Origin: Candidatus Omnitrophota bacterium
GTDB taxonomy: Bacteria > Omnitrophota > Gorgyraeia > 2-01-FULL-45-10
Length of the DNA: 64,000 nucleotides
Assembly (NCBI GenBank): GCA_003142795.1
Contig: PLNN01000019.1
Location: 51,991 to 115,990 of the forward strand
Reading direction: 5' to 3'
The notes below the pieces were generated by a model. It was not told where the DNA came from. It saw only the letters and a list, made by a program, of their open reading frames with translations, and made no database searches. Shown here one piece after another: positions 1 through 64,000 of the stretch (position 1 is the first letter of the stretch; each line of letters opens with the position of its first letter). The position numbers and the translations under genes are program-made.

Positions 1-3000
1 CTTGCCGCATTCGCCGCTATCATCACAGTATGGCGGCAGCATCCATCGACAGTTTCTCGTATAGTTAAAGCCGCGATCGTTCCCGCAGTTTGCATCGGAG
101 CTTCTTATCTCTTCGGGGATCTTTACGCCGGCCTTTTCAAGAATTCCGCATGGAGTTTGAAAACCATGCTTGCCAGCACGATCATTGGCGGAGCGACTTT
201 AGCAGGCGGAAGCTACATGGAACAGACGGCAAGAGGCGTAAAGGTCGATCGGTCCGAAGTCTTTCGCTGGGCGATAGCAGGCTCCGCCCTCTTAGGGCTT
301 CTCGCTTATGGCGCATGGTTCCCGTTGTTGACTCATTTGACAAAAGATAACAATTTCCTGTTTGCGGCGCTGGACATGTGCGTCTTCGCGCCATTTGTTT
401 TCATTCCTCTCGAATTCCTTGCCAAGAAGTATTTAGTGTCACCAGGGGACACAACAAATACTTTTAAAAACACGCTCCAGACGTGGGCTTTTGTTTCCGT
501 ATTAAATGTCGTTTGGTTCGGTCCTATCTTATTTTTAGGGAGAGCCCTCTGGCCGGACAAGATCGTCCTGATCGATGCCAATGCAGCAGTAATTTGGGCA
601 GGGCCTCTCGTCTATTTCCTTGGGGTTTGGAAAAGGTTCGGCGGTATATCCGGCCTGGCGAAGAAAGTCTTTAAGCTCAAAAAAGAGGCACTGGAAAAAG
701 ATGCCCCACTAGTGATACTGGGAGGCGAGGAAGAGCTGGCTTCCGAACTGCGCGGTTTTGCCAGATATTCGATGGTCGAGCAGGACCAGACCATAAAGAC
801 CGTCGTGGCGCACGGATTTAATGCCGGGAATACAGGGCTCCTACAGGATGATATAGAGATTCTATGGCAGCACTCATGGTTTGTCCGGCTGGTCAACTGG
901 CTTGAGAAAAGGCATCCGTCGATTTATGAAATGATAAGAAAAACTTACAGATCCTTTGGTATAGAGCTCGTCAAGACCGTTCCAACGATGGGTGCGTTCA
1001 TGTACGGATTTGGCGCCGGCGCACATAGGAATGATTTTGAGAAGGTTTTGCTATATCGCTCGACGAAAGGTTCGCGCAGCGCGCTTGCCATTGTCGATGA
1101 GGCCGAAGACGTCTTAAGGCGAAGTAAGGGGAATTTCGATCAGGACGTCAAAATAATAGCGTTCTTTAAAGCGTTGAAAAGATATGCGCGTTTAGTAGAC
1201 GACCAGGCTGCTCGCCACGGCCTTGATCTGACAGGCGTTTGGGGAGATGCGGCCAAGAGGGCGCGGCCGGTGACCATTCAGAACATCCTGGCGCTCGGGA
1301 CTTTTCTTGAATCGGCAAAACCGGGCCGCATCAGCCTGCGTAAATATTACAGGGCCCTCAACAGGGTAAGCTCTATACTCGAATCCCCGGCTGTGCCCAT
1401 ACATACATCTTTATGGAGCCATAAAGAAGCAACGCCGGTGGGATACCTGAAAGAAGCCGAAGAGCTTAAAATGCCGGATGGGTCGATCGTCTTTACCGAT
1501 AAGATAGTAGGACAATGGAATCTTAAAACCGTTAAACATGGTCCACTAGTTAAGATAGATGTTGTAAATACGGGGACTGGTGAGAAAGCCGTTTTGCCAG
1601 TGGTGCCGGAGGCTTTGAGGGCTATAGAAAAAGCGGAAGAGCTCGTCATCGCTCCGGAAAATATTCTGACCGATCTTAGTATGTTCCTTTCGGTTAAAGA
1701 GATCGCGGACGCGCTCGCCAAAAGAAAGGAGGCAGGCAAACCCACCATACTTGTGCTGCCGGTTTCGACCAAAGACGGCAATCCCGGCCTGATCGATGAA
1801 GGCATAGACGCGGCCCTTCGGGCAGGAATGGGTTACGGCATATCTGATATCGCCACGCATGTGATCGTAAACGACATTGAGAATGAGACGGATGTTCTTA
1901 TCAAAATTACCGCAAAAGAGATGTTTGCCAGAGAAGGCATGGAACCCGTTACGATCAGTCCCTCTTTCGAAAAAGTATTACGGGATAACGGCACGACCGT
2001 TTTTAAGGGTCCCTTGGGCGAGATCATCAAAACGCCGAGCAAAAAACCCGGGCTTGGGTCCCTGGAGGACAATTACCAGATAGCGTCGAACAGGCTTGCA
2101 TTCGTCCTGAAGATGATCGAGATATCGCATAAGTATAAGACGGCGCCGCTGTGGATAAGCGATATAGAAGGGACGATCAAACCGTCCGGCCATACGGTAC
2201 TGCCCTCCGAAGAAACGGAAGAGATCGCCTCGTGCTTAAAAGAAAACGTACCGTTCGGTCTCCTCACAGAAGCAGCAGCGGGCGATGCGGAGGAATCGAC
2301 CGCAAATCGCGTCAAAGCCCGGCTCGAATCAGGCGGCGCGACCGGCAAAATGCGCCTTATGCCTATGCAGGCGGTCGCGGGTTTGAGATGTTTTGTTTAT
2401 GATCCGGGTAACGGAAGATACGAGTTCATAACGGGTTTCGATTTAAGAAAAGAGATAGGCGACGATAAGTTCAATCATCTAAAGCAAATATGCGTCGATC
2501 TGGTCGAAAAATTCGGACTCGTGGAGCGTAATAAAAGATTGGGGTTTGCTGGCGAAAATGACAGCGGCTTCTGGGGACCTTATTTCGATGACCGCATAGG
2601 GGGAGTTACTTTTTCCGTGATCGGCAAAGACGCCTTGCAGGGATGGATCAGTCGGTACGAGACCAAAGGCGGCAAGGAGCTTAACCGTGTCTTACTGAAA
2701 TATTTAAATGACCGATGCGCCAACGAAGGCATTCCCGTAAAGTGGACCCTTGGGAGCGAATTCCAGATCGACGGAACGCATGAAAAGACAGACAAGGGGG
2801 ATGGTTTAAAATCCATAAGCGAGTTGACCGGCATTCCGCTGGAAGCCATAATTTTCAGCGGAGATAACATAAGATGGTCGAAAGAGGGCGAGCCTGGCGA
2901 CGACACCAAGGCGGCGCAGAGGGCAGGGTTCAGCCTCAACATGGACGGCAGATTACTTGATGAGCCGGTTGCCGGCAAGACGGTCATTACCGCATCGGAA

Positions 3001-6000
3001 AGGGGCGGTAAACACGGCATCCTTCCATACCTCCGTTTGTATAGGGCTTTTTACGCGACATTGCCGGATAAATATAAAGATTTTGAGAAGCGGCTTCAAG
3101 ACGGTATCGCACGCGAAAAAGAGCACCAGAAAAGGATGAGCCCGGAATGGGCAAGAGAACAGCTTAAGCTCTTTGTTGCGCAAGGTACTATACAAGGTGT
3201 GCCGGGAAAAGAGATAGAGACACTGTTCGATTATGCCGGAATTTTGCTTGATACAAAGACCGGGAATGAAGATGACTTGCAACTGGTTTATAAAACATTG
3301 AAAATAATTTCCCTGCTTGATATTTCTCCCGAATTAAGGCGTTTGACTGAGCATAAGTTACGCGACTTCGCCAGGAATACGCGCGCCAAAGATTTCGGAT
3401 CGTATAGCGGTGCCTACCAAGAAGGGGCTCTCAACATCTCCGTTAATACACCGTCCAAAGGACCTGCCCCGGTAGAAGCGCTTTCTGCGCTGGGCGCTGG
3501 CGAACAGTCCGCAGCCATCCATACCGGACTGGGAGCGTTTAAAGGCGGGAAAGTGGGGCACGTAATTTTATTGGGAGAGAACGAGCTGGACGAAGAATTA
3601 TTCAGCAGTCAAATGGAAAACATTCTTAAAATAGAGACAGCCTTCGGCTGCAAGGCAAGGGTCTGTATAGTTGCCAGCTTTAGGAATCACAGGGCGGTAA
3701 TTGAGCTATTAAAACAGAGAAAATTTTTTGGCCTTGAATCTGATCAGATTGCAATAGAATTTCAGGGGATCTATCAGAGCATGGGCGTGAGGGGACAAGG
3801 CCCATATTATTATCTGGAGGGCGGAAAGCATCTGGCAGCACCGGGTGACTTAGATGCGATATTGACACCGGTCTTGAGCGGAACGTTTACGGAATGGTCG
3901 AACGCCAGTGTCGAAGATATTATCGTATTGTCTTCGGCAGCTAAAGCTCCTGCAAATCCGGAAGAAGATTTTCTGATCCTTGGCCGGCTTATTGACACAA
4001 AGGCCGATATGGTCGTCTCTGTTACCGATAGGACAAAAGAAGACATAGGCGCTTCTCCGTATTATGACGCAGACAATAAACGTATAGTGCTATTGGAAGA
4101 TTATGCCGTTGGGCAAAATGTCACAAGAAATTTGCAGAGCAGCTTTCGCAACGCGGTTTCATTGTCGTCCCTCTTTAAACATATGGGAGTCGATCCTTTA
4201 CAGGCTCATGGCTTAAACCAGGCAGAATTATCAGATAAAGTCCGTGCTTTTATGCATGGATTGCGAGATAAGCCTTATGTCGTTCGAAAGGCAGTAACGG
4301 AAGAAGCCGGCAAGATAAGGCAATACAAGGTTGACCAGTTCAAGCATCCTTTCGGCAATCTCACTTTTAAACTGAAGACGGAGTATGTATATACGCCATC
4401 TCATAAATTAGCTACCGTATCTTCTGTCAGGCTTCGCAGATTCGGGCTTGGTTCGGTGGCGCAGATTATTTTAGCAGCTCTTCTTGTATCAATAGTAGGG
4501 GGAGCCGTTTGGCGCGACGCGCAGCAGCGGCTTGCTGTCGCGCTGCCGTATGGCATAACGATAGCGATAGTGATAGGCGCAATGATCTCAGCAACAATAT
4601 TGATACGTTGGATCATGAGTAATGGGTTTATATATATAAATGTAGGCGGCCAGCATCCTTCTCTCCTCAAAATAGAAAAAAAGATATGGCGCTCCATTGA
4701 TCGCGAAGACCAGGAAGCATTAAAATCGATAGTGGGCGCTGACGAAGCTGCGATAAAAGAGCTTATAGACCGTCCTGACAGCAGGATAGCGGAGTTTAAG
4801 GAGGATCCTATATCGCTGGAAGGAAAACTCGAAGAAGGTTATTGTGATGGGAGGACTATATATCTTCTGCTGAAGAAACCGATAATAACAGATGGCAAAG
4901 AGATAACCAGGTTAAGATTCCAGGGGGTCAGGCCTAAAATAGGCGAGAACGGAAAGATCGCTAATTATTCTGGTTACAGAGAGCTTGTAGCCGGCGAAGA
5001 TGGCCTTCTCCGTGTCGATGAGCCTCCCGCAGCCCGCCCGGCCGGCGCAAAACTTTATGACGGGGCATCGATAGAGTTTGAGGTCATGGATAATAGGTCG
5101 ATCCCCACCGATGTCGCGGTAGGTCTTGGCAAATACACGGGCATCGATTTCCAGGGGCAAAAGGTGGGCTACATCATAGCGGGAATGGAAGAACCCGATG
5201 GCCGCCTTTATACTAAAAAAGATACGATCGGCAGCATGTCTTGTGAATCGTTCAAAGAGCCGTCGAAAAAATTGACGATACTATTTCGCAAAGACAGTTT
5301 TAGCAAAGAAGAGCAAAGACGGATAGGGCGTACACTTAAAGCTAAGTATGAAGAGGGTGCAGGGGGACTTGAAGAGTCCGGCCTGCCCTTTGTTATATTG
5401 AGGGTAAGTAAAACACGAAACGACAGAATTAAAATAAAGCAAAGATATTCCAGCCACCCGGCTCAAAGATCGTCATTTAGATCTATCAGGGACCTTGACG
5501 ACGAAAGCGATATTTACCGTCAGTTTGGAAGGCTCATACGAAGAGCCCATGATAAAGGGTATTATGACCTGTTCCCAATTGTTATGCATCGTGAATACAC
5601 AGGTCCTACTATTCCCGAAGAGCAGACGCCTTCTTATTATGCGAGGTCGCATGAAACAAAAGTCGGCTTACGGCAGATCCGCGAAAGATGGGAAGTGGTT
5701 TCCAGAAATTTTTCCACGCTTAAACGCCGGGGTAAGCGGAATTCCTCAGAGAAAAACGCGGCGGAGCGGTTTATCGATATAACCAGTGTATTATTTGATC
5801 TTACACAGACCAAGATCACGAATATAGAGACAACTTTCGGTAATGCGCTTTACGGTGATGATGCCCCTACTCACACAAGTGCAACATCCATGGATGTTTC
5901 CCGTCTCATAGAGTCGTTCCTGGAAGGTTATTTTTATGATATCGACCCGCGCGACAGGACTTTCAGCGATATGTATGAAACTTGTATTCAATTCGAGCGC

Positions 6001-9000
6001 GATCCGAATAGATTACTAATGCCTGTCAATAAGCTCTACAACGCGATAGGGGTGGCTTTGTGGGAAGAGGAATCCGAGGAATTTGACAAATATCGCGGTC
6101 TCTTTATGCCAAATCTCATTGCGGCAGAGAAAAATAGCCGGCAGTCAGAAGGCGGCGCAGCCCGGTGGTTCAAGCCGCTGATCATGATGGGCGGGCTCGC
6201 AGCATTATCAGCTTTCGCTATAACGGCATTTGCAATATTGATACCTCATGCATCAGCAATACACACACAAGCCGTCACAGCTGCAATGCCGTGGTGGAGC
6301 GCGATACTCGGTATGTTCTTTTTAGGGTCTATCGGAGATTGGCCTTATGACCCAGGCAGGTCGCGCGGTGAAGACCCACACGCATTTGCCCTGCACCATT
6401 ATAACCAGGGGGTGCGTTTATGCAAGGCAGGACAATTAATAAAAGCCGTAGAGTGTTTTGACAAAGCCATCGAGGCTGTCCCGAATCATTACGCAATGCA
6501 TTATAACAGGGGGACGGCTTTGCTCGAATTAAAGAAATATGATGAGGCTATAAAGGACTTCGAACGAGTACTTGAACTAAACCCCGATTTTTCCATGGCA
6601 TATTATAATCGGGGCGAAGCGTACCTGGCGAAAGAAGAATATAGGGAGGCCATTGCAGATTTTACAAAGGCGATCGAGGCCGGACTTAAAAATGGCATTC
6701 TGTATTTCAATCGGGGCGTGGCCAAGCTGATAATTTATAAAGATGAAAGTGATCTTAGCTATAAAGATGACGGAATTCGCGATTTAGAAACAGCCGCGCA
6801 ATTGGAGCACCTGCTTATAGATAGGATCAGGTCGATAGCGGAAAATTATAACTTGGATATTAAATTACCGCCCCCGTCCTCGGGCCCGAGATTTATGTCG
6901 TTCCTCCTGCCGTTTATCATAGTAGCCTACTTTGCGAGCATGGGAGCCGTTTGGCCTGATATGCATCTGAGTTTTGCCGGCATATTAGCAGCCATGCAGA
7001 GTTGGTTCGCGACGGTCGGCGCCTCCGGCGCGCTACCGTGGATTGTAGGTGTAGCTGCAACAATCGCCGTCTTGATAACCACATTTATCGCATATAAAAA
7101 TAAATCCAAACCGTTAGTGTCTTCGCATCAGCCTTTTTTCTTTGTAAGACTGACCGGGCTGAAATATTTAATCGCTATTCCGCAGATATTATTAATGGCG
7201 TTTGTCCTTGGGTGCACCCCGCCAGATTCCGGGTCACAAAAAAATATTGAGAATAGAGCCGAGGAGGCCCAGATTGCCAAATTCGAAGAGGAAGAGGCGG
7301 AGCATGTTGATGAGATCGCCAAAGATAATAAGGACCTTCAGCAGAGAATAGCCGCTTTCGCCAGTATCGCAATGTCTAAATTCAGCGTCCACGGTTTCAA
7401 ATACGAAACGATTAACGATCGCGAGCGTCTAAAATCGCAGGAAGAAGGGACTAGATATCTCTTAGTTTCTGCGCGCGGTATAGACTCCATGTATCCTGCT
7501 GATGATAAGCGGGTAAAACTTGAAGTTTTGATGAAGAAATTTATAGACACCGCGGACGGGATGGTCAAGAATTCGTTCGGGACCGGCGATGTCCTGAACG
7601 AGTGCGATGCGATAATTAATAGAGCAAATAACCTGTATTTTATCCCCAACGGATATTTACTGGACTTCTTCGGCATAAACAAATTCGGCCAAGTCATTAC
7701 GTTCTCATACAAAATAGTCGATAAACAGCCTTATACGTGCAACGGCTACGATATTGGTGTCTGCTATATAGTCGAATTGACAGACTATTTTTCACAACGC
7801 CGTGCCGCCTACGCAACTAGCGGCAAAAAATTGATTATATTTAAGGATAGTTTAAATAAACCAATGGTCCTTCCCAAAAATGCCGGCGGCAGACATCAGG
7901 ACGCGATTAACAAGGAGCTTGCGAAGCTGCAGGCGCGTGACTCAATAGAGGATGCTGTAGATGCGAGCGCTATACATGAAGTTACGCATAGAGCTAATAA
8001 AGGATTTAAGGTGGGTTCAGGCTGGCTTGCGGGAAGCATGAGTCATGAAGATGAGGAAAAATCTGCCAGATTTTCCGCCTATTTTAATGGCAATGGTCAG
8101 GCGGTCGACATTGCTTATTCTCTGAGAAATATTGCTTACAATGCAACGCTGGACCAGGATGATCCAGATGGCGAATGTGCATTTATAGATGCGTTGGTGG
8201 TTCAGGGTATCCGGAAAGGATTATTTGATAAATCAGATTTTACATATGATACCCGAATTGGGCTGAATGGCTTGATGAATAGCCTCAGAAAAGAGACTAC
8301 CAAGATTGATGAAATGAATAAGGCCATTTTGTCGGTCGCTAAAGCATTTAATAAAGGATTTGATGCTGATGAAAAGGGATTTCGCGCCAAATTGAAAGCC
8401 CTTGTTCCCGAAGCGGCAAAACCATTGTTACCATCTTCTTATGTAATACCTGAAATCAAGCGTAAAGCCAGGCCTGCACCGGTAGAGCCGGCTCCTGTAA
8501 AAACTACGGAAGAGAAACCGTCCGCTGAATCTGCGGAACCGTCTAAAGAACAACCCGAGGCTAAAGCTCCTGTGAAACAGGCAGGGCCTGAGTCTGTAGT
8601 ACCTATTGTTAAGCCGGCAGCTCCGAAACCGGTATCGTTCCTCGTGCCTGTTGCCGATGATGCAACGGGTCAATTAAGGGTCGTCTTTAATATTGTGAAT
8701 AAGGCAAAGCAAGCTAATCCCGCCCTTGCCAACAATGGGAAGATCGAGACTCAGTATGGCGCCGGCAAATGGCTGACAAAGGTAAAATTGTCGGACGGCA
8801 AAGCAGCCTGGATATATATAGAACAGAAAGGCGACGGTAAAGCAGCGATTTTCACCGGTAAAAAACCAAAGTGGGTAGAGATCTATTTGATCGGCAAAGA
8901 CAAAAACGGTCTTTGCCTTTTCGACCCGGACGCCAAACAATGTACAGTTATCTCAGCGCGAGGGGATCTTATCGAAACAACCGTGGGTGAGGGGGAGACG

Positions 9001-12000
9001 ATAGAAGATGCGGTCAAAGAGGCACTTCACATGATACATAACCACAACACGCCATTCTACTGGCCTGCGCTCGCCATCGCGCCACAAACAACATTGCCGG
9101 ATCTCGGGTCGGCCGCGATACACAGCTACAATGAATTTAATACCGTCCTGCAGGTCTCCTATCGCTCCTACGGTATTACCATGCCCGCGGAATGGGACCG
9201 CATTATGCCGGCACTCTACGATACAATTTCGAGTCATACGGGATTCCTGTCTTTGAATAATCGTGAGCAGGTCACCATGATCAGGGAGCTGTACGATTTC
9301 CTTCAGCGGAAGCGGTACGAAAAGGCATCCATCAAACTTATGAGCCGCGACCATACCGTGCTCGCGTTCTTCGGCCGATCATCCGGTAAAGAAGGGGATA
9401 TTTTCGAAACCAGGTACGCAAACGTAGTGGATGTATACGGGGGCCATCTCGAATTATTCAAACCCGGCGAAAAAGGCATGACGCCTATGGAGGCGAAGGA
9501 AAAGTTTCTGGATCGTGCAGCGGAGCTGGCGGCAGCCGGAAAATTCGTAACGCTTATGGTGTGGTCTCATGGAGCGAAGACCGGGTTCGAGGTGAGCGGT
9601 ATGATGGGTATCTCCGACGCCGAGATGGCCGGCGCATTATCCGGTTCCCGCATTAAACTTAGTAGAAAGACGATCGACCTGACGAGGGTCAATGGTATTT
9701 TTAACTGTTGTTATGCGACGGATTTTACACTCAATATGCTTTCCGAACTCAAGCGCCAGACGGATGAAATGGGTAGTGCGCTCGTTTTCCCGGGTTCGAT
9801 CGTCGCAAGTACGTCACGCAATAGAGAAGCGCTCAGCACCGCCTTATGGGACAGTATAGGCGAATACCACGTCAGGACTAAGGGTAAAGACTCAAATAAC
9901 CCCTCATTGCCGCTTGGCGCAATCCTGACCTTTGTCGATGCCAATCTTTATACCCAAGGCCGCAAGCCAGAATTTGATGAAAACAATAAAATAAAAGGAT
10001 GGACCGTGCTTAAGCCTGAAATACTGCAGGATCCAGCCGTAATTATTCCGCTTAATGACAAAGACCGTGAGGAGCTACGCCGTATACTTCGGCTGAAGGA
10101 TTCCATGCCGGCGCCTAACTTTATCCAGATCGGGCTTGCTGAGCCCGCGCGCAATTTAAAACAAGAGGTCATCGACAGCGTTCCCGGTCTTGTTTCTGCG
10201 GCTGTGGCCGGATATAAAAGCCAAGGTGGGGCGTGGTTTCCCGGAACATTCTACCGGAAATTCATCGCGCCGCTCGAGACGCCGGTCTCGTTCGGGCTGG
10301 CATTTGCAGTAGCCCAGGCATTCGCGATGCGGATGGGGTGGCATGACATGGCACGGCCGCTTTGGCTTATGACCGCGCTTGTTCCTATAATTTTCTGGGC
10401 AGGACATATTCCCCGCTCGATTTACGACTATTATAAAGGAAATAAGATCACTGCACTTAAAGCAGATGTAAATATTCTTACAATTGCCGCTGCCGCAGGT
10501 ACTGCAGCCTGGCTTGGGGCAACAATGACCTTCCCCGCACTGAACAATATAGCTCCGTTACTGCTTTATTTCGGCATAATATTTCCGCTCACAATTCTGC
10601 ATATATATATCAATTGGAAAGACAACGTGGCCGGACATGACAAGAGGCCGTTTGCACAATTTACTTTAGGTACGCTTCTTACAGTTATGTTATATACCGC
10701 TTTCTTCTTCAGCGGTTATACAACATTCAGCCGATACTTTATTACGAATCCGAACGCTCCTATTCTTGAACAGCTTGAAGTGATCGAGCGAAGGGCTGCG
10801 ATACATAATAAGGTGAAAGGCCGTACCTCTGAACCGGTCTTTGGCATAGAGCCGATCGACGAGTCTATCATGCGGGCAAGTTTATATGAGCGCCTTGCCA
10901 GGGAAGATGCCGAAAATCGAAAAGAAGCCGTTGCAGGACTCCCATGGTATCAATCGCATGAAGACCTTGCCCGGGATGTTATCTATGTTACTCTGGAAGA
11001 CGGGTCGAAAATGGTTTACCTGGGAATAAAAGCAAATGGCATTAACCCGGATCCAAAACGTCCCGAAATGCCGATCAAGTGCATCCGTTTTCATGAAACG
11101 TACCAGAGCGTCATCGACCGCTACAAACCACTCCTGGCCCAGCCTGACGCCGGGACGCGTCTCGAGGCAGTGATAGCGCTCGGCATGCTTAAGGACCCTT
11201 CGCTCGTATCCGATTTTATGAGTGTTATAGAAAAAGATACGGATAGCCGCGTGCGGGGAAAGGCAATTGCCTCATTAGGATACATGGGGTATGGCGCCAA
11301 GCCGGCGATCGAACAGATCGTCCATATTTTTAAAAATAGCAAGGAAGACAGATTTGTCCGCATGATCGCAGCGGATGCTTTAAGCGGTATTGTCAAAAAT
11401 CTTCCGGATTCAAATGAGGACAAGACCGCAGTAATAAATATCCTTATTGACGTCATAAAAGATACGCTCTACGGCAGATTACAGGGCGATGATAAACAAA
11501 TCGGTAATGCAGCAAGTTTTGCGCTTATTAAAATAAAAGATCCGTCCACGGTCCATAAGATCATAGATGACATTCGTAAGGAAAAATCCGAACATGATAA
11601 AATTCAGCAGCCAAAAGATGAGCCGAGCAGCCGCAGTGAGCTCGGGTCCGACGCGTACATGAACTTTGCCGCCATATTCGGTACGCTCTTGTTAGGGACT
11701 ATCGGTAAATGGCCGTTTGCCTGGTTTACCTCGGACGGCGCAGGCTTATCGCAGAAAGCCAACAAATACTTTGAAGAAGCTATGAGGTGCTGCGAACACG
11801 GCAAATATGAAGAGAGCCTAGAGCCTTTTAACAGAACCATTGAACTGGCCCCGTATTATTATGCGGCATATAGAAACTTAGGAAATGCATATTTTATGTT
11901 GGATCGGTATGACGAGGCTATAGATAACTACAAAAAAGCGATCGAACGAAAACCCGATGATAATAATTCATATTTTAACATGGCTCAAGCATATGCCTTC

Positions 12001-15000
12001 AAAGATGAATATTCTGAAGCCGTCAAATGCATTACAAAGGCGATAGAATATCATACCGATGAAGATGAGCCTGAATATGGCGACCTATATTATAAGCGGG
12101 GCATCCTTAATTTTTACGCGGGTAATATAGAAGATGCCGAGCATGATTTGGAAATGGCCGTAAAATTAAAACCCGCACTCATATCCTCCGTCATATCATT
12201 CGTGCATGAGCATAAAGATAAATTAGATGTTAAGTTACCGCCCGCATCCCCGCCACCGGGCCAAGGCCCGAGATTTATGTCGCTCTTCCTGCCTTTTATT
12301 ATTAGTATAGGCATTTTCGCAAGTTTTGGAGCCGTCTGGCGCGACGCGCATCTGAGTTTCGGCAGCATATTAGAAGCTATACAAAGCTGGCTCGCGACGA
12401 TGGACACACCGGCTGTGCTGGGGTGGGCCGGCAGCATCTCAACCGGGCTTGCGCTGATGACAGCGATAATTGCTGCGCCGGAAGAAAGATTTAATTTAAG
12501 CGAACTCATCTCTTCTTATAAAAAAGATGTAAAGATAAGGGGGTATACCGCGTCTGAAAAATACAGCGCTATAATAGCAAGACTTATAAAGGCAGCGGCT
12601 ACAGAAGAGATAATCGAAGCGCTGGATGATATCTTTGTTTCCGGGGTGGTAAAATTCCATATGGGTTTTTATACTACCGCCGGCATCCTGGAATCGAGGA
12701 TGAATCTCGTAACAAGAGTGCTTGCCGATGAATTAAAAATACGCATTGCCGGCAGCAGCGCCGTGCAGTCGCAAGAATTCGCCGCTTTATATAAAAAGAT
12801 AAAAGATATAAGAGATGCCGAAAAAGATGCCAGGCTAGGCTTCGCGCGCTACGCGCTCAAAGTAGAAGGCAAGGGAAGCGGTGTGCGTAAGCGAAATGTG
12901 CCTGAAACACACAGGAGGTTTGACGAGTACGAAAAATTCCTTCATATAAGTTCGCTGGTCGAAGATATAAAAAACCGCAGGGACCTTTTAATCGCGAAAG
13001 GTGTTCTCGGAAAAGACGAAGCGATGAACATGCTCGACATAGGTTGCGGCGAAGGCGTATTTCTTGAACAATTGAGCGAAAAACTTACGGAAGCAGGTAT
13101 AAAGGCGAATCTGACCGGAACGGCCCTGAGAAGGAGTGAGGGATGGGCTGAAATAGAGGCAGCGCATAGCAATATTAAATTCATGGAGGGGATGGCTGAG
13201 GCGATGGATATTGGAATGGGGACTATCCACTATGCCGTAAGCGTCTATATGCTCCATTATTCGGAAGATAAGCTTAAGGTGATAGAAGAAGTATACCGCG
13301 TTCTTAGTCCTTACGGCATAGCGAGGATACATAGCAACGAGGAATCTACTCAAAAAGGCACTCCGCGATGGGAGGTTCTATTCGGCCGGATGGATCTGGC
13401 CGGCAGTTATAAGCTCCGTGTCGAGGACGCATATGAGTATAAAGGTACGGACAAGGACTATGAGGGGCCGGCCCTTGTGATCGAAAAAGACGATCCCCGG
13501 GAAATGCCTTGCGATCTATTATTCCCATATACACTCGACTCAGAGGGATTTTATCATCCTATAAGAATAGCACAGGTTAGACGCGCTGTTCCATGGCTGA
13601 AGACGGTCGCGATGATCCTTTTGGCCCCCCTTGCTCTGTTAGTGTTAGAAGGGGCCGGCTGGCGCGACGCGCACATGAACCTTGGCGGGATATTAGAATA
13701 CATGCAGAGCTGGTTAGTGACGATAACCACCGCGCCCGGCGCGCTGCCTGGGCTAACAACAATTTTTACGATGGCAGGCTTTGCGTTTGGTTCATTTATA
13801 ATAAGCAAAAGAGACATATCATTATTTTTTAACAAATCATCCAAGAAACAAAAAAACCAGCTGCTGAACGGCAAGATCCAAAAGGTATGGCCGGGCAAGC
13901 TCTCTGGCGATAAGATCAATAAAGCGCTCGATAGCGCGATTGGACACCTTCCTGATAATCTGCAAGAAATAGTGATACTTAAATATTACGGCGATGGCGA
14001 TAGCGGGCCCTTAACAGACTACGATATCGCAGATCGCTACAAGGTAACCGTTGCAGCGATAAGGGATTCCCTTAGGCGGGCGCATAAAAGGATAAAAACG
14101 GATCTTTTGGAGCAGAATGCGGTAAAGGATATTCTGCCGTCATATCTCGATCCCAAAAAATTGCTGGAAAAACGCTTTTTTGCAAGATCGCATACAGACC
14201 GCGGCGGATTTGCGTTGCTTGATATAGCGGCAATAATTCCGCTTGCGGGCCTTATCGTGGCACTATCGGGATCATTTATTATTGGCATGGCGCTCGGCAG
14301 CCCGTCTGTATTTCTGCGCGATTACATCCATTTCGCCTCCGGCGCGTTTACCCTCCGAAGCCCCGAATGGTTAATGAATATCGGCGTAGGAGGGCTGCCG
14401 TGGCTTAAATACATTGCAGCCTCTATTTCTTTATCCGGATTTCTGATGGCCAGGTCCCGCAAACGTGATTTACGGCAAGCCCAGTCAATGCAAGCGTCGA
14501 AACCCCAGCCGGTCAGGCCGAGAGAGCGGAAATACCTGCGCCTATTGAGCGATTTCGAAAAGAAGCGCGCCCGGGTTATGAAGTTGGCGGAAGCCCAGCC
14601 TCCGGCGCCTTGCCGCATCGTATTCGACGATAAGAATATCGGTAAAGATAAAATAACGTCTATAGAGGAAACAGTACGCGCGCAATTGCCCCGTCTTCAG
14701 GAGATGGCGAGAACCGGATACGACATCTCTTTCGGAGCGTCCAGCCAGGATATATTACGCACCATATATATAGAAAGAAGCCAGCGGCCGGAAGGAGAGA
14801 TAGAGCTGACTCGTGACCGCGCGTTCCTCGCGCTCCATCTGCCTGTTGAAAACCCTGACATAGCCGCTAGGGCGATGAATGATCTGATGGAAAAAATGGG
14901 TAAATATCTCAAAACCCCGAATGTGGGAGTTACAACTATCGTTCCCGTTGTTCATAGCGACAGTGCCAGCTTTGGAAACATAGATTATCTCATAACCAAA

Positions 15001-18000
15001 TCGTTGCGTGACGCAAAGAATGAGGGCAGGCGCGCCGAGATCATCGTCGAATGCGGTGTAATACAGCCATACTCGTGCTACGAATCGGATCTCGAAGAGT
15101 TTAAAACAACGGATGCGTATAAAAGGATGAATAAGAAGCCAAAAAATCTTTCCAACATTTTATTTGATCCGGGCTTCAAAGACGCCCGCGCCGCGTTCTT
15201 AAATTATGTTCATGATGAAGAGCTCGATATGCAGGACGAAACAAGCAGAATGATATACAGCGGTTTTGATTCGAATATTAAATATATATATCCCAGAGAA
15301 TCTTTCTCAGCCCCGCTTTATATGCGTCTTTTCAAGGCGCAAGCCGTGCCTATCCATGAAGATATATGGGACGATACAACATTATTGTTCCTTAGGCTTG
15401 ATTATAATTCATTCGACCGCCTGAAGCCCAAGATCCCGGTTACCTTTAATGAGCTTACGCGGTTCGAAGATAGTTACCTTCAAACCCAGCTTGACTTCAT
15501 AAAAATAGCTCATATCCGGGACGCCCGCCTGGAAAGGCAGCTTGCCGCATTGCCTCTCGATCCGGATGTCAAGGACCGCCTCTTCATTCTCGGCGGAAAA
15601 CATGCGCGCGGGATCAAGAGATATTCTCCCGTTGCGTCATTATTCCAATTTCAGGATGAATCGGCGCATTGGCGGCAATTGAAAGATGTATATCCATTCA
15701 TGCATGCGCGAGCTACGGCAGAGAGCGTTCTAAGCGACGCGATACACGATTGGATCGACGAGAAATTTCCGGATGGAATTCACGACCCGACACCAGGATC
15801 GGATGAAATGCAATCGTTTATTGCCATGAATATTCCAGACGATGACAACTGGCGCCACATGATAGATATAGATTTCATCGAGTTCCTCCTTGGTTTATCT
15901 AAGGAACGTGCGGATAAGCGGCCGCTTACCGAGAAAAATCAAGTTCGCGTATATGGTATCCTCAAAACTATCGTGGGTGACATGGGCAGTGGAGATCTGA
16001 AAAAATGGCTTATAGATTATTGCAATACCGCGCCGGGATCTCAAAGTGCCGCAACAGACCTGATCAATCAGCGGCTGCGTGAACGGCTGTCATCGGATGA
16101 ACGCGCATTCTTGTTAGGCGATCCGGATTCGCGCATAACCGGCGTAGCATGGATGGGGAAGAAGAATTTCGATAGTCGCAGTATTTATAGCGCAAGTAAC
16201 CCCGTAAGAAAATCCACCGCAATGGTCGGCGGAGTAATTTTACGATCGGACCTTGGAGGGGAAAGCCATCCCGGAAAAGGAAGCGTTCCGGATGAGGACA
16301 GGTTAAGCGAAAGCGTTCTCGAAAACTGGATGAGTGTTATAAAGGATGGAAACAAATTAGGAGAAAAAGCAATACCCGTGGTGCTAAAGGGCGGCGCGGC
16401 ATCCGGAGATGAGAAGAGAGATTTTTATACATGCCTGCACTTCCTTACATTCAATGTGTATGTAGTACCGGCAGAGGAATTAAACGGCCGTAGTTTCTGG
16501 TACAGCGATGCTACAAACAGTGTCTATATAGCAGACCGCGCCTTTACGCAAGCAGAGCTGGCAAAGATAATTGGAGAATTGCAATACATTCAGGATCGTA
16601 TAAATGCCGGCAGGTCCGATGACATAGAGAATAGGGCATTCAATTGGACGTGGACCAATGCCGAACCGCCGCAACTCGAAAAACCCGTTTCGAGCGAAGG
16701 ACAAAATGATACGGCTAATAAAGCTATCGGCGAATCGGATGACAACAAACAGATCAATTCTGGCGGGGAACAGAACAATGGACGAAGGGCCAGAAGGGAA
16801 AAGAAGGTCGAAACGCCCGCCCAGAAGGCGGCAAGTTTTATACCCCCTATCAAGTCGGCGGTGAGTAGGGCGCTCGCCGGAAGCATCCTTCCGAATATGA
16901 CCGCTTTGATAGATCCGAAACTGAGGACCGCTCCGACTATTTTGTTTGACGCGTCTTCTTATAAGAACCCCGTATTAAGTATTATTGGTATAGTCGGCAG
17001 TCCAAAACTTATCCCGATAATCCCCGACCCACGCGTATTGAAGACCCTGGATAATAGCAGTCGGTATACAGCTCAATTTTCTATGGATGAGATCAATTTT
17101 CGTTTAAAGGAACGCCATCCGGAGACGGCCCTGTTAAATGACGAATGGACCGATCTGGCAGTTACCCAGATACAGGCATACCCTTCACAAAAGAAAAGAG
17201 AGTGGTTAACCCGGCAATTTTCCGTGCTCAGGGCCATTGTGGAAAGATCGACAGGCGCTTTTGCAAATGATATGGCCAAATATCCGGCCGAAACTAAGAT
17301 CGTGCGGGACGCCGCAAATAAACTCGAGATGTCGTATAGGACGGTCACGAAAAAGATATTTGAGCTGCAAAGGAAGCTTAAGGCAAAGAGCAATGACGGC
17401 TGGATAACATCCGCAGACGTTGCAGAAAACATGGATTCGCTGAAAGAAGTAATGGCGGCATGGCCTCGCGGCATCTTTGTTTTAGAAAAAAATAAATCGC
17501 TTCTTTCTGGCGATATGAGAAGAATGGACGATTGGATATTGGAGTTGCAGAATACGCTGCTGCCGTCCCTGAAAAATTATGACATCTTCAACCTGCTTTC
17601 CGATAAAGCTGTGGCGCAAATGCCGGCCGGTATATTAAATGAAGTCTATTATGACGCATTTCGGTCGGTGTGGCTCGAGGAACTGCGCGATATCGGGTCG
17701 AGCATTGCGGAATCGGGCGATGAAGAGCTTGATGGCTATGCGTGGGAATGCTGCAGGCTGGCTTCATACGTATTCGCGCTCGAATGGGAATCTGTATTTA
17801 CCGACTTAACCGCCGAAAAGGCGGTGCCTGCAGGGAAAAGCAGTTTCGTTTCAAATACGCCGATAGGCGGGGCGGGTATTTTATTATTAGACGGTGAGAT
17901 GCAGCCGCGCGAATTTATTCCCGGCGCCGGCACGATGGATGCCGGCGACCTTGCATTGAGGCACCATCCGTTCATGTTAAAAGAGCAGTACAGGCCGGGC

Positions 18001-21000
18001 GATCGCATAGTGATAGTCTGCCCTTCTACCACGGGTTTTCCCAATTTCGAACAGATCCACTCATATTTGGAAGACATGTTCGTCCTGCGCAGGATGCTTC
18101 CGGATTCTCCGCAGGTATACCTTGGAGTTGCGACTATTTCGGGAGAGATGCGCCTGTATGGGATGGCCGGGTCGCGCGAAGGCGGTGATCATTGGGCAGA
18201 GCTTATCAATAGTCTCTATGACGAGCTTCCAAAATACCGTAAACTTAAAAAGACATTAAAGGATTCCTTCGCTTTACATGCCGATAGAAAAATATACGAT
18301 AGATATATAGGCGATGATACTGAAAAGGATAAGAAAAAGAGGCCATCATTGCGGATAGGCAATAGCAGTACAGTTATCTCAAAAGAAATGGAGGATATCC
18401 TCGCAAAGAAAGATGAGGGGGAGATAGAAAAGATAGAGAATAATCCTATCTACATGATCATGAAAGATGTAGTGGAACAATTGCCTTTGAACATAAGAAA
18501 GTCTCTTATCGAAGGTTACGGCCGCGAAGAGGCGGACAGGATAATGAATGCGGTCATGAACAGGTTCGAAAAACAATTCAGGGACCTAAAGGCATTTTCA
18601 AAGACCATCTATTCGGTAAACGATCTCGATAAGTTTTTCTGGGAGATATCATCCAAAGTTTCAAGGGTTAACATGTTCATAGCCGAGTGCCGTGGTTCTG
18701 ATCTCCTCGATGAATACATAACTCGAAAAGGGTTTCTGGAGGTCGTAGAGATAGGCGGCCTTACCGTATCTACGAACCCTTCTCCAATACAGGGCCTGGC
18801 TCCTCCCCCTACACAAGGCGAGACTGCCCGCCAGAGCGTCCTGTCCAGGGTTATGCGCAGTCATGCGCAGTCTTTTGCGCCGGACAAGGTCCTTCGCGCG
18901 GGCAAATCTATCATCGATCAGCTCAGGAACGATGCCAGACAATCGCTTGACGGTAAATTGCTTCCGAATTCTGTCAGTATCCGTCCAGAGGTGATGAATA
19001 TGGGCGAAACGCTCATAGAAACAGACAATCTTTCCGTGGACAGACCGCTCTTTAATCTATGCTTCATGCATGATTTTCTTGGCATTTCCACTCAGCCGAA
19101 TTTTGTAGTAATCCCGGACCCAAAGAGCATAGCCCCTTATTTACAGCGATATAAGACCGTTTTGGACAAATATGAATTGACTACGAGGCTCGAAAAGGCC
19201 AACCCGGCCGCTAAGAAATTATACAATATATACCGCGATGAAAAGCCGGCGCCGGATGTTGATCCGGAACTATTGTGGAAATGGACGAGAGACCTCTGCA
19301 TCAACGCTAAAGAGGTGTTGGAAGAGCGTTACGGGAACATTTATAACATTGAACACGATATCGAAGCGCTTAAGGATAAAAACCCGAAAATTGCAGGCGA
19401 GATAGAAGATGCCAAAAACACGGTTGTGGGCCTTGTTAAAAAAGAATTTAAAGTAAGCCGTATGGCTATAGAGGCCTTTGATAGATTATGTAGATTTAAA
19501 AAAGACGATAAAATTCCCGCCTCCGAAGTAAAAAGAGAGATCGAGCAGCTTATAGCTTACCTTGATACATGGCCAAGATTGCAGTTTGGATTGAGAGATA
19601 CCCTTAACGATCTTTCTCAAGGTGAGGATTATGTTGAGTTCGAAATATTGGAAAATATAATATCCGAATTCGGGAAGGCCCTGAGCCAGCACAGGTTCCA
19701 GATCTTTGCAGAGCATTCTTTGCATAGTGAAGCCATGGAGCTGATCTATTATGACGCCTTAAGGCTTGCACTGTTGAAATTATGCACGGACCCCTCAGAA
19801 GGGATATTGCCGCGCATATCGGCATGGGCCGATCATAAACAAAATATCCCGGTTTCGATGAGAACGGACGTCTATCGCTTGTTTGATGAGACTATGGGCC
19901 TTGTGCAATATGAAGTGATCACCGATGCCATAAAAGAAAAAGTGCTTGTAGGAAAATCAGATGATAGATCGAGGGCGCATCCGCCCATAGGAGGCTTGGG
20001 CGTATTATTTCTTAGAGGGGCCGGCGAGGATAACGGTCAATTGCAGGTCCGGCGATATTTGCCCGGCGCTTACCTGTCCAGTCCGGGTAAAACGCAGTAT
20101 AACCCGCAATATGTAAAACGCTGGTATCAGAAAGGCGATAGCATTATTCTGATGTACCCTTCATACAGCGAATATCTCAATGCGGAAAGTATCAGGAATT
20201 TTGCGGAAGACTGTCTGAATCTCCGTAAAGATGTGCCCGGATTATCGGAAATACTGGTCGGCATTATGCAGCCAAACGGCGCTGTGGCGGTCTACCGCCC
20301 GAGGGCGCAGCTGGATGACGCTGCTGCATTGTATCAGTTGACGTTTAAGACCGCTGAGATCTTGAGCCCTTACCTATCGCAGTTCAGGGTTTATGTGGAA
20401 GATGAAACCTTTATATGGTTTTCCAGGGCTTTCACAGAATTTCAGAGCCGCAGCAAAAACATGCCTTTTAATAGCGGGGATGGGAATAGGCTTTTAAAGT
20501 TGAACCCCGATAGGTCGGTATTATTCAATATGTTCCGCCAAAAAGCAAATGACCGCCTGAGAAGCCTGGGAGCTATACTTGTCAAAGGCCTCGAGAGGTG
20601 CGGGTATGATCATAAAACCGCTGTTTCTATGGTAGAGCGGGTAAAAACACGCCTTAACGGTGAATTCAGAAAGATTAAAACGTTCGATGTCGCTATCGAT
20701 GATGGCCAGAGCGTCTTTTTAAATGATAAAGGCTTAAGAGAAGAGATGGAGACCATTGTCTATAAAGCTATAATGGCTGTCGGCGAAGAGATGGCGAGTT
20801 ATTTGATCGAGGACCAGGAATTATTCGAGCCGATCAAGATCCGCGGGCTGACAGATACAGATGAGGCCGCCAGAAAAAGAGAAGCCGCGAAAGCGCAAAG
20901 GCTGAAGAGAGAAGAATTGCGCAGAAAAATTGCAGCTATTCGCAAGACAAATTTTACCGATCCACAGGCTGTCCGTCAAGCATTTGAAGACAGCAAAATG

Positions 21001-24000
21001 CTTTTTGATAATGTTGCCGCGGCCGGAGAGATCAAAGGGGCCCTTGCTGAGCATCTTCATACGGTAATCGGCCACACGTTGGCCGAGAAATTCGTTAGAA
21101 GAACGCTCGATGATTCACAAAATATGTGGGAGGCGTTCCTAGGCGGCGAGGCTGTTGAAGCGGATGCCTTCTTCAATCTCGGCGAACGGCAGGCATTGGC
21201 AGAATTGGTGATGAACGCTGAATCAGGCAGTGAGGTGAATGGATTTAAAGCCGGGATCGATACAGCTCGCCAGCAATTTCCCATAATGGATTCCATCAAT
21301 GGCTGGGCGGAACTTGCCTATTATGTTTTGGAACAGGATGAGATCGGCCGGGACGATATAAACACTGCCGTAGAAATGATCAAGCCTATCGAAGAAAGCA
21401 TTAAAGGGCTTTCCGGCGAGGATTCACAGCGCGCGGAGGATCGTTTCAGGCAAATTCTGAATAGTTTTAAAGATAGACTAACCCCCGGCATTCTCTCCGA
21501 GCTGGAAGAGATGTTTCCTGACGGTAACGGCGCGGAGGATATTGAATGGGAGAGGCTTATAAGGTTATTACCTGGTTTAGAACTTGCGTGCCGTGTGTTC
21601 AGTGAGGCCGGCTTATATTCATCACAGGCTGAGCGGGATAAATTTGAAAAAGGAAAACTTAAAGTCCAAGCAGCCGTGGAGGAGCAGGGAGTGTATTATG
21701 AAATAGCCAGGCTGAATAACGAAGAAAAGGATACTGGGAAAACCTCTAAAGAAAAATCAGCGAAAGTCTTAAGGCTTAATATAGGCAATTCGCTGGTTTT
21801 TTACAACCGGTATAGCGGCAGGCCAATAAAGATAACGCTTAACAGGATTGAAAAAGGGCGGCTATACTTTGACGTTGATACCCCATTCGGACTTGTAGCT
21901 ATAGGGGGCGCTGAGCTGTCAAGAACGGCTTTTAATCATAATGGTGAATGGCGCAGTACTTCTATTAGAGAGCGCGCCGCAGACCATTGGAAAGCGGTAG
22001 ACGGAAGGCTGCGCTTTATCACTCTGTGCGGCATCGACCTGTTTTCAAGAGAGCGGGATTATGGTGTCGAGAACCGTCTCTGGGTTTTTCCGTATAAAGT
22101 GTTATATGGCTTGATAGAAGACGACACTATAATCGTCGAATCTGCCGATACAAAAAAGGACAATAAAAGAGATGAAGATAAAGTAGAATTTAAAAATGTC
22201 GATGCCGGTATATGCCTGCGGATAGATCGTGTATTACCTGACGGGACCGCTAACGTTGCTCTGGAAGACCCGCTTAACCAGTGCGACTACAATAAGGTCG
22301 AAGTTATTGAGCCGGCCGGGCAAAAGCCCGTGGCTAATTCCGCCGTCAATTGGCTGAATCTCGGCCTGGCGTTACTCGGTTTTGTGCCGCTTATCATAAG
22401 TCAATTCTTCGGGTTCGACCTGTATAATTTTATCCAGACCGCTGCGGTTATCAGTTCTATCTATGTTACCTCGTTCCTAATACATGAACTGAACCATTAC
22501 CTTGACCTATATGGCTACTCATGGAAGAACCTGAAGAGTTTCGTGACGGACCGACCAGCGCTTGAAGTGAATGCCGAAGGTATAAGCGTCTCCGGAGCGA
22601 GAGGAACTCCCGGGGTCCTGGTAAGTGCGGCATTAGGATACGTCTCATATCTTTTCATATCGCTGATCCCGCAATACGCGATTCCCGCCTTGATCATAAA
22701 CATAGCACTCATCTCTAAATCAGACCTCACGAATATAATGAAAAGTGATGTTTTTAAAGAACTGATCATTAAGATACGTGGCAGCGAATTTTATAATGCA
22801 CTGTATGAATTCATGTTAGAGATTTACAGTTTCGTCGCAGAAATTTTTAGCGTCTTTAATGATATTTTTCAAACTTTGGTATCTATTATAAAAGATCTTC
22901 TTGCCTCATTTGAAATATTGTTCGAAATATCATTCAAATCTGCCGAAGAGATGGAGCGAGAAAGAGAGCAAAGGAAAGACGAGGCGAGGCAGTTATTGCA
23001 TTTCTTATCCGACAACAGATATTCTCTCGGCCAGTTTAGCGCACAGCAGGTAGTTCGCAGGGTCCTCGATAAAGGTAAAACATTAAGGTCGTTCATATTA
23101 CCGGACGGCGTTTCGAGAGGAGTATCATTGAATGCTGTCATTAATGCATATATAAAAATAGACGGAAACCAAGAGACTGCGCTCAGTCTGAGCCAGAAGA
23201 ACGCCGTCAGCGATAATATGTTTGTCCGGCAGGAAGCGGTAGATTCGCTCTATAATTTCCTTCCATATGCTACGGACCTGGAAACATTCGAGGATATCTG
23301 CGATACGCCGGTAAAGACAGTAGAAGGTGGAGCTTCAACAGCAATAAACCTGTTCCTTAAGAATGCGGCCAGCCCGTTGGAGGCCCACCAGGATCTTACC
23401 AACACTATTATAGCTAAAATAATCTTTGGCAATTGTTCTGATCTACTGATCAAAAAGTTGGTGAAATGTCTGGGCTCAGCCGATAAAGATGAACGTCATA
23501 ATGCCGCGAACCTCTTGATATTGCTGACGAAGAGAGATGATGCCGACATAGTGAGCGCCATTGTCGGCGAGATCCCGAATATAAGAAAAGAATATTTTGT
23601 CTATAACGATGCGGAGATCGCGTATGGCGCGTATAGCCTGCTGGCGGGACTTGCAAGAGAGACAGAAAATGAGGCGATACTCACGGCTATAATAATAGAA
23701 ACACGGCATATAATCAGATATCTGAGCCTGGATGATGAAGCTATATGCGACAGGGTCAGATCAGCGGTCTATCAATTATTGTTAACAGGCAGAAAAAAAA
23801 TAATGGATGCCGTTGCCAGAGAGATCCCGGCCAGGATCATAGGATATATGAAAAATATCGAAGCCCCGCATGCCTGTTATGCCGCTCACGAACTTATGAA
23901 CCTTTTCATAACCAGCGGTTATCCTGTTATAGATGTCGCCATAGAAAAAAATCGCGCGGATATAAGAAAGATACTGATAATAAACAAAGAACTGAACGCG

Positions 24001-27000
24001 GGCCGTTACGATAATATCACCAGGGCGGCTAAAGATGCTTTCAGGGCGCTTAATTCTTTGGGAAGATCGCCCGGCCAGAGAGGACTAGGCGCAGGCGAGA
24101 TACCGCTGCTTAAATTATTGGCGGACAAAGATGTAGCGGCAGGCTGGTACAGTGAAAAGACGGCTATCCGTTTTCAAACAGTCGTTGAGTCGATCCTGTT
24201 CGTTGCATGGCCCTTGATATCGCTTGCCGGTATGCCGATACTGCATCAGGCCGCCATAATATTGGGAAGCGGAGCCTTATTCGGGCTGCTTCACTGGAAT
24301 GGGCTCGTCAATTTCTTCATAAGGCTGTTGACGGGCAGGACGCTTAATCTTCCCCAGGCGCCGCCTCTTTTAAGCGTTATCGGCATAACATCACTGAATG
24401 TTTTAACATTGACCGCAGTCGCTTGCCTTTCATACATTATTCCTTCAGCCGTGAAAGACCCTGTATCGGCGGGTCTTGCGGCAGCCTTCATAACTGTCAC
24501 GGGATTTCTCCTTGCAACAGGAAAACATTATCTCGCCAATATAAAACGTCGCCAAACTCGTCCAGCCGGACTATATGACCCGCAGAAAGGATACAGGTTC
24601 GGGCAACAGGGCATTGAAGATATGGACCAGGTGAAGCTCGCTATCCAGTCTATCATGGACTTAACAAAACACGTCATAAGCAATATTTCTAAAACTCCCT
24701 ACGGAATAAAGAATAAAGATAAATTCAGGAAGTTGATATTATTGTTTTATCAGTCTTTCAATGCGGAACGAATTGCCTATAGTAGATTTGAAGAACGAAC
24801 TGAAGCGAACGGAAACGTCGCAACGATAAAAGTAACGCCTGATAAATATGACACTATAGTGGAAATATCAGACGGTTACAGCTATATGGCGGACTATTTA
24901 TTTAAAGCATTCTCGATATTAGAAGAGTTGCGCGCGCGCCCGGAGAATTTACCGGAAAGTCTTTTGCAGGATATTTACAATCTTGCGAGAGAAACAGAGG
25001 AGCTATTGTGGAAAATCGGAAAAGTATCGCTTAGTTTTAAGCGTATCGAGGACGATATAGCGCGATTCCGGGCCTGGGATCTGCTGGAGGCGAGTTCTGT
25101 GAGGGGTATGTTACGGCAGCCGTCTTTATTGATCGATCAGCCTCTCCGCTCTCTTGTGTACAATGCGCGCGCCAGAGACTATCTCGAACATGTCATTACC
25201 CAGGAGTTGAGGCCGGGAGGCTATACAGAACTCCTGGATATGCCCGCGGGCGAAGTCATTAAAATCGTTATGCTAGCCTTGAGCCACACTTCGTATGAGG
25301 CGCGCATCAGGGCGGCAGAAGGGGCTGAAGCGCTTGCTTTTATTGGCCGCGAAACCAACCATGTTATAAAAAGACGCTCGCTATCAAATGCTGTTATTGA
25401 TACAAGGATCGACATAAACGGGAAGAAGGAAGGCATCGTCAGTCTTTTATTGGCCGGGCTTAGAAATAGAGACACCCATCGTGCCAATGTTAAGACATTG
25501 GCGTATCTTTTGAAAGAACCAGACGATCTTTTAAACAGAAAAATATACAGTAGTATAGCAATAGCCAGCGCGCGAATGGCCGACATAGCGCAAGAGAAAG
25601 CGCCGGACCGTCGCGGAATGACGCTTGAAGTGGTTATTGCAGCGATTGCGATCCTGGCCATTCTTTTGCCATATGTCATTATACCGCTTGTAAGAGACGT
25701 CTACGATCTTGGTTTTAGTCTTGCACTTAAGAGCTGGTGGGAAACGGTCGGATTGATAGGATCGGTATCATTTATTTCAGGGGCCATCGCGACAACGTTT
25801 ATTTTAATTTTCCATACTATTACCATTTCACCGCTTTCTTTCTACGAGGGCCGTCGTGAAAGTCGTGCATCCGAAGACGGATTATTATTGGAAGCGCTGA
25901 TACCGGATGCTGGGTCGGAACGGATAAATTTCCGCCATGAATTAAAACATTATTTAAATAAAGGTAAGAAATTGCTCGGCGAAGGCGAGTATGCAGGCGC
26001 TATGGAATGTTTTGACAAAGGTATCTCAATATACGGCAGATGGCACAGGTCGGGAGCGGCTTCTACCAAGACTGCATCTTATGTGGGCGCGATGGAAGGT
26101 TTTATGCGCGACCTTGCTTCATATACGAAAACAACCATAGAGGAAATTGCCATGTTTGGGACGTTCCAGGATTGCGTGGCGGCATGGAAGATATGCGACG
26201 ATCGGATCAGCGGTCCTTTTTGGCAAATAAGTTGTCAGGATATTCACGAAAGCATTTCAAGACGTCTTTACACAATTGCGAAAAAAGAAGAAATTAAGGT
26301 AGTGGAAAACAAAATCAATTTTGATTTTGAAGATGTGATCTTTGATAATGATAAAGCGTTAGTTCTCAAATACAATGGGATAAATGTAGTGCATGACGAA
26401 AAGAGCGCGCAAAATAACGGAACCAGGGTATGGCTGGTCGGTTCCCACTATGGTTCCGCGCAAATTAGCATGCCGCTGGACACTTTTCTGGCCGACATAT
26501 CCCGCGGAAGATACGTGAAGCTTCTTCCTGACGATGAATTTCCGACGGGTATGCCGCAGATGCCTCAAGACAAATCCGAAATATCAAAGAGTGTCGTAAG
26601 GCTCATCGAGCGCAATGACGCCGCCGCTTTAAGGGTCCTGGGCGCCTGGCTGCAGAATGATGATGCCGTTTCGAGAGAAGCCATATTTCACGTGATCATG
26701 GGATTTGCCAATAAACCGGAGTATGGTGCGATCCATGAGCTGCTGATCAATGAAATTCTCAATAATGATAACATGCCATGGCTACGCCGGGTGCTTACTT
26801 CTAAAAATGATCCCCTGCGCAGTTGCGCGAAAAATCTCATATCGAGTCGCCCGATTTCGGATAACGTCACAGCTCTCTTGAGGGAACTGGAAGCGCCAAT
26901 GATACTCATAGGGATCCCGCGTCTTCACCTTACAGATAAGGGCGAAGCCGAGGCCGCCGAAAGATCCATCTTTGAGAATGCGGTAGAAACGGCGGGCAAA

Positions 27001-27915
27001 GAGATAGCGGCAAAAGCGGAGATCGTTTATTTTGAGGACAGCGGCGACGAAAAAGCCAATCTTGAATATGTTTCCCGTGAAGCAAGGCGGCGCGGGGCGG
27101 CAATGGCTATTCCCGTAAGGAGCGGCATAAAGGCAAGCAAGTTCGAAGAAGAATTAAAGAATGGATTTTTGACAGAGGCCACCTCGTCGCTTATAGAATG
27201 CAAACTCCTGACGATGACCGTCGATGAGCAGAGAGAAAGCATGAAAAGGCTCAGGCAGGTTTTACCTGAAATGCTCGCGGAAATAAATACGCTGAGCCTG
27301 TACAGCATGAATTTCAGGATGAGGGCCATCCATCGCGATTATGTGTCGGCTAACAGAAGTATCGCGGCGATAGCGGATCAACCCGAATTAGAGGGCGTCG
27401 GCGTAAGGGCCGTTGTCGTCCATTCCATCGAGGAGATCAAGTCTCAGGCTGAAGCAAATAACGGCAGGAAAAATTTCAGGATAGTTCTTATCCCAAGCGA
27501 TGACGAAAAGGATAAATGTGCCGATAAACCGGCATTATTAGAACGTGAAGACATAACGAAAGATATGCTAAGGCCCGAAGACCTGATGGTCATGGAAAGA
27601 GGAACGCCGCTGTCGAAGATAAGAGATGAGGTCGCTAGATCCTATGAGAATGAGAAGGGATCCAGGCCGAAGAGGATAGCCATAGCCGACAAGTCTAACG
27701 ACGATGGCATAAAGGCCGAAGTGCCGGATGACGTTTTGTTCCTTGAATACAATGAAGTAGCCGGCCCATGGGTCTACTATGCCCTCTGCGCGGTCATAAT
27801 GAATCCTGATGAGATCGTCAAGTGGAGAAAATGGCTAAAAGCGATAGAAAAGAACGATATCGAACGTTTCCGCAAAGCGATCGAACAGTTTAAGGTAGTG
27901 CTTATGAACGCATAA
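1..27915 (+). CDS. Giant polytopic membrane protein of at least 9,300 aa, incomplete at its 5' end. It is a mosaic of TM clusters, TPR and HEAT repeats, an HAD-IIB-like domain, a SAM-MTase-like domain and a sigma-70 r4-like HTH.
   Basis: Single uninterrupted ORF in frame +1 ending at TAA 27913-27915. The ORF track places the first ATG at 157, but the same frame has no stop back to nt 1 and translates to hydrophobic helix-like sequence (LAAFAAIITVW...), so the gene probably begins upstream of the window. Hydrophobic helix clusters lie at nt ~160-680, 4420-4625, 6880-7110, 10200-10740, 12280-12480, 13600-13810, 14215-14450, 22340-22720, 24180-24540 and 25620-25850. Confidence 0.8.
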   Translation, partial: LAAFAAIITVWRQHPSTVSRIVKAAIVPAVCIGASYLFGDLYAGLFKNSAWSLKTMLASTIIGGATLAGGSYMEQTARGVKVDRSEVFRWAIAGSALLGLLAYGAWFPLLTHLTKDNNFLFAALDMCVFAPFVFIPLEFLAKKYLVSPGDTTNTFKNTLQTWAFVSVLNVVWFGPILFLGRALWPDKIVLIDANAAVIWAGPLVYFLGVWKRFGGISGLAKKVFKLKKEALEKDAPLVILGGEEELASELRGFARYSMVEQDQTIKTVVAHGFNAGNTGLLQDDIEILWQHSWFVRLVNWLEKRHPSIYEMIRKTYRSFGIELVKTVPTMGAFMYGFGAGAHRNDFEKVLLYRSTKGSRSALAIVDEAEDVLRRSKGNFDQDVKIIAFFKALKRYARLVDDQAARHGLDLTGVWGDAAKRARPVTIQNILALGTFLESAKPGRISLRKYYRALNRVSSILESPAVPIHTSLWSHKEATPVGYLKEAEELKMPDGSIVFTDKIVGQWNLKTVKHGPLVKIDVVNTGTGEKAVLPVVPEALRAIEKAEELVIAPENILTDLSMFLSVKEIADALAKRKEAGKPTILVLPVSTKDGNPGLIDEGIDAALRAGMGYGISDIATHVIVNDIENETDVLIKITAKEMFAREGMEPVTISPSFEKVLRDNGTTVFKGPLGEIIKTPSKKPGLGSLEDNYQIASNRLAFVLKMIEISHKYKTAPLWISDIEGTIKPSGHTVLPSEETEEIASCLKENVPFGLLTEAAAGDAEESTANRVKARLESGGATGKMRLMPMQAVAGLRCFVYDPGNGRYEFITGFDLRKEIGDDKFNHLKQICVDLVEKFGLVERNKRLGFAGENDSGFWGPYFDDRIGGVTFSVIGKDALQGWISRYETKGGKELNRVLLKYLNDRCANEGIPVKWTLGSEFQIDGTHEKTDKGDGLKSISELTGIPLEAIIFSGDNIRWSKEGEPGDDTKAAQRAGFSLNMDGRLLDEPVAGKTVITASERGGKHGILPYLRLYRAFYATLPDKYKDFEKRLQDGIAREKEHQKRMSPEWAREQLKLFVAQGTIQGVPGKEIETLFDYAGILLDTKTGNEDDLQLVYKTLKIISLLDISPELRRLTEHKLRDFARNTRAKDFGSYSGAYQEGALNISVNTPSKGPAPVEALSALGAGEQSAAIHTGLGAFKGGKVGHVILLGENELDEELFSSQMENILKIETAFGCKARVCIVASFRNHRAVIELLKQRKFFGLESDQIAIEFQGIYQSMGVRGQGPYYYLEGGKHLAAPGDLDAILTPVLSGTFTEWSNASVEDIIVLSSAAKAPANPEEDFLILGRLIDTKADMVVSVTDRTKEDIGASPYYDADNKRIVLLEDYAVGQNVTRNLQSSFRNAVSLSSLFKHMGVDPLQAHGLNQAELSDKVRAFMHGLRDKPYVVRKAVTEEAGKIRQYKVDQFKHPFGNLTFKLKTEYVYTPSHKLATVSSVRLRRFGLGSVAQIILAALLVSIVGGAVWRDAQQRLAVALPYGITIAIVIGAMISATILIRWIMSNGFIYINVGGQHPSLLKIEKKIWRSIDREDQEALKSIVGADEAAIKELIDRPDSRIAEFKEDPISLEGKLEEGYCDGRTIYLLLKKPIITDGKEITRLRFQGVRPKIGENGKIANYSGYRELVAGEDGLLRVDEPPAARPAGAKLYDGASIEFEVMDNRSIPTDVAVGLGKYTGIDFQGQKVGYIIAGMEEPDGRLYTKKDTIGSMSCESFKEPSKKLTILFRKDSFSKEEQRRIGRTLKAKYEEGAGGLEESGLPFVILRVSKTRNDRIKIKQRYSSHPAQRSSFRSIRDLDDESDIYRQFGRLIRRAHDKGYYDLFPIVMHREYTGPTIPEEQTPSYYARSHETKVGLRQIRERWEVVSRNFSTLKRRGKRNSSEKNAAERFIDITSVLFDLTQTKITNIETTFGNALYGDDAPTHTSATSMDVSRLIESFLEGYFYDIDPRDRTFSDMYETCIQFERDPNRLLMPVNKLYNAIGVALWEEESEEFDKYRGLFMPNLIAAEKNSRQSEGGAARWFKPLIMMGGLAALSAFAITAFAILIPHASAIHTQAVTAAMPWWSAILGMFFLGSIGDWPYDPGRSRGEDPHAFALHHYNQGVRLCKAGQLIKAVECFDKAIEAVPNHYAMHYNRGTALLELKKYDEAIKDFERVLELNPDFSMAYYNRGEAYLAKEEYREAIADFTKAIEAGLKNGILYFNRGVAKLIIYKDESDLSYKDDGIRDLETAAQLEHLLIDRIRSIAENYNLDIKLPPPSSGPRFMSFLLPFIIVAYFASMGAVWPDMHLSFAGILAAMQSWFATVGASGALPWIVGVAATIAVLITTFIAYKNKSKPLVSSHQPFFFVRLTGLKYLIAIPQILLMAFVLGCTPPDSGSQKNIENRAEEAQIAKFEEEEAEHVDEIAKDNKDLQQRIAAFASIAMSKFSVHGFKYETINDRERLKSQEEGTRYLLVSARGIDSMYPADDKRVKLEVLMKKFIDTADGMVKNSFGTGDVLNECDAIINRANNLYFIPNGYLLDFFGINKFGQVITFSYKIVDKQPYTCNGYDIGVCYIVELTDYFSQRRAAYATSGKKLIIFKDSLNKPMVLPKNAGGRHQDAINKELAKLQARDSIEDAVDASAIHEVTHRANKGFKVGSGWLAGSMSHEDEEKSARFSAYFNGNGQAVDIAYSLRNIAYNATLDQDDPDGECAFIDALVVQGIRKGLFDKSDFTYDTRIGLNGLMNSLRKETTKIDEMNKAILSVAKAFNKGFDADEKGFRAKLKALVPEAAKPLLPSSYVIPEIKRKARPAPVEPAPVKTTEEKPSAESAEPSKEQPEAKAPVKQAGPESVVPIVKPAAPKPVSFLVPVADDATGQLRVVFNIVNKAKQANPALANNGKIETQYGAGKWLTKVKLSDGKAAWIYIEQKGDGKAAIFTGKKPKWVEIYLIGKDKNGLCLFDPDAKQCTVISARGDLIETTVGEGETIEDAVKEALHMIHNHNTPFYWPALAIAPQTTLPDLGSAAIHSYNEFNTVLQVSYRSYGITMPAEWDRIMPALYDTISSHTGFLSLNNREQVTMIRELYDFLQRKRYEKASIKLMSRDHTVLAFFGRSSGKEGDIFETRYANVVDVYGGHLELFKPGEKGMTPMEAKEKFLDRAAELAAAGKFVTLMVWSHGAKTGFEVSGMMGISDAEMAGALSGSRIKLSRKTIDLTRVNGIFNCCYATDFTLNMLSELKRQTDEMGSALVFPGSIVASTSRNREALSTALWDSIGEYHVRTKGKDSNNPSLPLGAILTFVDANLYTQGRKPEFDENNKIKGWTVLKPEILQDPAVIIPLNDKDREELRRILRLKDSMPAPNFIQIGLAEPARNLKQEVIDSVPGLVSAAVAGYKSQGGAWFPGTFYRKFIAPLETPVSFGLAFAVAQAFAMRMGWHDMARPLWLMTALVPIIFWAGHIPRSIYDYYKGNKITALKADVNILTIAAAAGTAAWLGATMTFPALNNIAPLLLYFGIIFPLTILHIYINWKDNVAGHDKRPFAQFTLGTLLTVMLYTAFFFSGYTTFSRYFITNPNAPILEQLEVIERRAAIHNKVKGRTSEPVFGIEPIDESIMRASLYERLAREDAENRKEAVAGLPWYQSHEDLARDVIYVTLEDGSKMVYLGIKANGINPDPKRPEMPIKCIRFHETYQSVIDRYKPLLAQPDAGTRLEAVIALGMLKDPSLVSDFMSVIEKDTDSRVRGKAIASLGYMGYGAKPAIEQIVHIFKNSKEDRFVRMIAADALSGIVKNLPDSNEDKTAVINILIDVIKDTLYGRLQGDDKQIGNAASFALIKIKDPSTVHKIIDDIRKEKSEHDKIQQPKDEPSSRSELGSDAYMNFAAIFGTLLLGTIGKWPFAWFTSDGAGLSQKANKYFEEAMRCCEHGKYEESLEPFNRTIELAPYYYAAYRNLGNAYFMLDRYDEAIDNYKKAIERKPDDNNSYFNMAQAYAFKDEYSEAVKCITKAIEYHTDEDEPEYGDLYYKRGILNFYAGNIEDAEHDLEMAVKLKPALISSVISFVHEHKDKLDVKLPPASPPPGQGPRFMSLFLPFIISIGIFASFGAVWRDAHLSFGSILEAIQSWLATMDTPAVLGWAGSISTGLALMTAIIAAPEERFNLSELISSYKKDVKIRGYTASEKYSAIIARLIKAAATEEIIEALDDIFVSGVVKFHMGFYTTAGILESRMNLVTRVLADELKIRIAGSSAVQSQEFAALYKKIKDIRDAEKDARLGFARYALKVEGKGSGVRKRNVPETHRRFDEYEKFLHISSLVEDIKNRRDLLIAKGVLGKDEAMNMLDIGCGEGVFLEQLSEKLTEAGIKANLTGTALRRSEGWAEIEAAHSNIKFMEGMAEAMDIGMGTIHYAVSVYMLHYSEDKLKVIEEVYRVLSPYGIARIHSNEESTQKGTPRWEVLFGRMDLAGSYKLRVEDAYEYKGTDKDYEGPALVIEKDDPREMPCDLLFPYTLDSEGFYHPIRIAQVRRAVPWLKTVAMILLAPLALLVLEGAGWRDAHMNLGGILEYMQSWLVTITTAPGALPGLTTIFTMAGFAFGSFIISKRDISLFFNKSSKKQKNQLLNGKIQKVWPGKLSGDKINKALDSAIGHLPDNLQEIVILKYYGDGDSGPLTDYDIADRYKVTVAAIRDSLRRAHKRIKTDLLEQNAVKDILPSYLDPKKLLEKRFFARSHTDRGGFALLDIAAIIPLAGLIVALSGSFIIGMALGSPSVFLRDYIHFASGAFTLRSPEWLMNIGVGGLPWLKYIAASISLSGFLMARSRKRDLRQAQSMQASKPQPVRPRERKYLRLLSDFEKKRARVMKLAEAQPPAPCRIVFDDKNIGKDKITSIEETVRAQLPRLQEMARTGYDISFGASSQDILRTIYIERSQRPEGEIELTRDRAFLALHLPVENPDIAARAMNDLMEKMGKYLKTPNVGVTTIVPVVHSDSASFGNIDYLITKSLRDAKNEGRRAEIIVECGVIQPYSCYESDLEEFKTTDAYKRMNKKPKNLSNILFDPGFKDARAAFLNYVHDEELDMQDETSRMIYSGFDSNIKYIYPRESFSAPLYMRLFKAQAVPIHEDIWDDTTLLFLRLDYNSFDRLKPKIPVTFNELTRFEDSYLQTQLDFIKIAHIRDARLERQLAALPLDPDVKDRLFILGGKHARGIKRYSPVASLFQFQDESAHWRQLKDVYPFMHARATAESVLSDAIHDWIDEKFPDGIHDPTPGSDEMQSFIAMNIPDDDNWRHMIDIDFIEFLLGLSKERADKRPLTEKNQVRVYGILKTIVGDMGSGDLKKWLIDYCNTAPGSQSAATDLINQRLRERLSSDERAFLLGDPDSRITGVAWMGKKNFDSRSIYSASNPVRKSTAMVGGVILRSDLGGESHPGKGSVPDEDRLSESVLENWMSVIKDGNKLGEKAIPVVLKGGAASGDEKRDFYTCLHFLTFNVYVVPAEELNGRSFWYSDATNSVYIADRAFTQAELAKIIGELQYIQDRINAGRSDDIENRAFNWTWTNAEPPQLEKPVSSEGQNDTANKAIGESDDNKQINSGGEQNNGRRARREKKVETPAQKAASFIPPIKSAVSRALAGSILPNMTALIDPKLRTAPTILFDASSYKNPVLSIIGIVGSPKLIPIIPDPRVLKTLDNSSRYTAQFSMDEINFRLKERHPETALLNDEWTDLAVTQIQAYPSQKKREWLTRQFSVLRAIVERSTGAFANDMAKYPAETKIVRDAANKLEMSYRTVTKKIFELQRKLKAKSNDGWITSADVAENMDSLKEVMAAWPRGIFVLEKNKSLLSGDMRRMDDWILELQNTLLPSLKNYDIFNLLSDKAVAQMPAGILNEVYYDAFRSVWLEELRDIGSSIAESGDEELDGYAWECCRLASYVFALEWESVFTDLTAEKAVPAGKSSFVSNTPIGGAGILLLDGEMQPREFIPGAGTMDAGDLALRHHPFMLKEQYRPGDRIVIVCPSTTGFPNFEQIHSYLEDMFVLRRMLPDSPQVYLGVATISGEMRLYGMAGSREGGDHWAELINSLYDELPKYRKLKKTLKDSFALHADRKIYDRYIGDDTEKDKKKRPSLRIGNSSTVISKEMEDILAKKDEGEIEKIENNPIYMIMKDVVEQLPLNIRKSLIEGYGREEADRIMNAVMNRFEKQFRDLKAFSKTIYSVNDLDKFFWEISSKVSRVNMFIAECRGSDLLDEYITRKGFLEVVEIGGLTVSTNPSPIQGLAPPPTQGETARQSVLSRVMRSHAQSFAPDKVLRAGKSIIDQLRNDARQSLDGKLLPNSVSIRPEVMNMGETLIETDNLSVDRPLFNLCFMHDFLGISTQPNFVVIPDPKSIAPYLQRYKTVLDKYELTTRLEKANPAAKKLYNIYRDEKPAPDVDPELLWKWTRDLCINAKEVLEERYGNIYNIEHDIEALKDKNPKIAGEIEDAKNTVVGLVKKEFKVSRMAIEAFDRLCRFKKDDKIPASEVKREIEQLIAYLDTWPRLQFGLRDTLNDLSQGEDYVEFEILENIISEFGKALSQHRFQIFAEHSLHSEAMELIYYDALRLALLKLCTDPSEGILPRISAWADHKQNIPVSMRTDVYRLFDETMGLVQYEVITDAIKEKVLVGKSDDRSRAHPPIGGLGVLFLRGAGEDNGQLQVRRYLPGAYLSSPGKTQYNPQYVKRWYQKGDSIILMYPSYSEYLNAESIRNFAEDCLNLRKDVPGLSEILVGIMQPNGAVAVYRPRAQLDDAAALYQLTFKTAEILSPYLSQFRVYVEDETFIWFSRAFTEFQSRSKNMPFNSGDGNRLLKLNPDRSVLFNMFRQKANDRLRSLGAILVKGLERCGYDHKTAVSMVERVKTRLNGEFRKIKTFDVAIDDGQSVFLNDKGLREEMETIVYKAIMAVGEEMASYLIEDQELFEPIKIRGLTDTDEAARKREAAKAQRLKREELRRKIAAIRKTNFTDPQAVRQAFEDSKMLFDNVAAAGEIKGALAEHLHTVIGHTLAEKFVRRTLDDSQNMWEAFLGGEAVEADAFFNLGERQALAELVMNAESGSEVNGFKAGIDTARQQFPIMDSINGWAELAYYVLEQDEIGRDDINTAVEMIKPIEESIKGLSGEDSQRAEDRFRQILNSFKDRLTPGILSELEEMFPDGNGAEDIEWERLIRLLPGLELACRVFSEAGLYSSQAERDKFEKGKLKVQAAVEEQGVYYEIARLNNEEKDTGKTSKEKSAKVLRLNIGNSLVFYNRYSGRPIKITLNRIEKGRLYFDVDTPFGLVAIGGAELSRTAFNHNGEWRSTSIRERAADHWKAVDGRLRFITLCGIDLFSRERDYGVENRLWVFPYKVLYGLIEDDTIIVESADTKKDNKRDEDKVEFKNVDAGICLRIDRVLPDGTANVALEDPLNQCDYNKVEVIEPAGQKPVANSAVNWLNLGLALLGFVPLIISQFFGFDLYNFIQTAAVISSIYVTSFLIHELNHYLDLYGYSWKNLKSFVTDRPALEVNAEGISVSGARGTPGVLVSAALGYVSYLFISLIPQYAIPALIINIALISKSDLTNIMKSDVFKELIIKIRGSEFYNALYEFMLEIYSFVAEIFSVFNDIFQTLVSIIKDLLASFEILFEISFKSAEEMEREREQRKDEARQLLHFLSDNRYSLGQFSAQQVVRRVLDKGKTLRSFILPDGVSRGVSLNAVINAYIKIDGNQETALSLSQKNAVSDNMFVRQEAVDSLYNFLPYATDLETFEDICDTPVKTVEGGASTAINLFLKNAASPLEAHQDLTNTIIAKIIFGNCSDLLIKKLVKCLGSADKDERHNAANLLILLTKRDDADIVSAIVGEIPNIRKEYFVYNDAEIAYGAYSLLAGLARETENEAILTAIIIETRHIIRYLSLDDEAICDRVRSAVYQLLLTGRKKIMDAVAREIPARIIGYMKNIEAPHACYAAHELMNLFITSGYPVIDVAIEKNRADIRKILIINKELNAGRYDNITRAAKDAFRALNSLGRSPGQRGLGAGEIPLLKLLADKDVAAGWYSEKTAIRFQTVVESILFVAWPLISLAGMPILHQAAIILGSGALFGLLHWNGLVNFFIRLLTGRTLNLPQAPPLLSVIGITSLNVLTLTAVACLSYIIPSAVKDPVSAGLAAAFITVTGFLLATGKHYLANIKRRQTRPAGLYDPQKGYRFGQQGIEDMDQVKLAIQSIMDLTKHVISNISKTPYGIKNKDKFRKLILLFYQSFNAERIAYSRFEERTEANGNVATIKVTPDKYDTIVEISDGYSYMADYLFKAFSILEELRARPENLPESLLQDIYNLARETEELLWKIGKVSLSFKRIEDDIARFRAWDLLEASSVRGMLRQPSLLIDQPLRSLVYNARARDYLEHVITQELRPGGYTELLDMPAGEVIKIVMLALSHTSYEARIRAAEGAEALAFIGRETNHVIKRRSLSNAVIDTRIDINGKKEGIVSLLLAGLRNRDTHRANVKTLAYLLKEPDDLLNRKIYSSIAIASARMADIAQEKAPDRRGMTLEVVIAAIAILAILLPYVIIPLVRDVYDLGFSLALKSWWETVGLIGSVSFISGAIATTFILIFHTITISPLSFYEGRRESRASEDGLLLEALIPDAGSERINFRHELKHYLNKGKKLLGEGEYAGAMECFDKGISIYGRWHRSGAASTKTASYVGAMEGFMRDLASYTKTTIEEIAMFGTFQDCVAAWKICDDRISGPFWQISCQDIHESISRRLYTIAKKEEIKVVENKINFDFEDVIFDNDKALVLKYNGINVVHDEKSAQNNGTRVWLVGSHYGSAQISMPLDTFLADISRGRYVKLLPDDEFPTGMPQMPQDKSEISKSVVRLIERNDAAALRVLGAWLQNDDAVSREAIFHVIMGFANKPEYGAIHELLINEILNNDNMPWLRRVLTSKNDPLRSCAKNLISSRPISDNVTALLRELEAPMILIGIPRLHLTDKGEAEAAERSIFENAVETAGKEIAAKAEIVYFEDSGDEKANLEYVSREARRRGAAMAIPVRSGIKASKFEEELKNGFLTEATSSLIECKLLTMTVDEQRESMKRLRQVLPEMLAEINTLSLYSMNFRMRAIHRDYVSANRSIAAIADQPELEGVGVRAVVVHSIEEIKSQAEANNGRKNFRIVLIPSDDEKDKCADKPALLEREDITKDMLRPEDLMVMERGTPLSKIRDEVARSYENEKGSRPKRIAIADKSNDDGIKAEVPDDVLFLEYNEVAGPWVYYALCAVIMNPDEIVKWRKWLKAIEKNDIERFRKAIEQFKVVLMNA
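2149..2950 (+). other. HAD-IIB-like phosphatase domain (phosphomannomutase, MPGP or SPP-like) embedded in ORF1
   Basis: Motif-I-like LWISDIEGTI sits at ~2149-2178 as a DxEGT variant of DxDGT. GVTFSVIGKDALQGW resembles the eukaryotic-type PMM FSIGGQ block. Motif III KGDGLKSISELTGIPLEAIIFSGDNI lies at ~2791-2878. Confidence 0.5.
4420..4625 (+). repeat. Intragenic TM-hairpin module, copy A (partial, with GGAVWRDAQQ)
   Basis: Protein-level repeat (SVAQIILAALLVSIVGGAVWRDAQQRL...) with DNA-level similarity (ggagccgtttggcgcgacgcgca) to the copies at 6856, 12226 and 13577. Confidence 0.6.
6376..6740 (+). other. TPR repeat block 1 in ORF1
   Basis: Repeated 34-aa units with the W/LG/Y/A/F/A/P signature: AVECFDKAIEAVPNHYAMHYNRGTALLELKKYDEAIKDFERVLELNPDFSMAYYNRGEAYLAKEEYREAIADFTKAIE. 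Confidence 0.8.
6856..7110 (+). repeat. Intragenic module copy B: KLPPPSSGPRFMS followed by a TM hairpin (GAVWPDMHLSF...QSWFAT)
   Basis: About 80-85% nucleotide identity over ~150 nt to 12265-12415 (for example gggcccgagatttatgtcg and ggagccgt.tggc...catctgagttt). Follows TPR block 1. Confidence 0.75.
11146..11410 (+). other. HEAT/PBS-lyase-type repeats in ORF1
   Basis: DAGTRLEAVIALGMLKDP...DSRVRGKAIASLGYMG...DRFVRMIAADALSGI shows a repeated ~30-aa helical unit with R/A/L/G spacing typical of HEAT. Confidence 0.6.
11755..12180 (+). other. TPR repeat block 2 in ORF1
   Basis: AYRNLGNAYFMLDRYDEAIDNYKKAIERKPDDNNSYFNMAQAYAFKDEYSEAVKCITKAIEY... reads as canonical TPR units. Confidence 0.8.
12226..12486 (+). 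repeat. Intragenic module copy C: KLPPASPPPGQGPRFMS followed by a TM hairpin (GAVWRDAHLSF...QSWLAT)
   Basis: Paralogous to 6856-7110 at both DNA and protein level. It again lies directly after a TPR block. Confidence 0.75.
13009..13340 (+). other. Class I SAM-dependent methyltransferase-like domain embedded in ORF1
   Basis: Motif I MLDIGCGEGVFLEQL (hh-D/E-hGxGxG) is present. The downstream acidic and hydrophobic motifs (EAMDIGMGTIHYAVSVYMLHY and VLSPYGIARI) match the Rossmann MTase post-I, II and III spacing. Confidence 0.65.
13577..13815 (+). repeat. Intragenic TM-hairpin module, copy D (EGAGWRDAHMNLGGILEYMQSWLVT)
   Basis: DNA similarity (ctggcgcgacgcgca...atattagaa.acatgcagagctgg) to copies B and C. 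Confidence 0.7.
13930..14105 (+). other. Sigma-70 region-4-like helix-turn-helix segment embedded in ORF1
   Basis: LPDNLQEIVILKYYGDGDSGPLTDYDIADRYKVTVAAIRDSLRRAHKRIK fits the ECF/sigma-70 r4 pattern Lp.r.R.V..L.y.eg.s..EIA..lg...gTVksrl.RAr..L. Confidence 0.5.
22340..22720 (+). other. TM cluster carrying an HExxH motif (SFLIHELNHYLD) in ORF1
   Basis: Three hydrophobic helices surround a HELNH motif at nt ~22483-22497. A second HExxH (AIHEVTHRA) lies at 7975-7989 in a soluble region. Confidence 0.35.
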
Positions 27916-27957
27916 TATTTATGCCTGCAGGTTCGCCAAGTGTCCTGCGGCATGAAA

Positions 27958-27988
27958 CCGTGCCTGCGCCTCCCAGGTGCAGGCACGG
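27958..27988 (+). terminator. Candidate stem-loop terminator after ORF1
   Basis: Perfect 10-bp GC-rich stem ccgtgcctgc / gcaggcacgg with an 11-nt loop, 43 nt after the TAA. It is followed by A/T-rich sequence with no clean U-tract. A second, imperfect hairpin lies at 27921-27953. Confidence 0.4.
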
Positions 27989-28004
27989 CCTATATAAATA
28001 AGTT

Positions 28005-28146
28005 AAATAACAAAAAGTTATATAATATTATTGACAATGTTATATTAATATTATACCCTATATAAAAGAATAAAAAGTTATAAATAGTATAGAATTTGCT
28101 TAAACATTCACAAAAATATGAAATATGAAGGGCTGAAAAACCAGAA
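28005..28146 (+). promoter_or_regulatory. Extremely AT-rich promoter region for ORF2
   Basis: GC is about 20% here. Elements present are TTGACA at 28031-28036, several TATAAT-like hexamers, an 11-bp direct repeat aaaaagttata at 28011-28021 and 28072-28082, and a 10-codon uORF (28118-28150) whose TGA overlaps the ORF2 ATG. Confidence 0.45.
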
Positions 28147-31100
28147 ATGAATTTTGAGGGCTTAGTTAAAAGTAAATCGGTAAAAAACGAGCTGACTTCC
28201 AAATGTCTTTTTACGGGCTGGCAAAGTCATAGAAAGAAAAAATGGATTTGCCTCATCGCCATTATTCTTACCTGTACCTTCATTCCTCAAAACATAGCAT
28301 ATTCTCAAGATGCCGCTCCTATTTGGTCTAAGGAACAGAACGGGAACGGCGATGTCAGAATTCCTAAAGAAATTGCCGTTATAAAAGAATCTTACGCCGC
28401 CTCAAACGGTAAGACCGTGATCAATATACAAGACGCCCATGCTTCTCTAGGCGCCCAAGAATCGATCGTAGCCGCACTAGACTTTTTGGTGGCTAATTAC
28501 GACTTAAAGTTGGTAGCCATTGAAGGCTCAAGCGGATACATCGATACCTCTCTTTTAAAAACATTTCCCAATGAACGCATGAGAAGGAGTGCCGCTGAAT
28601 ATCTCATGAAACAGGGCAAAATGTCTGCGGGTGAATTCTTTTCCATCACGTCAAATAAACCAATAGCATTATATGGGATAGAAGATAAGCCGTTATATAC
28701 TGAGAACGTAGAGCAATTCCGTAAAATATACGAAATAAACGAGTCGGCAGGCAAAGATATCAAGAAAATGCTTGAAGTCCTGAGATCTTTAAAGGGCAAG
28801 ATCTATTCCGACGATCTGAAAGCGCTTGATGAAGATGCGGATCTGCATATAAACGGTAAGATATCATTTAGCGCACGATGGAAATTAACCCGGGACCTGG
28901 CGGCAAGATACGGGATCGATTATAAAAAATATGATAATCTGGCGAAGCTTATAAGATCTTTTGATCTGGAAAAAGGGATAAATTTTGAGAAAGCGAATAA
29001 AGAACGTAGTTTATTAATAAATGAACTGAGCAAAAAACTTCCTAAAGACAGGCTTGAACAAGTAATATTAAAATCCGCCTCATTCAGCGCTCATAAAATT
29101 GCTCAAGGTGAATACTATGCCTACCTGCAGCGTCTTGTCAGGGAAAATGGCATAGATCCCAGCCCCTATTCCAATCTCATTGCGTATACAGATTATGCAG
29201 CCCTTTATGAATCTGTAGACATTTTAGCGGTTTTTGAAGAAATAAAGGATTTAGAAGGCCGCATCCAGAGTAAGCTATTCAAAAATGAGGACCAGAAGAA
29301 ACTTTACGAATTCTCGCAATACATTGGACAGTTAAAAGACCTGTTCGAACTGAAGCTTACAAATGTGGATTTTAAATGTATTTCTGAGAACGGAAAAGAG
29401 TCTAATGCCCGCGAGATCTCAAAATTCGTAAAAGATGCCGCCGTAAAATATAACGTTAAGATCGATAATAAAGAAAATGACCTCGCTGGAACATTCCGCA
29501 ACATACCCATCGCATTAGAATTTTATAAAACAGCCGAAAAGAGAAACTCTGCGATGCTCGCCAATACGATAAAGCGGATGAGCGCGGAGGGGCAGAGGAT
29601 GGCGGCGTTGATAACCGGCGGCTACCATACAAAAGGGCTGACAGAAAGGCTGAAAGAAAATAAGACCTCTTATTTTGTACTGCTGCCGACATTCGATCCA
29701 TCCAAGGGAGAAAGGCCCTACGCCGCGATACTCACGAATAAAAAACAATCTTATGAATCGTTTCTGGACACAGGCAAATATTATCTTGCCACAAGCGCTT
29801 TGCTCGAAGGCGCCGACTTAACCAAATTCGAAGAAGCCTTCGGGCATATATTGGAACAAACGATCGATGAAATAAAAACCAAAGTTTCTGATCCCGGAGA
29901 AATAGAAACAAGGCTATTATCATCAATACATAGCTGGGTAGAAAACCGCGAGTCTTTCCTCAAGGCTAACCCTCCGCCCGGGGAGTTTCGTCCCATAAGA
30001 TCGGAGGAATTTGAAAAATATCTTTTGAGATTGTCCGGAAAATTACTCAGCAAACCGGAGAAATGGGAAGAAAAGGACAGAGACACAAAAGGCGAGAACG
30101 CCGGCCATGCGCGCGAAATAATAGAGGATTTAATAAAACAAGGTAAAGTGGTTGAAGTCTTCCTTGCAAAAGACCACCTGGTGGCATATCGCGTGAGATG
30201 GATATACGATTACAAGCCGGGACAGATACAAGAACGAGACAATGTCTTCGAGGAAGAGATAAAAGTGAATCAGTTGTTTACCACGGTGCAGCAAAATCAT
30301 ATGATTAGTTGGATAAGAGTCCATCCCATTAACAGGGGCGCGATCAGGCTCCCGCACTTTCGGGTAATTCTTGATGATGTCAGCTTAAGATGGACGGATC
30401 ATATTGAAACGTCTAATATTTGCCATGCCGGACATCGCGATGGCGTTATCTACATAGGCGAACGTCTATTAACGTCCATGTTTGATTATGCCAGCGATCC
30501 CGTTAGAAATCTTGTCCTGGACCAGGATGAATATCAGCATTTATTAGACCCTAATTTTGTCTGTACGGTTGACAAAAAAGTACTGAAAAAAAGATTAAGA
30601 GCGGTTAACGAAAGAATAAAAGATATTTTAAGCAAACCCCCATCAATCGCCAAATATAAACTTAAAGTTTGCACCACGCATGACGAGGCTATTGCTAAGC
30701 ATAGCGGCATCAACCCCGATAACGGTAATATACGATGGGGTAACTTTCGGCCACGGATGAACCCCTATATAACAGATCGGATAGGCCCCATAACGGTTTC
30801 AGCCGGACTTTACATTATAAAAAGCAAGGGAGGCCCTTCTTTAGAAACAGCGGATACAAATATGAAAATATGGGTGGAGGGGAAGGACGAACCCGGCAAG
30901 TGGAATGAAATAAAGATGGATATGATTTACGCCAAGGATCTGGGCGGGGGGATCGCTTTTTCGTTTGTCGGCACTCTACCCGCTTTCTTCAAGGGCAAGT
31001 ACACATTTAGGTATTCAGTGGATGGCGGTAAGAACTGGCAATGGGCCAATAATGGCCCGGGAGACGATAGGGTAATAATCAGGCAGGAAGCCTTGCAACA

Positions 31101-34100
31101 GAGCGGGAAAAAATTGATTGCAAAGCAGGCGGATGAATATCTGATAGGTCCAAGAGGCGGGAAACATCGCACCATACGCCTTTATAAGCACGACTTGAAT
31201 TTAAGGTGGATATTTGATATGCCTTCTGACAGCTCCGGACGCCGGATAATTTTTAGCGACAATAACATAGGGTCTGTCCAAGGAAAGGGTGAAGGCAGCG
31301 TAAGTATGTATTACGATCCTCTAGAGAAAGCCGTCCTGATCAACATGGAGAGCATGGTATCTAATGGGCCGTCACAAGATAGTGTTGGCGTACTTCGAGA
31401 GGCCGGATGGGATTTAGCGCGCATAAAAATACCCATAGATGAAAATGGCATAGCGAAAGAAGTTATCCATGAACGCGAATTTATGGGGATTTCGCGTTCA
31501 GGCATCGCGATTCTTTTAAAACATGCGGGGGTAGATACAAAATTTAAAGATATTTACGCATTAGTTAAGCAGGAGTTAGTTCTTCGCGAAGTAGATAAGT
31601 TTGCTGAGGAGCAGGAAGCTCAAGATACCAAGACACTGTCAATAGATCCTATGAATAAGGTAGATGATTTCTTAAGAGATCCTGAGGCTTTTGGTGTTTT
31701 TGAGAATTTGCGGGGTGACATAAAAAAGATAGAAGATATAATTATATTCGCAAAACCATGGGAATTGAAACAATATGCCTTAGAACGTCTTAAAGGGCTT
31801 GTTAATAAAGGATATTACGGTAGAGATGAGTATTTTGAACTTGCGACCTACGCCGCTGAAAAAGACGGCCTTGAAGAAATGGCCTATATAGAGAGAACGA
31901 TAAGGCAAGATAAGTCTTTTCTTACCGATATGGGTATAGATGCCGCCAGGGTAGACAGCATTACTTTACATTGGCGCGCCCGCGGCCTTACCAAAGCCAT
32001 ATATCACGTGACAATAAACATGGACGACGGTACGGAGCGCATTTTTGCCATAAGCCTTATGAGGCCGCTCTATTCGCAATTAGGGTTTTCGATGGAAGAG
32101 ATCGAGAAGTCATTGGATCTCTGGTCAAAGATGAGCGAGGCAGGCGTAGACTACGTGCCCCACTTTTATGCCGTAAGGCGGATTAACGATTATCGGCCGA
32201 AATTATTCGATAAAGAACTGCCGGTGCATACGACGCCGGGACCTACGATAGTTTCCAACACTATCAATCCGGCAAAGATCATGTACAATGACTTATTGAT
32301 AATAGCAAGAGAGTTCGTTCAGGGCTATGACATGCCCGGATATTGCACACATTGTTGTACTACGCATCAGGAAGAGAGGGATGTATATGTCGCCGGAATA
32401 AGCGCGTACTTCCGGATGTGGAAAGAGGGCAAAAAAACTGTTGCCGACACAGGGCGAGCTCTATTAAATCCCGATCCGCGCAATGTTGTTGTGCATCCCG
32501 AAGGCAATAATTACCATGGCGTTGTTACCGATCTAAATGGTTTGCGGGAAGGGGTCGGCCTGGAGGAACTTTTAACATCATTGCAAAAAACAGGTTATGA
32601 AAAAAAGGACGTCCTGGCTGCCGCGCGGCAGACGCTCGATGGGGCAGAGTATGAATTTGCGAAACAATATTATAGAACAGGCGAGCATCCGGATTTTAAG
32701 GCTGTGTGTACAGAAGCCCTTACACGCGAGAGCATCCAAAAATTAGTTGCCGGAATATTAAAGAATCCGGCCAGGTTAAATAAAGAGGAGCAGGTAATCT
32801 CCCCCAAAAAAGTGAAATTTGCGCTTGACAGCATCTTCCACATCGTAGGAAGAAGTACGAATGATCTATCCGGCGAAGATAGGCGTTTAATACTCTCAAA
32901 GATAAAAAGACTTATTCGCCAGGGATTTCCAAATAAAATAAGATATTTTCGCATGAGAGAAAGCCAGCAACCGGTCGCTGAGATGCTATGTGCATTCGCA
33001 AAAGAAAATACGCACTATCTTGTAGAGGGGTTCCTTAATGATGAAGGGTTTTCTTCCGCAGGGAATAGTTTGGCGCGGGAAGGACACCTGCGCAGAGTGA
33101 TATTACGTCAGATGCTTAGGGAACTTTATCCGAAAGGGGACAAAGCCGATAACATAGAAAAGACTCTATTAGGCCCGGATTTACTGTTTCGCGAAGCCCT
33201 TAGTAACTACGCGTGGAAATGTCGTATCAGGACCGCCATGGAAGACCATGTGCTGTGCCGAAACCTGGTGACCTATCAGAAATCTCGCGACAAAGACGTG
33301 GCCAGGCGCGCCGCGGCAGAATATGTAGAGACTATTTATATGATAATGAAGAAAGAGATGGATGAAGACGGAAGGGTGTTTGGTAGTAGCGAAGAATTGA
33401 TCGATTATCTAAGGACACATTTCGGCGTAAGAAAATTTATTATCGCCGGCGGCAAGGGCACAAGATTCTCCCCCGGTGGTCTTATCCTAAAGCCTCGTTT
33501 TAAACCAGACAACTATAACACCAATATAAAACTCTCCAGGGAATCATCGGCTTTCGGAACGCTTGAAGACGTGATAGTCGTTGACGCCACCACCGTGTTT
33601 TACATACTTAAAGACAAGTGTCCCATAGCTGCATCTATAAAGAGTGGAATACGCGATAGGATAAGCAGCGAGATTTCAAAACTTGTGGATGCAGGTGTTA
33701 TAGATAGCCGAAAAGGGGCGGATTTATCAAGCGCTATACGCAGGATAGTCGATGAAGAGATGCATTACACTCGCAGGCCCGATGGTCTATGGGACCTATC
33801 CATGGTGTTGCGCTCCATAGAAGAAAAGGCAGGCGAGAAAGACTTGAAGAGCCATCTGGTCATTGATAAGATAGCGTACGCGATATTTAAGACAATAATG
33901 GATGACAAGACGCTGATAGATAAAAGTAAGATAGACGAGCTCTTTGGCAGAAATTGCATTGTGGTGTTGGACTCAGGGGAAGGGCACGGAGGCGCTTATG
34001 CTGAAGCATTGTCCGAACTTGAGACTAGCGGTAAATTGCAAGAAGCGCGCTATTCGGTCATAGTGTATGCCGATTCACCCGGATGGGGGCTCGATAGGTA

Positions 34101-37100
34101 TCCCAATTACGTCTTTACGTCTTACCTTGCCACGGTGAACCTTCTTTCTCCGAAAGTGAATGACTTACCGAAAGTTACCATAGCGGTAAAAAACCCGAAA
34201 GACGGCAGGGCTGAAGGACGCGCTCGCGTTTTTACCGAATACACCGAAAAATTTGCCAATACACCTATAGGACTTAAGGAATGGGCAGACATGTCTCCCG
34301 CAGAAAGAGCCGAATCTATCGATATGGCAAGGCAACACGACCAGAGATGGCTTACAAATGCCAATATTCTTATCTATGATACGATGTGGGCCGCAAAGAG
34401 ACGCGGTGTTCTCTATGAGCGCTATCGTCACGAACTCGGAGAAGCCGGCGAGCACAAACAAAGATCTTATGAGTATTGGGCTAGCGATTATTTAAATATT
34501 GCCGCCGCTGAATATGAAGAAACAGCGAAAGAAAACCCGGATGCTTCGCCTATGACACGTCTTGTGTATGTCGGAGAGAGCGCTCCGGACGCATTGAAGA
34601 CCCTACCGACGGCTCTAAATTATAGAGATGATCGCCAAGACATGATAATAAAAAAGATAAGGGCGATGGGAGTCGTTGTTGATCCTGATGTGACGATATC
34701 GATATCCAGCGATGATATGGGTGCGGCAAGTTTTGATCTGTGCAGAGCTATCGATTCTATTTTTGGGGACAATCGTGAAGACGCACCTGGATCCGGTCCA
34801 ATAAGACTTAAGGGCACCATACATCTTAGCGATACCGTAGTTGTCAAAAAAGGAGCTACTTTGGATGGCACCAAAAAAGACATTTCGCTGACAGGCAAGT
34901 GCGTTGTTGAAAGAGGCGTGGAGCTGGGTGGTGTTATCGCAGAAAATGAGCTCTTTACCAACAGCCGCCCATACGAACAGGAAAATGTTTACCTGACAGG
35001 GTTTCCGTTTTCGAGCCAGAGCACCGTTGAATCTGTCCCGGTTACCGGAATAGATTTCAGGGCTATGGGTATTATTGTAAACGATTCCACAAGAGTATGG
35101 ATCGCAAAAAAGGATAAAGATAGAAGTGACCTCGAGATCCTCAAAAACATTTTCGGAAACGACACAGACGGCCACAGGGTGACAGACCAGATATTTTTAT
35201 ATGGCGATATTGTTCTGGATGAAAACGTCAGGGTTGAAAATGGAACTATGTTGGACGGACGGCGTAATAGAGTAATTCTTACCGGTAAGACCCACGTAGG
35301 TAAAGGCGTAAATTTAAAAGGCGTCAAGGCGGAAGACACGGTGTTTGCCGGCATCGATTATCTCGATGTCTACCATTACAGGCAACCGGCACACGACTCT
35401 ATTATCGAGATCAATAATTCTCTTTTTGTTAATTCTTACATAGAGTTCGGCGCCAAGGTGCGTAACTCTATGGCAATAAATTCCTGCGTTATGACAGAAG
35501 CGCTAATAGCCGAATCCGACATTTTAGGAGAAATCGTTGTCCCAGGTAATGATATTACAAATCGCCGGTTAAAAGACATGGTTAATACCGTATCTCTGTC
35601 TGTCGAAATAGGAGATAGGATCGAAAAGGATTATGTGCCCGGGCCATTCCGCCTCGAAGAATTATCTCCGGAAGATCAGGTGGGCATAAGAGAAGGTTAT
35701 CAAAAAGTTGCCGCATATTTTTATGAAAGGATTATCCCAGTTAGATCGGTAAGGAAAAGATTGATCGAAGATACACAAAAGTTCTTATACAGTGATGTTA
35801 CGGCCAAGCTTACAATAGAACAGCTGAAGCAATATATATTCGCCAAGGCAAGGGAAAATATCAGAAGATACGGCTCAAAAAGCAATGAGGCGGAAAGGCC
35901 TGCGCGGCTTGCGGCAGTTATCAGGGCACATTTGCAGCCGGTAATGGAAGAAGCGCATAGCGTGGACATGGGAAATGCGCCGGTCGCCAGGAACACGTTT
36001 CGCAGACTGGCCATATTGAGCGCCAGGTTCAATTTTGTGGACTATTCTATAAATCCGGAAATTTTCGACACCGGCCATCTGGATGCGGCTGCAAAAAACC
36101 CCGAAAAAGATTTTACGCTTCTGGATCAATTTGCCGAAAAAGAACTTGCCATTGACGGTCTGAATAAATTTGAGGAGATGGTCTTTGGCAGCCGCAAAGG
36201 AACGTTCTTATATCTCACTGATAATATAGGAGAGACCGAAGCTGACGCGCCGATGTGGGAATTTCTGGTCAGGATGGGGCACACCGTAGTTATCGGTGCC
36301 AAAGATGAATTTTGCTTTGGAGACATCGACGTTGAGGGAGTAGAAAAGATAATAGCTGACCATCCATCTCTTTCGGAATACGAGAAAAGCGGGGGAATAA
36401 GAGTTATTAAGACCGGTTCTGCGAGCGAGGGTGTATTCGCCCATAGTTTTAGCCATGAAGTGCAGGAAGTCTTAAAAGATAAATCTCTCATAGCGTTAAT
36501 TTCTAAAGGTCAGGCCAACATATTCAGTCTATCCGCCCGGAACAACATGAAAATGCCGGTAGTAGCTATGCTTGTGTCAAAGTCTATTACAGCAAAGAGG
36601 ATCACCGGTATCGCGCCCAAAGTTGTCGGCGACAAAACGACATTTTGGCCCGTCATCGCCGTGATCCCGGCAGGGAGCCATATAATGGACTGTAAAGGGC
36701 CGAGCCAATTCGAGGGAACGCTTCAAAGGTTTGGCACCGTTCGTGACGAGCTGGTTTCCGGGGAAAGGTCGAGTTTCATCGTAGGTTTACCGAAAGGCAC
36801 ACCAAAAAAAATTGCGAGCATGGTAGAAACGGCGGTCAATGCCTCCCCGCTTCTCGGCAAAACGGCAAAAATAGAAGTATTCAGCGAAGGAGCAGAAGAG
36901 TTCGATGAAATGTTGGCAAAGGAAAGGACGAACGGTGTTTATCTTGACGAAAGCGTTTTGAGCCAGCTGGCTGCTCAACAAGATGCCCAGGACTTGATCA
37001 ATTCTGTGAGCGTCACCGTTTCAAGTATACTTATAGATTCCAGGACGCGCGAGGATCTGGAAAATATTTTGATCGAAATCGAGCAGAATATTGAAGCGAT

Positions 37101-37842
37101 CAAGAAATGCGACATCGACGAAGATAAAGCAAAATTGGAAGAGCTAATGAATAAGCATTCTAGCTACATAAAAGATCTCAAGTTGCTCATCTCCCGTAGA
37201 AAGCAAATAATAGAAAAGGCCTACAACAGTAATATTGATAGAATAGTGAGAGAGGCTACATCGTATGACAACAAGATAGCGGTGGCGACCACCGAAACTG
37301 TGGCCGGGTTCGATCCGTTCACATTCGACAACATAGGGAAAGCTGCGGCTCAAGGCATCGTAAACTATTTTATTTTTGGCGATATATTAAAAAGTCCCGA
37401 AGAGGCTGAAGCTTTTGTGAAGGCCTGCGGATACGAAGGCGATATGGCCGCTATACGATTCATAGACAAAAGAGGCCTTTCGTACAGGGAGTTAGCCGCC
37501 AGAATAGCCGCAGAAACTAACTTGCCCATGGAGAAAATAGGCATAAGGGCCGCTGCGGGCGAGCTTGAACTTCCGAAAAACGGGGAAGAAGCCGTACCTG
37601 GCGTATTATTAGAAGTACAGGCCAAGGGAGATATCTATTTAGCGATGAATTCCTACCAGGCACTGCTTAAGATACTAACACAACTAAAAGAAGGCGCTAC
37701 TCTTGAAGAGATTAAGATATCCGGCGTGGAAAAGACTGGTCGAAGGGGCGTATTCAATTATTCACCTCGAATAGATTACGATAAAGATATGAAAGATTAT
37801 AGAAATGCCATTGGGCTAATTTTGGTACGGACAAATGCGTAG
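28147..37842 (+). CDS. Giant secreted or anchored multidomain protein (3231 aa): N-terminal conserved domain, sugar-nucleotidyltransferase-like segment and left-handed beta-helix
   Basis: Uninterrupted ORF. The N-terminal KKKWICLIAIILTCTFIPQNIAYSQD reads as a signal peptide or anchor. It is paralogous to ORF3 over the N-terminal ~430 aa and over the NTP-transferase motif. Confidence 0.8.
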   Translation: MNFEGLVKSKSVKNELTSKCLFTGWQSHRKKKWICLIAIILTCTFIPQNIAYSQDAAPIWSKEQNGNGDVRIPKEIAVIKESYAASNGKTVINIQDAHASLGAQESIVAALDFLVANYDLKLVAIEGSSGYIDTSLLKTFPNERMRRSAAEYLMKQGKMSAGEFFSITSNKPIALYGIEDKPLYTENVEQFRKIYEINESAGKDIKKMLEVLRSLKGKIYSDDLKALDEDADLHINGKISFSARWKLTRDLAARYGIDYKKYDNLAKLIRSFDLEKGINFEKANKERSLLINELSKKLPKDRLEQVILKSASFSAHKIAQGEYYAYLQRLVRENGIDPSPYSNLIAYTDYAALYESVDILAVFEEIKDLEGRIQSKLFKNEDQKKLYEFSQYIGQLKDLFELKLTNVDFKCISENGKESNAREISKFVKDAAVKYNVKIDNKENDLAGTFRNIPIALEFYKTAEKRNSAMLANTIKRMSAEGQRMAALITGGYHTKGLTERLKENKTSYFVLLPTFDPSKGERPYAAILTNKKQSYESFLDTGKYYLATSALLEGADLTKFEEAFGHILEQTIDEIKTKVSDPGEIETRLLSSIHSWVENRESFLKANPPPGEFRPIRSEEFEKYLLRLSGKLLSKPEKWEEKDRDTKGENAGHAREIIEDLIKQGKVVEVFLAKDHLVAYRVRWIYDYKPGQIQERDNVFEEEIKVNQLFTTVQQNHMISWIRVHPINRGAIRLPHFRVILDDVSLRWTDHIETSNICHAGHRDGVIYIGERLLTSMFDYASDPVRNLVLDQDEYQHLLDPNFVCTVDKKVLKKRLRAVNERIKDILSKPPSIAKYKLKVCTTHDEAIAKHSGINPDNGNIRWGNFRPRMNPYITDRIGPITVSAGLYIIKSKGGPSLETADTNMKIWVEGKDEPGKWNEIKMDMIYAKDLGGGIAFSFVGTLPAFFKGKYTFRYSVDGGKNWQWANNGPGDDRVIIRQEALQQSGKKLIAKQADEYLIGPRGGKHRTIRLYKHDLNLRWIFDMPSDSSGRRIIFSDNNIGSVQGKGEGSVSMYYDPLEKAVLINMESMVSNGPSQDSVGVLREAGWDLARIKIPIDENGIAKEVIHEREFMGISRSGIAILLKHAGVDTKFKDIYALVKQELVLREVDKFAEEQEAQDTKTLSIDPMNKVDDFLRDPEAFGVFENLRGDIKKIEDIIIFAKPWELKQYALERLKGLVNKGYYGRDEYFELATYAAEKDGLEEMAYIERTIRQDKSFLTDMGIDAARVDSITLHWRARGLTKAIYHVTINMDDGTERIFAISLMRPLYSQLGFSMEEIEKSLDLWSKMSEAGVDYVPHFYAVRRINDYRPKLFDKELPVHTTPGPTIVSNTINPAKIMYNDLLIIAREFVQGYDMPGYCTHCCTTHQEERDVYVAGISAYFRMWKEGKKTVADTGRALLNPDPRNVVVHPEGNNYHGVVTDLNGLREGVGLEELLTSLQKTGYEKKDVLAAARQTLDGAEYEFAKQYYRTGEHPDFKAVCTEALTRESIQKLVAGILKNPARLNKEEQVISPKKVKFALDSIFHIVGRSTNDLSGEDRRLILSKIKRLIRQGFPNKIRYFRMRESQQPVAEMLCAFAKENTHYLVEGFLNDEGFSSAGNSLAREGHLRRVILRQMLRELYPKGDKADNIEKTLLGPDLLFREALSNYAWKCRIRTAMEDHVLCRNLVTYQKSRDKDVARRAAAEYVETIYMIMKKEMDEDGRVFGSSEELIDYLRTHFGVRKFIIAGGKGTRFSPGGLILKPRFKPDNYNTNIKLSRESSAFGTLEDVIVVDATTVFYILKDKCPIAASIKSGIRDRISSEISKLVDAGVIDSRKGADLSSAIRRIVDEEMHYTRRPDGLWDLSMVLRSIEEKAGEKDLKSHLVIDKIAYAIFKTIMDDKTLIDKSKIDELFGRNCIVVLDSGEGHGGAYAEALSELETSGKLQEARYSVIVYADSPGWGLDRYPNYVFTSYLATVNLLSPKVNDLPKVTIAVKNPKDGRAEGRARVFTEYTEKFANTPIGLKEWADMSPAERAESIDMARQHDQRWLTNANILIYDTMWAAKRRGVLYERYRHELGEAGEHKQRSYEYWASDYLNIAAAEYEETAKENPDASPMTRLVYVGESAPDALKTLPTALNYRDDRQDMIIKKIRAMGVVVDPDVTISISSDDMGAASFDLCRAIDSIFGDNREDAPGSGPIRLKGTIHLSDTVVVKKGATLDGTKKDISLTGKCVVERGVELGGVIAENELFTNSRPYEQENVYLTGFPFSSQSTVESVPVTGIDFRAMGIIVNDSTRVWIAKKDKDRSDLEILKNIFGNDTDGHRVTDQIFLYGDIVLDENVRVENGTMLDGRRNRVILTGKTHVGKGVNLKGVKAEDTVFAGIDYLDVYHYRQPAHDSIIEINNSLFVNSYIEFGAKVRNSMAINSCVMTEALIAESDILGEIVVPGNDITNRRLKDMVNTVSLSVEIGDRIEKDYVPGPFRLEELSPEDQVGIREGYQKVAAYFYERIIPVRSVRKRLIEDTQKFLYSDVTAKLTIEQLKQYIFAKARENIRRYGSKSNEAERPARLAAVIRAHLQPVMEEAHSVDMGNAPVARNTFRRLAILSARFNFVDYSINPEIFDTGHLDAAAKNPEKDFTLLDQFAEKELAIDGLNKFEEMVFGSRKGTFLYLTDNIGETEADAPMWEFLVRMGHTVVIGAKDEFCFGDIDVEGVEKIIADHPSLSEYEKSGGIRVIKTGSASEGVFAHSFSHEVQEVLKDKSLIALISKGQANIFSLSARNNMKMPVVAMLVSKSITAKRITGIAPKVVGDKTTFWPVIAVIPAGSHIMDCKGPSQFEGTLQRFGTVRDELVSGERSSFIVGLPKGTPKKIASMVETAVNASPLLGKTAKIEVFSEGAEEFDEMLAKERTNGVYLDESVLSQLAAQQDAQDLINSVSVTVSSILIDSRTREDLENILIEIEQNIEAIKKCDIDEDKAKLEELMNKHSSYIKDLKLLISRRKQIIEKAYNSNIDRIVREATSYDNKIAVATTETVAGFDPFTFDNIGKAAAQGIVNYFIFGDILKSPEEAEAFVKACGYEGDMAAIRFIDKRGLSYRELAARIAAETNLPMEKIGIRAAAGELELPKNGEEAVPGVLLEVQAKGDIYLAMNSYQALLKILTQLKEGATLEEIKISGVEKTGRRGVFNYSPRIDYDKDMKDYRNAIGLILVRTNA
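28415..29700 (+). other. Conserved N-terminal domain shared by ORF2 and ORF3, possibly a TraB/GumN/Tiki-like fold
   Basis: ORF2 has INIQDAHASLGAQ...AIEGSSGYIDTS...ERNSAMLANTIKRM...ALITGGYHTKGLTERLKE. ORF3 has IHIQDAHCNYEAQ...SVEGADGFVDTA...VLITGGFHTTGISKILEG. The C-terminal RN...GG.H.G motif resembles the TraB/GumN GaaHLxG motif. The fold assignment is tentative. Confidence 0.35.
33439..33474 (+). other. Sugar-phosphate nucleotidyltransferase glycine-rich motif (IIAGGKGTRFSP) in ORF2
   Basis: Matches the GGxGTR(L/F)xP signature of ManC, GalU and RmlA-type NTP-transferases. Confidence 0.5.
34800..35540 (+). other. Left-handed beta-helix (hexapeptide-repeat) region in ORF2
   Basis: Successive [LIV]-G-x-x-x-x hexads: IRLKGTIHLSDTVVVKKGATLDGTKKDISLTGKCVVERGVELGGVIAEN and VRVENGTMLDGRRNRVILTGKTHVGKGVNLKGVKAED. 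Confidence 0.5.
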
Positions 37843-37957
37843 CTTATTAAGCTATAAAAAAGTTAGATTTTATGGATTGACAAGATTTTCAATTATGGTA
37901 TAGTTTATATACTATAATTAAAGCGATAAAAAGTCATTAATGATAGTTATCCACAAA

Positions 37958-37983
37958 GTAGTGGACGTTTAAACGTCCACTAC
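37958..37983 (+). promoter_or_regulatory. Perfect 26-bp palindrome (gtagtggacgtttaaacgtccactac) 18 nt upstream of the ORF3 start, a candidate operator or RNA hairpin
   Basis: gtagtggacgttt is the exact reverse complement of aaacgtccactac and the site is centred on tttaaa. It lies between the AT-rich promoter-like region (TTGACA 37877-37882, TATAAT 37913-37918) and the RBS aaggagag at 37988-37995. There is no downstream U-tract. Confidence 0.55.
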
Positions 37984-38000
37984 AACTAAGGAGAGTATAA

Positions 38001-41000
38001 ATGGTCAAACCATTATCCGGTTTCAGGAACACAATAGTCTGTAAAACCATCTCACTTTTTCTATTACAAGCTTTTCTCTTCTATAACACCTCCTTTGCAT
38101 CCATCGACAAGGCAGCCTCGCAGCCACTTACTAAAGATGTTAAATTTAAACAGGCATCCATTGATGATATAGGCATATCCAAAGACATAGGCACTATAAA
38201 GACGAAATTCAAAGGCAGCGGCGAAAAACTTCTTATCCACATCCAGGACGCCCATTGTAATTACGAAGCCCAGACGAATATCGCGAAGATCCTCGAAACT
38301 CTATCTAAAGATTACAATATTAACACAATATCGGTAGAAGGCGCTGACGGTTTTGTCGATACCGCGTGGTTCAAATCATTTCCGGACGCCGATATCCGCA
38401 AAGAGGTTGCCGACTACTTCATGAAGAAGGGCGAGATAACCGGCGCCGAATTCCTCTCTATTACAAAAGATTATCCGATCAAGCTGTACGGCGCAGAAGA
38501 CCGCGACCTATATATAAAGAACCTCAATGCCTTCACCCAGATCTACCCCCACAAGCAGGAGATAGAAAAATACCTCTTAGGCGTAAAGACCATCCTCGGT
38601 AAGCTTAAATCATACATCTACTCCAAAGACCTGATGAGTTTCGACGCTGTGACCGAAGACTATAAAGATAAGAAGAAGACGCTGTCTGATTACGCTAAGG
38701 TGTTGAGCATCCAGCTGAAACGCCATAATCTGGACCTTAAAGCCTATCCCGATTTCTCAAAGTTAGTCTATACGCTAATCTACGAAGATAAGATCGATTT
38801 CAAGGTCGTCGACCAGGAAAGGGCGAACCTTATAGATGCGATCTCTAAAGCCATTCCGAAAGACAAGCTCCAGGATATGGTGGTAAAAAGCTTCTCTTTC
38901 AAGACGGGCAAGATCACCGCGTCCGAATATTATGAATATTTAAAAACAATCGCCATAGATAACAATATCGATTTTATGAAATTGTATCCGAACCTTTCGA
39001 ACTATGTTATCTATACGAAACTTTACGACAAGATAAACACTGAACATCTCTTTGACGAAATAGACAGGATAAAGATCGCCGTAAAGGATAAGCTTTTCGA
39101 GAACGACGACCAGCGCATTTTAAGTGATGCATGGGATAACGTAAACATCCTCGTGGGATTTATCAACATCAAGTTATCGAATAAGGAATACGATTATTAC
39201 AAGGCCCACAGGGACAGGTTCAAGGTAGAATTTTTCAGTGATTTTATTAAATCCAAAGTCGGCCAATATAATCTCGCCTATAATATAGACGAGCCGACCG
39301 AGAACGTAAAGACGAACATTCCGCAGCTGGAGACATTTTACGAGACGGCTTCCAAGAGGGACAAGGTGCTTGTCGATAATACAGTCGGTTCTATGAAGAA
39401 AGAGAAGGCAAACGTCGCAGTCCTGATAACAGGCGGTTTTCACACTACAGGCATATCGAAGATCCTTGAGGGAATGAACATATCATATATAGTAGTATGC
39501 CCGACCATCACCAAAGACGTCGAATCTCCGTATATCCAGGTCCTCACAAACCAGAAGACACCGTTCGAGGAGATACTGACAGAGAGCGCAACGCCCACGA
39601 AGAAGGATTCACTGCTGGGACCGTATCTACTCGCACGTAAGATCATGATGCGTTTGAACGGTGAGAAGGGTGCAATCAAGGCGCTTCAGGGCGCCGTAAA
39701 CCAGGCCGGCGGAGAAGCCGATCCTGTCGGGGCGATACAGTCGTGGGTGGCGTTCTATGTCGATCGTTATGTAGCCGCGATCAGAAGTGATGAACGGGCA
39801 AATAATAGCACGCCGCAGTCACTCGAAACATTGCGCAATGCCTTCGTTTTAGCGTTTTACAACTCTTTAGACACGCCTCGTATTTCACCGGAAGAGAAGA
39901 AGCAATTCGAACGGGAAACGCCTCCGCTCATAGAAGTGGAATTCAATAAGCTTATCAATACACAGACCGCGTCCGAATCTGCGCCGACGCAGCAGAATAT
40001 TCCCACGATAGTCAGAAAATCGCCTACGGATAATTCTGACGAATTGGATAAAAACGGCTTAAGGAAGCCGGGCGATTCTAGGCGGGACTACCAGAAACCG
40101 GACTCGCTGATACGCAACATCGGTGAAGGACGCGCGGCGGCTGAAAAAGCCATAAAGAATTTTGATATCCAAAGCGATGCCCGTAAGGCTTTGATCAAAA
40201 TTTTTGTTGATAGTTGGACGGCGAGAGGCCCTGAAGCTTTCTCAAAAGATCTGGAACGTTTTCAAGCAGATCCTCTTGGATTTGCACAGGAACAGTTGCA
40301 AAACACGGAAAAGAGACTCACGGCCATCAGACAAAATCTGGATAGAGTAGCATATTCACCAAGTTCTAAAAAAAGGCCTGTTGCGCAAGATTTGAAAAAA
40401 GACTTAGAAAGTGCAATTTGGCTTAAAAACGCTTTAACAAACTTCATTTCGGAACTCGAAAACAAGAACACGGCAGGGGCGGACCATAAAAATACGGTGC
40501 AATCCGTGTCCGAAGCGCGCGCGGCGGCAGAAGCTGCTGTTGCCAAGGCAGGCCATGGCAATATTAAGTATTATTTAGAACCAGTGGACAGAAATCCTGC
40601 ATACAAATTTTTTATCGACTATTTAGTGGGGAAATGGAATAAAAACTCGTCTGTCGAGTTTACGCAAGCATTGGAAAGACTCAACGCATATCCTCTCGAT
40701 ATTTTTGATGAGGTTCAGGCTGCGGCGAAAAAAAATAGCGCAGATGCTATCATTAAATGGACCGGTGTTCATAAATCTACCGAACCTGGAAAACTACCAG
40801 CTCCCATAAGTCCTGAAGAGAAAAACCTGCATGATGCATGGGAGAGGGCAAGCGCTATAGAGGGCCAGTTTAATGGCTACATTCACCATCTCGAACAGGC
40901 AAGCTGGAAGCGCGCCCCGCAATCCATGCCGGTGAGGAAGGGTGCTGGCGATAAGGCGACTGACAGCGGCATATACGGTATGATGGAACTTAACGATGCC

Positions 41001-44000
41001 GAAGTCGCGGCGATGCGCGAAATACAACGCCAAAGTTTCGTGGAAGGAACTTATAGAATAGCCACGGCCAAGGAGCTTGGGTTTACGGAATTGGGCGATT
41101 TCCGGTTTGTCGTGCATTACGGCCTCGAAGCCAGGATAGAGAAATATAATAAAGAGCACGGAACGAACCTTAAGACCGACAGGATCGACGCAGGCACAGG
41201 CGGCGAGGAATACGGTTATGGGCTCAGGCAGGCGCATATAAGCGCATATCGCTTTAATTCTCTGATCAGAACGAAATCCGGCAAAAGAGTGCTGGAAGTA
41301 ATAGCCACTCACGAATCTTTGGGCCACATCGCGATCGCGAATAAAGAAGGCGGCTCAGCTGCCTATAAAATGAAGCTTGCCGACCCGGCCATGAACGAAG
41401 AGGATGTCGTGGACTTTCATGTCCCCGGAGCTAATACAAGATGTGCATACGACTGGCTTCCAGGCAACATTACCATACGGCAGTTATTAGCGCAGATAGA
41501 TGAAAGCCGCAAAAACGATGAATTATACCAGATGGAAGAAGGGCTTCTCACCGATACCGCTTATGGTACAGCCGCTCGTGACGAGATAGTAAGACTGAGA
41601 AAAGAAGGCAAGGATTATGAGGCAGGCGAATTTGCAAAGTTAGTTTACGCAAGAAGAGCCAATATCGACAGGATGAAGAAAGTGCTTACAGAGCCTTATA
41701 AAGATTATGACGTCATCATCATAAGCTCTACAACCGAAGCTGAAGCAAAAGACCAGGAAGCTAATCTCAGGAAAATTTTCGGCGGCATCAAGACATCGAA
41801 CAATGCGATGGGTAACAAGGTGTGCGTCCTCTCTATGCTTGACACTTCGGAAGGTAACAACCTGATAGGGCAAAATGTTACAGAGGCCGAGGCAATAGAG
41901 GCGTTTAAGAAATGGGCAACCGAGAACGGCTTACCGGAAACGGACCTTACTAAGCTCCAGGCCGAAAAAAAGGTAAAAGTGGCAACATATCATAACGGCG
42001 GCAAGGCCGAGAGATTTTCTCCGGCCGGCCAGGCATTGAACCTGTCAAGGGCAGACCAGCTGCTTGTTGGAAGCGTCTTTGACATGAATGGCAAACCTAT
42101 AGAATTAAATCTTCTTTTGACCGTCATTCTATCCACTGCATTTAACGCTGAAACGAACGATGGATCGATGCACGATGTGTATTGGGCGAACCAGGCAGAA
42201 GTTGGCGCAGTGTTGAGTGTGATCAGGCATGGATACGTCTTTAACAAATTTGCAGTTGCGGTGCCGGCAAATCCCAGCATGAAAGACCTGTATGATTACG
42301 GGACGTTGATCGCGACAAAAGATGGCCGTATACTGAAGTTCCTCGGCAATAAGAAACTTACCGAGAAAAATAGTGCCGGCAGGTATATCCCAACCTCAGA
42401 TCCATACTGGCGTGCTAAATATGACGAGCTGATGGAGGCCGCCAAAGAGGGCAGGGCATATTTTGATTACGGTTCATTCAGCATGAGCTTAGATATGCAG
42501 AATGCTCTTCTCGAATATTGGCGCGACGTTAAAAAAATATTTACTGTTATGCAGAATGATGTAAATGGCAGAGCAGGTATATCGCGCGAGATCGATCCTC
42601 AGATGACCCAGAATATTGTTCCGATAGTAAATGGTGTAATGGGCCATGAGGCTGAGCTAAGTCAGCTTCCGACTATCACAGAATTGGATTCAGCTGCTGA
42701 TAAGAACGCGATTTTGCACAAAGCCTATCTTGCATTATTAAATATAATGGCTCCCGAATACAAAACCATATTAGAAGGTCTATATACGAAAGCAAAAGAG
42801 GATTTAGTAAAAAAGGAAAAAAAGGAGCCCGGGAAGAAAGATAACGATCAGAATCTCCAGGCTATATACGAAACGATCGAATTTTTCATCAGATACAAAG
42901 ATACTGTTAATTTAATGAAAGGATTTGGTATAATAGATTTCGGGCCCGGCAGCCATTGGTTCGCATATAAGAGGCTGCTCGATATGGGTAACGAGAAATT
43001 CTTTATGTTGGCCGATATGACCGGGCAGAGCATGGAACTCGAGCCCAATGGTAATGATCTACGTGCGACCGCGACTGTCCAGGATAAGGTAAAGGCTGAA
43101 GATGCCCGCAGGCTAAGGAGTATACCAAACAGCGCTGTCTGCGTATTTGAGGTGAACGGGCAAAAGGTAACGCTTAGCGCCGGGCAGGCGGCTAAAGGGT
43201 GGGAAGGCCATGGCGTTAAAGTAAAGGGCTCTATTATACAAGGGAATACCGTTCTTCTGCCCGGCTCAGAGATCGTAAATAGCGGCGTCAATAATTCCCA
43301 GGGCCGGATAGCGGCTGCAAATTCATATATAGATTCATCGACCGCCCCGAAAATAGAGGCTAAGAATAGCATTGTAGTAAACGGCGTTGATGGAAAACTT
43401 ATTATCGCGAATAGCGAAATTGTAACCGACGCGTTCAGGCCGGTTATACATGACGACAGGTTCGCGGACGGGCATACGAGGATGCGAGCGCCCGTAGGAT
43501 ACGATCCTAAGCCGGGCGATGAAGCCCTGGCGGCCAAAATGTCGGATGCCGTCAGGTTCGGCGATAACAAATATTCATTTGAGGAGATCAGGAATATGTC
43601 GTGCGACAAGGACGCGAACAAGGCGATCGAGAAGACGGCAAGAGATAGTGTACATGCGAGGCTCCAAATGATATCCGAACGCTGCAAATATTGTATAGAT
43701 CATTTCAAGCTGTTGAAATTCGGAACAAGCGGATTGAGAGACAATGACTCCGCTCTTACCGATATGGAGGTATATATAAACGTCCGCGGCCTTGTGAGAT
43801 ATCTTACCGGCATCAACTCGAGGATGGACGTGCCGGACCATATTAAGAAACTGGTATATGAAGGAGCTATTCAAAAATTGTCCGACATAGTGCTTGCAGG
43901 AGATCTCAGGCCGTCCACCCCCCGGATTTTAAAAGCAGTCGCAGTTGGTATAGTAGCGGAAGGCGGCGCGCCTGTATATATAGGAAAACAGCCAACGCCC

Positions 44001-47000
44001 CTGCAAGTTCTCTACTCATTGAAGAAATCAATGGCAGGATTCATGACTACAGGCAGTCATATCCCGCTCGGTATGAACGGCCTTAAAGGTAACAGGCCAA
44101 ACGGTGAGTTGTTAAAACAAGAAGAGAAACTCATCCTGACGGAAGTCGCCAAAGTGAGAAACGGGGAATATCTTCAAACCGATGCCGAAAGCATGTTCGA
44201 TAGGAACGGATTTTTCAGGACGGACGGCAAGATTTCCGGAAACCAGCGCAATATCATTTCGAAAGCCGAAGAAGCCCTTGATCCGGAGAATCCGAATAGA
44301 CGCGAAGCGGAGAAACTATACGAAGACCGTTATTTAGGCGGTCTGGGAAGGTGCCTCGAGGGCGTCGACGTTCTCTTCTGGCAGCATTCTGCGGTTGGCC
44401 GCGATATCATTCCCGATATTATGAGAAAGATGGGAGCCAACATTACGACCGTTGCGCCTCTCGATGTGAGTAAAGGCGAATTCTGCTCACTAGATACGGA
44501 AGATGTTAAGCCGCAATTCAAGCAGCTGGTAAAGAAATTGATGCAAGATAATAATAAGAAGGTCCTTATCACAACCGATGGCGATTCCGATAGGCCCGCC
44601 GTATTTATACTGGCGAAGAATCCTTTTAAGAATGGCGAGGAAGACGTTTATTATTTAACCGGAGATAAGCTCGCTATAATTACGGCGTTGTTATTGAAGC
44701 CCAAGTTCTTTGCGATACCGGTTACGTCAAACCATATAGCTCTGCAGAAATTACGTGATGCGGTCCCCGGCATTAAAATAGAGCTTACAGATGTAGGCTC
44801 TCCTTATATTGCCGAGGCTATGTATGCGAATAACGAAGGCGATCAGGCCAATGGCTGCGAGGTCAATGGAGGATATTTCATAGGGTCTCAGGTATTCAGG
44901 ATGCCCGAAGAAACAATAGCGAAAATAAGGGCATTGAACAGGAGCTCCTCTTCTCCGCTCGCTGAGCCCACCGGCGAATTTTCATATCTTCCTTCGCGGG
45001 ACGCGTCAATCGCGTTAATAAGCATACTGCTTTCGGCGAAACTGAAGAATATGACGGTCGAGGAGTTGATAAGGGACACGTTCAGCGGAAAATACGCGGC
45101 TGAGACATCGGCCGGGCTCGTTGAGAACGTATCCGATAAGCAGCGCACGCCCGGATGCGAAGATTACCAGAAAGAGATGGGACCTGCAATAGCGAAGAAC
45201 CTTTCTCCGAAAAACGCAAATATACTCGAGGTGATATTTGAGGGAGATGAAGTAAGGTATGTGCTTAAAGACGATGCCTCAGGAAAAAAACGCGATGCCG
45301 ACAAGCCGTTGAAGGCAGAGGCATTGGCTATAAAGTCACGGCTTGAGGCGAGATTGAAAACTATAGCCGGCTTGCAGGGCCAAAATATCGTACAGATCAA
45401 TTTTAAAAACGGCGTTCGTGTATTCTGGTCGAACAGGGAAACTATACATTTACGAGCGTCCAGCAACGCGGCGCAGTTCAGGGGATATACCCTGGCACCC
45501 GGCGAGATGTTCGATCCCCGGCCGGAGCAGATGGTTGAAGAGATGACCGCGCCAAGCACCGGGCCGCTCGTTAAAATAATTCAAGATTATATAAATGAAA
45601 CTACCGGCAAAGCTGTCTCTACTGCCGCGGCATCGGCCTCGTCTTCCAGGAAATCGCCCGGCAGGTTCGCGACATCGGCAGACGCGCCGCAGGGCGGACA
45701 CTTGCGCGAGCTAGTTGCTATCGGTACAAAATACTCGCTTGATTCGGTCGATCCCGACCTGATAGATAGAGAGATCGCCAACGGAGCCACCAGTGCTACG
45801 TCTAATCCTATTATAATATCGAACCTTGTCAAAAAAGTGCTTGCGAATATCGAGAAGAACGGCGGTCCGCAGACTGAATTCGAGAAAGGAATTTATTCGA
45901 TCCTCGCAAAATCTCCCAATGAGGAAGTCGCGACCAGAGAAGCGACCAAATTTATCATAGGTTTCGTCGCGGCAAAATTCAGGCCCGTTTATGACAGAAC
46001 AAGCAAGAATGACGGATATGTAAGCATTGAAGTCGATCCTCGGCTAGAGGACACGAAAGAAGGCCCGTATGCAACATGGACGCATGAAGAGCGGGTGGCC
46101 GAAGTTAAGCGTCAAGCCGTCGAATTCAGCAAGATCGCGCCTAATATCCTGATAAAGATACCTGCTACTAAAGCCGGACTTGACGCCCTGGAAGATCTCG
46201 CCTATCAAGGCATAAACCTTAACGTTACTCTTATATTTACGCCTGAACAGGCTTATGCGGCAAGAGAGAATGTATGGAAAGGCCTCCAAAGAAGAAAAGC
46301 TGAAGGGAAGTCCTTAGACATAAAGAGTGTTTATAGCATCTTTGTCAGCCGGACCGATGATTATACGGCTAAGAAAGCCCCGGATCTGCCTTCAAATGTT
46401 CAGGGAGAGATTGGAATATACATCGCGAAGCTCATATATCTTCAGAATAAAGAATTCTGGCAGGATAAAGGACTTTCCTTGAGCCAGGAAATGATATTTG
46501 CTTCTACCGGCAGTAAATCAAAATTGGTAGCCGGGATCAAGACCGAAGCGGATGTTTTAAAACTAGTCGAATTAGCGACATCCGGATCCAAGGAAGCAGA
46601 AGATGCGATGAATGCATTAAAAGAAATGTGTAGATATGTCTATGAACTTGCAGGAGACGATATTCAGACCAATCCGCCCCTGACAGCATTTGCCGTGAAT
46701 GTCGCACCATTTGCGATAACCGAAAAAAGAGTAGGTGCATTACCTGCTTCCGAAGTTCGGAAGATAATGATACAATATTTAGATTCTCACATGCAGGAAC
46801 TTTATGAGGCACTAATGACTGATGGCATTGCGAAATTCGTGAATCCGCAAGTTGAGTTGGTAAAGAACGTTGCAGCGGCTATGGCAAAAATTCCGAGATC
46901 GCCTGCCGCAACTCCGGAGAATATCGTGAAAACGCTCGTAGATAATCGTAATCCTCAGGCTGCTGTGGCCGGCATATTCGATAATCGCCAGGAGAGTGAA

Positions 47001-50000
47001 TATCTGCCTGCCCTGAGTGCAGTCGCTAATGAATTGAATAAGCGCTACGCAACTCTTACGTCCGATCAGAGGGATGAGCTTTGGCCGGTATTAGAAGAGT
47101 TTTATTCTACCCTGACCAGACGAGCGTGGAGCACCGTAAATGACGTAAATATAGCACGCGGCCTTCAGATAATGACCGGCAATACCATTGCCATTCAGAA
47201 TCTGATCGAGATAGGCCTGAGCGGAGCAAAGAGTATACAACTTACCGATAAGGCCGACGAGATGTTGAAAGCCGAAGATAAAGATAGAGGGCCAAGCTAC
47301 ATTAAAGCTTTTTCTATTCCTAAATCAATAGGCATTGCCGAAAGCGAAGGCCGCCCGGGTGTTTATTGGAGAGGCGCCGAAGGCATTACAAAACTGGGAC
47401 CCAATGGCGAAAATATATTGCCGTGGGCCGCATACGCAGCGAATCAGCATGATGAATATAAGAAATTCATAGGTTATACTATGCTTCATGTGAGCGATTT
47501 TCACGTTACTGTGTTTGTAAATCAATTTCTTCCAAATTCGATCCAATATACGAGCACGGGCGCAGGCCACTATCAGGGAGATAAACTTGATGTAAAAGTT
47601 GTTACAAGAGGTGCCCTTCGCCAGATGCAGGACGTATATAATGCAACCGGCAATCGGACAACAACGACAGCGCAGGATGCAGGAAAAGGTAGATGGGTAT
47701 TTGCATCTCCGCGCACAGTCGACTATACCGTTCCGCTTAGGCCAATAACGGTATTCAATGATGAAAGCATATTACCGCTGGGTACAAATATGCGCGCAAT
47801 CGGACCTGAAACAGTGCAGGTTGCTCCTTACGCGACTATTGATTTCAATGGTAAGCCTGTATTGGTCAAAGCTGTCAGCGACGCTCCCGTGTTAACGCAA
47901 CTGGAATCATATCCCGACCGTAGCGCCGTCCTGACTAGAGCGCCGGTACAAATAGCAGAATCGGAAAGGGTAACTGTTTTGGATGCGAACACAGTAACAG
48001 CTATAGGAAGGTTGAATGATCTTATCGAATCCGGACACCCGCTTAATATCACATCAACATATAATTTAGGAAAGAACGGTTACAAGTGGGGCGAGCCAGC
48101 CGGAGTGAGTTTCATAATCGGGCTTGAAAGTAATACTCTGCCAGCCGTCCTGCAGGAAGCCATCAGCACCAAAGACCGCGTTGCCGAAAGATTGATAGCC
48201 GCAGGCGTGATAGACTTGGGTGAAGGCTATAGCCTTCCGACGAGCGTATTGTCATCGTATTTTGGCCAGGAGCCTGAAATTACAACTAAGGTGCTTGCTT
48301 CAGCGATGCCTCTGTCTGTGCAACTGCATACTTTTGCCGAGATGATAATCCCTCTCGAAAAAGGGACTGCATGGATAGGGGTCAAAGAGAATGTCACAGC
48401 CGAACAATTAATAGAAGCGGCTAAAGAAGGCAGGATCCAGGATGTTCTGCAGGAAGTTGAGCTTGAGACGGGAGTGCCGATGATCGTTCCTGCTTATCTG
48501 CCGCATGCTTACGGAAAAGTGAGGGTCTATGAGGTTAAGGCAGTTACGCCTCAAGAAGACGCTACCGGCACAACCTCATTCTTTGACAGGCTGAAATATT
48601 TAAGCCCTGAATTTGAAGCTCAATTGAAGGCTTTGAACATTACATCGTTACAGATGACTCCGGAGCAGTTAAGACAGCTCAATCCCGGAAGAGAGAAGAA
48701 AGACGTTCTTACGATGCCTGAAGCAACTTTGGCCGAGACGAAGAAACGATTGGCTGAGGCCGAAAGCTCAGGCGCTTTGAATAAAACGAATATCGAGAAT
48801 TTGAAGTTTACACCGGTCATTGTGAGCGCGCCATCCATGAAGAATACCGAAGAGGCGAGGCTTGAGGTAATGGGCGTGGCAGAAGGACGTTTTATAACGG
48901 TCCGTTATACGGTTGCGGAGAATCAGTCGATCCAGTCGGGCCCGATTCTATCCGGCAGAAAGCACACGCTTTTTGTATCAGAAGGCGAGATCGAATTAAA
49001 TACCGATCAGGGCGTTACTACAACATTGAAAAGAGGCCAGGATATAACTGTGACGCCTAATATGCAGTATTACACCATCAGGTCACTGAAAGGCACGGCC
49101 GTTATTTATACACAGGTTCCGCCGAAGAAAGAATTGCCCGCAACTGAAACCGCGAGGCTTGCAGCGCAGATCAATAATAATCAGAAAAGCCTGAAGGCTG
49201 CCGTATCGAAAGGAAGAGAGGTCATTCTCGCCCCGAACGACAGGACCTCCGAAAGATTATCTGTTACAAGCAGCGCGAAACAGGATATCCCGCAGGCGAA
49301 AGAGAAAGAGGTGGCCTTATCGCTCGAAGACGGCAAAGCGGCTATCGTTAAAGAGAATGGCGATACGGTAGAATTAAAGCCTGGTAATCCCATAATCGTT
49401 CCGGCAGGCATGCCGTTATCGATACAGTCACCGGTTGTGGCGATAGTGAAAATTGCTTATACGGAATCTCGTGAAGAGAGCGCTTCATTTACGTCCATTA
49501 ATGTCACAAAGCGTAATCTCGCGGCGATCACAGCCACAGGTAAGATAGACCTGCTGGTTAACGACAGCCTTTACCAGAAGGACGGCGACTATGCCAATTC
49601 TGTCGCAAAAGAGCAGGAATTCTGGAAGGGGTTGAACGTCGACGTCGTATTGGTAAAATATAGCGATGAGCTTGGATTGAGCGACGCGGCCGATAAGTCG
49701 ATCAGGAACGGCGCTATTCCCATTTTGGTCGGAACGGCAGAAAATTTCCAGAAGGCGGATGTTTCTGATCCAAAGATAGCGAAATTGTTGTTGAAGGCAA
49801 AGATATTGCCTCCAATCGATCTGGCGAAGATAGAAGGTCGCCGCGGCTGGTTCTTTACAAGAGAAATAGAAGCCAGCGCGATCCTTTTGGCTGCTACAAC
49901 CGTCCAGAATATACGAGATCATGATCCGATAGCGGAAGACCTGCAGAAATTGATGCAGAAATTCGGTTTGCCGATAGACGACATCAACCAGCTCTTATGC

Positions 50001-50177
50001 ACGATGTCTTTCGAGGAATTGCAGAAGCTGGGAAGCGATTTCCTCGATGCGAATGGCATGCCTAGCCTGTTAGCGAAGATAGAACTGGTAAAACGGCTAT
50101 TGATAACGCTGCCTGCTAAACCATTCAATGCCGACGACGATCTTCACAGGCGCCGCGAAGTTCTCTGGAGCGTGTAA
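38001..50177 (+). CDS. Giant secreted multidomain protein (4058 aa): N-terminal conserved domain, NTP-transferase-like motif, LbH, phosphohexomutase domain, transaldolase domain and cupin-like segments
   Basis: Uninterrupted ORF with a strong RBS (aaggagag, 6-nt spacer, ATG 38001). The N-terminal signal-peptide-like segment is [22 protein letters not shown]. The embedded enzyme domains are listed as separate features. Confidence 0.85.
   Translation: [4058 protein letters not shown]
38225..39515 (+). other. Conserved N-terminal domain, paralogue of ORF2 28415-29700
   Basis: See the ORF2 domain feature. Protein identity across the domain is about 30-35% by eye. Confidence 0.35.
41987..42031 (+). 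other. Degenerate NTP-transferase glycine-rich motif ([15 protein letters not shown]) in ORF3
   Basis: Aligns with ORF2 IIAGGKGTRFSPGG but has GKAER in place of GxGTR. Confidence 0.3.
43200..43440 (+). other. Hexapeptide-repeat (LbH) segment in ORF3
   Basis: [70 protein letters not shown]. Confidence 0.4.
43700..45520 (+). other. Complete alpha-D-phosphohexomutase (PGM/PMM superfamily) domain embedded in ORF3
   Basis: It has the N-terminal [10 protein letters not shown] motif, the catalytic-serine loop [11 protein letters not shown] (equivalent to TASHNP), the metal loop TTDGDSDRP (DGDxDR) and the phosphate-binding loop [15 protein letters not shown] (RxSGTEPxxRxY-like). It is collinear with the free-standing paralogue at 58964-60622. 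Confidence 0.8.
45700..46560 (+). other. Complete transaldolase-family domain embedded in ORF3
   Basis: It is collinear with E. coli TalB. [13 protein letters not shown] aligns with [28 protein letters not shown] aligns with [57 protein letters not shown] aligns with [40 protein letters not shown], with the Schiff-base Lys conserved. [11 protein letters not shown] aligns with ISPFVGRILDW. Confidence 0.8.
48900..49450 (+). other. Cupin-like segments in ORF3, possibly mannose-6-phosphate isomerase type II-like
   Basis: [57 protein letters not shown] and [34 protein letters not shown] have the G(X)5HXH...E...G...P.G..H...N shape. No strict motif was verified. Confidence 0.3.
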
Positions 50178-50196
50178 TCTATACGAGGTTATAACT

Positions 50197-52446
50197 ATGA
50201 GTAAGACAATTAAGAGGGCGCTCGGCGCCCTCTTAATTTTAGTGTTTGCCGTCCAGACCTGCTATTGCGGGGATATTTCATCCGCTCCCTCAAAAGCACG
50301 CACAGACAAACTTGCCCCGAAAACCCTTTTCCAGAAAGCGTTCGCTCCCGAAAATTCCGAAGAATTCAGGAATTCCATCCTATCCGATGTCCGTTTGCTG
50401 ACACTCTCATTTTCTATCGCATTTCATTTTCTGGAAGACCGTCCCAACTACCCGAATTTAAAAGGCCCCCACGACCTTAATACTATCGTAAGAAATGAAT
50501 TCAGGAATGACAAGTCTCTTATAGATACTTTGGACAACAACATCAATCTTGCCGGTGTTCGCCACGAAGACGGCATAGTCTATGTCCCGGTTAAACGGGA
50601 CGGCAAAAATTACGAAGTCAAAATATGCACGAAGAAGGCATTCGACTCGCTCGGCTCAATAGAATCCCAGTGGTGCGTCTCGCCGCGTTTCGTAATACAG
50701 GCAGTTGAGATAAAAGCGAATCGAGACAAAAGGCGCGAGGCGCTGAGCGGCAATGATGCGGCAGTCCTCGCAAAATTCGAAGAGACGATAAGAAGGTTAG
50801 TCGGTGAAGGCAGGACAATAATCTGGTTTTCCGACATGGATGGGACGTTTACGGCTTCCGGCGGCAAGGCCGCCGATCGAGCCGTGCGAAACGTGCGGTG
50901 TATAACCACGCATAAAAATGATTTTTTTGTTGTCATAACGGGCGTTGGTTCCAACGCTTTGCGCCGACAGATACTCGACTTAAGCCAAAGGGAAGCAATG
51001 TCGGCAGACTCTGAAAGGGATTTGAGAAATCTGTTCGGCGCGTCGAATAACGGTTCCGAAATATATGTCTATAGCCTGAAAAACCACACTTTTGTGCGGG
51101 AATCATATGTGAATATAAAAGATTTTCTCGGGGGTAAATATCTGGAGCTTATAAATGCCCTCAACAGGTGCATACTTGGGATGAAGATGCAAAAGATGCT
51201 TAAAGACGTGACGGGTCAAGACGATTTTAGAGGGAGTCCGATCGACGCACGGCCAAGCCCGGAATACCCGTCTCAGATATCGTTAATGGTCCTGGGCAGT
51301 AAGGCGACGGATGAGGACAAGGATCATTTCGAAAAAGCGGAGAAAGATCCGAAGTCGCCGTATTACGAGGTGAGGGAGAGGGTCTATCTGCCTTTTCTTA
51401 AAGAAATGCTGCGCTCCTTAGGGATAAATGTCGAAGTGAGGGTATCCGGCAAGAGCTCCCTCGATATCACGGTCATCAACAAGGCGGATGCCATCCGGAT
51501 GATACTTTACAGGCTTAAAAAAGTCGGCAGGCTGCCAAAGAAAGAGGCGCCCGTAATCATCTTCTCCGGCGACGCCTTCGGCGCCAACGAGAACGATGAG
51601 CCGGCAATCGATGTAGCGGACATCGTCATAAACGTCGGCAAAGATATCCCGCGCGCAAGATTCGAAGGCAGGGAATATTTCTCTCTTCCCGATACCAACC
51701 AGGACGGCCTTAATAAGTTTTTAGAAGCATACATCATGGCGAAATTCCCGAATCCATCCATGAGCGACAACGAGCCACTCATCGGTAACGGCTTTAACTC
51801 TGAGGACATGGCAAGAGACGAAATAATAAAGACATCGGAAGAAAAAAGGATGGAACGCATCCATGATATCCACATGAGTCTCTATCCTGGCGTTCCCGAA
51901 GGCAAAACCCTTTATCGCGTAATGCAGGTCGAACATGTCCCGATTTCGATGCGCGCGAAACTTATCCCGGCCATTTCCAGATTGAATAGGGAACATCCGG
52001 AGTTGCAGGAAAAGATAGAGATAGTGGAAGGGAAAGATATTATCGGCAGGGTAAAAGAACTTATAAATGACCCGAACAATATAGTGATGGTCGCCGTAGC
52101 GGACGAGCAATATTTAAAGGACCTTCCCGAGCTTCCGGATACGAAGGATAAGGAAAAAAGCAGGTTAAGGGCGCTTGTTTTCCGGGGAGATGCCCAACTG
52201 GAATGTGTCCTAGCCGCGCTGAGGGCTCTTTATCTGGATGATATCGGCGCATTAAGGGAACTTTATGAGTTGGCGTCAGGCAATAAATTGGCAGCGAGCG
52301 ACCAGGAGATTATCAACGCTATAAACAATCCTCGGGAACTTGCCCGTAAGATCATATTCAATTTTAAGCCTATCCGCGTAGAGACACAGGACATGCAGGA
52401 GAGGCTTGACAGAAGGCTCGTCGAGCTGATCCGCGAGGCGGCATAA
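50197..52446 (+). CDS. Secreted HAD-IIB family hydrolase-like protein, about 750 aa
   Basis: RBS acgagg 9 nt upstream of ATG 50197. The ORF-track start at 50128 lies inside ORF3 and is rejected. The signal peptide is MSKTIKRALGALLILVFAVQTCYC. HAD motif I FSDMDGTFT is perfect (50833-50847). Motif III K...IIFSGDAFGANENDE is IIB-type, as in MPGP, SPP and T6PP. Confidence 0.7.
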   Translation: MSKTIKRALGALLILVFAVQTCYCGDISSAPSKARTDKLAPKTLFQKAFAPENSEEFRNSILSDVRLLTLSFSIAFHFLEDRPNYPNLKGPHDLNTIVRNEFRNDKSLIDTLDNNINLAGVRHEDGIVYVPVKRDGKNYEVKICTKKAFDSLGSIESQWCVSPRFVIQAVEIKANRDKRREALSGNDAAVLAKFEETIRRLVGEGRTIIWFSDMDGTFTASGGKAADRAVRNVRCITTHKNDFFVVITGVGSNALRRQILDLSQREAMSADSERDLRNLFGASNNGSEIYVYSLKNHTFVRESYVNIKDFLGGKYLELINALNRCILGMKMQKMLKDVTGQDDFRGSPIDARPSPEYPSQISLMVLGSKATDEDKDHFEKAEKDPKSPYYEVRERVYLPFLKEMLRSLGINVEVRVSGKSSLDITVINKADAIRMILYRLKKVGRLPKKEAPVIIFSGDAFGANENDEPAIDVADIVINVGKDIPRARFEGREYFSLPDTNQDGLNKFLEAYIMAKFPNPSMSDNEPLIGNGFNSEDMARDEIIKTSEEKRMERIHDIHMSLYPGVPEGKTLYRVMQVEHVPISMRAKLIPAISRLNREHPELQEKIEIVEGKDIIGRVKELINDPNNIVMVAVADEQYLKDLPELPDTKDKEKSRLRALVFRGDAQLECVLAALRALYLDDIGALRELYELASGNKLAASDQEIINAINNPRELARKIIFNFKPIRVETQDMQERLDRRLVELIREAA

Positions 52447-52500
52447 GGTCCTTTTTGCCCTTGACGGAATAAATGCTGTATGATAACCTAATCTTCCATT

Positions 52501-53529
52501 ATGAAGACACTCAGATCTGGCATCATTGGATGCGGCACCATCTTTCCGATGCACGCCCAATCGATCAAGAATATAAAAGAAGCACGGCTTGTCGCCGTAT
52601 GCGACATTAAAAAAGACCGCGCAAGGGATAAAGCTAAAAAGTATGCCTGCGCCGGTTATACCGATTACAAAAAGATGTTCGCCGAAACACATCTCGACGT
52701 AGTCCATATCTGCACTCCTCATTACCTTCACATGCCGATGATCATCGAAGCGGCCAAACGGAAAATAAACGTAATAAGCGAAAAGCCGATGGCCCTCAAC
52801 CCGGAACAGGCCAAAAAAGAGATCGCGGCAGCAAAAAAGAATAAAATTACTTTTGGTGTAATATTCCAGAACAGGTTCAATCCCGGCTCGCAGCTTGTAA
52901 AAAGCAGGATAGACGACAAAAGTCTTGGTAAATTAAAAGCCGCGAAACTCGTTCTCACATATCATAAACCGGACAGTTATTATAAGAAGAGCGACTGGAA
53001 GGGCAGGCTCAACAAAGAGGGCGGCGGCGTAGTAATTGACCAGGCCATTCATTACCTGGATATAGTCCGATGGCTTATCCCAAGCCCCATCGGCTATGTC
53101 GAAGCGAAATGCTCGAACCGCATGCACACATTTACGGATGTCGAAGACTCAGCCGAGGGCATAGTTAAATTCAAGAACGGATTTTACCTGTGTTTCTACC
53201 TGATCAATTGTTATTCATTCGATGACGATCCTTTTATCGACATCGATTGCGAAAAGGCAAGGGTTCACATAGTCAAAGACTCGGCTTACATAGGATACAA
53301 GAACGGCAGGAACGAGAAGGCTGAGCCCGGAGCGGATGAATATATAGATTATGGCGACGGAGTAAGGGATTACTGGGGTTATTGCCACTTTAACGAGATA
53401 CGCGAGTTCTATCGCTCATTGGCTGCAGGTAAGAAGCCCGCCGTAACCGCGGAAGACGCTAAAAAGACACAGGACCTCATATGGGCTATATATGAATCGT
53501 CCAAACGCGGCAAAAAAATATATCTATAA
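52501..53529 (+). CDS. Gfo/Idh/MocA family NAD(P)-dependent oxidoreductase
   Basis: N-terminal Rossmann motif GIIGCGTIFPMHAQ, the EKP motif (ISEKPMAL), and a C-terminal alpha/beta dimerisation region typical of the family. Confidence 0.85.
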   Translation: MKTLRSGIIGCGTIFPMHAQSIKNIKEARLVAVCDIKKDRARDKAKKYACAGYTDYKKMFAETHLDVVHICTPHYLHMPMIIEAAKRKINVISEKPMALNPEQAKKEIAAAKKNKITFGVIFQNRFNPGSQLVKSRIDDKSLGKLKAAKLVLTYHKPDSYYKKSDWKGRLNKEGGGVVIDQAIHYLDIVRWLIPSPIGYVEAKCSNRMHTFTDVEDSAEGIVKFKNGFYLCFYLINCYSFDDDPFIDIDCEKARVHIVKDSAYIGYKNGRNEKAEPGADEYIDYGDGVRDYWGYCHFNEIREFYRSLAAGKKPAVTAEDAKKTQDLIWAIYESSKRGKKIYL

Positions 53530-53538
53530 AATAAGATT

Positions 53539-53580
53539 TTGATTTTTTAGTATGATTTTAGTATAATAATCATACTTTTT
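53539..53580 (+). promoter_or_regulatory. Near-consensus sigma-70 promoter (TTGATT-17-TATAAT) overlapping an inverted repeat and T-tract (agtatgatt/aatcatact, then tttt)
   Basis: The -35 TTGATT is at 53539-53544 and the -10 TATAAT at 53562-53567, with an exact 17-bp spacer. The -10 sits in the loop of a 9-bp AT-rich inverted repeat (53549-53576) followed by TTTT. This could act as a promoter for 53619, a weak terminator for 52501, or both. Confidence 0.45.
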
Positions 53581-53618
53581 GTTAGATTAGAACCAAAATT
53601 TTAGAAAGGGAAACAGCA

Positions 53619-54656
53619 ATGGCAGTAAGGATCGGAATTATCGGCTGCGGGAAGATAGCTGATAGGGCAAGTTTACCGAATCTGGTGAACTATAGGGGGA
53701 AAGCGGAAGTAAAGGTATTGTGTGATGTCGATGTGTCAAAAGCTAAGGCTCTGAAAGATAAATTCGAACTATGCGGCGCCGATGTGGTAAAGGACTGGAA
53801 GAAGCTCATTACCAGAAAAGACATCGACGCTGTTTTTGTCGATACTCCAAATTATTTACATGAGGAGATGACGGTAGGGGCCGCGGAAAATAAGAAGCAT
53901 ATCCTTGTGGAAAAACCTATAGCTATAACGGTCAAGAGTGCCGATAAAATGATAAAAGCCGCCAAATCTAACGGCGTCTATCTTATGGTCGAGCAGACGC
54001 ACAGGTTCAATCCCATTCATCAGGCGGCGAAGAAGGTCCTTGAATCGGGGATGCTCGGGAAGATACATAATATAAGAGGCAGGATCGGGCATGCCGGCCC
54101 GGAATACTGGTCTGAGGGCAAGGCTCACTGGTTCTACGACAAGAAGAGATCCGGCGGCGGCGCCATGGTAGATATAGGCGTGCACATCACAGACCTCATC
54201 AGATGGTTCGCGGCTAAGCCGATCACTGAAGTATTTGCTACGATAAGGACTATCGAAAAGGGCGTAAAGGTTGACGACAACGCGACGGTACTATTAAAAT
54301 TCGAGGACGGCTCAAAGGGCGAGATAGAATGCAGCTGGACGACAAGGCCGTATGAGGTCATGACGTTCGCTTACGGCACAAAAGGCAAGATGATGACAAA
54401 CCTCGGCGCTGATAAACCGATCAAAGTGGTCATAGCCAATACGAATAAAGGTGAAGATCCGAACTGTACCCTCGAAGAATTATATCCTGAGGTCGGACCG
54501 GGCGGCGACTGGGAAAATTCAGTCCATTACTTTGTAGATTGCCTGGTTAAGGGCGAGCGGCCATCCGTTTCGGGCGAAGAAGGCCGTGAGACGATCCGCA
54601 TTATCAGCTCAGCGTATGAGTCGAATGAATCGGGAAAGTGGGTAAAAATAAAATGA
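53619..54656 (+). CDS. Gfo/Idh/MocA family oxidoreductase
   Basis: RBS aaaggga upstream. Motifs are IGIIGCGKIADRA and VEKPIAI, followed by the conserved HRFNP region. Confidence 0.85.
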   Translation: MAVRIGIIGCGKIADRASLPNLVNYRGKAEVKVLCDVDVSKAKALKDKFELCGADVVKDWKKLITRKDIDAVFVDTPNYLHEEMTVGAAENKKHILVEKPIAITVKSADKMIKAAKSNGVYLMVEQTHRFNPIHQAAKKVLESGMLGKIHNIRGRIGHAGPEYWSEGKAHWFYDKKRSGGGAMVDIGVHITDLIRWFAAKPITEVFATIRTIEKGVKVDDNATVLLKFEDGSKGEIECSWTTRPYEVMTFAYGTKGKMMTNLGADKPIKVVIANTNKGEDPNCTLEELYPEVGPGGDWENSVHYFVDCLVKGERPSVSGEEGRETIRIISSAYESNESGKWVKIK

Positions 54657-55468
54657 AGCTCGGGCTTTGCACTTGGTCATACAACAGGACATTTGCCGCA
54701 AGAAAAATGGACCTGGAAAAACTGATGCACGTATGCGCGGATGATCTGAAAGTGGGCGGCATGGATATAATCGACGTTCATTTTAAGTCAGGTGACCCCG
54801 CCGTTCTTTTGAAAGACATGGATTATCTCTTAAAGATAAAAAGATTAGCGACGGACCTCGCGATAACGATATCGGCAGTCTCGCCTGGAAACAGCTTTGG
54901 CAAGGATAAGGAGTCCGATGAGAAGGCGGAAGTAGAAAAGATAAACAAATGGACCGATGTGGCCTATGTCCTCGGCTCGCCGAACTTAAGGATATTCGCA
55001 GGATGGGCGCCAAAAGAGAGACACGAAGAGCTTTGGCCGAAGGTCGTGAAGAGCATTAAAGAGTGCGCCGCTTATTCGGCGAAAAAAGGCATTACGCTCG
55101 CGATCGAATCTCACAACGGCGGCGGATACCTTCCGACGTCGATAGAGACTCACAAGCTGCTCAATGACGTGAATTCTCCCTGGGTTAAGCTGAATCTTGA
55201 TACAGGAAATTACCAGGACCCGGATATGTATGACGCCCTGAAAAGATCCATGCCTTATACAACACACATGCACTGCAAGATCCATGAGCTTTCGAAAGAT
55301 GGCAAAGAGCTGCAGTTCGATTTCGATAAGATATTCAAGATACTAAAGGAAACAAATTACCGCGGTTTCTTCAACGTAGAATACGAAGGCAAGGAAGAAG
55401 AATTGTCCTATGTTCCGATCGCGTTCGCGATGGTGCGGCAGTTCATGAAAAAATACGAGGTATTCTGA
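54653..55468 (+). CDS. Sugar phosphate isomerase/epimerase (xylose-isomerase-like TIM barrel)
   Basis: The start ATG at 54653 overlaps the upstream stop (ATGA), indicating translational coupling. The upstream in-frame ATG at 54638 is rejected. MKLGLCTWSYNRTF and the E/H metal-ligand pattern (ESHNGG...DTGN...EYEG) are typical of AP-endonuclease-2/XylA-like TIM barrels. Confidence 0.75.
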   Translation: MKLGLCTWSYNRTFAARKMDLEKLMHVCADDLKVGGMDIIDVHFKSGDPAVLLKDMDYLLKIKRLATDLAITISAVSPGNSFGKDKESDEKAEVEKINKWTDVAYVLGSPNLRIFAGWAPKERHEELWPKVVKSIKECAAYSAKKGITLAIESHNGGGYLPTSIETHKLLNDVNSPWVKLNLDTGNYQDPDMYDALKRSMPYTTHMHCKIHELSKDGKELQFDFDKIFKILKETNYRGFFNVEYEGKEEELSYVPIAFAMVRQFMKKYEVF

Positions 55469-55499
55469 GATATAGGGACCGGTAGCCAGAGGATAACGG

Positions 55500-56411
55500 A
55501 TGAAAAAAAAGCGCGGATTTTTCGCAAAGCTTAACGAGCAGAAGTGGTCATTCCTTTTTATAGCGCCCGCCGTGCTTCTGTTCGTCATATTCGTATTGGG
55601 CCCATTGGTCGCTTCCCTGTACTGGTCATTCACGGAATATAACGGCATCACCGCTCCGAAATGGGTAGGCCTGGCCAATTACAAGAACATATTCTTTAAC
55701 GATCCGCGTTTTTGGACGTCCATCCGGAATACGGTATTTTACACCGTAGGCATAATTCCAGCGGGAGTTATCTTATCACTGCTCCTGGCAATGGCCATTG
55801 ACCAGCGCATAAGGTTCAAGAATTTTTTCATGGTCATATATTTCATCCCGTCGGTAACATCGGTCATAGCGCTCTCAGTAATATGGAAATGGCTCTTCGC
55901 CGGAGAGAAATACGGGCTCATCAATTACTTTTTGATATCGATCGGCCTGAAGCCGATAGACTGGCTGATGAGTCCTATCTGGACGCTGCCCGCTATCATT
56001 ATAATGTCGATCTGGGCCGGCATAGGATACAACATGATACTCTTCCTGGCGGGCCTGCAGACCATTCCCACGAGTGTATATGAGGCGGCCGACATTGACG
56101 GCGCGAATACCTGGGAGAAATTCTGCAACATAACGCTCCCTCTCTTAAAGCCGACGATGGTCTTTGTAGTCATAATGGGCTTCATAGCGTCATTCCAGGT
56201 CTTTGAACGTATATATATAATGACCGAATCGGAATTCGGCATAGGAGGCGTGCTCGATTCCGCGCTCACGGTAGTCGCGTACTTGTACGACATGGGCTTC
56301 AGGAAACTCCAGATGGGCTATGCCTCGGCGCTCGGTTACATAATCTTCATGGTAATATTCGTGATCACATTGATAAACCTGAGATTCATAAAGGCAAAGG
56401 TCGACTATTAG
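55500..56411 (+). CDS. Carbohydrate ABC transporter permease (MalF/UgpA-type)
   Basis: Six predicted TM helices and the EAA loop YEAADIDGANTWEKFCNITLPLLKP. Confidence 0.85.
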   Translation: MKKKRGFFAKLNEQKWSFLFIAPAVLLFVIFVLGPLVASLYWSFTEYNGITAPKWVGLANYKNIFFNDPRFWTSIRNTVFYTVGIIPAGVILSLLLAMAIDQRIRFKNFFMVIYFIPSVTSVIALSVIWKWLFAGEKYGLINYFLISIGLKPIDWLMSPIWTLPAIIIMSIWAGIGYNMILFLAGLQTIPTSVYEAADIDGANTWEKFCNITLPLLKPTMVFVVIMGFIASFQVFERIYIMTESEFGIGGVLDSALTVVAYLYDMGFRKLQMGYASALGYIIFMVIFVITLINLRFIKAKVDY

Positions 56412-56423
56412 TAAGCCCCTTCA

Positions 56424-56452
56424 TTGACAGGCAGTTATGGAAGTGCTATAAT
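56424..56452 (+). promoter_or_regulatory. Consensus sigma-70 promoter with extended -10 (TTGACA-17-TGcTATAAT) upstream of the GH130 gene
   Basis: TTGACA 56424-56429, TATAAT 56447-56452, exact 17-bp spacer, TG at 56444-56445. RBS agagagga precedes ATG 56511. Confidence 0.7.
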
Positions 56453-56510
56453 TTCCATCTATTTATATAAAATATAACTGATAAACAATACACACAAAGA
56501 GAGGAAAATA

Positions 56511-57455
56511 ATGATGAAGGCAGCCAAATATCCTATATGCAAGCGGTATGAGGGGAATCCTATATTGACGGGTAAAGATTTCCCGGCCGAGGCCGATATT
56601 AAAAATGTTTTTAATTCCGGCATCGTGAAACACAATGGTAAGTATCTGATGATCTGCCGGGTGGAGAATTCCGCTTTGCTTGACCGCTTCTGGATAGCGG
56701 AGAGTGCGGACGGTTATCATTTTAAGCCGTGGCCGAAGCCGATGGATATGCCCCACGACGATCCGTTATTCAAGCAATATTCCTCCAGCATGTATTATGA
56801 CCCGCGCGTGACAAAAATAGGGGATACATTTTACATGGTCCATGCCGCGCACAGCGGACATACCTGCCGGTTGAGCCTGATGAAGACAAAAGACTTTAAA
56901 AAGGTTCAATGGATGGGGTTTATTTCCGAAACAGATAATCGCAATGGGGTGCTTTTCCCGGAGAAGATCAACGGGTTGTACGCGCGCCTCGACCGGCCCA
57001 ATACCGGATCCAATAACGGCGATATCTGGATATCTTATTCTCCGGATCTGGTTTATTGGGGAAAGAGTGAATGCGTCTTCAGGAACTGGGAAGGGATACG
57101 CTGGGCCTGGACAAAGATCGGGGCCGGAGCCGTTCCTATCAGGACAAAAGAGGGATGGCTGACCATTTTCCACGGAGTACGCACTCAATGCCATTCTCAT
57201 TATGTTTATCAATTAGGTGTTTGTCTTTTGGACCTGAAGGATCCTGCAAAAGTCAAGGCTATGGCTGAAGACGCGATCTTGATCCCCGAGGAGCAATACG
57301 AACTTGTGGGACAGACTCCCAGCGTGGTCTTTACCTGCGGCGCTGTGGTGGAGGATAACGGCGAGGTTAAAATTTATTACGGCGGCGCTGATACGGTTCA
57401 ATGCGTAGCTACCACAAGCGTCCAGCGGCTTATCGACGCATGTCATAATCGCTAA
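56511..57455 (+). CDS. Glycoside hydrolase family 130-like beta-mannoside phosphorylase or hydrolase
   Basis: GH130 hallmarks are present: an N-terminal YEGNPIL-type motif, GIVKHNGKYLMI, DPRV and NRNGVLFPEKINGLYARLDRP. Confidence 0.7.
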   Translation: MMKAAKYPICKRYEGNPILTGKDFPAEADIKNVFNSGIVKHNGKYLMICRVENSALLDRFWIAESADGYHFKPWPKPMDMPHDDPLFKQYSSSMYYDPRVTKIGDTFYMVHAAHSGHTCRLSLMKTKDFKKVQWMGFISETDNRNGVLFPEKINGLYARLDRPNTGSNNGDIWISYSPDLVYWGKSECVFRNWEGIRWAWTKIGAGAVPIRTKEGWLTIFHGVRTQCHSHYVYQLGVCLLDLKDPAKVKAMAEDAILIPEEQYELVGQTPSVVFTCGAVVEDNGEVKIYYGGADTVQCVATTSVQRLIDACHNR

Positions 57456-57493
57456 AGCTTAAAAGCGCAAAAAATAAAAAGGAGAGAACACCA

Positions 57494-58963
57494 ATGGAAG
57501 AAGCTGTCCCTGTTAATAGGAGGAAAGTTGAGAGGCGGAAAGCTCTGCGAGATCGTCTTCCGTGGTTTACCAAGTTAGCCTATAGTCTTGGCACGGCCGT
57601 TGATATGTGGGGTCTATGGTTATACCCGGCCGTTGCTTTTGCGGTCTTCAACATGTATTTGGGTGTTCAGCCGTGGCTGGTAGGCTTGGCGCTTACGTTG
57701 ATCCGGATATGGGATGCCCTTATCGACCCTATAGTGGGATGGCTGTCCGATAATTTGCGTACCAAATGGGGCCGCCGGCGTCCATTTATTTTGATAGGTG
57801 GTATTTTAAGTGGACTATGCCTGCCGGTTTTGTTCCTGGTGTCACCGTCCTGGGCGTCGATGAAATTCCTAGGCGTGTCTGTGGTGTTCTGGTATATGAT
57901 GTTGTCCACCATGTTGTATTATCCGATAGTCAGCTGTTTTACCGTACCCTACTATAGTTTGGGCGCGGAAATGTCGCCTGATTATGAAGAGCGCACCTCC
58001 ATCATGTCTTATCGCAGTATGACACAAAAGGTCTCGGAATTGGGCAATTTTTATGCTTTGCGTTTTACCAACCTGGCCTGGTTCCTTATTCCCGGAACGG
58101 CACAAAAAAATACTCTCCTGGGAATGCGGATCTACACATGCATATTGGGCGTGGTAATGGCTCTTTTTGCCGTAATAATTTTCTTCAGGGTCAAAGAACG
58201 CTACTACCATACAGTGGTGGTGAAGGTTAAAGAAAAGGTTTCGATCTTGAGTTCCCTGGGTGAGACCCTTAGGTGTAAGCCATTCCGTCAGCTGATGGTC
58301 ATGGGCGGCGCTTTTACTTTGGGTACGAGTATGGTGGGCTCGCTTGGATATTATGCCACGGTTTTTTATGTAGCCGAGGGCAACAGGATCATGGGAGATA
58401 ATTGGCAGTTTTGGATGGGTGTGGCCTTTATGATAGGCGGCCTTATAGGGGTTCCGCTGCATGCGCAGCTTGCGCATAAGATCGGCAAGCGCGAGGCAGC
58501 AGTGGTAGCCTGCGTCATAGGCATATGCGGTTACGGCGGTTCATGGTTCCTTTATACGCCGGCGATCAAGTGGCTGCAGATGATATCATCGGCTTTGATG
58601 GGGATGGCTGCGGCTTCTCTCTGGATGCTGCATAGCGCAATCGGCGCCGACATTATGGACTACGACGAGCTAAATACGGGCAGACGAAGGGAAGGTTCTT
58701 TCACTGCCTGTGGTTCCTATATCCTAAAATTAGGAAATTCACTCGGGTATTATGTTTCCGGCCTTATTTTGACATGGGCGGGTTTTACCTGGAATCTCAA
58801 GGTGCAGGCGCCGCAAACCATATTCTGGATCCGCTCAAGCCTCGCTTCTTTGCCGGTCGTAGGCCTGATCGTCGCTATCATTTTTGTTATGCGTGTTCCG
58901 CTCACAAGAGAAAGATCCGAGGATATCCGCGATAGTCTCGAAGAGCGCAGAGGCACGGTGTAA
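57494..58963 (+). CDS. MFS transporter, glycoside-pentoside-hexuronide (GPH):cation symporter family
   Basis: RBS aaggagag. Twelve TM helices. GPH signature LIRIWDALIDPIVGWLSDNLRTKWGRRRPF. Confidence 0.8.
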   Translation: MEEAVPVNRRKVERRKALRDRLPWFTKLAYSLGTAVDMWGLWLYPAVAFAVFNMYLGVQPWLVGLALTLIRIWDALIDPIVGWLSDNLRTKWGRRRPFILIGGILSGLCLPVLFLVSPSWASMKFLGVSVVFWYMMLSTMLYYPIVSCFTVPYYSLGAEMSPDYEERTSIMSYRSMTQKVSELGNFYALRFTNLAWFLIPGTAQKNTLLGMRIYTCILGVVMALFAVIIFFRVKERYYHTVVVKVKEKVSILSSLGETLRCKPFRQLMVMGGAFTLGTSMVGSLGYYATVFYVAEGNRIMGDNWQFWMGVAFMIGGLIGVPLHAQLAHKIGKREAAVVACVIGICGYGGSWFLYTPAIKWLQMISSALMGMAAASLWMLHSAIGADIMDYDELNTGRRREGSFTACGSYILKLGNSLGYYVSGLILTWAGFTWNLKVQAPQTIFWIRSSLASLPVVGLIVAIIFVMRVPLTRERSEDIRDSLEERRGTV

Positions 58964-60622
58964 GTGGAATTAAAGTTCGGCACAAGCGGATTAAGAGATA
59001 CGGTTGAGAATATGACCGATATGGAATGTTATGTTAATGCAAGGGGTTTCATTGCGTATCTTAAAGAGACAGGAGAATTTAAAGAAGGCGATTGTATCGC
59101 AATAGGCGGGGATAGAAGGCCCAGCACGTATAAGATAAAAAGGGCCGTTGCAGGGGCTACTTGTGATATGGGCGGCATAGCAGACGATCAAGGACAGGTT
59201 CCCAGTCCTGCTTTAGCTTATTATGCAATGCGCAATAATATGGCCAGTATCATGGTTACAGGCAGTCATATACCGGCTGATAGGAATGGTATAAAGTTCA
59301 CAAAACGAACGGGCGAGATATTGAAATCGGATGAGCCGGGTATTCTGGAAAATGTCCGAAAAGAAAGAATAAAAGTTCATTTCAATCTTGAAGAAGATTC
59401 GATTTTTGATAAAAAAGGAAATTTTAAAACAACAGTTGAGCCCAAGTTTAATGAGCTCTTAAGAGATAAATGTTATACAGGCAAGGCTCGCGAATTATAT
59501 ATAGACAGGTATAGAAGCGTATTCGGGAATAATTTTTTTCCTGAGGGGACAAAAATATTCCTGTATCAACATTCTGCCGTGGCTAGAGACATCGTAAAAG
59601 AGATCTTTGAAAGTTTAGGCGCGCAAGTTTTTGCGCCTGATATCGAGATAGATAATGTTCCTTTAAGAAGCGATGAGTTTGTCCCGGTTGACACCGAAAG
59701 TGTTTCTGACAAGACTTTATCGCTCTTTAAGAAGGTTCTCCTGGATAATGATCTCGATATCGGGATAACGCTAGACGGCGATTCGGATAGACCGCTTCTT
59801 GTTTACAGGGAATGTGAAGAAGGTAAACCGAAAAACTCTGTAAAATATATAACAGGCGATATTTTAGGGTTGCTTGCCATATTGGGTCTGGAAAAATTAA
59901 ATATAAAAGTAGACGCCGTGTGTGTTCCTGTCAGCGCAAATGACGCTATTATAAAGGTCTGTAAAGAAAAAGGCATAGAATTGACCCAGACCAGGATAGG
60001 GTCGCCTTTTGTTATTGCCGCAATGAATGATTCTATCGCAAGCCATTCAGGCGAATGGAATGTGTTTGCGTGGGAATCGAACGGCGGTTTTCTAACAGGG
60101 ACCGATCTTAAGATAGGAGATAAAACCCTTAGGGCTTTACCTACCAGAGATGCGGTGCTTCCGTTAATAAGCGTTATACATTTGGTCGTAAAAAGCGGAA
60201 TGGGCGTTTCAGGATTAATAAAAACGCTCCCTAAAAGGTTCACGCATGCGGATAGAAAAAAAGAATTTCCTGTGGAAATGAGTAAGCGCATAATCAGTTA
60301 TTTGACTCCTAAAGATCTGAATGACGCGGAAGAGCTGGAAGAAATTAAAAAAAGAATAGAGGAAGCGTTCTTGAGTGAGGATGGTTTTGGAAAAGTTAAG
60401 AGCATAGATTATACAGATGGGATAAAGATATTTTTTGATAATGGTGAGATATCGCATCTCAGGCCATCCGGTAATGCGCCGGAGTTCAGGAATTATGCTA
60501 TCGCGGATTCGCAAGGCAGAGCGCGGGAAATGGTGCGGATAGGGATCGAGAAGGTAATGCCGAGGTTAGCTGAGACCGGCGGGCAGAAAGTGGGCATAAA
60601 ACGAGCGGTATGGAAAATCTAA
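58964..60622 (+). CDS. Alpha-D-phosphohexomutase (phosphoglucomutase or phosphomannomutase family)
   Basis: GTG start immediately after the MFS stop. Motifs are FGTSGLRD, TGSHIPADRNG (catalytic Ser), TLDGDSDRP (metal loop) and HLRPSGNAPEFRNY (phosphate loop). It is paralogous to ORF3 43700-45520. Confidence 0.8.
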   Translation: MELKFGTSGLRDTVENMTDMECYVNARGFIAYLKETGEFKEGDCIAIGGDRRPSTYKIKRAVAGATCDMGGIADDQGQVPSPALAYYAMRNNMASIMVTGSHIPADRNGIKFTKRTGEILKSDEPGILENVRKERIKVHFNLEEDSIFDKKGNFKTTVEPKFNELLRDKCYTGKARELYIDRYRSVFGNNFFPEGTKIFLYQHSAVARDIVKEIFESLGAQVFAPDIEIDNVPLRSDEFVPVDTESVSDKTLSLFKKVLLDNDLDIGITLDGDSDRPLLVYRECEEGKPKNSVKYITGDILGLLAILGLEKLNIKVDAVCVPVSANDAIIKVCKEKGIELTQTRIGSPFVIAAMNDSIASHSGEWNVFAWESNGGFLTGTDLKIGDKTLRALPTRDAVLPLISVIHLVVKSGMGVSGLIKTLPKRFTHADRKKEFPVEMSKRIISYLTPKDLNDAEELEEIKKRIEEAFLSEDGFGKVKSIDYTDGIKIFFDNGEISHLRPSGNAPEFRNYAIADSQGRAREMVRIGIEKVMPRLAETGGQKVGIKRAVWKI

Positions 60623-61467
60623 AGAGCAAGCACTTCCAAAATGTCGCGATAAAGGGCGTGATATACGCATTCCTTTTCATCGGCGCGATCTCCATAGCGA
60701 TCCCCTATGTCTGGATGTTCGTCACCAGCATAAAGCCCGTCGAAGAGGTGCAGTCGTACCCGCCTTCATTCATAGTGAAGCATCCGACGCTCTTACCTTA
60801 TCACGACCTCTTCCGGCTTATCCCGATACTGAGGTACGTCTGGAACTCCATATACGTCTCGGCTACCGTCACCATTGCCAACGTATTCTTCTGCTCGCTG
60901 GCAGGTTACGCATTCGCCAAACATCGGTTCTGGGGCCGCGATAAGATATTCTTTGTCCTCTTAGGTTCGCTCATGATACCGTGGCAGGTCAATCTCATTT
61001 CAGGATTCATATTGATAAGGAAGCTGGGTTGGCTTAATTCGTATAACGCATTGATCGTCCCGGTCATGGCAGGCGTATTCGGCATATTCCTGTGCAGGCA
61101 ATTCATAATGGCCATACCCGACGACCTGGTGGACGCGGCTAAGATAGACGGATGCAGCGAATTCACTATCTACAGGCTCGTCATACTTCCCCTGATAAAA
61201 CCGGTCCTCGCGACGCTGGCGATATTAACGTTCCTGCAGCAGTGGAACAACTTCATATGGCCTCTCATAGTGATAAACTCGAGCGAGATGCGCACGTTGC
61301 CGCTCGCCCTTTCCGTTCTCAATGGCCAATTCGGCACGAGATTCGCGATAGTCATGGCAGGCGCAGTCGTGGCGACGACGCCGATGCTCATTGTTTTCCT
61401 CGCGTTCCAGAAGTATTTCATGGAGGGGGTAGCGATGACGGGGCTTAAGGGATATAGCAAAATGTAG
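60610..61467 (+). CDS. Carbohydrate ABC transporter permease (MalG/UgpE-type)
   Basis: Overlaps the upstream gene by 13 nt. EAA loop DAAKIDGCSEFTIYRLVILPLIKP. Six TM helices. Confidence 0.85.
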   Translation: MENLKSKHFQNVAIKGVIYAFLFIGAISIAIPYVWMFVTSIKPVEEVQSYPPSFIVKHPTLLPYHDLFRLIPILRYVWNSIYVSATVTIANVFFCSLAGYAFAKHRFWGRDKIFFVLLGSLMIPWQVNLISGFILIRKLGWLNSYNALIVPVMAGVFGIFLCRQFIMAIPDDLVDAAKIDGCSEFTIYRLVILPLIKPVLATLAILTFLQQWNNFIWPLIVINSSEMRTLPLALSVLNGQFGTRFAIVMAGAVVATTPMLIVFLAFQKYFMEGVAMTGLKGYSKM

Positions 61468-61504
61468 GCCTGGTGCCTAATAAATAGGAGATAAGGAAAA
61501 TAAA

Positions 61505-63157
61505 ATGAGACCAAAGATAAAAAAAATAATTCTATACACGATCTTTAGTTTATTTCTATTTACGAATGTTTCGTGCGCACAGGCTAAAGATGAGCCCTCT
61601 TCCGGCAAAAGGGCGGCACAAGGCTCAAAACCTCCTGCAAGTTCGGAACTTGTAAACCCGCAACATGAGAATGATAACAGCCTGGTCTACCTGAAGGTCC
61701 TCAATGCCGTTGCATCTGGCTTCGACGAGACGCCGGAGTGGGCGCCAAAACCAGACGCCATGGCTGTGGTGGACAGGTCGTTTGAGACCAGGTGGGCTTC
61801 CGGTTATAAGGATGGCGAATGGGTATATATCGATTTCGGTAAACCAAAGACGATGTCCAAGGTAGTGATAAAATGGGAACAGGCTTACGCGCCTAACTAC
61901 GAAGTGCTGACGTCCGATGATGCGAAAACCTGGAAACGGCTTGTCCTTATGGAAGGCCAGACAGGCGGAACGAGCGAAATAGGATTCCAGCCCGTTACGT
62001 GCAGGTATGTAAAATTGGTCGGGCTTACGAGGGTAAACCCTGAATGGGGAATATCTGTATGGGAATTCGAAGCCTATGGCCCCGCGGATAAGAACCCGGG
62101 CGATGTTGCGAACGTAGCGGCCGTTACCAAGAAAGAAAAGACTGCGGAAGAGAAAAAGCTGGAAGCGATAAGGCTCATTACCAACCCGATAGTCCCGTCT
62201 CCCGGCGCCATTACCGTAAATGAATTCCAGAGAGGTGTGAATTATACTTCCTGGTCTACCGACGAACTTAATACAGACATGTCGGATTACAGCCTCATCC
62301 ATCTTTCACAGCTCGGCGTGGGGCACGTTGCCTTGATGGCCGTCTATTACCAGGTCAATCCCGAGTCGAAGGCTATCACTGCGGATGAAAAGAAGACGAC
62401 GAGCGATGAGTCGGTTGGACATGCGATAAATATTATCCATGCGCTTGGCATGAAGGTCATGCTGAAGCCTCACGTGGATCTTGTCGACGAAGAGGCCAGG
62501 ACGAATATCATTCCCAGCGATGATTGGTTCGTAAGCTATAGAAATTTCATACTTCACTACGCGGAACTGGCGGCAAAATATAATGTCGAACTTTTGTGCA
62601 TCGGTACGGAGCTGTCGAATACGACTACGTCGAAATGGAAAGACAAGTGGACCGACATAATAAAGGATATACGCAAAGTTTATAAGGGGTCGCTTACCTA
62701 TGCTGCCAACTGGGATGAGTACGAGACCGTTTCTTTCTGGCCGGAGGTCGACTATATAGGAATGGACGCATATTTCCCGCTTACCAAAGAAAATAATCCC
62801 CCCCTGCAAGCTCTTATAAAAGCATGGGAAGGACAGGCCGCTATCTTAGAGAAATGGCTGAAAGACAATAACCTCAATAAACCCATAATATTTACTGAGG
62901 TGGGCTACGATACCATAGAAGGCTCGAACAGGCAGCCGTGGCGCGTGCTGCCGACGCTTGCTACGCGCAAGGAGAGCCAGGACGAACAGGCGAATTGCCT
63001 ATCCGCTCTTCTGGAGGTCATGACCCAAAAAAGCTGGTTCAAGGGGTTCTACTGGTGGAATTACTTCCCGCGTCCTGACATAGGCGCTTTCGGATACACG
63101 CTTCGCGATAAAAAGGGCGAGAAGATTTTGTCGGAATGGTATAAGAGATTGAAATAA
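61505..63157 (+). CDS. Lipoprotein with F5/8-type-C (discoidin) carbohydrate-binding domain and clan GH-A TIM-barrel glycoside hydrolase domain (mannanase-like)
   Basis: Lipobox FTNVSC after a signal peptide. Discoidin block FETRWASGYKDGEWVYIDF...VWEFEAYG. The C-terminal (beta/alpha)8-like region has candidate catalytic Glu in GTELSN (acid/base) and FTEVGY (nucleophile). Confidence 0.65.
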   Translation: MRPKIKKIILYTIFSLFLFTNVSCAQAKDEPSSGKRAAQGSKPPASSELVNPQHENDNSLVYLKVLNAVASGFDETPEWAPKPDAMAVVDRSFETRWASGYKDGEWVYIDFGKPKTMSKVVIKWEQAYAPNYEVLTSDDAKTWKRLVLMEGQTGGTSEIGFQPVTCRYVKLVGLTRVNPEWGISVWEFEAYGPADKNPGDVANVAAVTKKEKTAEEKKLEAIRLITNPIVPSPGAITVNEFQRGVNYTSWSTDELNTDMSDYSLIHLSQLGVGHVALMAVYYQVNPESKAITADEKKTTSDESVGHAINIIHALGMKVMLKPHVDLVDEEARTNIIPSDDWFVSYRNFILHYAELAAKYNVELLCIGTELSNTTTSKWKDKWTDIIKDIRKVYKGSLTYAANWDEYETVSFWPEVDYIGMDAYFPLTKENNPPLQALIKAWEGQAAILEKWLKDNNLNKPIIFTEVGYDTIEGSNRQPWRVLPTLATRKESQDEQANCLSALLEVMTQKSWFKGFYWWNYFPRPDIGAFGYTLRDKKGEKILSEWYKRLK

Positions 63158-63175
63158 TACCACCCCCGCGCAATT

Positions 63176-63841
63176 ATGCGTATACTGATCGTTGAAGACG
63201 AGAAAAAGATCGCCGAATTCATGAAGCGCGGCCTGAAAGAAGAGGGCTATGCGGTCGACGTTGCCTATGACGGAGAAGAAGGGCAGTTCCTCGCCAGGAC
63301 AAATACCTACGACCTCATCATCCTCGACCTCATGCTTCCGAAGCTCGATGGCATCAGCCTCTGTAAAGGTTTGAGAAAAGAAGGTCTTGCCGTTCCTGTA
63401 ATAATGGTGACAGCGAAGGATGCCGTAGAAGATAAGGTTGCCGGCCTCGATTCCGGAGCGGACGATTATATTACAAAGCCTTTTGCCTTCGAAGAACTTC
63501 TCGCAAGAATAAGGGCGTTATTGAGGAAGAAAGGCGTCCCCGCCACCACGCTCCTTGTAGACGAGCTAACGCTTGATCTGGTCACCCACAAGGTGACGCG
63601 CCGGGGGGCTGAAATAATACTCACCGCTAAAGAATACGCGCTCCTCGAATACATGATGCGCAACGCCGGGAAAGTCATTACCCGTACGATGATCTCGGAA
63701 CACGTCTGGGACACCGATTTCGATACATTCACCAACGTTATAGACGTTTATATAAATTACCTGCGAAAGAAGATAGACGCGGGCAACAGTAAGAAACTGA
63801 TACAGACCGTGCGCGGCCGCGGTTACATGCTGAAAGGCTAA
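63176..63841 (+). CDS. OmpR/PhoB-family response regulator
   Basis: Receiver domain MRILIVEDE...DLIILDLMLP...VIMVTAK and a winged-helix C-terminus ending RGRGYMLKG. Confidence 0.9.
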   Translation: MRILIVEDEKKIAEFMKRGLKEEGYAVDVAYDGEEGQFLARTNTYDLIILDLMLPKLDGISLCKGLRKEGLAVPVIMVTAKDAVEDKVAGLDSGADDYITKPFAFEELLARIRALLRKKGVPATTLLVDELTLDLVTHKVTRRGAEIILTAKEYALLEYMMRNAGKVITRTMISEHVWDTDFDTFTNVIDVYINYLRKKIDAGNSKKLIQTVRGRGYMLKG

Positions 63842-63848
63842 GGTCGGG

Positions 63849-64000
63849 ATGTTCCTCAAAACTATCCGTTTCAAAACCACCATCCTTTATACGGCAATAC
63901 TGGCCATTACGCTGACTTCTTTCAGCGCCATCTTGTACCACAACGTGGCGACCAGCCTTTACAACGGTATGGATACGCTCCTGACCTCGCGCGCAGGCGG
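63849..64000 (+). CDS. Sensor histidine kinase, N-terminal fragment; the 3' end runs off the window
   Basis: ATG is 8 nt after the RR stop. The N-terminal TM helix is TILYTAILAITLTSF. Its position downstream of an OmpR-type RR supports the call. Confidence 0.5.
   Translation, partial: MFLKTIRFKTTILYTAILAITLTSFSAILYHNVATSLYNGMDTLLTSRAG

Follow-up and report, generated by a model that had tools for sequence, protein, structure and literature searches.

A single gene for a non-repetitive mosaic membrane megaprotein beside mannan/mannoside uptake genes

The first 27,915 nt of the window, the 64,000-nt stretch of DNA analysed here, belong to one real gene, G1, for a non-repetitive mosaic membrane megaprotein. 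The best explanation of G1 is that it encodes, in an uncultivated Omnitrophota bacterium, a membrane-anchored mosaic of 10,511 aa that belongs to the multi-enzyme class, which we consider probable and for which we infer function and topology. Few predicted proteins in biology are larger than the megaproteins of Omnitrophota, none of which, to our knowledge, has a demonstrated function. Thousands have already been catalogued, so G1 adds little to that headline. Its assets are its compactness (10.5 kaa), a fully resolved 3′ end, a mostly non-repetitive sequence and an interpretable neighbourhood, which comprises two giant neighbours, predicted to be exported, with apparently intact mannose-phosphate and pentose-phosphate-type enzymes, and then a mannan/mannoside uptake set. 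Recombinant expression of sub-blocks is realistic at this size. The anatomy of the protein, in particular its hairpin staples, an internal lipoprotein-like signal, a conserved membrane module that contains HExxH and the duplicated module whose core is MPN-like, gives concrete hypotheses on how such chains may be laid in the membrane and on their possible cleavage.

The reading frame and its assembly support

G1 (1..27915; like all features below, on the plus strand) is open at the window edge and visible as its 3′ 9,304 codons. Frame +1 holds a single stop, the TAA at 27913–27915, whereas each of the other five frames holds 243–638 stops over the same interval, with a longest open run of 501 nt. 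The initial annotation had described one frame open from nt 1 to 27915 across uniform coding-like composition, and both descriptions stand. From the base composition, the probability of 9,304 codons without a stop is about 1e-230, which rules out a chance ORF, and the coding score, with the codon usage of the ordinary genes downstream of G1 as its reference, is positive for frame +1 in 19 of 19 intervals of 1.5 kb and negative for the other two plus-strand frames. Since TAA, TAG and TGA each terminate neighbouring genes, the genetic code is standard, and an alternative code for G1 is thereby ruled out. Nor is the gene a low-complexity adhesin or a repeat artefact, as had been argued at the outset: Tandem Repeats Finder detected no tandem repeats in positions 1–52500, and self-comparison of the protein reveals only a few old internal duplications, of 20–40% identity, in mostly unique sequence. 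G1 grew by these old internal duplications.

On its source scaffold (ENA ERZ28656667 scaffold_48, 162.5 kb) the gene call comprises 10,511 aa. By arithmetic from the scaffold coordinates its start lies about 3.6 kb 5′ of the window, so that some 1,207 N-terminal residues fall outside it and the full gene measures about 31.5 kb; the suspicion that the true start was external and the protein even larger was therefore correct. Two further contigs have been reported with the same neighbouring genes.

It is very improbable that G1 is an assembly or sequencing artefact in which several ordinary genes were run together because frameshifts had collapsed, stops had been missed or contigs had been joined chimerically. 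The DNA does come from a short-read metagenome scaffold, the comparison of assemblies spans 18147–47842 with the 5′ 18 kb of the window resting on long scaffolds, and in one related locus, L003, the frame switches exactly within a conserved module. Against a fusion stand the stop-free frame, its uniform frame-specific codon usage and the identical gene call on the 162.5-kb scaffold. Furthermore, an independent Logan assembly is 100% identical to the window over 24504–47842, and the ENA scaffold departs from it over 18147–47842 by a single non-disruptive difference, a missense SNP at position 21224 (Ser7075Leu). In long-read complete genomes of the phylum, ORFs of this kind prove to be real, and the effect of short-read assembly is to break them up, not to create them (bioRxiv 10.64898/2026.06.07.730766).

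Domains, membrane segments and topology

Pfam scans and PDB sequence searches leave about half of G1, some 5,000 aa, without a family assignment. In the PDB searches the first half matched TPRs, plus one weak UDPGP match, and neither the second half nor the block at aa 2407–3420 found a match. The domain list of the initial annotation proves mostly right, with one omission, a CofD/YvcK-like domain (aa 495–668; 1483..2004) that matches the C-terminal half of PF01933 above its cut-off (E=5e-10). Both of the TPR blocks listed there are present. TPR block 1 (aa 2130–2270; 6388..6810) was found by profile search and belongs to a duplicated TM–TPR–hairpin module with a second copy at aa 3889–4180, and TPR block 2 (aa 3929–4067, about 3930–4070; 11785..12201) was found by both profile and PDB sequence searches. 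The HEAT repeats (aa 3711–3795; 11131..11385) are equally clear (HEAT_2, E=2e-10), and the supposed Rossmann methyltransferase is a class-I SAM-dependent enzyme domain (aa 4335–4446; 13003..13338) that exceeds the Pfam cut-offs of Methyltransf_25/11/31, has GxGxG in its motif I (LDIGCGEG) and by inspection keeps its catalytic motif.

Two other entries of that list are better described as resemblances. The HAD-IIB-like block (aa ~715–990; 2143..2970) does match the expected families, but always below threshold (Hydrolase_3, 18.0 bits against a cut-off of 20.9, E=0.0026; TIGR00099, Cof-type HAD-IIB, E=0.01), and its motif I reads DIEGT instead of DxDGT. Likewise, the sigma-70 region-4-like HTH (aa 4646–4699; 13936..14097), which sits in a short loop between membrane segments, draws 14 concurring sigma-factor models to aa 4632–4707, at sub-threshold scores (Sigma70_r4, 16.2 bits against 24.1, E=0.008; TIGR02937, 22.7 bits against 42.9, E=6e-5). 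A possible UDP-sugar pyrophosphorylase-like stretch (aa ~1281–1376; 3841..4128) has two independent weak matches that point to one family (UDPGP, E=0.11; PDB 8c0b, E=0.06).

Across the visible protein the hydropathy scan finds about 30 hydrophobic helices, which group into about 11 clusters, in keeping with the ‘7 or more’ TM clusters first noted. They include a conserved multi-TM membrane module (aa 91–217; 271..651), which matches protein P0001 with 53% identity, and a cluster of about five helices at aa 3421–3570 (10261..10710). A recurring element is a TM hairpin, or staple, composed of a basic flank, a TM helix, a W-R-D loop, a second TM helix and a further basic flank. It occurs in five copies: copy A (aa 1475–1543; 4423..4629), picked up by the hydropathy scan; copy B (aa 2290–2371; 6868..7113) and copy E (aa 8543–8612; 25627..25836), both found by self-comparison, the latter followed by a degenerate TPR; copy C (aa 4084–4167; 12250..12501); and copy D (aa 4524–4610; 13570..13830).

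We tentatively propose the following arrangement of the chain. Each of the five two-helix hairpins, with its basic outer flanks, would work as a staple, leading the chain back to the side of the membrane from which it came. Most of the cofactor-dependent blocks (SAM, nucleotide-sugar and sugar-phosphate chemistry, and the HTH) could then lie on the cytoplasmic face as a membrane-tethered array of enzymes and scaffolds, with the TPR, HEAT and MPN-like modules serving as docking surfaces. At least one block may be exported, namely aa 2407–3420, which follows a lipobox-like signal. The hydropathy scan leaves the parity of the topology unfixed, as two weak segments (aa 2092–2108 and 3885–3901) set the side on which the TPR and methyltransferase blocks lie.

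West-Roberts et al. have hypothesised a surface apparatus for predation or attachment, in which the soluble blocks would lie mostly outside the cytoplasmic membrane, where they would bind and digest the envelope of host or prey, and the TM helices would serve as an anchor only. For G1 we consider this unlikely, though it is the most probable of the alternatives. Published DeepTMHMM/TMHMM predictions on relatives put most domains outside the cell, with the caveat that TM predictions for such proteins are called unreliable (bioRxiv 10.1101/2023.11.21.568195). The flanks of G1 contain glycoside hydrolases and sugar importers, as at other giant-gene loci, the neighbours G2 and G3 have signal-peptide-like starts, and the 1,000-aa block S4 (aa 2407–3420) has the lipobox-like signal ahead of it. 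Conversely, the SAM methyltransferase and the CofD/YvcK-like, HAD-like, UDPGP-like and sigma-r4-like HTH regions need cytoplasmic cofactors or partners. Glycoside hydrolase, lytic transglycosylase, lectin, dockerin and adhesin-repeat domains all went undetected in the visible part of G1. The staples, moreover, are basic on both outer flanks, and under the positive-inside rule this keeps both adjoining blocks inside.

Duplicated modules and candidate proteases

The C-terminal half of G1 contains a duplicated module of about 690 aa. Copy 1 (aa 5574–6290; 16720..18870) consists of helical bundles plus an alpha/beta core (aa 5914–6066), and copy 2 (aa 6285–6970; 18853..20910) is 26% identical to it. 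A small conserved domain (aa ~5414–5560; 16240..16680) precedes the module here and in six other long proteins. The core has a weak resemblance to the MPN/JAB fold, its modest scores being mixed with generic helical-bundle matches; Foldseek returned no match to the core at E≤0.001, and the core has no sequence similarity to JAB/MPN. An alignment of 50 instances of the module reads ‘...VLLYPSxTGxPNxEQL...’ and contains neither a conserved His pair nor, in the core, the JAMM motif ExnHxHx7Sx2D. The Jab1/MPN domain of Prp8 is an example of a JAB/MPN fold lacking the JAMM metal site. Compared with such domains, the core in G1 differs in being embedded in long helical bundles that are unseen in MPN proteins. 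Beyond the module lies a block in common with the 5,734-aa protein P0003 (aa 7005–7439; 21013..22317; 25% identity). The C-terminal domain of G1 (aa 8966–9304; 26896..27912) also appears, in conserved form, where ORFs that precede G3-like genes end in other Omnitrophota (loci L005 and L022), with a shorter match in L033.

Several motifs in the chain are reminiscent of proteases. Block S4 (7219..10260) has no family or structure match. A lipobox-like FVLGC stands just before it, and within it are HEVTH and a His/Cys pair, SHG...CC, that recalls clan CD peptidases at the level of the motif. Next to the block in common with P0003 is a membrane module (aa 7440–7580; 22318..22740) with HELNH at aa 7495–7499 and a downstream N-x7-D, S2P/M50-like by motif only. 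This module is conserved in P0003 and in a giant ORF of locus L011, with HELNH and N-x7-D partly conserved, and has no Pfam match. A very weak CPBP/Rce1-like stretch (aa 8058–8112; 24172..24336; E=0.28) lies inside a TM cluster, and motif inspection finds a further HELKH. None of these leads reaches threshold in Pfam, NCBIfam or PDB searches, and we regard HEVTH, the SHG...CC pair and the CPBP-like stretch as motif-level leads, for which we claim no protease assignment.

These motifs bear on whether G1 could be a self-processing polyprotein, that is, a 10.5-kaa chain inserted once and then cut by its own proteases into separate membrane-anchored proteins, so that the giant ORF would be a delivery format rather than the working molecule. 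We regard this as quite doubtful. In its favour are the membrane module with HExxH and N-x7-D, which a further two giant proteins conserve, the CPBP/Rce1-like stretch, the HEVTH, His/Cys and HELKH motifs, and the internal lipobox-like signal. In addition, the equivalent region of L003 is split into separate ORFs of 714, 591 and 1,222 aa, and West-Roberts et al. have raised cleavage by N-terminal C39/S8 peptidases (bioRxiv 10.1101/2023.11.21.568195). Weighing on the other side, besides the sub-threshold scores of every lead, is the loss of the Glu of HExxH in P0003; the two-sequence AF2 model of the module is unusable (pLDDT 41.8), and the split in L003 is possibly a frameshift error.

A fuller version of this idea, to which we attach still less credence, is that G1 is a membrane-threaded polyprotein in which the staples would set the topology and conserved built-in proteases would cut the chain into a defined set of membrane-anchored enzymes and scaffolds, some on either face of the membrane, with the ~690-aa MPN-like module representing a new docking family. 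The putative proteases would be the HExxH/N-x7-D module, the CPBP-like segment and the motif-level zincin and clan-CD sites behind the internal lipoprotein-like signal. Were this correct, G1 would parallel, in a bacterium, the way in which viruses express polyproteins, and its MPN-like, metal-site-less module would define a docking family in long proteins both inside and outside Omnitrophota.

Gene neighbourhood and Omnitrophota relatives

The preferred reading of G1, a single membrane-anchored mosaic, also draws on its neighbours. Directly downstream are two more very long genes, overlooked in the initial annotation along with the Omnitrophota origin. G2 (28147..37842; 3,231 aa) has a signal-peptide-like N-terminus and an ARMT1-like phosphatase domain. 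G3 (38001..50177; 4,058 aa) also starts with a signal-peptide-like sequence, has a ~480-aa conserved N-terminal domain in common with G2, and carries PGM/PMM, transaldolase/FSA and cupin domains; its PGM/PMM keeps TGSHIP and DGDSDR and its transaldolase/FSA the IKIPAT Lys. G4 (50128..52446), an ORF of 772 aa whose first 50 nt are also the end of G3, has no family match and has a relative in L033. The ordinary-sized genes that follow (52501..63157) form a beta-mannan/mannoside uptake and degradation set of two GFO/IDH/MocA proteins, a xylose-isomerase-like TIM barrel, two ABC permeases (BPD_transp_1), a GH130 mannoside phosphorylase, an MFS_2 transporter, a PGM/PMM and a GH113 with an F5/8 type C domain, in which the transporters and glycoside hydrolases (the two BPD_transp_1, MFS_2, GH130 and GH113) occupy 55500–63157. 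The partners of G1 may be G2 and G3, with their signal peptides and their phosphatase, PMM, transaldolase and cupin domains, together with the adjacent uptake genes; jointly they could process glycans that are taken up from the environment or drawn from the cells of a host or prey.

Homology of the neighbouring genes points to an Omnitrophota origin of the locus. GTDB species genomes contain more than 264 relatives of the N-terminal domain found in G2 and G3 (best identity 69%), and practically all of these carry an Omnitrophota label or come from mislabelled TPA MAGs. In this phylum 94% of complete genomes encode one or more proteins of at least 10,000 aa (bioRxiv 10.64898/2026.06.07.730766). 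The rarity first ascribed to genes of this size therefore holds for prokaryotes overall and is overstated for Omnitrophota, where such genes are common and G1 is ordinary.

On the evidence of its sequence, G1 fits the class of ‘large/giant’ Omnitrophota proteins and is Archaeovorin-like in domain content; its sequence is new and its kind is known. Nielsen & Lui describe 5,761 Omnitrophota proteins of at least 10,000 aa with a mean of 22 TM helices, 80% of them sequence singletons, and count PF08241, HAD and PGM/PMM among the commonest domains (bioRxiv 10.64898/2026.06.07.730766). Like their class 1, the ‘multi-enzyme metabolic cluster’ proteins, G1 exceeds 10,000 aa in an Omnitrophota context, is tiled by many Pfam families of which none is dominant by copy number, combines methyltransferase, HEAT and TPR domains and a weakly HAD-like block with a PGM/PMM in the neighbouring G3, and has about 30 hydrophobic helices against that mean. 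It also lacks nucleotide tandem repeats, has glycoside-hydrolase flanks and is a sequence singleton, its uniqueness (at most one partial relative) matching their report. It differs from class 1 in lying near the bottom of the size range, in having fewer recognisable enzymes, with about half of the chain unannotated, and in that searches of its visible part gave no match to starch-synthase, GT1, histidine-kinase or receiver domains.

For the Archaeovorins, which include the giant of Velamenicoccus archaeovorus, West-Roberts et al. report HEAT, TPR, methyltransferase, PGM/PMM and other sugar-phosphate enzyme domains, many TM helices, and binding-protein-dependent transporters and glycoside hydrolases downstream of the giant genes (bioRxiv 10.1101/2023.11.21.568195). 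G1 resembles them in its HEAT and TPR repeats, SAM methyltransferase and numerous TM helices, in the sugar-phosphate enzyme domains of its gene cluster and in the transporters and glycoside hydrolases downstream; at 10,511 aa, however, it is ‘large’, the ‘giant’ tier being 30,000 aa or more. A T2SS/T4P-like secretion locus precedes the gene in Archaeovorins, with a C39 or S8 peptidase near the N-terminus (bioRxiv 10.1101/2023.11.21.568195). A signal peptide and C39/S8 peptidase or SecA-like domains are reported for the N-terminal region of relatives. In the visible 9,304 aa of G1, Pfam gave no SecA_DEAD or SecA preprotein-binding match (E≤0.01 for the whole chain, E≤0.5–1 for scanned tiles). 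Measured against the glycosyltransferase, methyltransferase, glycoside hydrolase, peptidase and NUDIX set of the Archaeovorins, the same residues have the methyltransferase and motif-level peptidase leads, and no glycosyltransferase, glycoside-hydrolase, NUDIX or GGDEF domain.

Two other families of very long proteins were considered and rejected. Repeat-built giant adhesins, RTX-type proteins and the Dockerin/TSP3-type Omnitrophota giants are similar in size and cell-envelope association, but the DNA of G1 has no tandem repeats, and Ig-like, cadherin, TSP3, dockerin and RTX repeats are all absent from its visible protein. NRPS/PKS megasynthases are likewise multi-domain enzyme mosaics on a very long chain; G1 differs from them in being rich in TM helices and in that its domains are not iterated catalytic modules, and Pfam scans brought up none of their condensation, adenylation, KS, AT or carrier-protein domains.

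Direct searches for relatives of G1 itself returned little. In an index of 5.8 billion proteins, aa 1–1480 found a sole relative, P0001, restricted to aa 91–217, and aa 4830–7447 and aa 7400–9304 found no match; the index never returned G1 itself, so very long proteins are perhaps missing from it and these are weak negatives. A search of the genome collection with aa 1–1000 found nothing, and a metagenome scan yielded the P0001 contig as its only match. In most retrieved loci of sufficient length another giant ORF precedes the G3-like gene, and a tandem of G2 tail and G3 head recurs; both observations support the Omnitrophota origin of the locus.

A single very long coding frame

G1, the giant plus-strand gene whose residues are numbered here from window nt 1, is one very long coding frame that specifies a membrane-embedded mosaic with a few recognisable enzymes and several blocks of protein-interaction repeats. 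As the initial annotation had claimed, the frame is open from nt 1 to 27915; frame 1 holds 9,304 sense codons and its sole stop is the TAA at 27913-27915. From base composition, the probability of 9,304 stop-free codons is ~1e-230, and the other five frames each carry 243-638 stops across this stretch, with a longest open run of at most 501 nt. The coding signal is frame-specific: with the codon usage of ten genes of ordinary length at the window's 3′ end as reference, each of the nineteen 1.5-kb windows scores positive in frame 1, and the other two plus-strand frames score negative throughout. Stop-codon reassignment can be set aside because TAA, TAG and TGA all terminate genes neighbouring G1. 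Tandem Repeats Finder returned no tandem repeats in 1-52500, and neither tRNA genes nor Rfam families were found in the window.

It is unlikely that assembly created this frame. Over window 24504-47842, a Logan assembly built from run SRR7151659 agrees at 100% identity, and two more long contigs with the same neighbouring proteins were reported by product look-up. An exact look-up of the product of G2, the next gene downstream, also led to ENA ERZ28656667 (WOOD18-1_SAMN07125087_METAG-scaffold_48, 162,510 bp), on which G1 is called with a 10,511-residue product; the WOOD18-1 prefix may point to a permafrost-thaw mire data set of Woodcroft et al. from 2018. Window nt 1 corresponds to scaffold position 52,024 and, from the coordinates, the called start lies ~3.6 kb farther upstream, so that by arithmetic ~1,207 residues of G1 fall outside the window. 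The suspicion that the true start lay beyond the window was thus well founded, and the alternative of a start at nt 157 is not supported. Compared across 18147-47842, scaffold and window differ at one base (21224 C/T, Ser7075Leu in G1), and the window therefore represents a different assembly of this population or one of its strain variants.

Domain content and relatives of G1

A hydropathy scan of G1 reveals ~30 hydrophobic helices in ~11 clusters. The mosaic described in the initial annotation is largely right with respect to the TPR blocks (aa 2130-2270 and 3929-4067), the HEAT repeats (aa 3711-3795) and a class-I SAM methyltransferase with an intact GxGxG motif (aa 4335-4446), but its HAD-IIB domain (aa ~715-990, motif I DIEGT) and sigma-70 region-4-like HTH (aa 4646-4699, window 13936-14097, matched by 14 sigma-factor models) score below cut-off. 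The latter lies within a ~130-aa loop with a membrane segment on either side. A CofD/YvcK-like domain (aa 495-668) scores above the Pfam cut-off, and two independent weak matches mark a possible UDP-sugar pyrophosphorylase-like stretch (aa ~1281-1376). Past aa ~4830 the remainder of G1 lacks any Pfam or PDB sequence match.

Internal similarity is restricted to a TM-TPR-hairpin module found at aa 2056-2383 and again at 3889-4180 (a degenerate version lies near aa 8580-8705), five copies of a two-helix hairpin (aa 1475, 2290, 4084, 4524 and 8543) whose W-R-D...Q-S-W loop is conserved and whose outer flanks are basic, and a ~690-aa module present twice (aa 5574-6290 and 6285-6970, window 16720-20910), the two copies being 26% identical. 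G1 is therefore not repeat-driven, and the earlier rejection of a low-complexity adhesin or repeat-driven artefact was correct.

The duplicated module defines a rare family without annotation. When 1.84 billion cluster representatives were searched exhaustively with its profile, 32 carrier proteins of 177-7,288 aa emerged, mostly 1.3-7.3 kaa and several with multiple copies (five or six at most); all 81 fetched Omnitrophota loci lack it. The core consensus reads GGxGVLFLDxxGxPRRFVPGGGA...PGDRIVLxYPSxTGxPNxEQL...LPGxPEVxLGTxTxxGxVRxYxP. Several carriers appear to be high-GC (Ala-, Pro- and Arg-rich), and two, P0025 and P0030, begin with the N-terminal domain type of the downstream genes G2 and G3. 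The AlphaFold2 model of copy 1 (nine-sequence alignment; pLDDT 74.6, pTM 0.74) predicts an alpha/beta core, comprising the most conserved ~160 residues, surrounded by long helical bundles. One carrier, P0003 (5,734 aa), runs collinear with G1 over aa 5425-7439 and likewise has the membrane module described next.

This membrane module (aa 7440-7580) contains HELNH with N-x7-D downstream and could be considered an S2P/M50-like candidate; it is kept in P0003, where the Glu is lost, and in the giant ORF of locus L011 (HELGH), and its two-sequence model (pLDDT 41.8) is unusable. No profile support was found for the other protease-like motifs: HEVTH (aa 2659), a pair reading SHG...NCC (near aa 3189/3236) and a CPBP-like stretch with E=0.28. 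Such motifs might evoke a self-processing polyprotein, and we regard a membrane polyprotein of this kind with a new MPN-like docking module as improbable.

By its protein-index matches G1 is nearly a sequence orphan. Queries with aa 1-1480, 4830-7447 and 7400-9304 gave one partial match, none and none, respectively; very long proteins may be under-represented in the index, since G1 itself was never returned. The sole match, P0001 (1,202 aa, JGI contig), shares a membrane module (aa 91-217, 53% identity) and in locus L003 its immediate downstream neighbour is a G3-like gene (52% identity). The G1 equivalent there is far shorter, and a frame switch divides it into ORFs of 714, 591 and 1,222 aa, of which those upstream are rich in HEAT repeats. 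The switch (Ga0315294_10003286, 3730-4379) falls exactly at the equivalent of G1 aa 90/91, within the conserved membrane module, and the 591-aa and 1,222-aa ORFs share ~20-80 nt; an indel introduced by sequencing, a genuine split and a programmed frameshift are all candidate explanations. Furthermore, the C-terminal ~220-340 aa of G1 reappear at the C termini of ORFs upstream of G3-like genes in the Omnitrophota loci L005 and L022, with a shorter match in L033. From these shared C termini and their place before G3-like genes, G1-type genes seem to be alike in ends and position, with a highly variable middle.

The downstream long genes and the mannoside set

G1 is the first in a same-strand run of very long genes. 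On the plus strand it is followed by G2 (28147-37842; 3,231 aa), with an ARMT1-like damage-control phosphatase domain, G3 (38001-50177; 4,058 aa), with PGM/PMM domains I-II, a transaldolase/fructose-6-phosphate-aldolase and cupins, and G4 (50128-52446; 772 aa). G4 overlaps the end of G3 by 50 nt in another frame (50128-50177) and has no family match, with a relative in the Omnitrophota locus L033. The G1-G2 spacer (27916-28146) is AT-rich, with a GC-rich hairpin right behind the G1 stop. In the G2-G3 spacer (37843-38000) lies a near-consensus sigma-70-like site (37877-37904; TTGACA, 16-nt spacer with TG, TATAGT), and this consensus match suggests that each giant gene may own a promoter.

G2 and G3 have signal-peptide-like starts and share a ~480-aa N-terminal domain (28147-29790 and 38001-39650, plus strand; 34% identity) with the motifs IHIQDAH ... 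LITGGFHT, for which a Cofac_haem_bdg match (E=0.048) gives a weak hint of Tiki/ChaN-like identity. A scan of one genome per GTDB species gave >264 confirmed relatives, the best 68-69% identical. Nearly all of the 80 relatives fetched are labelled Candidatus Omnitrophota/Omnitrophica, with ~20 of the 80 being TPA MAGs whose labels, 'uncultured Planctomycetia' or 'uncultured bacterium', we judge unreliable; the domain looks like a putative phylum-wide signature of Omnitrophota. By this gene homology, the window is assigned to an Omnitrophota genome. Genes headed by it usually encode 1.4-3.9 kaa. In most long-enough fetched loci, a G3-like gene (~1.4-3.9 kaa) is preceded by an ORF open to the flank edge (at least 3.2 kaa), and in several a G2-like C terminus lies directly upstream of it. 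From this recurring ORF order, tandem very long genes are a conserved trait of the locus type.

Immediately after the giant genes lies a compact beta-mannan/mannoside utilisation set (52501-63841), followed by a response regulator. It comprises two GFO/IDH/MocA oxidoreductases, a xylose-isomerase-like TIM barrel, two ABC permeases, an MFS_2 transporter, a GH130 mannoside phosphorylase, a stand-alone PGM/PMM and a GH113 mannanase with an F5/8 type C domain. The PGM/PMM, transaldolase/FSA and cupin domains of G3 span window 43800-49500 (aa ~1958-3805), the cupin being weakly mannose-6-phosphate-isomerase-like; the fused domains could catalyse successive steps in handling mannose-1-phosphate, the expected product of the nearby GH130 phosphorylase. 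G3 keeps intact its PGM/PMM serine loop TGSHIP, metal loop DGDSDR and transaldolase Schiff-base lysine context IKIPAT.

A proposed topology and described megaproteins

We tentatively propose that the five hairpins act as staples that send the chain back to the cytoplasmic side, tethering successive blocks to the membrane, as their outer flanks are both basic and should, by the positive-inside rule, return the chain to the cytoplasm. The recognisable catalytic blocks would then form a cytoplasm-facing array, which fits their use of SAM, nucleotide sugars and sugar phosphates. One additional helix (aa 2390-2406) that terminates in a lipobox-like FVLGC could serve to export the next 1,000-aa block. 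Together with the mannan/mannoside genes, G1 and its signal-peptide-bearing neighbours G2 and G3 may constitute a glycan-processing system of a host-dependent bacterium. A rival reading, in which G1 is mainly an extracellular predation apparatus, draws on published predictions for relatives that put most domains outside the cell; the topology parity of G1 hinges on two weak hydrophobic segments in the hydropathy scan.

Proteins termed 'large' (>10,000 aa) or 'giant' (≥30,000 aa) reach their highest frequency in Omnitrophota, and the Archaeovorins described in the same study combine HEAT and TPR repeats with glycosyltransferase, methyltransferase and sugar-phosphate enzyme domains (PGM/PMM among them), numerous TM helices and SecA_DEAD domains, with T2SS/T4P genes upstream and transporters and glycoside hydrolases downstream (West-Roberts et al., bioRxiv 10.1101/2023.11.21.568195). 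G1 is smaller, and its 9,304 residues within the window gave no SecA_DEAD, GT, GH or NUDIX domain; owing to these differences we regard it as resembling Archaeovorins in content without counting it among them. Omnitrophota proteins of ≥10,000 aa (n=5,761) are 80% singletons at 30% identity, average 22 TM helices, occur at least once in 93.8% of complete genomes and include a 'multi-enzyme metabolic cluster' class (Nielsen & Lui, bioRxiv 10.64898/2026.06.07.730766). G1 has the defining features of that class and is an ordinary representative of a documented megaprotein class in Omnitrophota. The sugar-phosphate domains of G3 sit on an exported-looking protein, the same localisation puzzle as noted in the literature.

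Follow-up and report, generated by a model that had tools for sequence, protein, structure and literature searches.

The four copies of a transmembrane (TM) hairpin encoded by a giant Omnitrophota gene are probably paralogous, lineage-specific helical-hairpin membrane anchors within a multi-domain protein tethered to the inner membrane. They lie in a 64,000-nucleotide stretch of Candidatus Omnitrophota DNA (the window), and all features described below are on its forward strand. Each hairpin would consist of a basic, Pro-rich cytoplasmic lead-in, a first helix (TM1) ending in small-small-x-Trp (G-A-x-W) and followed by [R/P]-D, a short translocated loop, a second helix (TM2) starting from L-P-aromatic and a basic cytoplasmic exit. 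The loops of copies B, C and D would contain a semi-hydrophobic helix carrying ILxxxQSW. According to this scheme B and C would be members of an anciently duplicated cassette and D a hairpin-only copy, while A would keep only the motif at the exit of TM1.

Gene and protein context

ORF1 is already open at nt 1 of the window, with no stop codon in frame. Its portion within the window (nt 1–27915) is 9,304 codons long, and the giant gene to which it belongs starts about 3.6 kb upstream; the gene call on ENA scaffold WOOD18-1_SAMN07125087_METAG-scaffold_48 gives a protein of 10,511 aa. Domain searches covered the 9,304 window codons, with about 1,207 N-terminal residues falling outside the window. 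The only Pfam content of ORF1 consists of CofD, TPR, HEAT and class I methyltransferase domains, together with weak HAD and Sigma70_r4 matches, and hydropathy reveals approximately 15 hydrophobic blocks along its length; TM assignments are based on hydropathy and charge counts. The Omnitrophota origin is reflected in the neighbouring genes: the N-domain of ORF2/ORF3 has more than 325 relatives, mostly from MAGs named Omnitrophota (the remainder are uncultured Planctomycetia or bacterium records), and members of the GH130 cluster also carry Omnitrophota names.

Long proteins of Omnitrophota have been described as TM-studded multi-enzyme chains with old repeats (10.64898/2026.06.07.730766; 10.1101/2023.11.21.568195). 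The present protein resembles these giants in its taxonomic origin, its length of more than 10,000 aa, the occurrence of TM helices every few hundred residues, the sparse and diverse enzyme, HEAT and TPR domains, and repeats whose nucleotide similarity has decayed with age. It falls within class 1 of Nielsen & Lui (2026), being a chain of no less than 10,000 aa from an Omnitrophota genome with many spread TM helices and unrelated enzyme domains and no dominating Pfam family. It differs from the described giants in that its repeat unit is a TPR-coupled TM hairpin with its own G-A-x-W-[RP]-D motif, which matches no Pfam or NCBIfam model, and in that SecA_DEAD, dockerin and C39 domains are not seen in the window part; within the 9,304 window codons Pfam gave no match to SecA_DEAD, peptidase C39/S8, glycosyltransferase or dockerin/TSP3. 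Assignment to the Archaeovorin/Dockerin-type giants of at least 30,000 aa (West-Roberts 2023) was rejected on the basis of the length of 10,511 aa and of this Pfam result.

Duplicated cassettes and hairpin copies

Cassettes B (nt 6295–7098) and C (nt 11665–12477), delimited by blastp of one against the other and by codon analysis, each contain a short hydrophobic segment (LGSIGDWPY in B and LGTIGKWPF in C), a TPR block, a linker and a hairpin. Their proteins are 39% identical over 278 aa (E=4e-58), and the similarity ends at the cassette borders. This comparison supports intragenic duplication of a cassette of about 270 aa, made up of the hydrophobic segment, approximately five TPRs, a Pro-rich KLPP..GPRFMS linker and the TM hairpin. 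A duplicated multi-domain cassette had been proposed in the first-pass annotation and is upheld here, although the unit is larger than first described and begins upstream of the TPRs, at LG[ST]IG[DK]WP[YF]. The off-diagonal signal expected of such a gene is also seen at the DNA level, with blastn matches between B and C, C and D, B and D, and A and C.

The TPR block and GPRFMS motif reported before B and C are confirmed. The block of cassette B (nt 6367–6852) matches Pfam TPR_1, TPR_2, TPR_16 and other models above the gathering cut-offs, and that of cassette C (nt 11737–12210) is likewise recognized by Pfam; the scores reach 131.8 bits for TPR_1 (cut-off 27.8) and 115.6 bits for TPR_2, at residues 2114–2175 and 3903–3977 of ORF1. 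In the AF2 model of cassette C, residues 30–190 (pLDDT >90) form a TPR-like helical repeat of ten high-confidence helices. The best NCBIfam matches are membrane TPR scaffolds (MamA, PilW, Tgl and NlpI), in which four to five canonical TPRs likewise stand beside a membrane anchor, but the cassettes score far below the equivalog cut-offs (97 versus 200 bits for MamA), and the similarity is that of generic TPRs only. The linker of B, KLPPPSSGPRFMS (nt 6862–6900), is Pro-rich and basic and is predicted to lie on the cytoplasmic side of TM1; that of C is KLPPASPPPGQGPRFMS (nt 12232–12282), and GPRFMS starts at nt 6883 in B and nt 12265 in C.

The motif W[RP]D[AM][HQ] is found at nt 4510, 6952, 12337 and 13660, as claimed for all four copies. 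The ILxxxQSW element was attributed to every copy as well; it is present in B, C and D, where QSW follows the motif, and absent from A. Hairpin B (nt 6892–7098) has a TM1 ending in ..FASMGAV, then WPDMH, the loop helix LSFAGILAAMQSWFAT and a TM2 from ALPW; hairpin C (nt 12274–12477) has ..FASFGAV, WRDAH, LSFGSILEAIQSWLAT and a TM2 of VLGW.. type; hairpin D (nt 13597–13809) has ..VLEGAG, WRDAH, MNLGGILEYMQSWLVT and TM2. The last of these has neither an upstream TPR block nor a KLPP linker; a profile made only of B and C picks it up with 31.5 bits and i-E 5e-8 in a local set of some 0.9 million residues. Hairpin A (nt 4447–4608), in which TM1 ends in GGAVWRDAQ and a loop of 7 aa leads to TM2, falls below significance in the same set (at most 5.6 bits against the B/C/D profiles) and is a relative at the level of the motif only. 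The proposed family of four holds for B, C and D; in protein sequence copy A has only GAVWRDA in common with it. The copies are 19–49% identical in pairs.

The hairpin family gave no match to Pfam (noise only at E up to 10), TPR-model matches running on from the adjoining block account for the NCBIfam hits that overlap the hairpins, and the best PDB match, a TM segment of an orexin receptor, is not significant (E=0.18). As far as these sequence searches reach, the hairpin with G-A-x-W-[RP]-D corresponds to no described Pfam, NCBIfam or PDB family. A search for it in other proteins, suggested with the original observation, did find the TPR-plus-hairpin cassette in the Omnitrophota MAG STD1_81 (L045). 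An ORF of this genome contains TPRs followed, colinearly, by ..GIFASIGANWPGYE.., with 28% identity over 258 aa (pairwise E=2e-18), and a second hairpin, ..LFISGGAAWRDG..ISQW..; the equivalent of the loop helix in its first copy has a hydrophobicity that would suit a TM segment, a point against the anchor scheme. External support comes from this one homologue.

Five further hairpins in ORF1 may be degenerate or distant relatives, although none has statistical support in the B/C/D profile search. Three would be short-loop hairpins in which a W[RPH][DQ]-like site precedes a second TM segment: ..IITVWRQHP.. (nt 1–138), where the site follows a hydrophobic 18-mer, ..LGRALWPDK.. (nt 496–630) and ..FAMRMGWHDMARP.. 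(nt 10285–10410), the last within a block of about five TM segments. The other two are a hairpin with FLRDY after TM1 and GLPW starting TM2 (nt 14209–14451; profile score about 0) and one in which PLVRDVY follows TM1 and the loop includes LALKSWWETVG (nt 25624–25836; profile not significant). Tryptophan is frequent at membrane interfaces, and copy A and these five hairpins, all missed by the B/C/D profiles, could be unrelated to the family, the interfacial Trp-charged pair having arisen by chance or from biophysical constraint. We regard such convergence as rather unlikely. Copies A and C have the 7-residue exact string GAVWRDA and 22 of 23 nucleotides in common. Moreover, W[RPH][DQ], a pattern picked after the data had been seen, occurs at eight sites in ORF1 against 1.2 expected (maximum of six in 1000 shuffles), and in seven of them a hydrophobic 18-mer precedes the site, which is the case at only 4.5% of all positions; in the other Omnitrophota long ORFs (317,451 residues) only one of 38 such sites comes after a TM segment, and it lies in the L045 homologue.

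Topology and role of the conserved motif

The 15 residues before TM1 contain two to four K/R, and one to five K/R follow TM2, while the loops are short, 7 aa in A and about 25–30 aa in B, C and D. The loops of B, C and D are net acidic; the 7-aa loop of A has two K/R versus one acidic residue. A class I SAM-dependent methyltransferase lies between hairpins C and D (nt 13003–13338; Pfam Methyltransf_25/11/31; PDB 3dh0, E=1.3e-6), with a weak Sigma70_r4-like HTH downstream of D. After B, a K/R-rich segment leads into a lipobox-like LLMAFVLGC, a signal orientation that fits only a two-TM hairpin. The flanking charges and the position of the methyltransferase indicate that the hairpins are N-in/C-in, with the conserved motif facing the periplasm. 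Two observations count against this topology. The short hydrophobic segment before the TPRs is paired with another TM segment in B and stands alone in C; should it cross the membrane, the proposed topology would lose its parity in the region of cassette C. The positive-inside trend is also contradicted by an Arg placed in a translocated loop.

The W-R-D-A-H sequence lies where TM1 ends and the 7–30-aa loop begins, and not inside a TM helix as originally described. The AF2 model of hairpin C, at confidence below 50, has a helix, a coil (WRDAHLS), a short 13-residue helix, a coil and a helix. A charged functional site within the membrane, the role first suggested for the motif, is not supported by this placement. 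In a modified form, bundled hairpins could bring the conserved R/D/H/Q/S residues together as an ion, substrate or metal site, or as a pore, at the periplasmic face. In B, C and D the motif's D and H stand two positions apart (i, i+2), Q-S-W is conserved, and the conserved residues gather at one face of the membrane. The H is, however, replaced by Q in copy A and missing from both L045 copies, L045 copy 1 has G in place of D, the residues lie outside the hydrophobic core, and nothing similar was found among transporters, Pfam families or PDB chains. Across the six members of the hairpin family only G, A and W are invariant, a pattern more in keeping with a structural or interfacial role than with a ligand site, and we consider a polar site improbable.

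A proteolytic role for the same region appears equally improbable. TM1 resembles a signal sequence, with a basic n-region and a hydrophobic core of 12–15 residues, small residues (S-x-G-A) stand just before the invariant W on the trans side, and signal-peptidase-type cleavage behind ..S-x-G or G-A on the periplasmic side would split the chain into membrane-anchored pieces. By analogy, the arrangement may be likened to M13 procoat or to flavivirus polyproteins, in which TM hairpins separate the mature proteins and signal peptidase cleaves on the luminal side. ORF1 likewise has soluble modules parted by TM hairpins with small residues at the trans-side ends, but its conserved site follows TM1 and not TM2, the protein is bacterial and the cleavage is hypothetical. 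The lipobox-like sequence after hairpin B would also suit processing, and it has been suggested in general that Omnitrophota giants are cleaved (10.1101/2023.11.21.568195). Against this, the -3/-1 pattern is incompletely matched (a cut after A would leave F/M at -3) and is missing from the candidate at nt 25624, although the A-L-G of the candidate at nt 14209 fits, and helix packing equally predicts small residues beside Trp.

Divergence of the repeats

The B/C repeats are ancient and maintained by selection, and are not the product of a recent duplication. Over the whole cassette B and C are 56% identical in nucleotides with a dS of 1.30 over 271 codons, and the TPR part gives 1.36; even the best-conserved core of 44 codons, with 77% nucleotide identity, has a dS of 0.77 and a dN of 0.17 (all Nei–Gojobori). 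Identity is 70% in the GPRFMS..QSWxAT core versus 35% in the TPR part. The corresponding dN/dS ratios are about 0.22 and 0.47, so the local increase in DNA identity follows the conservation of amino acids and not age.

The first-pass annotation had described the duplication as recent, with 80–85% DNA identity over about 150 nt. The measured values are 72.5% over 182 nt for B–C and 75.7% over 74 nt for C–D, and 76–81% is reached only within blocks of 53–74 nt. The shared string ccgagatttatgtcg is indeed present, inside an 18-nt exact match, and the 14-mer TGGCGCGACGCGCA is identical in A, C and D; both might suggest a cassette copied lately in a gene that is now growing. Since, across the whole cassette, identical residues use the same codon in about 55% of cases, the common 14-mer is only mildly unusual, and the several indels between B and C, the confinement of similarity within the cassette borders and the colinear cassette in L045 also make a recent event very improbable. 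An origin of the repeats in a mis-join or duplicated contig segment is more remote still, as the copies differ at 25–45% of nucleotides, with a longest exact common word of about 18 nt (too divergent to mislead a k-mer assembler), the reading frame is open across all junctions, and independent Logan contigs (identical over window nt 24504–64000) and the ENA scaffold (nt 18147–47842, one mismatch) reproduce parts of the window, nt 4000–14000 lying outside both.

Membrane anchoring and proposed insertion

Among the readings considered, we favour repeated membrane anchors. Homology, age, position of the motif, charge pattern and taxon come directly from the data, and the topology, the anchoring role and the route of insertion have been deduced from them. 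With both ends of each hairpin cytoplasmic, the TPR scaffolds, the SAM methyltransferase and the HTH-like segment would be stapled to the membrane without being exported. TM pairs with short translocated loops are inserted by Oxa1/YidC (PMC7616256). The hairpins have the form of such substrates, namely two spans, a loop shorter than about 50 aa (the length given in PMC7616256; 7–30 aa here) and basic cytoplasmic flanks. They resemble M13 procoat and the Oxa1/YidC substrates in their two TMs, in a neutral or acidic translocated loop of at most 30 aa and in the basic cytoplasmic flanks, but differ in being internal modules of a giant chain rather than a small stand-alone protein, and no sequence relationship exists. 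The likeness is an analogy of mechanism only. Because its translocated loop is short, each hairpin could insert co-translationally by itself, probably in the manner of short-loop YidC substrates such as M13 procoat. Insertion of the hairpins one by one would offer a workable way of tethering a chain of 10,000 residues to the membrane at many points, and repeated anchors of this kind are nothing unusual for a class of proteins already known, the giant multi-enzyme proteins of Omnitrophota.

A repeated TPR–hairpin cassette in ORF1

ORF1, the giant gene occupying nt 1–27915 of the window on the forward strand, carries four predicted two-span transmembrane (TM) hairpins, A (4447–4608), B (6892–7098), C (12274–12477) and D (13597–13809). 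The W[RP]D[AM][HQ] motif that drew attention to them is present at nt 4510, 6952, 12337 and 13660, and the GPRFMS motif at nt 6883 and 12265. The first-pass annotation also placed ILxxxQSW after the motif in every copy; QSW does follow in B, C and D, but copy A contains no ILxxxQSW. Its claim of a repeated multi-domain cassette is borne out: cassettes B (6295–7098) and C (11665–12477) align with 39% identity over 278 amino acids (E = 4e-58). The alignment begins ahead of the TPRs, with a short hydrophobic segment (ILGMFFLGSIGDWPY in B, IFGTLLLGTIGKWPF in C), continues through the TPR block, the proline-rich linker and the hairpin, and stops at the end of TM2, the flanking sequence being unrelated. 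A profile built from B and C only, run against a local collection of roughly 0.9 M residues, found hairpin D (31.5 bits, i-E 5e-8), which is therefore a true homologue. Copy A, whose loop is only 7 residues long, was undetected by any hairpin profile (at most 5.6 bits; reciprocal i-E about 0.15); it has in common with copy C the exact string GAVWRDA and 22 of 23 nucleotides.

The signature may extend further along the chain. W[RPH][DQ] occurs eight times in ORF1, against 1.2 expected from composition and a maximum of six in 1000 shuffles, and seven of the eight sites directly follow a hydrophobic 18-mer, a context found at only 4.5% of positions; the pattern was, however, picked after the fact, and its weak members are without profile support. 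The extra sites, at nt 31, 550 and 10339, all lie in short-loop hairpins, and two more hairpins (14209–14451 and 25624–25836) have [VL]-R-D after TM1. Of 38 such sites in other Omnitrophota long ORFs (317,451 residues), only one comes after a TM segment, in L045, the external locus described below. The pattern does suggest that many ORF1 hairpins are descended from one ancestral unit.

Age of the duplication

The cassette had been regarded as a recent duplication, on the strength of 80–85% nucleotide identity over about 150 nt. For B and C we find 72.5% over 182 nt and for C and D 75.7% over 74 nt, identities of 76–81% being confined to blocks of 53–74 nt. Over the whole cassette, B and C have 56% DNA identity, and the 271 aligned codons give a pS of 0.62 and a Nei–Gojobori dS of 1.30, so that the cassette is old. 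The TPR part (dS 1.36, dN 0.64) and the linker plus hairpin (dS 1.19, dN 0.36) were compared separately, as were the best-conserved 44 codons (GPRFMS..QSWxAT), with 70% amino-acid and 77% nucleotide identity, dS 0.77 and dN 0.17. Because dS is high even in this core, what raises DNA identity locally is purifying selection on a small peptide rather than recency, and a recent duplication is very improbable. Pairwise identities between hairpins range from 19 to 49%, and it is near certain that they are ancient paralogues. The identical string reported earlier, ccgagatttatgtcg, indeed lies in the longest exact shared word, of about 18 nt; no shared word is longer, so that neither collapse nor duplication during assembly is a credible explanation, and the probability of such an artefact is negligible. 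Local DNA similarity in a giant gene can thus stem from a small motif being strongly constrained at the protein level, and should not be taken as a sign of recent gene growth.

The 14-mer TGGCGCGACGCGCA, coding for W-R-D-A, is identical in A, C and D (nt 4510–4523, 12337–12350 and 13660–13673), and contains the interrupted palindrome GCGCG-a-CGCGC, which is found nowhere else in the 64 kb. A DNA- or RNA-level element or a trace of gene conversion was considered as an explanation but not adopted: conserved residues share their codon in about 55% of cases as a background, against which the 14-mer is only mildly unusual.

Hairpin anatomy and predicted topology

Lys/Arg and prolines precede TM1; the lead-in reads RLRRFG in A, KLPP..GPRFMS in both B and C, and RRAVPWLK in hairpin D. 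The 15 residues before TM1 contain 2–4 Lys/Arg and the stretch after TM2 contains 1–5; the loops of B, C and D hold 0–1 basic and 1–3 acidic residues, and that of A two basic and one acidic. A SAM-dependent methyltransferase (Pfam; PDB 3dh0, E = 1.3e-6) is located between C and D, and a weak Sigma-70 region 4-like HTH (13924–14097; E about 0.003, below the Pfam cut-off) lies some 40 residues past hairpin D; both are cytoplasm-type domains. An N-in/C-in arrangement of two-span hairpins, derived from hydropathy and charge counts, is moderately supported. In cassette C the hydrophobic segment ahead of the TPRs has no partner, which creates a parity problem for the two-span topology, and the parity of the TM-segment count of ORF1 is ambiguous around nt 10261–10716 and 11653–11706.

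In an AlphaFold2 (AF2) model of cassette C the TPR domain has a pLDDT above 90 and the hairpin part one below 50; the C-to-D segment, modelled without an alignment, has a mean pLDDT of 39.6. The secondary structure of hairpin C, at this low confidence, runs from a TM1 helix through the coil WRDAHLS, a 13-residue helix (FGSILEAIQSWLA) and a second coil to the TM2 helix. The charged W-R-D-A-H, formerly placed within a TM helix, is thereby relocated to the trans-side exit of TM1. Among the six family members (the four ORF1 hairpins and two in L045) the invariant residues are G, A and W alone, and TM2 starts with L-P-aromatic. Taken together, these features indicate that the conserved elements cluster at the periplasmic interface; they look structural, comprising tight packing of small residues and an aromatic belt.

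Directly after hairpin B (7159–7215) a K/R-rich stretch is followed by the lipobox-like LKYLIAIPQILLMAFVLGC and then by TPPDSGSQ. The in-to-out orientation of LKYLIAIPQILLMAFVLGC is consistent only with hairpin B as a two-span, N-in/C-in unit, and the segment that follows may be exported or lipid-anchored. These 1,015 amino acids have no PDB or Pfam match; an HExxH (HEVTH, nt 7975–7989) and an SHG...NCC pattern (nt 9556–9726) occur within them.

Relatives outside ORF1

Queries comprising the four-copy alignment, the 681-residue C-to-D segment and a three-sequence alignment with L045 gave no hairpin match in a word-indexed protein library, nor did an exhaustive HMM search of 1.84 billion representatives. 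Neither library returned the ORF1 and L045 proteins themselves; giant proteins are evidently absent from both, so that these negatives are uninformative on distribution and, for features of very long proteins, not to be trusted. Scans of GTDB genomes and JGI metagenomes for the motifs at DNA level yielded no confirmed hairpin, the sole match (L085) being TPR only. Within about 1.1 Mb of Omnitrophota loci, the search of other proteins proposed earlier did recover the family, in one ORF of L045 (JAQURV010000041.1, MAG STD1_81) directly upstream of an ORF2-like gene. Copy 1 in this ORF has a TPR block followed by colinear ..NLSLRSLFPAISRYLASLMPLLIAVGIFASIGANWPGYE.., with 28% identity to cassette B over 258 amino acids (pairwise E = 2e-18); a second hairpin, ..PGRIIPALLAVATLFISGGAAWRDGPPDPEKYIGYFQDLLNQYGISQWVV.., lies about 1,300 residues further on. 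Similarity to ORF1 was not detectable beyond this cassette, which thus behaves as an old, portable module. With L045 as the single external homologue (n = 1), the 39% identity between B and C, compared with 26–28% for either against L045 copy 1, fits a long-past duplication within the lineage.

A module in a long ORF2-like protein of another Omnitrophota MAG (L040 254-11968, aa 810–1136; JBAYES010000009.1) is homologous to the hairpin-A region of ORF1 and the domain after it (window ~4340–5240; 26% over 335 amino acids, E = 6e-11), with YGFSWSAN at its TM1 exit. This homology is further evidence of module shuffling among giant proteins. The hairpin family is new, an undescribed one within a known kind of protein.

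Genomic setting

Frame 1, that of ORF1, is without a stop from nt 1 to the stop codon at 27913–27915 and therefore extends upstream of the window; its ORF list entry (157..27915) results from its running off the left edge. On the ENA scaffold WOOD18-1_SAMN07125087_METAG-scaffold_48 (162.5 kb) it is called as 10,511 amino acids, of which about 1,207 N-terminal residues are outside the window and may hold further hairpins. Window 24504–64000 is identical to independently assembled Logan contigs, and 18147–47842 has one mismatch to the ENA scaffold. A literature search turned up no paper in which the sample accessions are named. Pfam matches in ORF1 are limited to CofD, TPR, HEAT and class I methyltransferase, with weak HAD and Sigma70_r4. 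Omnitrophota long proteins are described as exceeding 10 kAA, with TM helices at intervals of a few hundred residues, dispersed unrelated enzyme domains together with HEAT/TPR scaffolding, and old, not recent, repeats (10.64898/2026.06.07.730766; 10.1101/2023.11.21.568195), a picture that ORF1 fits.

ORF2 (28147–37842, 3,231 amino acids) contains an ARMT1-like damage-control phosphatase domain, and ORF3 (38001–50177, 4,058 amino acids) PGM/PMM domains I–II, a transaldolase/FSA domain and a weak cupin match; sugar-phosphate enzymes are thus embedded in very long proteins. After a signal-like segment both have a common N-terminal domain of about 500 residues (28147–29946 and 38001–39800; 34% identity, E = 9e-79), with motifs including I[NH]IQDAH and LITGG[YF]HT and no Pfam match. 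It has more than 325 matching stretches in GTDB species genomes (best match 57% identity), most of them from MAGs that bear the name Candidatus Omnitrophota or Omnitrophica, the remainder from records with the title uncultured Planctomycetia or bacterium. Among long Omnitrophota proteins it is a widespread and uncharacterised head domain. The first 50 nt of a 772-residue ORF (50128–52446; no Pfam match) lie within the end of ORF3. The cluster at 52501–63841 encodes two GFO/IDH/MocA oxidoreductases, a xylose-isomerase-like TIM barrel, GH130, an MFS_2 transporter, PGM/PMM, two ABC permease components, GH113 with F5/8 type C and an OmpR-type response regulator, a set suggestive of mannoside or mannan utilisation. 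The GH130 gene belongs to a 90%-identity cluster in which the named proteins come from Omnitrophota MAGs.

Proposed role of the hairpins

We consider it probable overall, though with appreciable doubt, that the hairpins are membrane staples within the giant chain. Each would insert as one unit, a short loop being all that has to cross the membrane, and would hold the adjoining soluble modules at the cytoplasmic face. The classic short-loop substrate of the YidC/Oxa1 type is M13 procoat. A short translocated loop marks the substrate class of YidC/Oxa1 rather than of the SecY channel (PMC7616256), and by analogy we infer that the hairpins may take this route.

Other roles seem improbable. The clustering of conserved elements at the periplasmic interface might point to a periplasm-facing functional site or a bundle of hairpins, an unlikely reading given how structural these elements look. 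Polyprotein processing by a signal-peptidase-type activity has a similarly low probability. Equally speculative is the broader idea that the hairpins are more than passive anchors and act as signals by which a bacterial polyprotein is segmented and assembled, the G-A-x-W-[RP]-D loop being a processing site or docking surface; the loops would then be cut in signal-peptidase fashion or provide a surface bundling the hairpins of one chain. If this were true, the enzyme and scaffold modules of the 10,500-residue product would end up membrane-bound in an ordered array, and the lipobox-like signal after hairpin B would serve to release some 1,000 residues as a periplasmic segment or to anchor that segment to lipid.

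The hairpins bear on how Omnitrophota proteins of 10,000 to 147,000 residues are made, inserted and organised. Published surveys of these giants give TM-helix counts only. The present locus supplies a concrete recurring unit under selective maintenance, a short-loop helical hairpin whose conserved face is predicted to be periplasmic; though not surprising in itself, it can serve as a handle on the tethering and insertion of the Omnitrophota giants.

Follow-up and report, generated by a model that had tools for sequence, protein, structure and literature searches.

The giant host gene and its neighbours

The window, i.e., the whole stretch of 64,000 nucleotides analysed here, lies on a contig with three giant genes in tandem, ORF1, ORF2, and ORF3. 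ORF1 encodes a giant polytopic membrane protein that hosts a methyltransferase domain (Table 1). Its Pfam matches, all in the same frame, include CofD (aa 443-616), HEAT_2 (aa 3659-3743), and the methyltransferase (aa 4283-4394), together with TPR matches at aa ~2086-2175 and ~3903-3977. Kyte-Doolittle hydropathy identified eleven hydrophobic transmembrane (TM) modules separated by soluble segments. The N-terminus has four TM helices, and no signal peptide is visible in the sequence or in the hydropathy profile. ORF1 thus fits the giant multi-enzyme type: it combines many distinct Pfam domains, none of them dominant, with several TM helices, and it shows no signal peptide. In phmmer searches against the PDB, the N-terminal half of the protein gave only TPR matches and the C-terminal half gave none.

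ORF2 has an ARMT1-like domain, and ORF3 has PGM/PMM, transaldolase, and cupin domains. The window also encodes a GH130 protein, whose 90%-identity cluster has named members that are all Candidatus Omnitrophota MAGs.

We rejected misassembly and chance as explanations for the long reading frame of ORF1. It runs for 27.8 kb without any of the three stop codons, and its Pfam domains share that frame. The ordinary genes of the contig are recorded in NCBI, ENA, and Logan, on contigs as long as 162,510 bp, and ORF2-ORF3 were seen again on an independent Logan assembly.

Table 1. Position of ORF1 and of the features in and around its methyltransferase domain (nucleotide coordinates of the window).
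Feature	Start..end	Strand	ORF1 residues	Description
ORF1	157..27915	+		One uninterrupted reading frame, 9,252 aa
Cassette copy 2	11665..12474	+	3837-4106	Weak TM, TPR, and 'WRDAH' TM hairpin; repeat of aa 2047-2312
TM hairpin C	12277..12474	+	4041-4106	TM1, loop WRDAHLSFGSILEAIQSW, TM2; Kyte-Doolittle peaks 2.09 and 1.65
Helical lead-in (N-terminal part of the soluble segment)	12475..12921	+	4107-4255	Last ~70 aa common to P0002
Methyltransferase module as modelled	12922..13584	+	4256-4476	N-terminal cap helices, seven-strand core, family-specific C-terminal beta extension
Pfam methyltransferase core	13003..13338	+	4283-4394	Pfam matches; the domain of the first-pass annotation
Motif I, LDIGCGEG	13033..13056	+	4293-4300	Glycine-rich SAM loop
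Ala4323 codon	13123..13125	+	4323	End of strand beta-2 (model residues 62-68, ANLTGTA)
LLFPY	13516..13530	+	4454-4458	Strand conserved in the family-specific C-terminal extension
TM hairpin D	13597..13809	+	4481-4551	Repeat copy of hairpin C

A complete class I methyltransferase-fold module

The first-pass annotation of this DNA proposed a Rossmann-fold SAM methyltransferase with the motif I MLDIGCGEGVF. Both the motif and the fold were recovered. The codons at nt 13030-13056 read MLDIGCGEG (aa 4292-4300), which places D/E-x-G-x-G-x-G after beta-1. The three Pfam families put forward as a check all scored above their cut-offs in scans of ORF1 and of a 333-aa excerpt: Methyltransf_25 (PF13649, 38.3-40.5 bits, cut-off 27), Methyltransf_11 (PF08241, 35.8-39.7 bits, cut-off 21.2), and Methyltransf_31 (PF13847, 34.3-38.7 bits, cut-off 27). 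So did Ubie_methyltran (24.7-29.7 bits, cut-off 20.1). All these matches fall on the same core, and they are not due to chance because the E-values reach 4.5e-10. By the Pfam gathering thresholds, the domain belongs to the class I superfamily. The AF2 model of the module (pLDDT 88.5) has a seven-stranded Rossmann-like alpha/beta fold with the canonical strand order; a single-sequence AlphaFold2 model of the 370-aa soluble segment had a pLDDT of 38.1 and was discarded. This stretch of ORF1 is therefore a real and complete class I SAM-methyltransferase-fold module of about 220-290 residues.

The curated NCBIfam cut-offs led us to reject more specific assignments, i.e., UbiE/MenG (MenG_MenH_UbiE, 24.7 against a cut-off of 158.35), BioC (27.6 against 184.95), and the arsenite methyltransferase ArsM (20.5 against 263). 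NodS was rejected on curated cut-offs as well, and the Pfam matches of ORF1 did not include PF02353 (CMAS). Generic class I methyltransferases (Methyltransf_11/25/31; PDB 3dh0, 3l8d, Coq5 4obw, OxaG 5w7k) are 14-25% identical to the module. They are soluble enzymes of ~25 kDa, whereas the ORF1 domain sits in a membrane giant. RebM, AtmM, SDMT-like (2o57), and cyclopropane-synthase-like proteins were among the best profile-to-PDB matches (52-49 bits), by a trivial margin over the others. The structural neighbours of the module include SpnF, a cyclase with the methyltransferase fold but no methylating activity.

Relatives in large Omnitrophota proteins and in DPANN archaea

An exhaustive HMMER search found that P0001 (3070 aa, 44% identity), P0002 (3007 aa), and P0003 (2775 aa, Omnitrophota) contain the module together with its C-terminal extension. 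The alignment of P0002 begins at query residue 157, i.e., aa 4186 of ORF1. In these three proteins the module often adjoins TM segments, and the hairpins beside the module in the relatives are unrelated to those of ORF1. The large relatives with a named host (P0003, P0019, and P0028) are from Omnitrophota. Stand-alone methyltransferases of DPANN archaea (MCD6414170.1 and MBR9707728.1 of Ca. Diapherotrites, MBI2445998.1 of Ca. Micrarchaeota) are 26-32% identical to the module over most of its length and have the same signature columns and C-terminal extension. Unlike ORF1, they are free proteins of ~190-260 aa without TM hairpins. Their gene neighbourhoods are truly archaeal, with Nop, fibrillarin, Cdc6, and Sec61beta in one and L35Ae-MT-Trm1 in another; the latter arrangement surrounds the free gene in two Micrarchaeota-type contigs.

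The alignment of the ORF1 module with its relatives revealed common signature columns: motif I is kept, the end of beta-2 is non-acidic, beta-4 has a His in place of the usual Asp, and the C-terminal beta extension ends in LLFPY. This last motif is invariant in four large-protein members and recognisable in the stand-alone ones. On sequence grounds, these proteins group with the ORF1 module in a small distinctive subfamily of large Omnitrophota proteins and stand-alone DPANN archaeal genes.

In the metagenome scan, L018 was the one real relative. The family-profile scan of genome contigs gave, beyond generic cores, one Omnitrophota locus and one Iainarchaeum locus, and a scan of the same kind with aa 4030-4800 of ORF1 gave no relatives. 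Word-index homology searches returned no match to the 370-aa soluble segment at E <= 1e-3 or to aa 4107-9106 (5000 aa) at E <= 1e-5; these negatives are weak, since the index missed P0001-P0004 even with their own sequences in the query alignment. No full-length relative of ORF1 was detected in the word-index and genome-contig searches. Support in the neighbour-joining tree of the family is poor (0.35 for the family split, 0.53 for the clade of four giants), and we therefore make no claim on the direction of transfer.

Neither the subfamily nor its DPANN relatives are described in Nielsen & Lui 2026 or West-Roberts 2023, where the term 'DPANN' occurs 0 times. We tentatively raise the possibility, in which we place rather low confidence, that this is an undescribed class I subfamily, marked by an intact motif I, no beta-2 acid, the beta-4 His, and an LLFPY-type extension. 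Among ~1.8 billion representative proteins, it would occur essentially only as beads of Omnitrophota giant proteins and as free DPANN genes (Diapherotrites, Micrarchaeota).

Atypical residues at the cofactor site

In canonical class I methyltransferases, the ribose hydroxyls of SAM are typically, though not universally, bound by an Asp or Glu that ends beta-2, and an Asp (or Asn) after beta-3 ('GD') contacts the adenine N6. The appropriately spaced acidic residue expected in the first-pass annotation is absent from ORF1: beta-2 ends in Ala4323 and the GD position is Met4346. Together with the beta-4 His and the extra C-terminal beta extension, this separates the module from generic class I methyltransferases. 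Both changes are common to the closest relatives. The end of beta-2 is G/A/S/T/N in the 20 closest family members and never D/E, whereas generic methyltransferases mostly have D/E, and the GD column varies within the family (H/N/F/E/S/M/D). In contrast to this loss of both acids, the D, G, G, and G of motif I are kept in nearly all family members, as in generic methyltransferases.

These replacements raise the possibility of a pseudo-enzyme, in which the methyltransferase fold was kept, productive SAM binding was lost, and the module serves as a structural or ligand-binding bead. The non-methylating SpnF among the structural neighbours fits this idea. So does the degenerate motif I of L018 ('DIVCGFG'); because a Val replaces its first glycine, some members of the subfamily may be non-catalytic. 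Yet motif I is conserved family-wide, as are the Tyr/His of the cap helix and many core positions, and stand-alone homologues are retained in tiny DPANN genomes, where an inactive enzyme would have less chance of being kept. Moreover, two of the best profile matches have solved structures without the beta-2 acid, RebM (3bus), an active enzyme, and 2o57, annotated only as a putative methyltransferase. After a conserved Gly, their strands end in 'GISIS' and 'NIAP', respectively, and that of ORF1 in 'GTAL'. The motif G-x-[ST]-x-S...Q would characterise the group of RebM, AtmM, SDMT-like, and cyclopropane-synthase-like proteins; its Ser and its downstream Gln are missing from ORF1. We regard the loss of function as unlikely for the ORF1 module, and SAM binding and catalysis as plausible.

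Membrane hairpins and topology

The domain lies between TM modules of ORF1 and between copies C and D of a hairpin repeat, as first annotated and as hydropathy and blastp confirmed. The two hydrophobic hairpins that bound it, with the hairpin motif at aa 4061 (C) and aa 4502 (D), are 48% identical in protein sequence (blastp, E 2e-8). Hairpin C is part of a larger repeated cassette, of which copy 2 is 35-41% identical to aa 2047-2312 (nt 6295-7092; E 2e-35 to 6e-39 in a chunked blastp self-comparison).

Since the chain leaves a two-helix hairpin on the side of the membrane from which it entered, the hairpins would hold the module at the membrane surface. Hydropathy and the positive-inside rule were the sole basis for the topology. 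Lys and Arg are commoner in the hairpin flanks (27 of 150 residues) than in the loops (6 of 108 residues), and this positive-inside bias points to flanks in the cytoplasm. An N-terminus with four TM helices but no signal peptide also fits this orientation. SAM is a cytoplasmic cofactor, and the module is most likely on the cytoplasmic side because SAM is available there.

The alternative is a periplasmic or cell-surface module whose substrates or ligands are external or come from prey. Helix counting is ambiguous: a lone helix (aa 2332-2356) bears a lipobox, and another, near aa 3836, is weak; strict counting through both could place the region from the TPR to the methyltransferase outside. 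Most domains of Omnitrophota giant proteins were indeed predicted to be extracellular, but the same authors call TM predictions on such proteins, and their own localisations based on them, unreliable (West-Roberts et al. 2023, bioRxiv 10.1101/2023.11.21.568195). In addition, giants with TM helices only were read as having cytoplasmic domains (Nielsen & Lui, bioRxiv 10.64898/2026.06.07.730766). Given the cytoplasmic cofactor and the charge bias, an external module is improbable.

The suggestion that a relatively recent insertion of the methyltransferase into a duplicated TM/TPR cassette split C from D found no positive support and is very improbable. The same hairpin does flank the domain on both sides, and the module behaves as a shuffled unit found in quite different protein contexts. 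However, C and D are each a whole hairpin unit and not half of a broken cassette, and the motif, with its four occurrences in ORF1, serves as a general linker. Nor does anything look recent, since the GC (0.462) and GC3 (0.470) of the segment are typical of ORF1 (within one SD of its windows, 0.472 +/- 0.021 and 0.501 +/- 0.037) and the DNA identity between the hairpin copies is only 54%. No scars or direct DNA repeats were noticed in the course of these general comparisons, and the word-index and genome-contig searches found neither an ORF1 ortholog without the methyltransferase domain nor a same-order orthologue in distant Omnitrophota.

A probable methyltransferase bead of an Omnitrophota giant

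The reading we prefer, and consider probable, is that of a membrane-tethered, cytoplasm-facing SAM-dependent methyltransferase bead of an Omnitrophota giant protein. ORF1 would be a 'multi-enzyme, inner-membrane-anchored' giant, a chain of TM hairpins with bead-like soluble modules between them, both enzymes and scaffolds (CofD-like, TPR, HEAT, methyltransferase, and others). The module would most likely bind SAM through its intact glycine loop and then methylate a substrate. The two missing SAM-contact residues (beta-2 Asp/Glu to Ala4323, GD Asp to Met4346) count against this reading.

The host genome belongs to Candidatus Omnitrophota, the phylum of the published Omnitrophota giants, and ORF1 resembles these proteins in its many unrelated Pfam domains per polypeptide, its HEAT/TPR scaffolding, and its many TM helices. 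The neighbouring giants have PGM/PMM sugar-metabolism domains like those of 'module 2' in published Omnitrophota giants. Unlike the published proteins, ORF1 is below 10,000 aa, the operational length cut-off of the Nielsen & Lui catalogue; this threshold is arbitrary, and ORF1 falls just short of it. Nor does ORF1 correspond to the archaeovorin or dockerin-type giant proteins (West-Roberts 2023), as no SecA-DEAD helicase, dockerin, or C39/S8 peptidase domain was found among the best 25 families listed for each of Pfam and NCBIfam. In the catalogue, 779 of the 916 giants have a Pfam match, 94% of the 916 have TM helices or a signal peptide, and PF08241 occurs in 137 Omnitrophota giant proteins (Nielsen & Lui 2026, bioRxiv 10.64898/2026.06.07.730766). 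A SAM-methyltransferase-like fold was also predicted from structure in another Omnitrophota giant (10.64898/2026.06.07.730766; 10.1101/2023.11.21.568195). The initial remark that such a domain is unusual in a membrane megaprotein thus holds across bacteria generally, but not in Omnitrophota.

The architecture of ORF1 is already known to be common in this phylum, and its methyltransferase is a new example, one more such bead in giant membrane proteins known to be rich in these domains. Beads of this kind are not generic methyltransferases, but a recognisable subfamily with non-canonical cofactor-site residues. The module as modelled is a confidently predicted, well-delimited piece that could be expressed alone to probe the activity of an enzyme domain from otherwise untractable giants. 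The DPANN homologues, if upheld, would provide small, tractable proxies for biochemistry. The L35Ae-MT-Trm1 arrangement, if the subfamily is real, would be a hint of an activity towards RNA or ribosomes that was recruited to the membrane in Omnitrophota. If upheld, the finding that the nearest free-standing relatives are in DPANN archaea would be relevant to the movement of genes between bacteria and archaea of nano size. Such a distribution would suggest that genes were exchanged between two ultra-small groups whose members live attached to hosts, one group being known for its attacks on archaea.

Fold of the module and genomic setting

ORF1, the giant gene hosting the methyltransferase, is a single uninterrupted ORF; two further giant ORFs (ORF2 and ORF3) and then ordinary genes follow, all on the same strand (see table). 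The first-pass annotation had placed a motif I in ORF1, and M-L-D-I-G-C-G-E-G is indeed read there. Four Pfam families match the domain above their cut-offs (lowest E-value 4.5e-10), so the observation stands. The specific enzymes BioC, UbiE/MenG and ArsM were rejected, their NCBIfam equivalog scores being far under the cut-offs.

The fold was confirmed by structure prediction. From the single sequence AlphaFold2 gave no usable model (pLDDT 38.1). With an alignment of 83 sequences, built from relatives, the 221-residue module was modelled with a pLDDT of 88.5 and a pTM of 0.87: two helices lie at the N-terminus, the following elements keep the class I methyltransferase order beta1-alphaA-beta2..., and additional strands lie at the C-terminus. 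The best 50 Foldseek matches in the PDB were all SAM methyltransferases or the methyltransferase-fold cyclase SpnF (best E 4e-11), at identities of just 10-25%, and no particular enzyme stands out.

Features of ORF1 and its surroundings (all on the + strand)
Feature	ORF1 aa	Window nt	Details
ORF1		157-27915	9,252 aa
TM modules (hydropathy)	39-155; 1428-1489; 2007-2060; 2244-2356; ~3370-3520; 4037-4106; 4477-4550; 4682-4760; 7395-7520; 8006-8122; 8485-8562
CofD-like domain	443-616	1483-2004
Loop motif W-[RP]-D-[AM]-[HQ]	1452; 2266; 4061; 4502	4510; 6952; 12337; 13660
TM+TPR+hairpin cassette	2047-2312; 3837-4106		35-41% identity (chunked self-BLAST)
Apparent lipoprotein signal peptide	2328-2353	7138-7215
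Hairpin C	4041-4106
Hairpin repeat	4058-4106; 4499-4550		48% identity; further copy 8519-8551 (chunked self-BLAST)
Soluble segment	4107-4476		370 aa
Module	4256-4476	12922-13584
Pfam matches	4283-4394		Methyltransf_25, 38.3-40.5 bits (cut-off 27); Methyltransf_11, 35.8-39.7 (21.2); Methyltransf_31, 34.3-38.7 (27); Ubie_methyltran, 24.7-29.7 (20.1)
First-pass methyltransferase	4285-4394	13009-13340
Motif I		13030-13056
Hairpin D	4481-4551
Helix-turn-helix	4586-4648	13912-14100
C-terminal region	5001-9252	15157-27912	4,252 aa
Internal duplication (~250 aa)	5752-6001; 6455-6713		27-33% identity, E 1e-15 to 7e-17
ORF2, ORF3		28147-50177	3,231 and 4,058 aa
Mannan/mannoside-use cluster		52501-63157	two GFO/IDH/MocA oxidoreductases, xylose-isomerase-like TIM barrel, two ABC permeases, GH130 mannoside phosphorylase, MFS sugar transporter, PGM/PMM, GH113 with F5/8 type C domain

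The first-pass annotation considered a methyltransferase in a polytopic megaprotein unusual. In this phylum it is to be expected, because ORF1-3 fit the published Omnitrophota giants. West-Roberts et al. (bioRxiv 10.1101/2023.11.21.568195) described these as having many TM regions and HEAT/TPR content, and for one of them structure prediction gave a SAM-methyltransferase-like fold. In the work of Nielsen and Lui (bioRxiv 10.64898/2026.06.07.730766), PF08241 methyltransferase domains occur in 137 and PGM/PMM domains in 64-88 Omnitrophota long proteins, and 94% of 916 long proteins have TM helices or a signal peptide; these authors defined a class of "multi-enzyme metabolic cluster" giants, and read TM-only giants as cytoplasm-facing. 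The domain content of ORF1, ORF2 and ORF3 agrees with their picture, the sole mismatch being that ORF1 lies slightly below their 10-kAA cut-off.

ORF1 has CofD-like, TPR, HEAT and methyltransferase domains. All three giants carry embedded central-metabolism enzyme domains: in ORF2 these include an ARMT1-like damage-control phosphatase domain, in ORF3 PGM/PMM domains I-II, a transaldolase and weak cupin/MPI matches. ORF2 and ORF3 are present also on an independent Logan assembly. The C-terminal region of ORF1, with its internal duplication and three TM modules, had no Pfam or NCBIfam family among the matches listed and no match to PDB sequences. A functional link of the giant genes to the downstream mannan/mannoside cluster is possible. 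In NCBI, ENA and Logan, a contig of 162,510 bp carries the window's ordinary genes. The 90%-identity cluster that includes the GH130 protein has 231 members, and every named member among those listed is a Candidatus Omnitrophota/Omnitrophica bacterium.

Relatives of the module

ORF1 as a whole appears sequence-unique, since word-index searches with the 370-aa segment and with a 5000-aa stretch, and a first genome-contig scan, returned no match; most Omnitrophota giants are likewise sequence-unique (Nielsen and Lui). HMMER, run exhaustively over 1.84 billion representatives, gave 58 matches, the best of which span both the core and the C-terminal extension: P0001 (3070 aa, 44% identity to ORF1, E 1e-29), P0002 (3007 aa, 34%, 1e-25), P0003 (2775 aa, 34%, 6e-19) and P0006 (862 aa, 33%, 6e-10). 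Ranked next are stand-alone proteins of ~190-340 aa (P0004, P0005, P0008, P0010, P0011, P0013, P0014 and others). Where members are named, the split is clean: the large proteins (P0003; P0019, 3866 aa; P0028, 4305 aa) are from Omnitrophota, the stand-alone ones from DPANN archaea (Ca. Diapherotrites for P0005/P0203, P0013 and P0039; Ca. Micrarchaeota for P0008). The nearest free-standing relatives are at the DPANN loci L006, L007, L008, L021 and L022.

The neighbourhoods of the stand-alone genes are truly archaeal, with Nop, fibrillarin, ArgRS, Cdc6 and Sec61beta around P0203, and S3Ae, L35Ae and Trm1 around P0008. The order L35Ae-methyltransferase-Trm1 is kept in two divergent contigs, in the second of which (P0014) the stop of the methyltransferase gene and the start of Trm1 overlap. 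The module of the large relatives likewise lies next to TM segments, but unrelated ones. A GTDB scan with a four-sequence profile found, beyond generic cores, only the Omnitrophota locus and one Iainarchaeum locus. A metagenome scan added L018 (contig Ga0172375_10006384, ~9900-10420; 41% identity), in an ORF of >1100 aa that begins with a signal-anchor-like N-terminus. In a neighbour-joining tree the four large-protein modules group together beside the stand-alone proteins, with weak support (0.53 and 0.35).

Cofactor site

Canonical class I enzymes have a ribose-binding Asp or Glu at the end of beta-2. The first-pass annotation reported an appropriately spaced acidic residue, which is missing: in the model, beta-2 (A-N-L-T-G-T-A) ends in Ala4323. 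Met4346 occupies the "GD" position that follows beta-3, and the beta-4 "FD" is replaced by "IH" (His4358). We aligned 183 domain matches to the family HMM. At the end of beta-2 the ~20 closest relatives carry G/A/S/T/N, never D/E, and in beta-4 they almost always have the His; more distant generic methyltransferases have D/E and a beta-4 Asp. The motif I D-G-G-G is retained throughout. The lack of the acid is a trait of the family and not decay of the ORF1 copy alone.

Nor is the missing acid proof of inactivity, since RebM ("GISIS") and 2o57 ("NIAP"), among the best PDB matches of the family profile, also lack it; RebM is an active enzyme, and 2o57 is annotated as putative only. Some copies of the module may be degenerate, as possibly in L018, whose motif I (V-L-D-I-V-C-G-F-G) has Val for the first glycine.

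Membrane hairpins

Hairpins C and D, which share a loop motif, are genuine repeat copies on either side of the soluble segment that contains the module; that they are repeats flanking the domain is as first proposed. The further proposal that the methyltransferase may have been inserted into a duplicated cassette finds no support: each of C and D is a complete copy of a recurrent linker, not one half of a divided cassette, at the DNA level they are 54% identical, the GC and GC3 of the segment (0.462 and 0.470) are <1 SD from those of ORF1 windows, and nothing points to a recent insertion. The recurrent hairpin, whose loop reads W-[RP]-D-[AM]-[HQ]...ILxxxQSW, serves as an inter-module linker; the W-[RP]-D-[AM]-[HQ] part was not found in ORF2-4 nor in any relative examined. 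Its four copies suggest that a membrane "staple" has spread within the gene.

Plain helix counting gives an ambiguous topology, and TM predictions on giant proteins of this kind are unreliable (West-Roberts et al.). Lys and Arg make up 27 of 150 residues in the hairpin flanks versus 6 of 108 in the loops, which by the positive-inside rule would place the flanking soluble segments, methyltransferase included, in the cytoplasm. This predicted placement fits the SAM requirement.

A sigma-70 region-4/ECF-like helix-turn-helix (LQEIVILKYYG...YDIADRYKVTVAAIRDSLRRAHKRIK) directly follows hairpin D, at 18.5 bits with NCBIfam TIGR02937, under the 42.9 cut-off; a motif of DNA-binding type is odd in a segment tethered between TM hairpins. 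Directly after another hairpin lies an apparently complete lipoprotein signal peptide (VRLTGLKYLIAIPQILLMAFVLGC followed by TPPDSG). Its n-region is basic, its core hydrophobic and its lipobox V-L-G-C, and it is the sole such site in ORF1-4. In P0001 the module is combined with an HPr domain and a weak signal-peptidase-II (Peptidase_A8) match, and signal-peptidase-II content is listed for a 147-kAA giant (Nielsen and Lui). Internal processing of giants by Lgt/Lsp into lipid-anchored pieces is conceivable.

Proposed role

The observation of a methyltransferase in ORF1 is confirmed, and its first-pass interpretation supported in part. The module is most likely a membrane-tethered, cytoplasm-facing, SAM-dependent methyltransferase station of a multi-enzyme giant protein, which the hairpins on both sides would pin to the membrane surface. 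It is probably enzymatically active, given its conserved glycine loop and cap-helix Tyr/His, the homologues kept in minimal DPANN genomes, and the precedent for acid-less beta-2 ends. None of the hints settles the substrate: the structural neighbours are chiefly small-molecule and lipid-headgroup methyltransferases, the gene order in archaea might suggest RNA or the ribosome, and the surrounding locus deals with sugar phosphates and mannan (GH130, GH113, PGM, transporters).

That the Omnitrophota/DPANN distribution reflects a true exchange, between bacteria and archaea, of a methyltransferase family not yet described seems rather unlikely. The domain type is already known; only the subfamily itself and this distribution may be new.

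Follow-up and report, generated by a model that had tools for sequence, protein, structure and literature searches.

Multi-enzyme giant proteins are already known from the Omnitrophota, where they have been described as metabolic clusters by West-Roberts et al. (2023, bioRxiv 10.1101/2023.11.21.568195) and by Nielsen & Lui (2026, bioRxiv 10.64898/2026.06.07.730766). The former study concerns proteins mostly >30 kaa (thousand residues) long, many of them with numerous transmembrane (TM) helices, and the latter proteins of at least 10 kaa. The pair of proteins described here, ORF2 and ORF3, comes from the same phylum and likewise has many distinct sugar-metabolism domains (PGM/PMM prominent among them) tiled along a chain that starts with a signal peptide or TM segment. 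Here too, glycoside hydrolases are encoded nearby and glycolytic-type enzymes are predicted to be extracellular. Unlike those giants, ORF2 and ORF3 measure 3.2 and 4.1 kaa and bear a signal peptide only. TraB, erythromycin esterase, transaldolase, mannose and the present two-gene cassette go unmentioned in both studies. The multi-enzyme giants of this phylum are known; the head–cargo–tail family and its two-gene cassette have not been described.

Two further systems offer points of comparison. The first comprises the type II PMI-GMP enzymes (AlgA/XanB/ManC) and FKP, an L-fucokinase/GDP-fucose pyrophosphorylase, which combine a sugar-1-phosphate nucleotidyltransferase, a beta-helix linker and a cupin isomerase or kinase in one chain, an arrangement that ORF3 may share in part. 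ORF3 differs from these in linking at least five enzyme modules and in having a PMI-like module nearest to type I PMIs, and the nucleotidyltransferase-like regions of ORF2 and ORF3 fall below Pfam and PDB sequence thresholds. The second comprises the MARTX proteins, whose hallmarks are glycine-rich A/B/C repeats, an autoprocessing cysteine protease domain (CPD) and export by a type I secretion system (T1SS). By analogy, ORF2 and ORF3 may resemble MARTX in having constant N- and C-terminal parts around swappable central cargo, and the MARTX effector RRSP has the fold of the ORF2/ORF3 head. In contrast to MARTX, no glycine-rich repeats, cysteine protease domain or T1SS context were detected, the N-terminus is of Sec type in place of a C-terminal T1SS signal, and the modules carried are metabolic enzymes of housekeeping type rather than toxins.

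The window, by which we mean the whole 64,000-nucleotide stretch of an Omnitrophota metagenome scaffold that was analysed, contains both of the tandem giant genes (9.7 and 12.2 kb) reported in a preliminary description. Each is an intact open reading frame, and the features recognised in and between them are as follows.

28147..37842, + strand: ORF2, 3231 aa, with head, lineage-specific cargo and C2 tail; intact ORF, identical protein on four contigs.
28243..28302, + strand: predicted signal-peptide h-region of ORF2, aa 33–52, preceded by HRKKK; Kyte-Doolittle scan, positive-inside pattern.
28351..29766, + strand: ORF2 head, aa 69–540, a TIKI/EreA/ChaN-like domain with a helical insertion; BLASTP, alignment A1.
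33364..35406, + strand: GGKGTRFSP module of ORF2, aa 1740–2420, a putative nucleotidyltransferase with repeats rich in beta-strand-like segments; motif at 33448–33474.
35827..36588, + strand: DUF89/ARMT1-like damage-control phosphatase domain of ORF2, aa 2561–2814; Pfam PF01937.
36766..37824, + strand: ORF2-type C-terminal tail C2, aa 2874–3226; closes the gene upstream of an N-headed gene at about 31 loci.
37877..37904, + strand: sigma-70-like ORF3 promoter, TTGACA-16-TATAGT, TG extended; 11 of 12 consensus positions.
38001..50177, + strand: ORF3, 4058 aa, with head, Hx, enzyme cargo and C3 tail; intact ORF, architecture found in dozens of Omnitrophota MAGs.
38001..38102, + strand: predicted signal peptide of ORF3, aa 1–34, ending in NTSFA and followed by SI; read from sequence.
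38166..39578, + strand: ORF3 head, aa 56–526, a TIKI/EreA/ChaN-like domain.
40944..41750, + strand: Hx module, aa 982–1250, with an invariant H-E-x3-H and a downstream E; alignment A6.
41751..43694, + strand: NT3 module, aa 1251–1898, a putative FKP-like sugar-1-phosphate nucleotidyltransferase with beta-helix; GGKAERFSP at 41997–42023.
43713..45710, + strand: complete phosphomannomutase/phosphoglucomutase (PGM) module, aa 1905–2570; Pfam PGM_PMM I/II, PDB 4hjh.
45735..46865, + strand: transaldolase (TAL) module, aa 2579–2955, a lineage-specific insertion; Pfam TAL_FSA, NCBIfam.
46902..47975, + strand: U8 module, aa 2968–3325, conserved at six or more loci and of no recognised fold.
47994..48851, + strand: type-I mannose-6-phosphate-isomerase-like (PMI-like) module, aa 3332–3617; profile A7 against PDB.
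48861..49430, + strand: two small cupin domains, aa 3621–3810; Pfam Cupin_2, MPI_cupin_dom, Cupin_3.
49377..50174, + strand: ORF3-type C-terminal tail C3, aa 3793–4058; ends ORF3-type genes at about 28 loci.

A third giant, ORF1, which the preliminary description did not mention, lies 5′ of ORF2 and is truncated by the left edge of the window, which shows 9252 aa of it; the source record gives 10511 aa. Of the three, ORF1 alone reaches 10,000 aa. BLAST revealed no similarity between ORF1 and the giants found upstream of head-bearing genes at other loci, and the link between loci through a giant upstream is one of position only.

In terms of shared sequence, ORF2 and ORF3 are related through their N-terminal heads. 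Pairwise alignment by BLASTP matched the two heads over 473 aa with 34% identical residues (E 2e-79, well outside chance) and gave no other significant alignment, which upholds the earlier claim of a common N-terminal domain of about 470 residues and leaves the remainder of the two proteins without a significant match. The domain had been described simply as secreted; it is real and shared, but is better described as a hydrolase-like domain of TIKI/EreA/ChaN fold. Specifically, an AlphaFold model of it, with pLDDT 90, has the fold of the TIKI/erythromycin-esterase/ChaN/TraB proteins; the alpha/beta core of that superfamily (a parallel beta-sheet with flanking helices) is split by an all-helical insertion of ~300 residues. 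A Foldseek search of the model against PDB gave nothing significant, with EreC, Bcr135 and ChaN at E ~1. The superfamily carries a constellation of two His and two Glu, E-x-H...E...H, represented in RRSP by E3900/H3902/E3930/H4030 (PMC6254334). Four head residues that are invariant across the 32 sequences of alignment A1, namely D34 and H36 (D34-x-H36), E64 and H432 (in GGFH), match these RRSP positions, and E64 lies 28 residues past H36, the same spacing as in RRSP.

The head departs from the other members of the TIKI/EreA/ChaN/TraB superfamily, among which are also EreB, EreC, Bcr135/136, PrgY, RRSP and HopBA1, in several respects: its first catalytic acid is Asp instead of Glu, it contains the helical insertion, and it is not detected by the sequence model of any member family. 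Neither ORF2 nor ORF3 gave a TraB, Erythro_esteras, ChaN/Cofac_haem_bdg or GumN match in Pfam or NCBIfam, the head has no Pfam model of its own, and precomputed Pfam domains are absent from nearly all of its homologues. On the basis of the structure model, we take the head to be an unmodelled, sequence-dark branch of the TIKI/erythromycin-esterase superfamily with a putative hydrolase-like activity. Among its fold relatives are effectors delivered into host cells (HopBA1, RRSP and PMT) as well as the periplasmic or membrane proteins ChaN and TraB. We know of no report of a domain of this superfamily fused to kilobases of metabolic enzymes.

With respect to cargo, the profile searches bore out the expectation that the two proteins diverge beyond the head, with DUF89/ARMT1 and lineage-specific modules in ORF2, and phosphomannomutase, transaldolase and PMI-like cupins in ORF3. 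The phosphohexomutase, transaldolase and cupin-like segments proposed for ORF3 were all recovered. Alpha-D-phosphohexomutases are characterised by four domains, a T-x-S-H-x-P phosphoserine loop, a D-G-D-x-D-R metal loop, and sugar and phosphate loops. The motifs TGSHIP, DGDSDR, EVNGG and RASSNA can be read in ORF3, where Pfam places PGM_PMM I above its cut-off and II just under it (28.8 vs 29.3 bits), with III and IV undetected. The module matches the PDB phosphomannomutase 4hjh (7e-31) and aligns over its full length with a standalone PGM encoded downstream (58964–60622; E 2e-69), with TGSHIP and DGDSDR retained. Transaldolases are recognised by the TAL_FSA model and a Schiff-base Lys motif. 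The transaldolase module, with the motifs IKIPAT and SIEVD, is matched by TAL_FSA (Pfam 4.8e-36; it scores 125 bits where 27 would suffice) and by the NCBIfam transaldolase (1.5e-36); it misses the NCBIfam equivalog cut-offs, and its subfamily is therefore uncertain. Among the fetched ORF3-type loci, a transaldolase occurs only in ORF3, in the close orthologue L095 and, differently placed, in L014. The assignment of the PMI-like module is suggested by profile A7, for which 15 of 15 PDB matches are mannose-6-phosphate isomerases (E 3.6e-4 to 0.04), and the module alignment has invariant Q112/H114/E118/H173 (type I enzymes have Gln/His/Glu/His zinc ligands). The cupin matches (2e-5 to 2e-4) all lie under their gathering cut-offs.

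The remaining ORF3 modules are more remote from characterised proteins. A Jackhmmer search with Hx gave 45 domain matches, mostly at aa ~660–760, and the best PDB match of profile A6, the minigluzincin MJ1213, was not significant (E 0.35). Searches of PDB sequences with profiles A8 (U8) and A4 (C3) returned no relative. Profile A2 of NT3 matched nothing in Pfam or among PDB sequences, and its distant ~500-aa matches, which cover the N-terminal part, carry no Pfam domain, so that NT3 cannot be named through them. The NT3 structure model is poor (pLDDT 56.7) because its alignment holds only seven sequences; in that model, the PDB structure that aligns most residues is the pyrophosphorylase part of FKP, and a beta-helix is suggested. 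Enzymes of the GlmU/GMPP/FKP type have a G-x-G-T-R-like loop in a Rossmann-like fold and, after it, a left-handed beta-helix. We regard NT3 as a putative nucleotidyltransferase, an assignment based on the GGK motif and this low-confidence model.

In ORF2, the best-defined cargo is the DUF89 domain (PF01937 at 7.6e-13; the score is 48.8 bits, the gathering cut-off 25, and the match spans positions 75–297 of the 311 in the profile). An NCBIfam search of ORF2 returned nothing, and profile A3 of the C2 tail found no relative among PDB sequences. A module at residues 620–830 was not significantly similar to Hx (hhalign E 0.077, probability 0.7%). A kinase-like domain considered at aa ~1150–1500 was dropped because the residues of its 'NPDPRN...TDLNG' pattern are not kept in the related protein P0123. 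The GGK[GA]xRFSP motif previously noted in both proteins is present once in each, at aa 1768 of ORF2 and aa 1333 of ORF3, and is missing from ORF1. The ORF2 region around it has no Pfam or PDB sequence match, with profile A10 included, and was not recruited by Jackhmmer from NT3; comparison of the two family profiles gave a collinear but weak match (hhalign E 4e-4, probability 34%), and homology of the nucleotidyltransferase/beta-helix modules is weakly supported. The motif part of the earlier proposal of a nucleotidyltransferase with a hexapeptide beta-helix thus stands, but a canonical hexapeptide repeat was not detected by Pfam, and regex and periodicity counts were no better than those of shuffled sequences. 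Across ten unannotated segments of ORF2 and ORF3, Pfam matches at E up to 1 were noise apart from the sub-cut-off cupins.

Both proteins begin as the preliminary description had suggested, with a positive n-region, a hydrophobic segment of ~13 aa and a small-residue, cleavage-like site, and a Kyte-Doolittle scan found no further TM-grade segment in either. Consistent with a Sec-type signal, an N-in/C-out charge asymmetry is present in 91 of 94 head-family members, together with short h-regions of ~13 residues and FA-type cleavage motifs. Export of ORF2 and ORF3 is predicted from these features. Some standalone NT3 proteins have a signal peptide and others lack it, and a neighbouring HAD-like protein of 772 aa also has one. 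In terms of transcription, a TTGACA element does precede each gene (28032 for ORF2, 37877 for ORF3), but a strong promoter consensus is seen only at ORF3, whose −35 and −10 elements are also present between the two orthologous genes of L095.

A profile scan of genome contigs located 346 head-encoding stretches, of which the best 80 loci were kept. Of these 80, 79 are from Omnitrophota MAGs, judged by their titles or by how they are mislabelled, as are the named homologues (head loci labelled 'uncultured Planctomycetia' were counted as mislabelled Omnitrophota). Some heads are proteins in their own right, of ~530 aa, and others begin proteins of 1.2–4 kaa; among close relatives within the best 80 of the 346 the head begins ORFs of 1.2–3.9 kaa. 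The suggested check of whether it defines a family of large proteins thus gives a positive answer. At about 31 loci, the gene immediately upstream of an N-headed (ORF3-type) gene ends in a C2 tail (a metagenome scan with a narrower C2 alignment gave 5), and at L065, L092 and L095 both genes of the pair carry the head. In a tree of heads, ORF2 and ORF3 fall in separate clades. Because each clade is also present in other species, the duplication is ancient rather than recent. The tandem pair is widespread in Omnitrophota. The conserved tails C2 and C3 are unrelated to each other. The duplicated megaprotein envisaged earlier is therefore correct for the head, but the head alone was duplicated, and long ago.

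The suggestion that these proteins acquire and shuffle modules agrees with the gains and losses seen among orthologues. In ORF3-type proteins, head and tail are constant and the cargo varies, with architectures ranging from N-Hx-C3 to N-Hx-NT3-PGM-TAL-U8-PMI-CUP-C3. Many N-headed proteins elsewhere have cargo that is unmatched by the module profiles used here, and the mannose theme developed below therefore does not extend to the whole family. Along the chain, identity of ORF3 to its closest orthologue, L095, runs from 82% through a stretch of no alignment to 56%, 36% and 76%; opposite the 431 residues of the ORF3 linker and Hx, L095 has ~115 unaligned residues. Purifying selection extends over the whole length, with dN/dS of ~0.18 and no window >0.34: for ORF2 and a 76%-identical orthologue the value is 0.18 (0.10–0.26 in each 200-codon window), and in the ORF3 head it is 0.04–0.06.

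Downstream of the cassette lies a group of genes that points to mannan use.

55500..63157, + strand: predicted mannan-use genes, namely ABC permease, GH130, MFS_2, standalone PGM/PMM, ABC permease and GH113; Pfam.

A permease pair followed by GH113 comes directly after the ORF3-type gene at L056, L046 and L071, and the permease pair is also found downstream of such a gene at L006, L045, L063 and L066. GH130 and the other mannan genes, permeases and GH113 excepted, are not conserved beside the cassette at other loci.

Taken together, these observations lead us to favour, with moderate confidence, a reading of ORF2 and ORF3 as an ancient pair of head–cargo–tail proteins that carry linked enzymes for mannan-derived sugar phosphates behind a Sec-type signal. 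Each protein would comprise a signal peptide, the head, a variable cargo of complete sugar-phosphate enzymes kept by selection, and a gene-specific tail (C2 or C3). The ORF3 cargo would form a mannose line (nucleotidyltransferase-like module, phosphomannomutase, transaldolase, mannose-6-phosphate-isomerase-like module and cupins), to which ORF2 would add a DUF89 sugar-phosphate phosphatase, another module resembling a nucleotidyltransferase, and modules without a recognised fold. Acting as covalently linked metabolons, these enzymes could interconvert mannose-1-phosphate, mannose-6-phosphate, fructose-6-phosphate and possibly GDP-mannose, all derived from mannan. We infer the mannose-phosphate role because the pair lies just upstream of the permease pair and the GH113 beta-mannanase. 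The modules may have been recruited by fusion of adjacent operon genes, an origin proposed because standalone NT3 and PGM genes adjoin in L089, and they are gained, lost and replaced between lineages; the head might serve in anchoring or in proteolytic processing of the chain. Several points count against this reading: no relatives of known function are detectable for much the greater part of the ORF2 cargo or for Hx, U8, C2 and C3, the PMI assignment depends on a profile match of E ~4e-4, and export would deprive enzymes of sugar phosphates and nucleotide sugars, whose normal site is the cytoplasm, of obvious substrates or NTPs.

Alternatively, the proteins could stay on the cytoplasmic face, with the N-terminal segment tethering them to the inner membrane or going unused and the modules acting on imported mannose phosphates near the ABC transporter. 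PMM, PMI, TAL, nucleotidyltransferase and DUF89 chemistry is, to our knowledge, cytoplasmic in every characterised system, the genes for the ABC permeases, a cytoplasmic GH130 and PGM adjoin, signal-less standalone NT3 homologues exist, and West-Roberts et al. raise possible error in the predicted extracellular site of similar domains. We nonetheless consider this arrangement unlikely, as the charge asymmetry, short h-regions and FA-type motifs are those of cleaved Sec signals and not of reverse anchors. There is also no second TM segment, some standalone NT3 proteins and their HAD-like neighbour have signal peptides of their own, and the cytoplasmic PMM of the locus would be redundant. That same standalone PMM beside a fused one instead suggests separate compartments, which would suit a different scheme, in which the unvarying head and tail are devoted to secretion or translocation. 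The enzymes would then reach the cell surface or a host or prey cytoplasm, there to tap or re-route hexose-phosphate and nucleotide-sugar pools. The head–cargo–tail proteins would then be metabolic 'effector cassettes' of episymbiotic or predatory Omnitrophota rather than housekeeping enzymes, a proposal that we think rather improbable. It draws on signal peptides conserved family-wide, cargo swappable between constant ends, the mosaic identity of the closest orthologues, the effectors among the fold relatives of the head, and published accounts of Omnitrophota as predators or episymbionts that secrete giant proteins. By analogy with MARTX, the TIKI-like head and the HExxH-like module would free the cargo by proteolysis. 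Against the scheme, nothing seen here points to cleavage of the chain, and Pfam detected neither a CPD domain nor repeats of MARTX type nor a T1SS signal in ORF2 or ORF3. Moreover, L095 has only its ~115 unaligned residues opposite the linker and Hx, so that a protease role for Hx is not essential, and the ordinary periplasmic or membrane proteins ChaN and TraB share the fold as well.

That the ORFs are assembly chimeras, decaying pseudogenes or genes read through under a different genetic code is effectively refuted. Some relatives in low-coverage assemblies are indeed split into overlapping ORFs (L003 at 2.27x, for example), but a protein identical to ORF2 (P0121) is called on four contigs from independent assemblies, an orthologous pair of 3219 and 4007 aa has 70–77% identity to ORF2/ORF3, uninterrupted orthologues of 2–4 kaa occur in dozens of species, and dN/dS stays at ~0.18 from end to end, with no window >0.34.

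The giant proteins of the Omnitrophota are a recognised knowledge gap, and surveys so far have covered those of at least 10 kaa and leaned on Pfam. On the reading that we favour, ORF2 and ORF3 represent a tractable family of 3–4 kaa with a clear grammar of signal peptide, TIKI-fold head, optional enzymes and fixed tail, arranged as a conserved two-gene cassette linked to sugar import genes. The head, by which the TIKI/erythromycin-esterase superfamily gains a further, sequence-dark branch, may serve as a marker domain for locating such proteins, and their natural fusion and fission variants would indicate which enzymes work together. The family thereby offers a concrete route to ask whether sugar-phosphate metabolism sits outside the cytoplasm in these bacteria.

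The window contains three very long consecutive ORFs on the + strand, followed by a series of smaller genes:

157-27915, + strand: ORF1, 9252 aa visible
28147-37842, + strand: ORF2, 3231 aa
38001-50177, + strand: ORF3, 4058 aa
50128-52446, + strand: protein of 772 aa carrying a signal peptide, weakly matching HAD-IIB
3′ of ORF3: two GFO/IDH/MocA oxidoreductases
3′ of ORF3: xylose-isomerase-like TIM barrel
3′ of ORF3: two ABC permeases
3′ of ORF3: GH130 mannoside phosphorylase
3′ of ORF3: MFS_2 transporter
3′ of ORF3: standalone PGM/PMM
3′ of ORF3: GH113 beta-mannanase

The reading frame of ORF1 is open from base 1, and the source record calls it as 10511 aa, so that the window's left edge truncates it. 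ORF1 shows ~22 hydrophobic segments together with matches to CofD-like, TPR, HEAT and methyltransferase domains, and its C-terminal 4650 aa gave no Pfam match. The first 50 nt of the 772-aa ORF lie within the 3′ end of ORF3; translation probably begins at the Met of codon 24, and a signal peptide comes next (MSKTIKRALGALLILVFAVQTCYCG). Judging from this signal and a weak match (1e-4) to NCBIfam TIGR01484 (HAD-IIB hydrolase), it looks like a further sugar-phosphate-type enzyme that may be exported.

Several comparisons indicate that ORF2 and ORF3 are translated genes under selection. Four independently assembled contigs encode a protein identical to ORF2; on the longest of them, a metagenome scaffold of 162.5 kb, the lengths annotated for ORF1, ORF2 and ORF3 are 10511, 3231 and 4058 aa. 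An orthologous pair (3219 and 4007 aa) occurs at L095 (L-numbers denote loci in other genomes or metagenomes). Relative to this pair, dN/dS by the Nei-Gojobori method is 0.18 for ORF2 (range 0.10-0.26 across all 200-codon windows) and 0.17 overall for ORF3. An assembly or annotation artefact is ruled out by the identical copies, the orthologues and the low dN/dS.

As the preliminary description had proposed, ORF2 and ORF3 share an N-terminal domain, here termed the head: BLASTP yields one strong alignment, between residues 69-540 of ORF2 and 56-526 of ORF3 (34% identity over 473 residues, E 2e-79), and no other significant one. In the head of ORF3, dN/dS is 0.04-0.06. The signal-peptide-like starts were likewise borne out: in both proteins, positive residues lead into a hydrophobic core of ~13 residues and then a small-residue site (AYS|Q in ORF2, SFA|S in ORF3); beyond this core, no further segment of either qualifies as a TM helix. 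The GGK[GA]xRFSP motif, described as nucleotidyltransferase-like, is genuine and single in each protein, but its surroundings match no Pfam model or PDB sequence, even as profiles. Between ORF2 and ORF3 it aligns over just 14 residues (E 1.3), and the corresponding family profiles are collinear but weakly so (hhalign E 4e-4, probability 34%). The canonical hexapeptide repeat of the suggested beta-helix was not detectable.

With respect to fold, the AlphaFold model of the head is confident (mean pLDDT 90.4) and consists of a small alpha/beta core into which a helical bundle of ~300 residues (~119-418) is inserted. The structure relatives listed for it, with match values in brackets, are HopBA1 (10.1), Bcr135 (10.0), a TraB protein (9.3), ChaN (9.2), Bcr136 (9.0), EreC (8.8) and RRSP (7.9), exactly the proteins grouped in the TIKI superfamily (PMC6254334). 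In a 32-sequence alignment the residues D34, H36 (IQDAH), E64-G65, E101, R225, R404 and G429-G430-x-H432 (GGFHT) are invariant. The 2His/2Glu catalytic motif of RRSP comprises E3900, H3902, E3930 and H4030 (PMC6254334); the head has D34-x-H36, E64 follows the His at exactly 28 residues, the spacing seen in RRSP, and H432 belongs to a GxxH, all four residues being invariant in the alignment. Fold and motif thus both place the head in the TIKI superfamily, and none of the curated sequence models of that superfamily matches it. On the basis of the model and these residues, we read the head as a new, sequence-dark branch of the TIKI hydrolase fold that probably retains catalysis.

The head of ORF3 retrieved 181 relatives from a database search, almost none with a Pfam domain and every named one from Omnitrophota or PVC MAGs. 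A scan covering one genome per GTDB species gave 346 head-encoding stretches; of the 80 best loci, the title or the mislabelling pattern identifies 79 as Omnitrophota MAGs, some of them titled 'uncultured Planctomycetia'. A standalone homologue (570 aa, 37% identity; L084 9794-11503) lies on a contig binned 'Actinomycetes bacterium'. Either this contig was mis-binned and belongs to Omnitrophota, or the head occurs on rare occasions outside the phylum. The head does define a family of giant proteins, since heads at least ~46% identical to that of ORF3 start ORFs of 1.2-3.9 kaa; the more divergent ones stand alone, as proteins of 520-580 aa. Certain standalone heads lie directly 3′ of ~7.8-kaa giants with a Peptidase_C39 match; such giants directly precede head-carrying genes at L001/L002, as does a 13053-aa giant at L088. 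Two or three consecutive head genes, short standalone forms included, occur at L001 5483-15592 (1439, 538 and 581 aa), L085 1523-7073, L064 and L051, so the head family has undergone repeated local expansion. An ORF2-type relative of >3445 aa, cut by its contig end (P0123, L088 9977-20335), has ~1700 extra aa between the head and its ORF2-like modules and several internal TM-like segments, so topology is not uniform in the family.

The C-terminal domains of ORF2 and ORF3 (tails C2 and C3) are both conserved and are unrelated to each other. C3 terminates head-carrying genes in about 28 loci, and C2 terminates the gene immediately 5′ of a head-carrying gene in about 31. Wherever that upstream gene is visible (nearly) whole, both genes carry the head (L065, from Candidatus Tantalella remota; L092, a metagenome locus; L095). 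In a neighbour-joining tree of 98 heads, ORF2 groups with P0122, P0123 and the first L065 gene, and a distinct clade of 40 members unites ORF3 with the second L065 gene; the duplication is therefore older than these species, and the tandem pair is ancient and conserved.

The modules between head and tail, or cargo, are more variable. Profile mapping across all loci upheld the proposed acquisition and shuffling of modules, in that ORF3-type cargo differs between loci with head and tail constant.

ORF3-type architectures (N, head; Hx, module with invariant H-E-x3-H; NT3, putative nucleotidyltransferase with GGKAERFSP; TAL, transaldolase; CUP, cupins)
N-Hx-C3: L063, L066 (1.3-1.4 kaa)
N-Hx-PGM-C3: L056, L068, L071
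N-Hx-NT3-PGM-C3: L057, L060
N-Hx-PGM-PMI-CUP-C3: L046, L051, L055, L073
N-Hx-NT3-PGM-U8-PMI-C3: L010
N-Hx-NT3-PGM-TAL-U8-PMI-CUP-C3: window ORF3, the richest

Among the fetched loci, TAL was found in no other ORF3-type protein save the close orthologue at L095 and that at L014, where it sits at a different position. The cargo of many other head-carrying proteins was not recognised by the module profiles used, and the middle cargo of ORF2 is rare, matching two other proteins in a 5.8-billion-protein collection and the upstream gene of L056.

Pfam and PDB sequence searches supported the enzymes assigned to ORF3, namely a phosphomannomutase/phosphoglucomutase, a transaldolase and cupins; in ORF2 they identified a DUF89/ARMT1 domain only. 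The ORF3 PGM/PMM is complete, aligning end to end with the window's standalone PGM (E 2e-69), has intact TGSHIP phosphoserine and DGDSDR metal loops, and has a phosphomannomutase as its closest PDB relative. The transaldolase scores well over the Pfam threshold and contains the IKIPAT lysine motif. A profile of the PMI-like module (14 sequences, residues 3332-3617) matched mannose-6-phosphate isomerases in 15/15 PDB matches (best E 3.6e-4), and its invariant Q, H, E and H form the type-I PMI zinc-ligand pattern. Hx has, besides H-E-x3-H, a Glu further downstream; its sole PDB hint, a minigluzincin, was not significant. NT3 also occurs as standalone proteins of 650-750 aa, and at L089 a standalone NT3 gene is directly followed by a standalone PGM/PMM gene, the two being collinear with ORF3 (matches to residues 1198-1876 and 1905-2499, respectively), a Rosetta-stone arrangement that points to a link between the two activities. 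Together, the identifiable ORF3 modules would span Fru-6-P <-> Man-6-P <-> Man-1-P, perhaps on to an NDP-sugar, with a pentose-phosphate link.

Comparison of ORF3 with its closest orthologue (window 38001-47870, L095 10312-20181) reveals a mosaic: identity is 82% over aa 1-783, which include the head, aa 784-1214 (linker and most of Hx) are unalignable and replaced by just ~115 residues, and identity is then 56%, 36% and 76%, with saturated divergence in the PGM module. This suggests replacement of modules through recombination between close relatives. The head-Hx linker (39700-40940, ORF3 aa ~570-980) evolves fastest (dN/dS 0.31) and contains two alike helical segments, …AAAEKAIKNF…FVDSWTARGPEAFSKDLERFQADPLGF… and …AAAEAAVAKAG…FIDYLVGKWNKNSSVEFTQALERLNAYPLDIF….

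The TTGACA element noted before each gene was found upstream of both ORF2 and ORF3, and that preceding ORF3 belongs to a near-consensus extended promoter whose -35 and -10 elements are kept in the orthologous L095 spacer. A perfect 26-nt palindrome, GTAGTGGACGTTTAAACGTCCACTAC, lies at 37958-37983 between this promoter and the ribosome-binding site; it is missing from the L095 spacer although the promoter hexamers are conserved there, and could be an operator, a 5′-UTR hairpin or a small insertion.

In terms of genomic setting, the window's two ABC permeases are 59-69% identical to permeases directly 3′ of the ORF3-type gene at L056, L046 and L071, where GH113 is the next gene. The permease pair also follows the ORF3-type gene at L006, L045, L063 and L066, and nearby standalone PGM genes are common among loci; GH130, MFS_2 and the oxidoreductases are window-specific or rare elsewhere.

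Two preprints (West-Roberts et al. 2023, bioRxiv 10.1101/2023.11.21.568195; Nielsen & Lui 2026, bioRxiv 10.64898/2026.06.07.730766) describe giant multi-enzyme Omnitrophota proteins that are rich in PGM/PMM and usually bear signal peptides or TM helices, and the general phenomenon is therefore already known. What is new here is a TIKI-fold head carrying a helical insertion, the conserved C2 and C3 tails, the two-gene cassette with its permease-pair/GH113 link, and a head-cargo-tail grammar well under the 10-kaa cut-off, none of which is described in the two preprints or the other literature searched.

Export of these proteins is predicted from their N termini. In 94 head-family members, net charge averages +2.9 before the hydrophobic core and -0.6 after it, and is higher before the core in 91, the signature of a Sec signal peptide. 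Predicted signal peptides are consistent family-wide, the HAD-like neighbour and some of the standalone NT3 proteins have them too, and a cytoplasmic PMM coexists at the same locus; each of these observations favours export. The sugar-phosphate chemistry of such cargo enzymes is normally cytoplasmic, which would suit a metabolon at the membrane's cytoplasmic side; the same signal peptides and the separate PMM make that arrangement unlikely. An equivalent paradox of location was pointed out for the glycolytic domains of far larger proteins from Omnitrophota (West-Roberts et al., bioRxiv 10.1101/2023.11.21.568195). Delivery onto or into a host cell, with the head freeing the cargo by proteolysis, we consider quite unlikely. 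Our default is that the proteins are exported and would act in the periplasm or on the cell surface.

Taken together, these observations lead us to favor, with some reserve, a model in which head-cargo-tail proteins fronted by a Sec signal would carry several active sugar-phosphate enzymes joined covalently as a set. The cargo of ORF3 would form a mannose-phosphate line with a functional connection to the uptake and breakdown of mannan, and such cargo may have been assembled through fusion of neighbouring genes and reshuffled among lineages.
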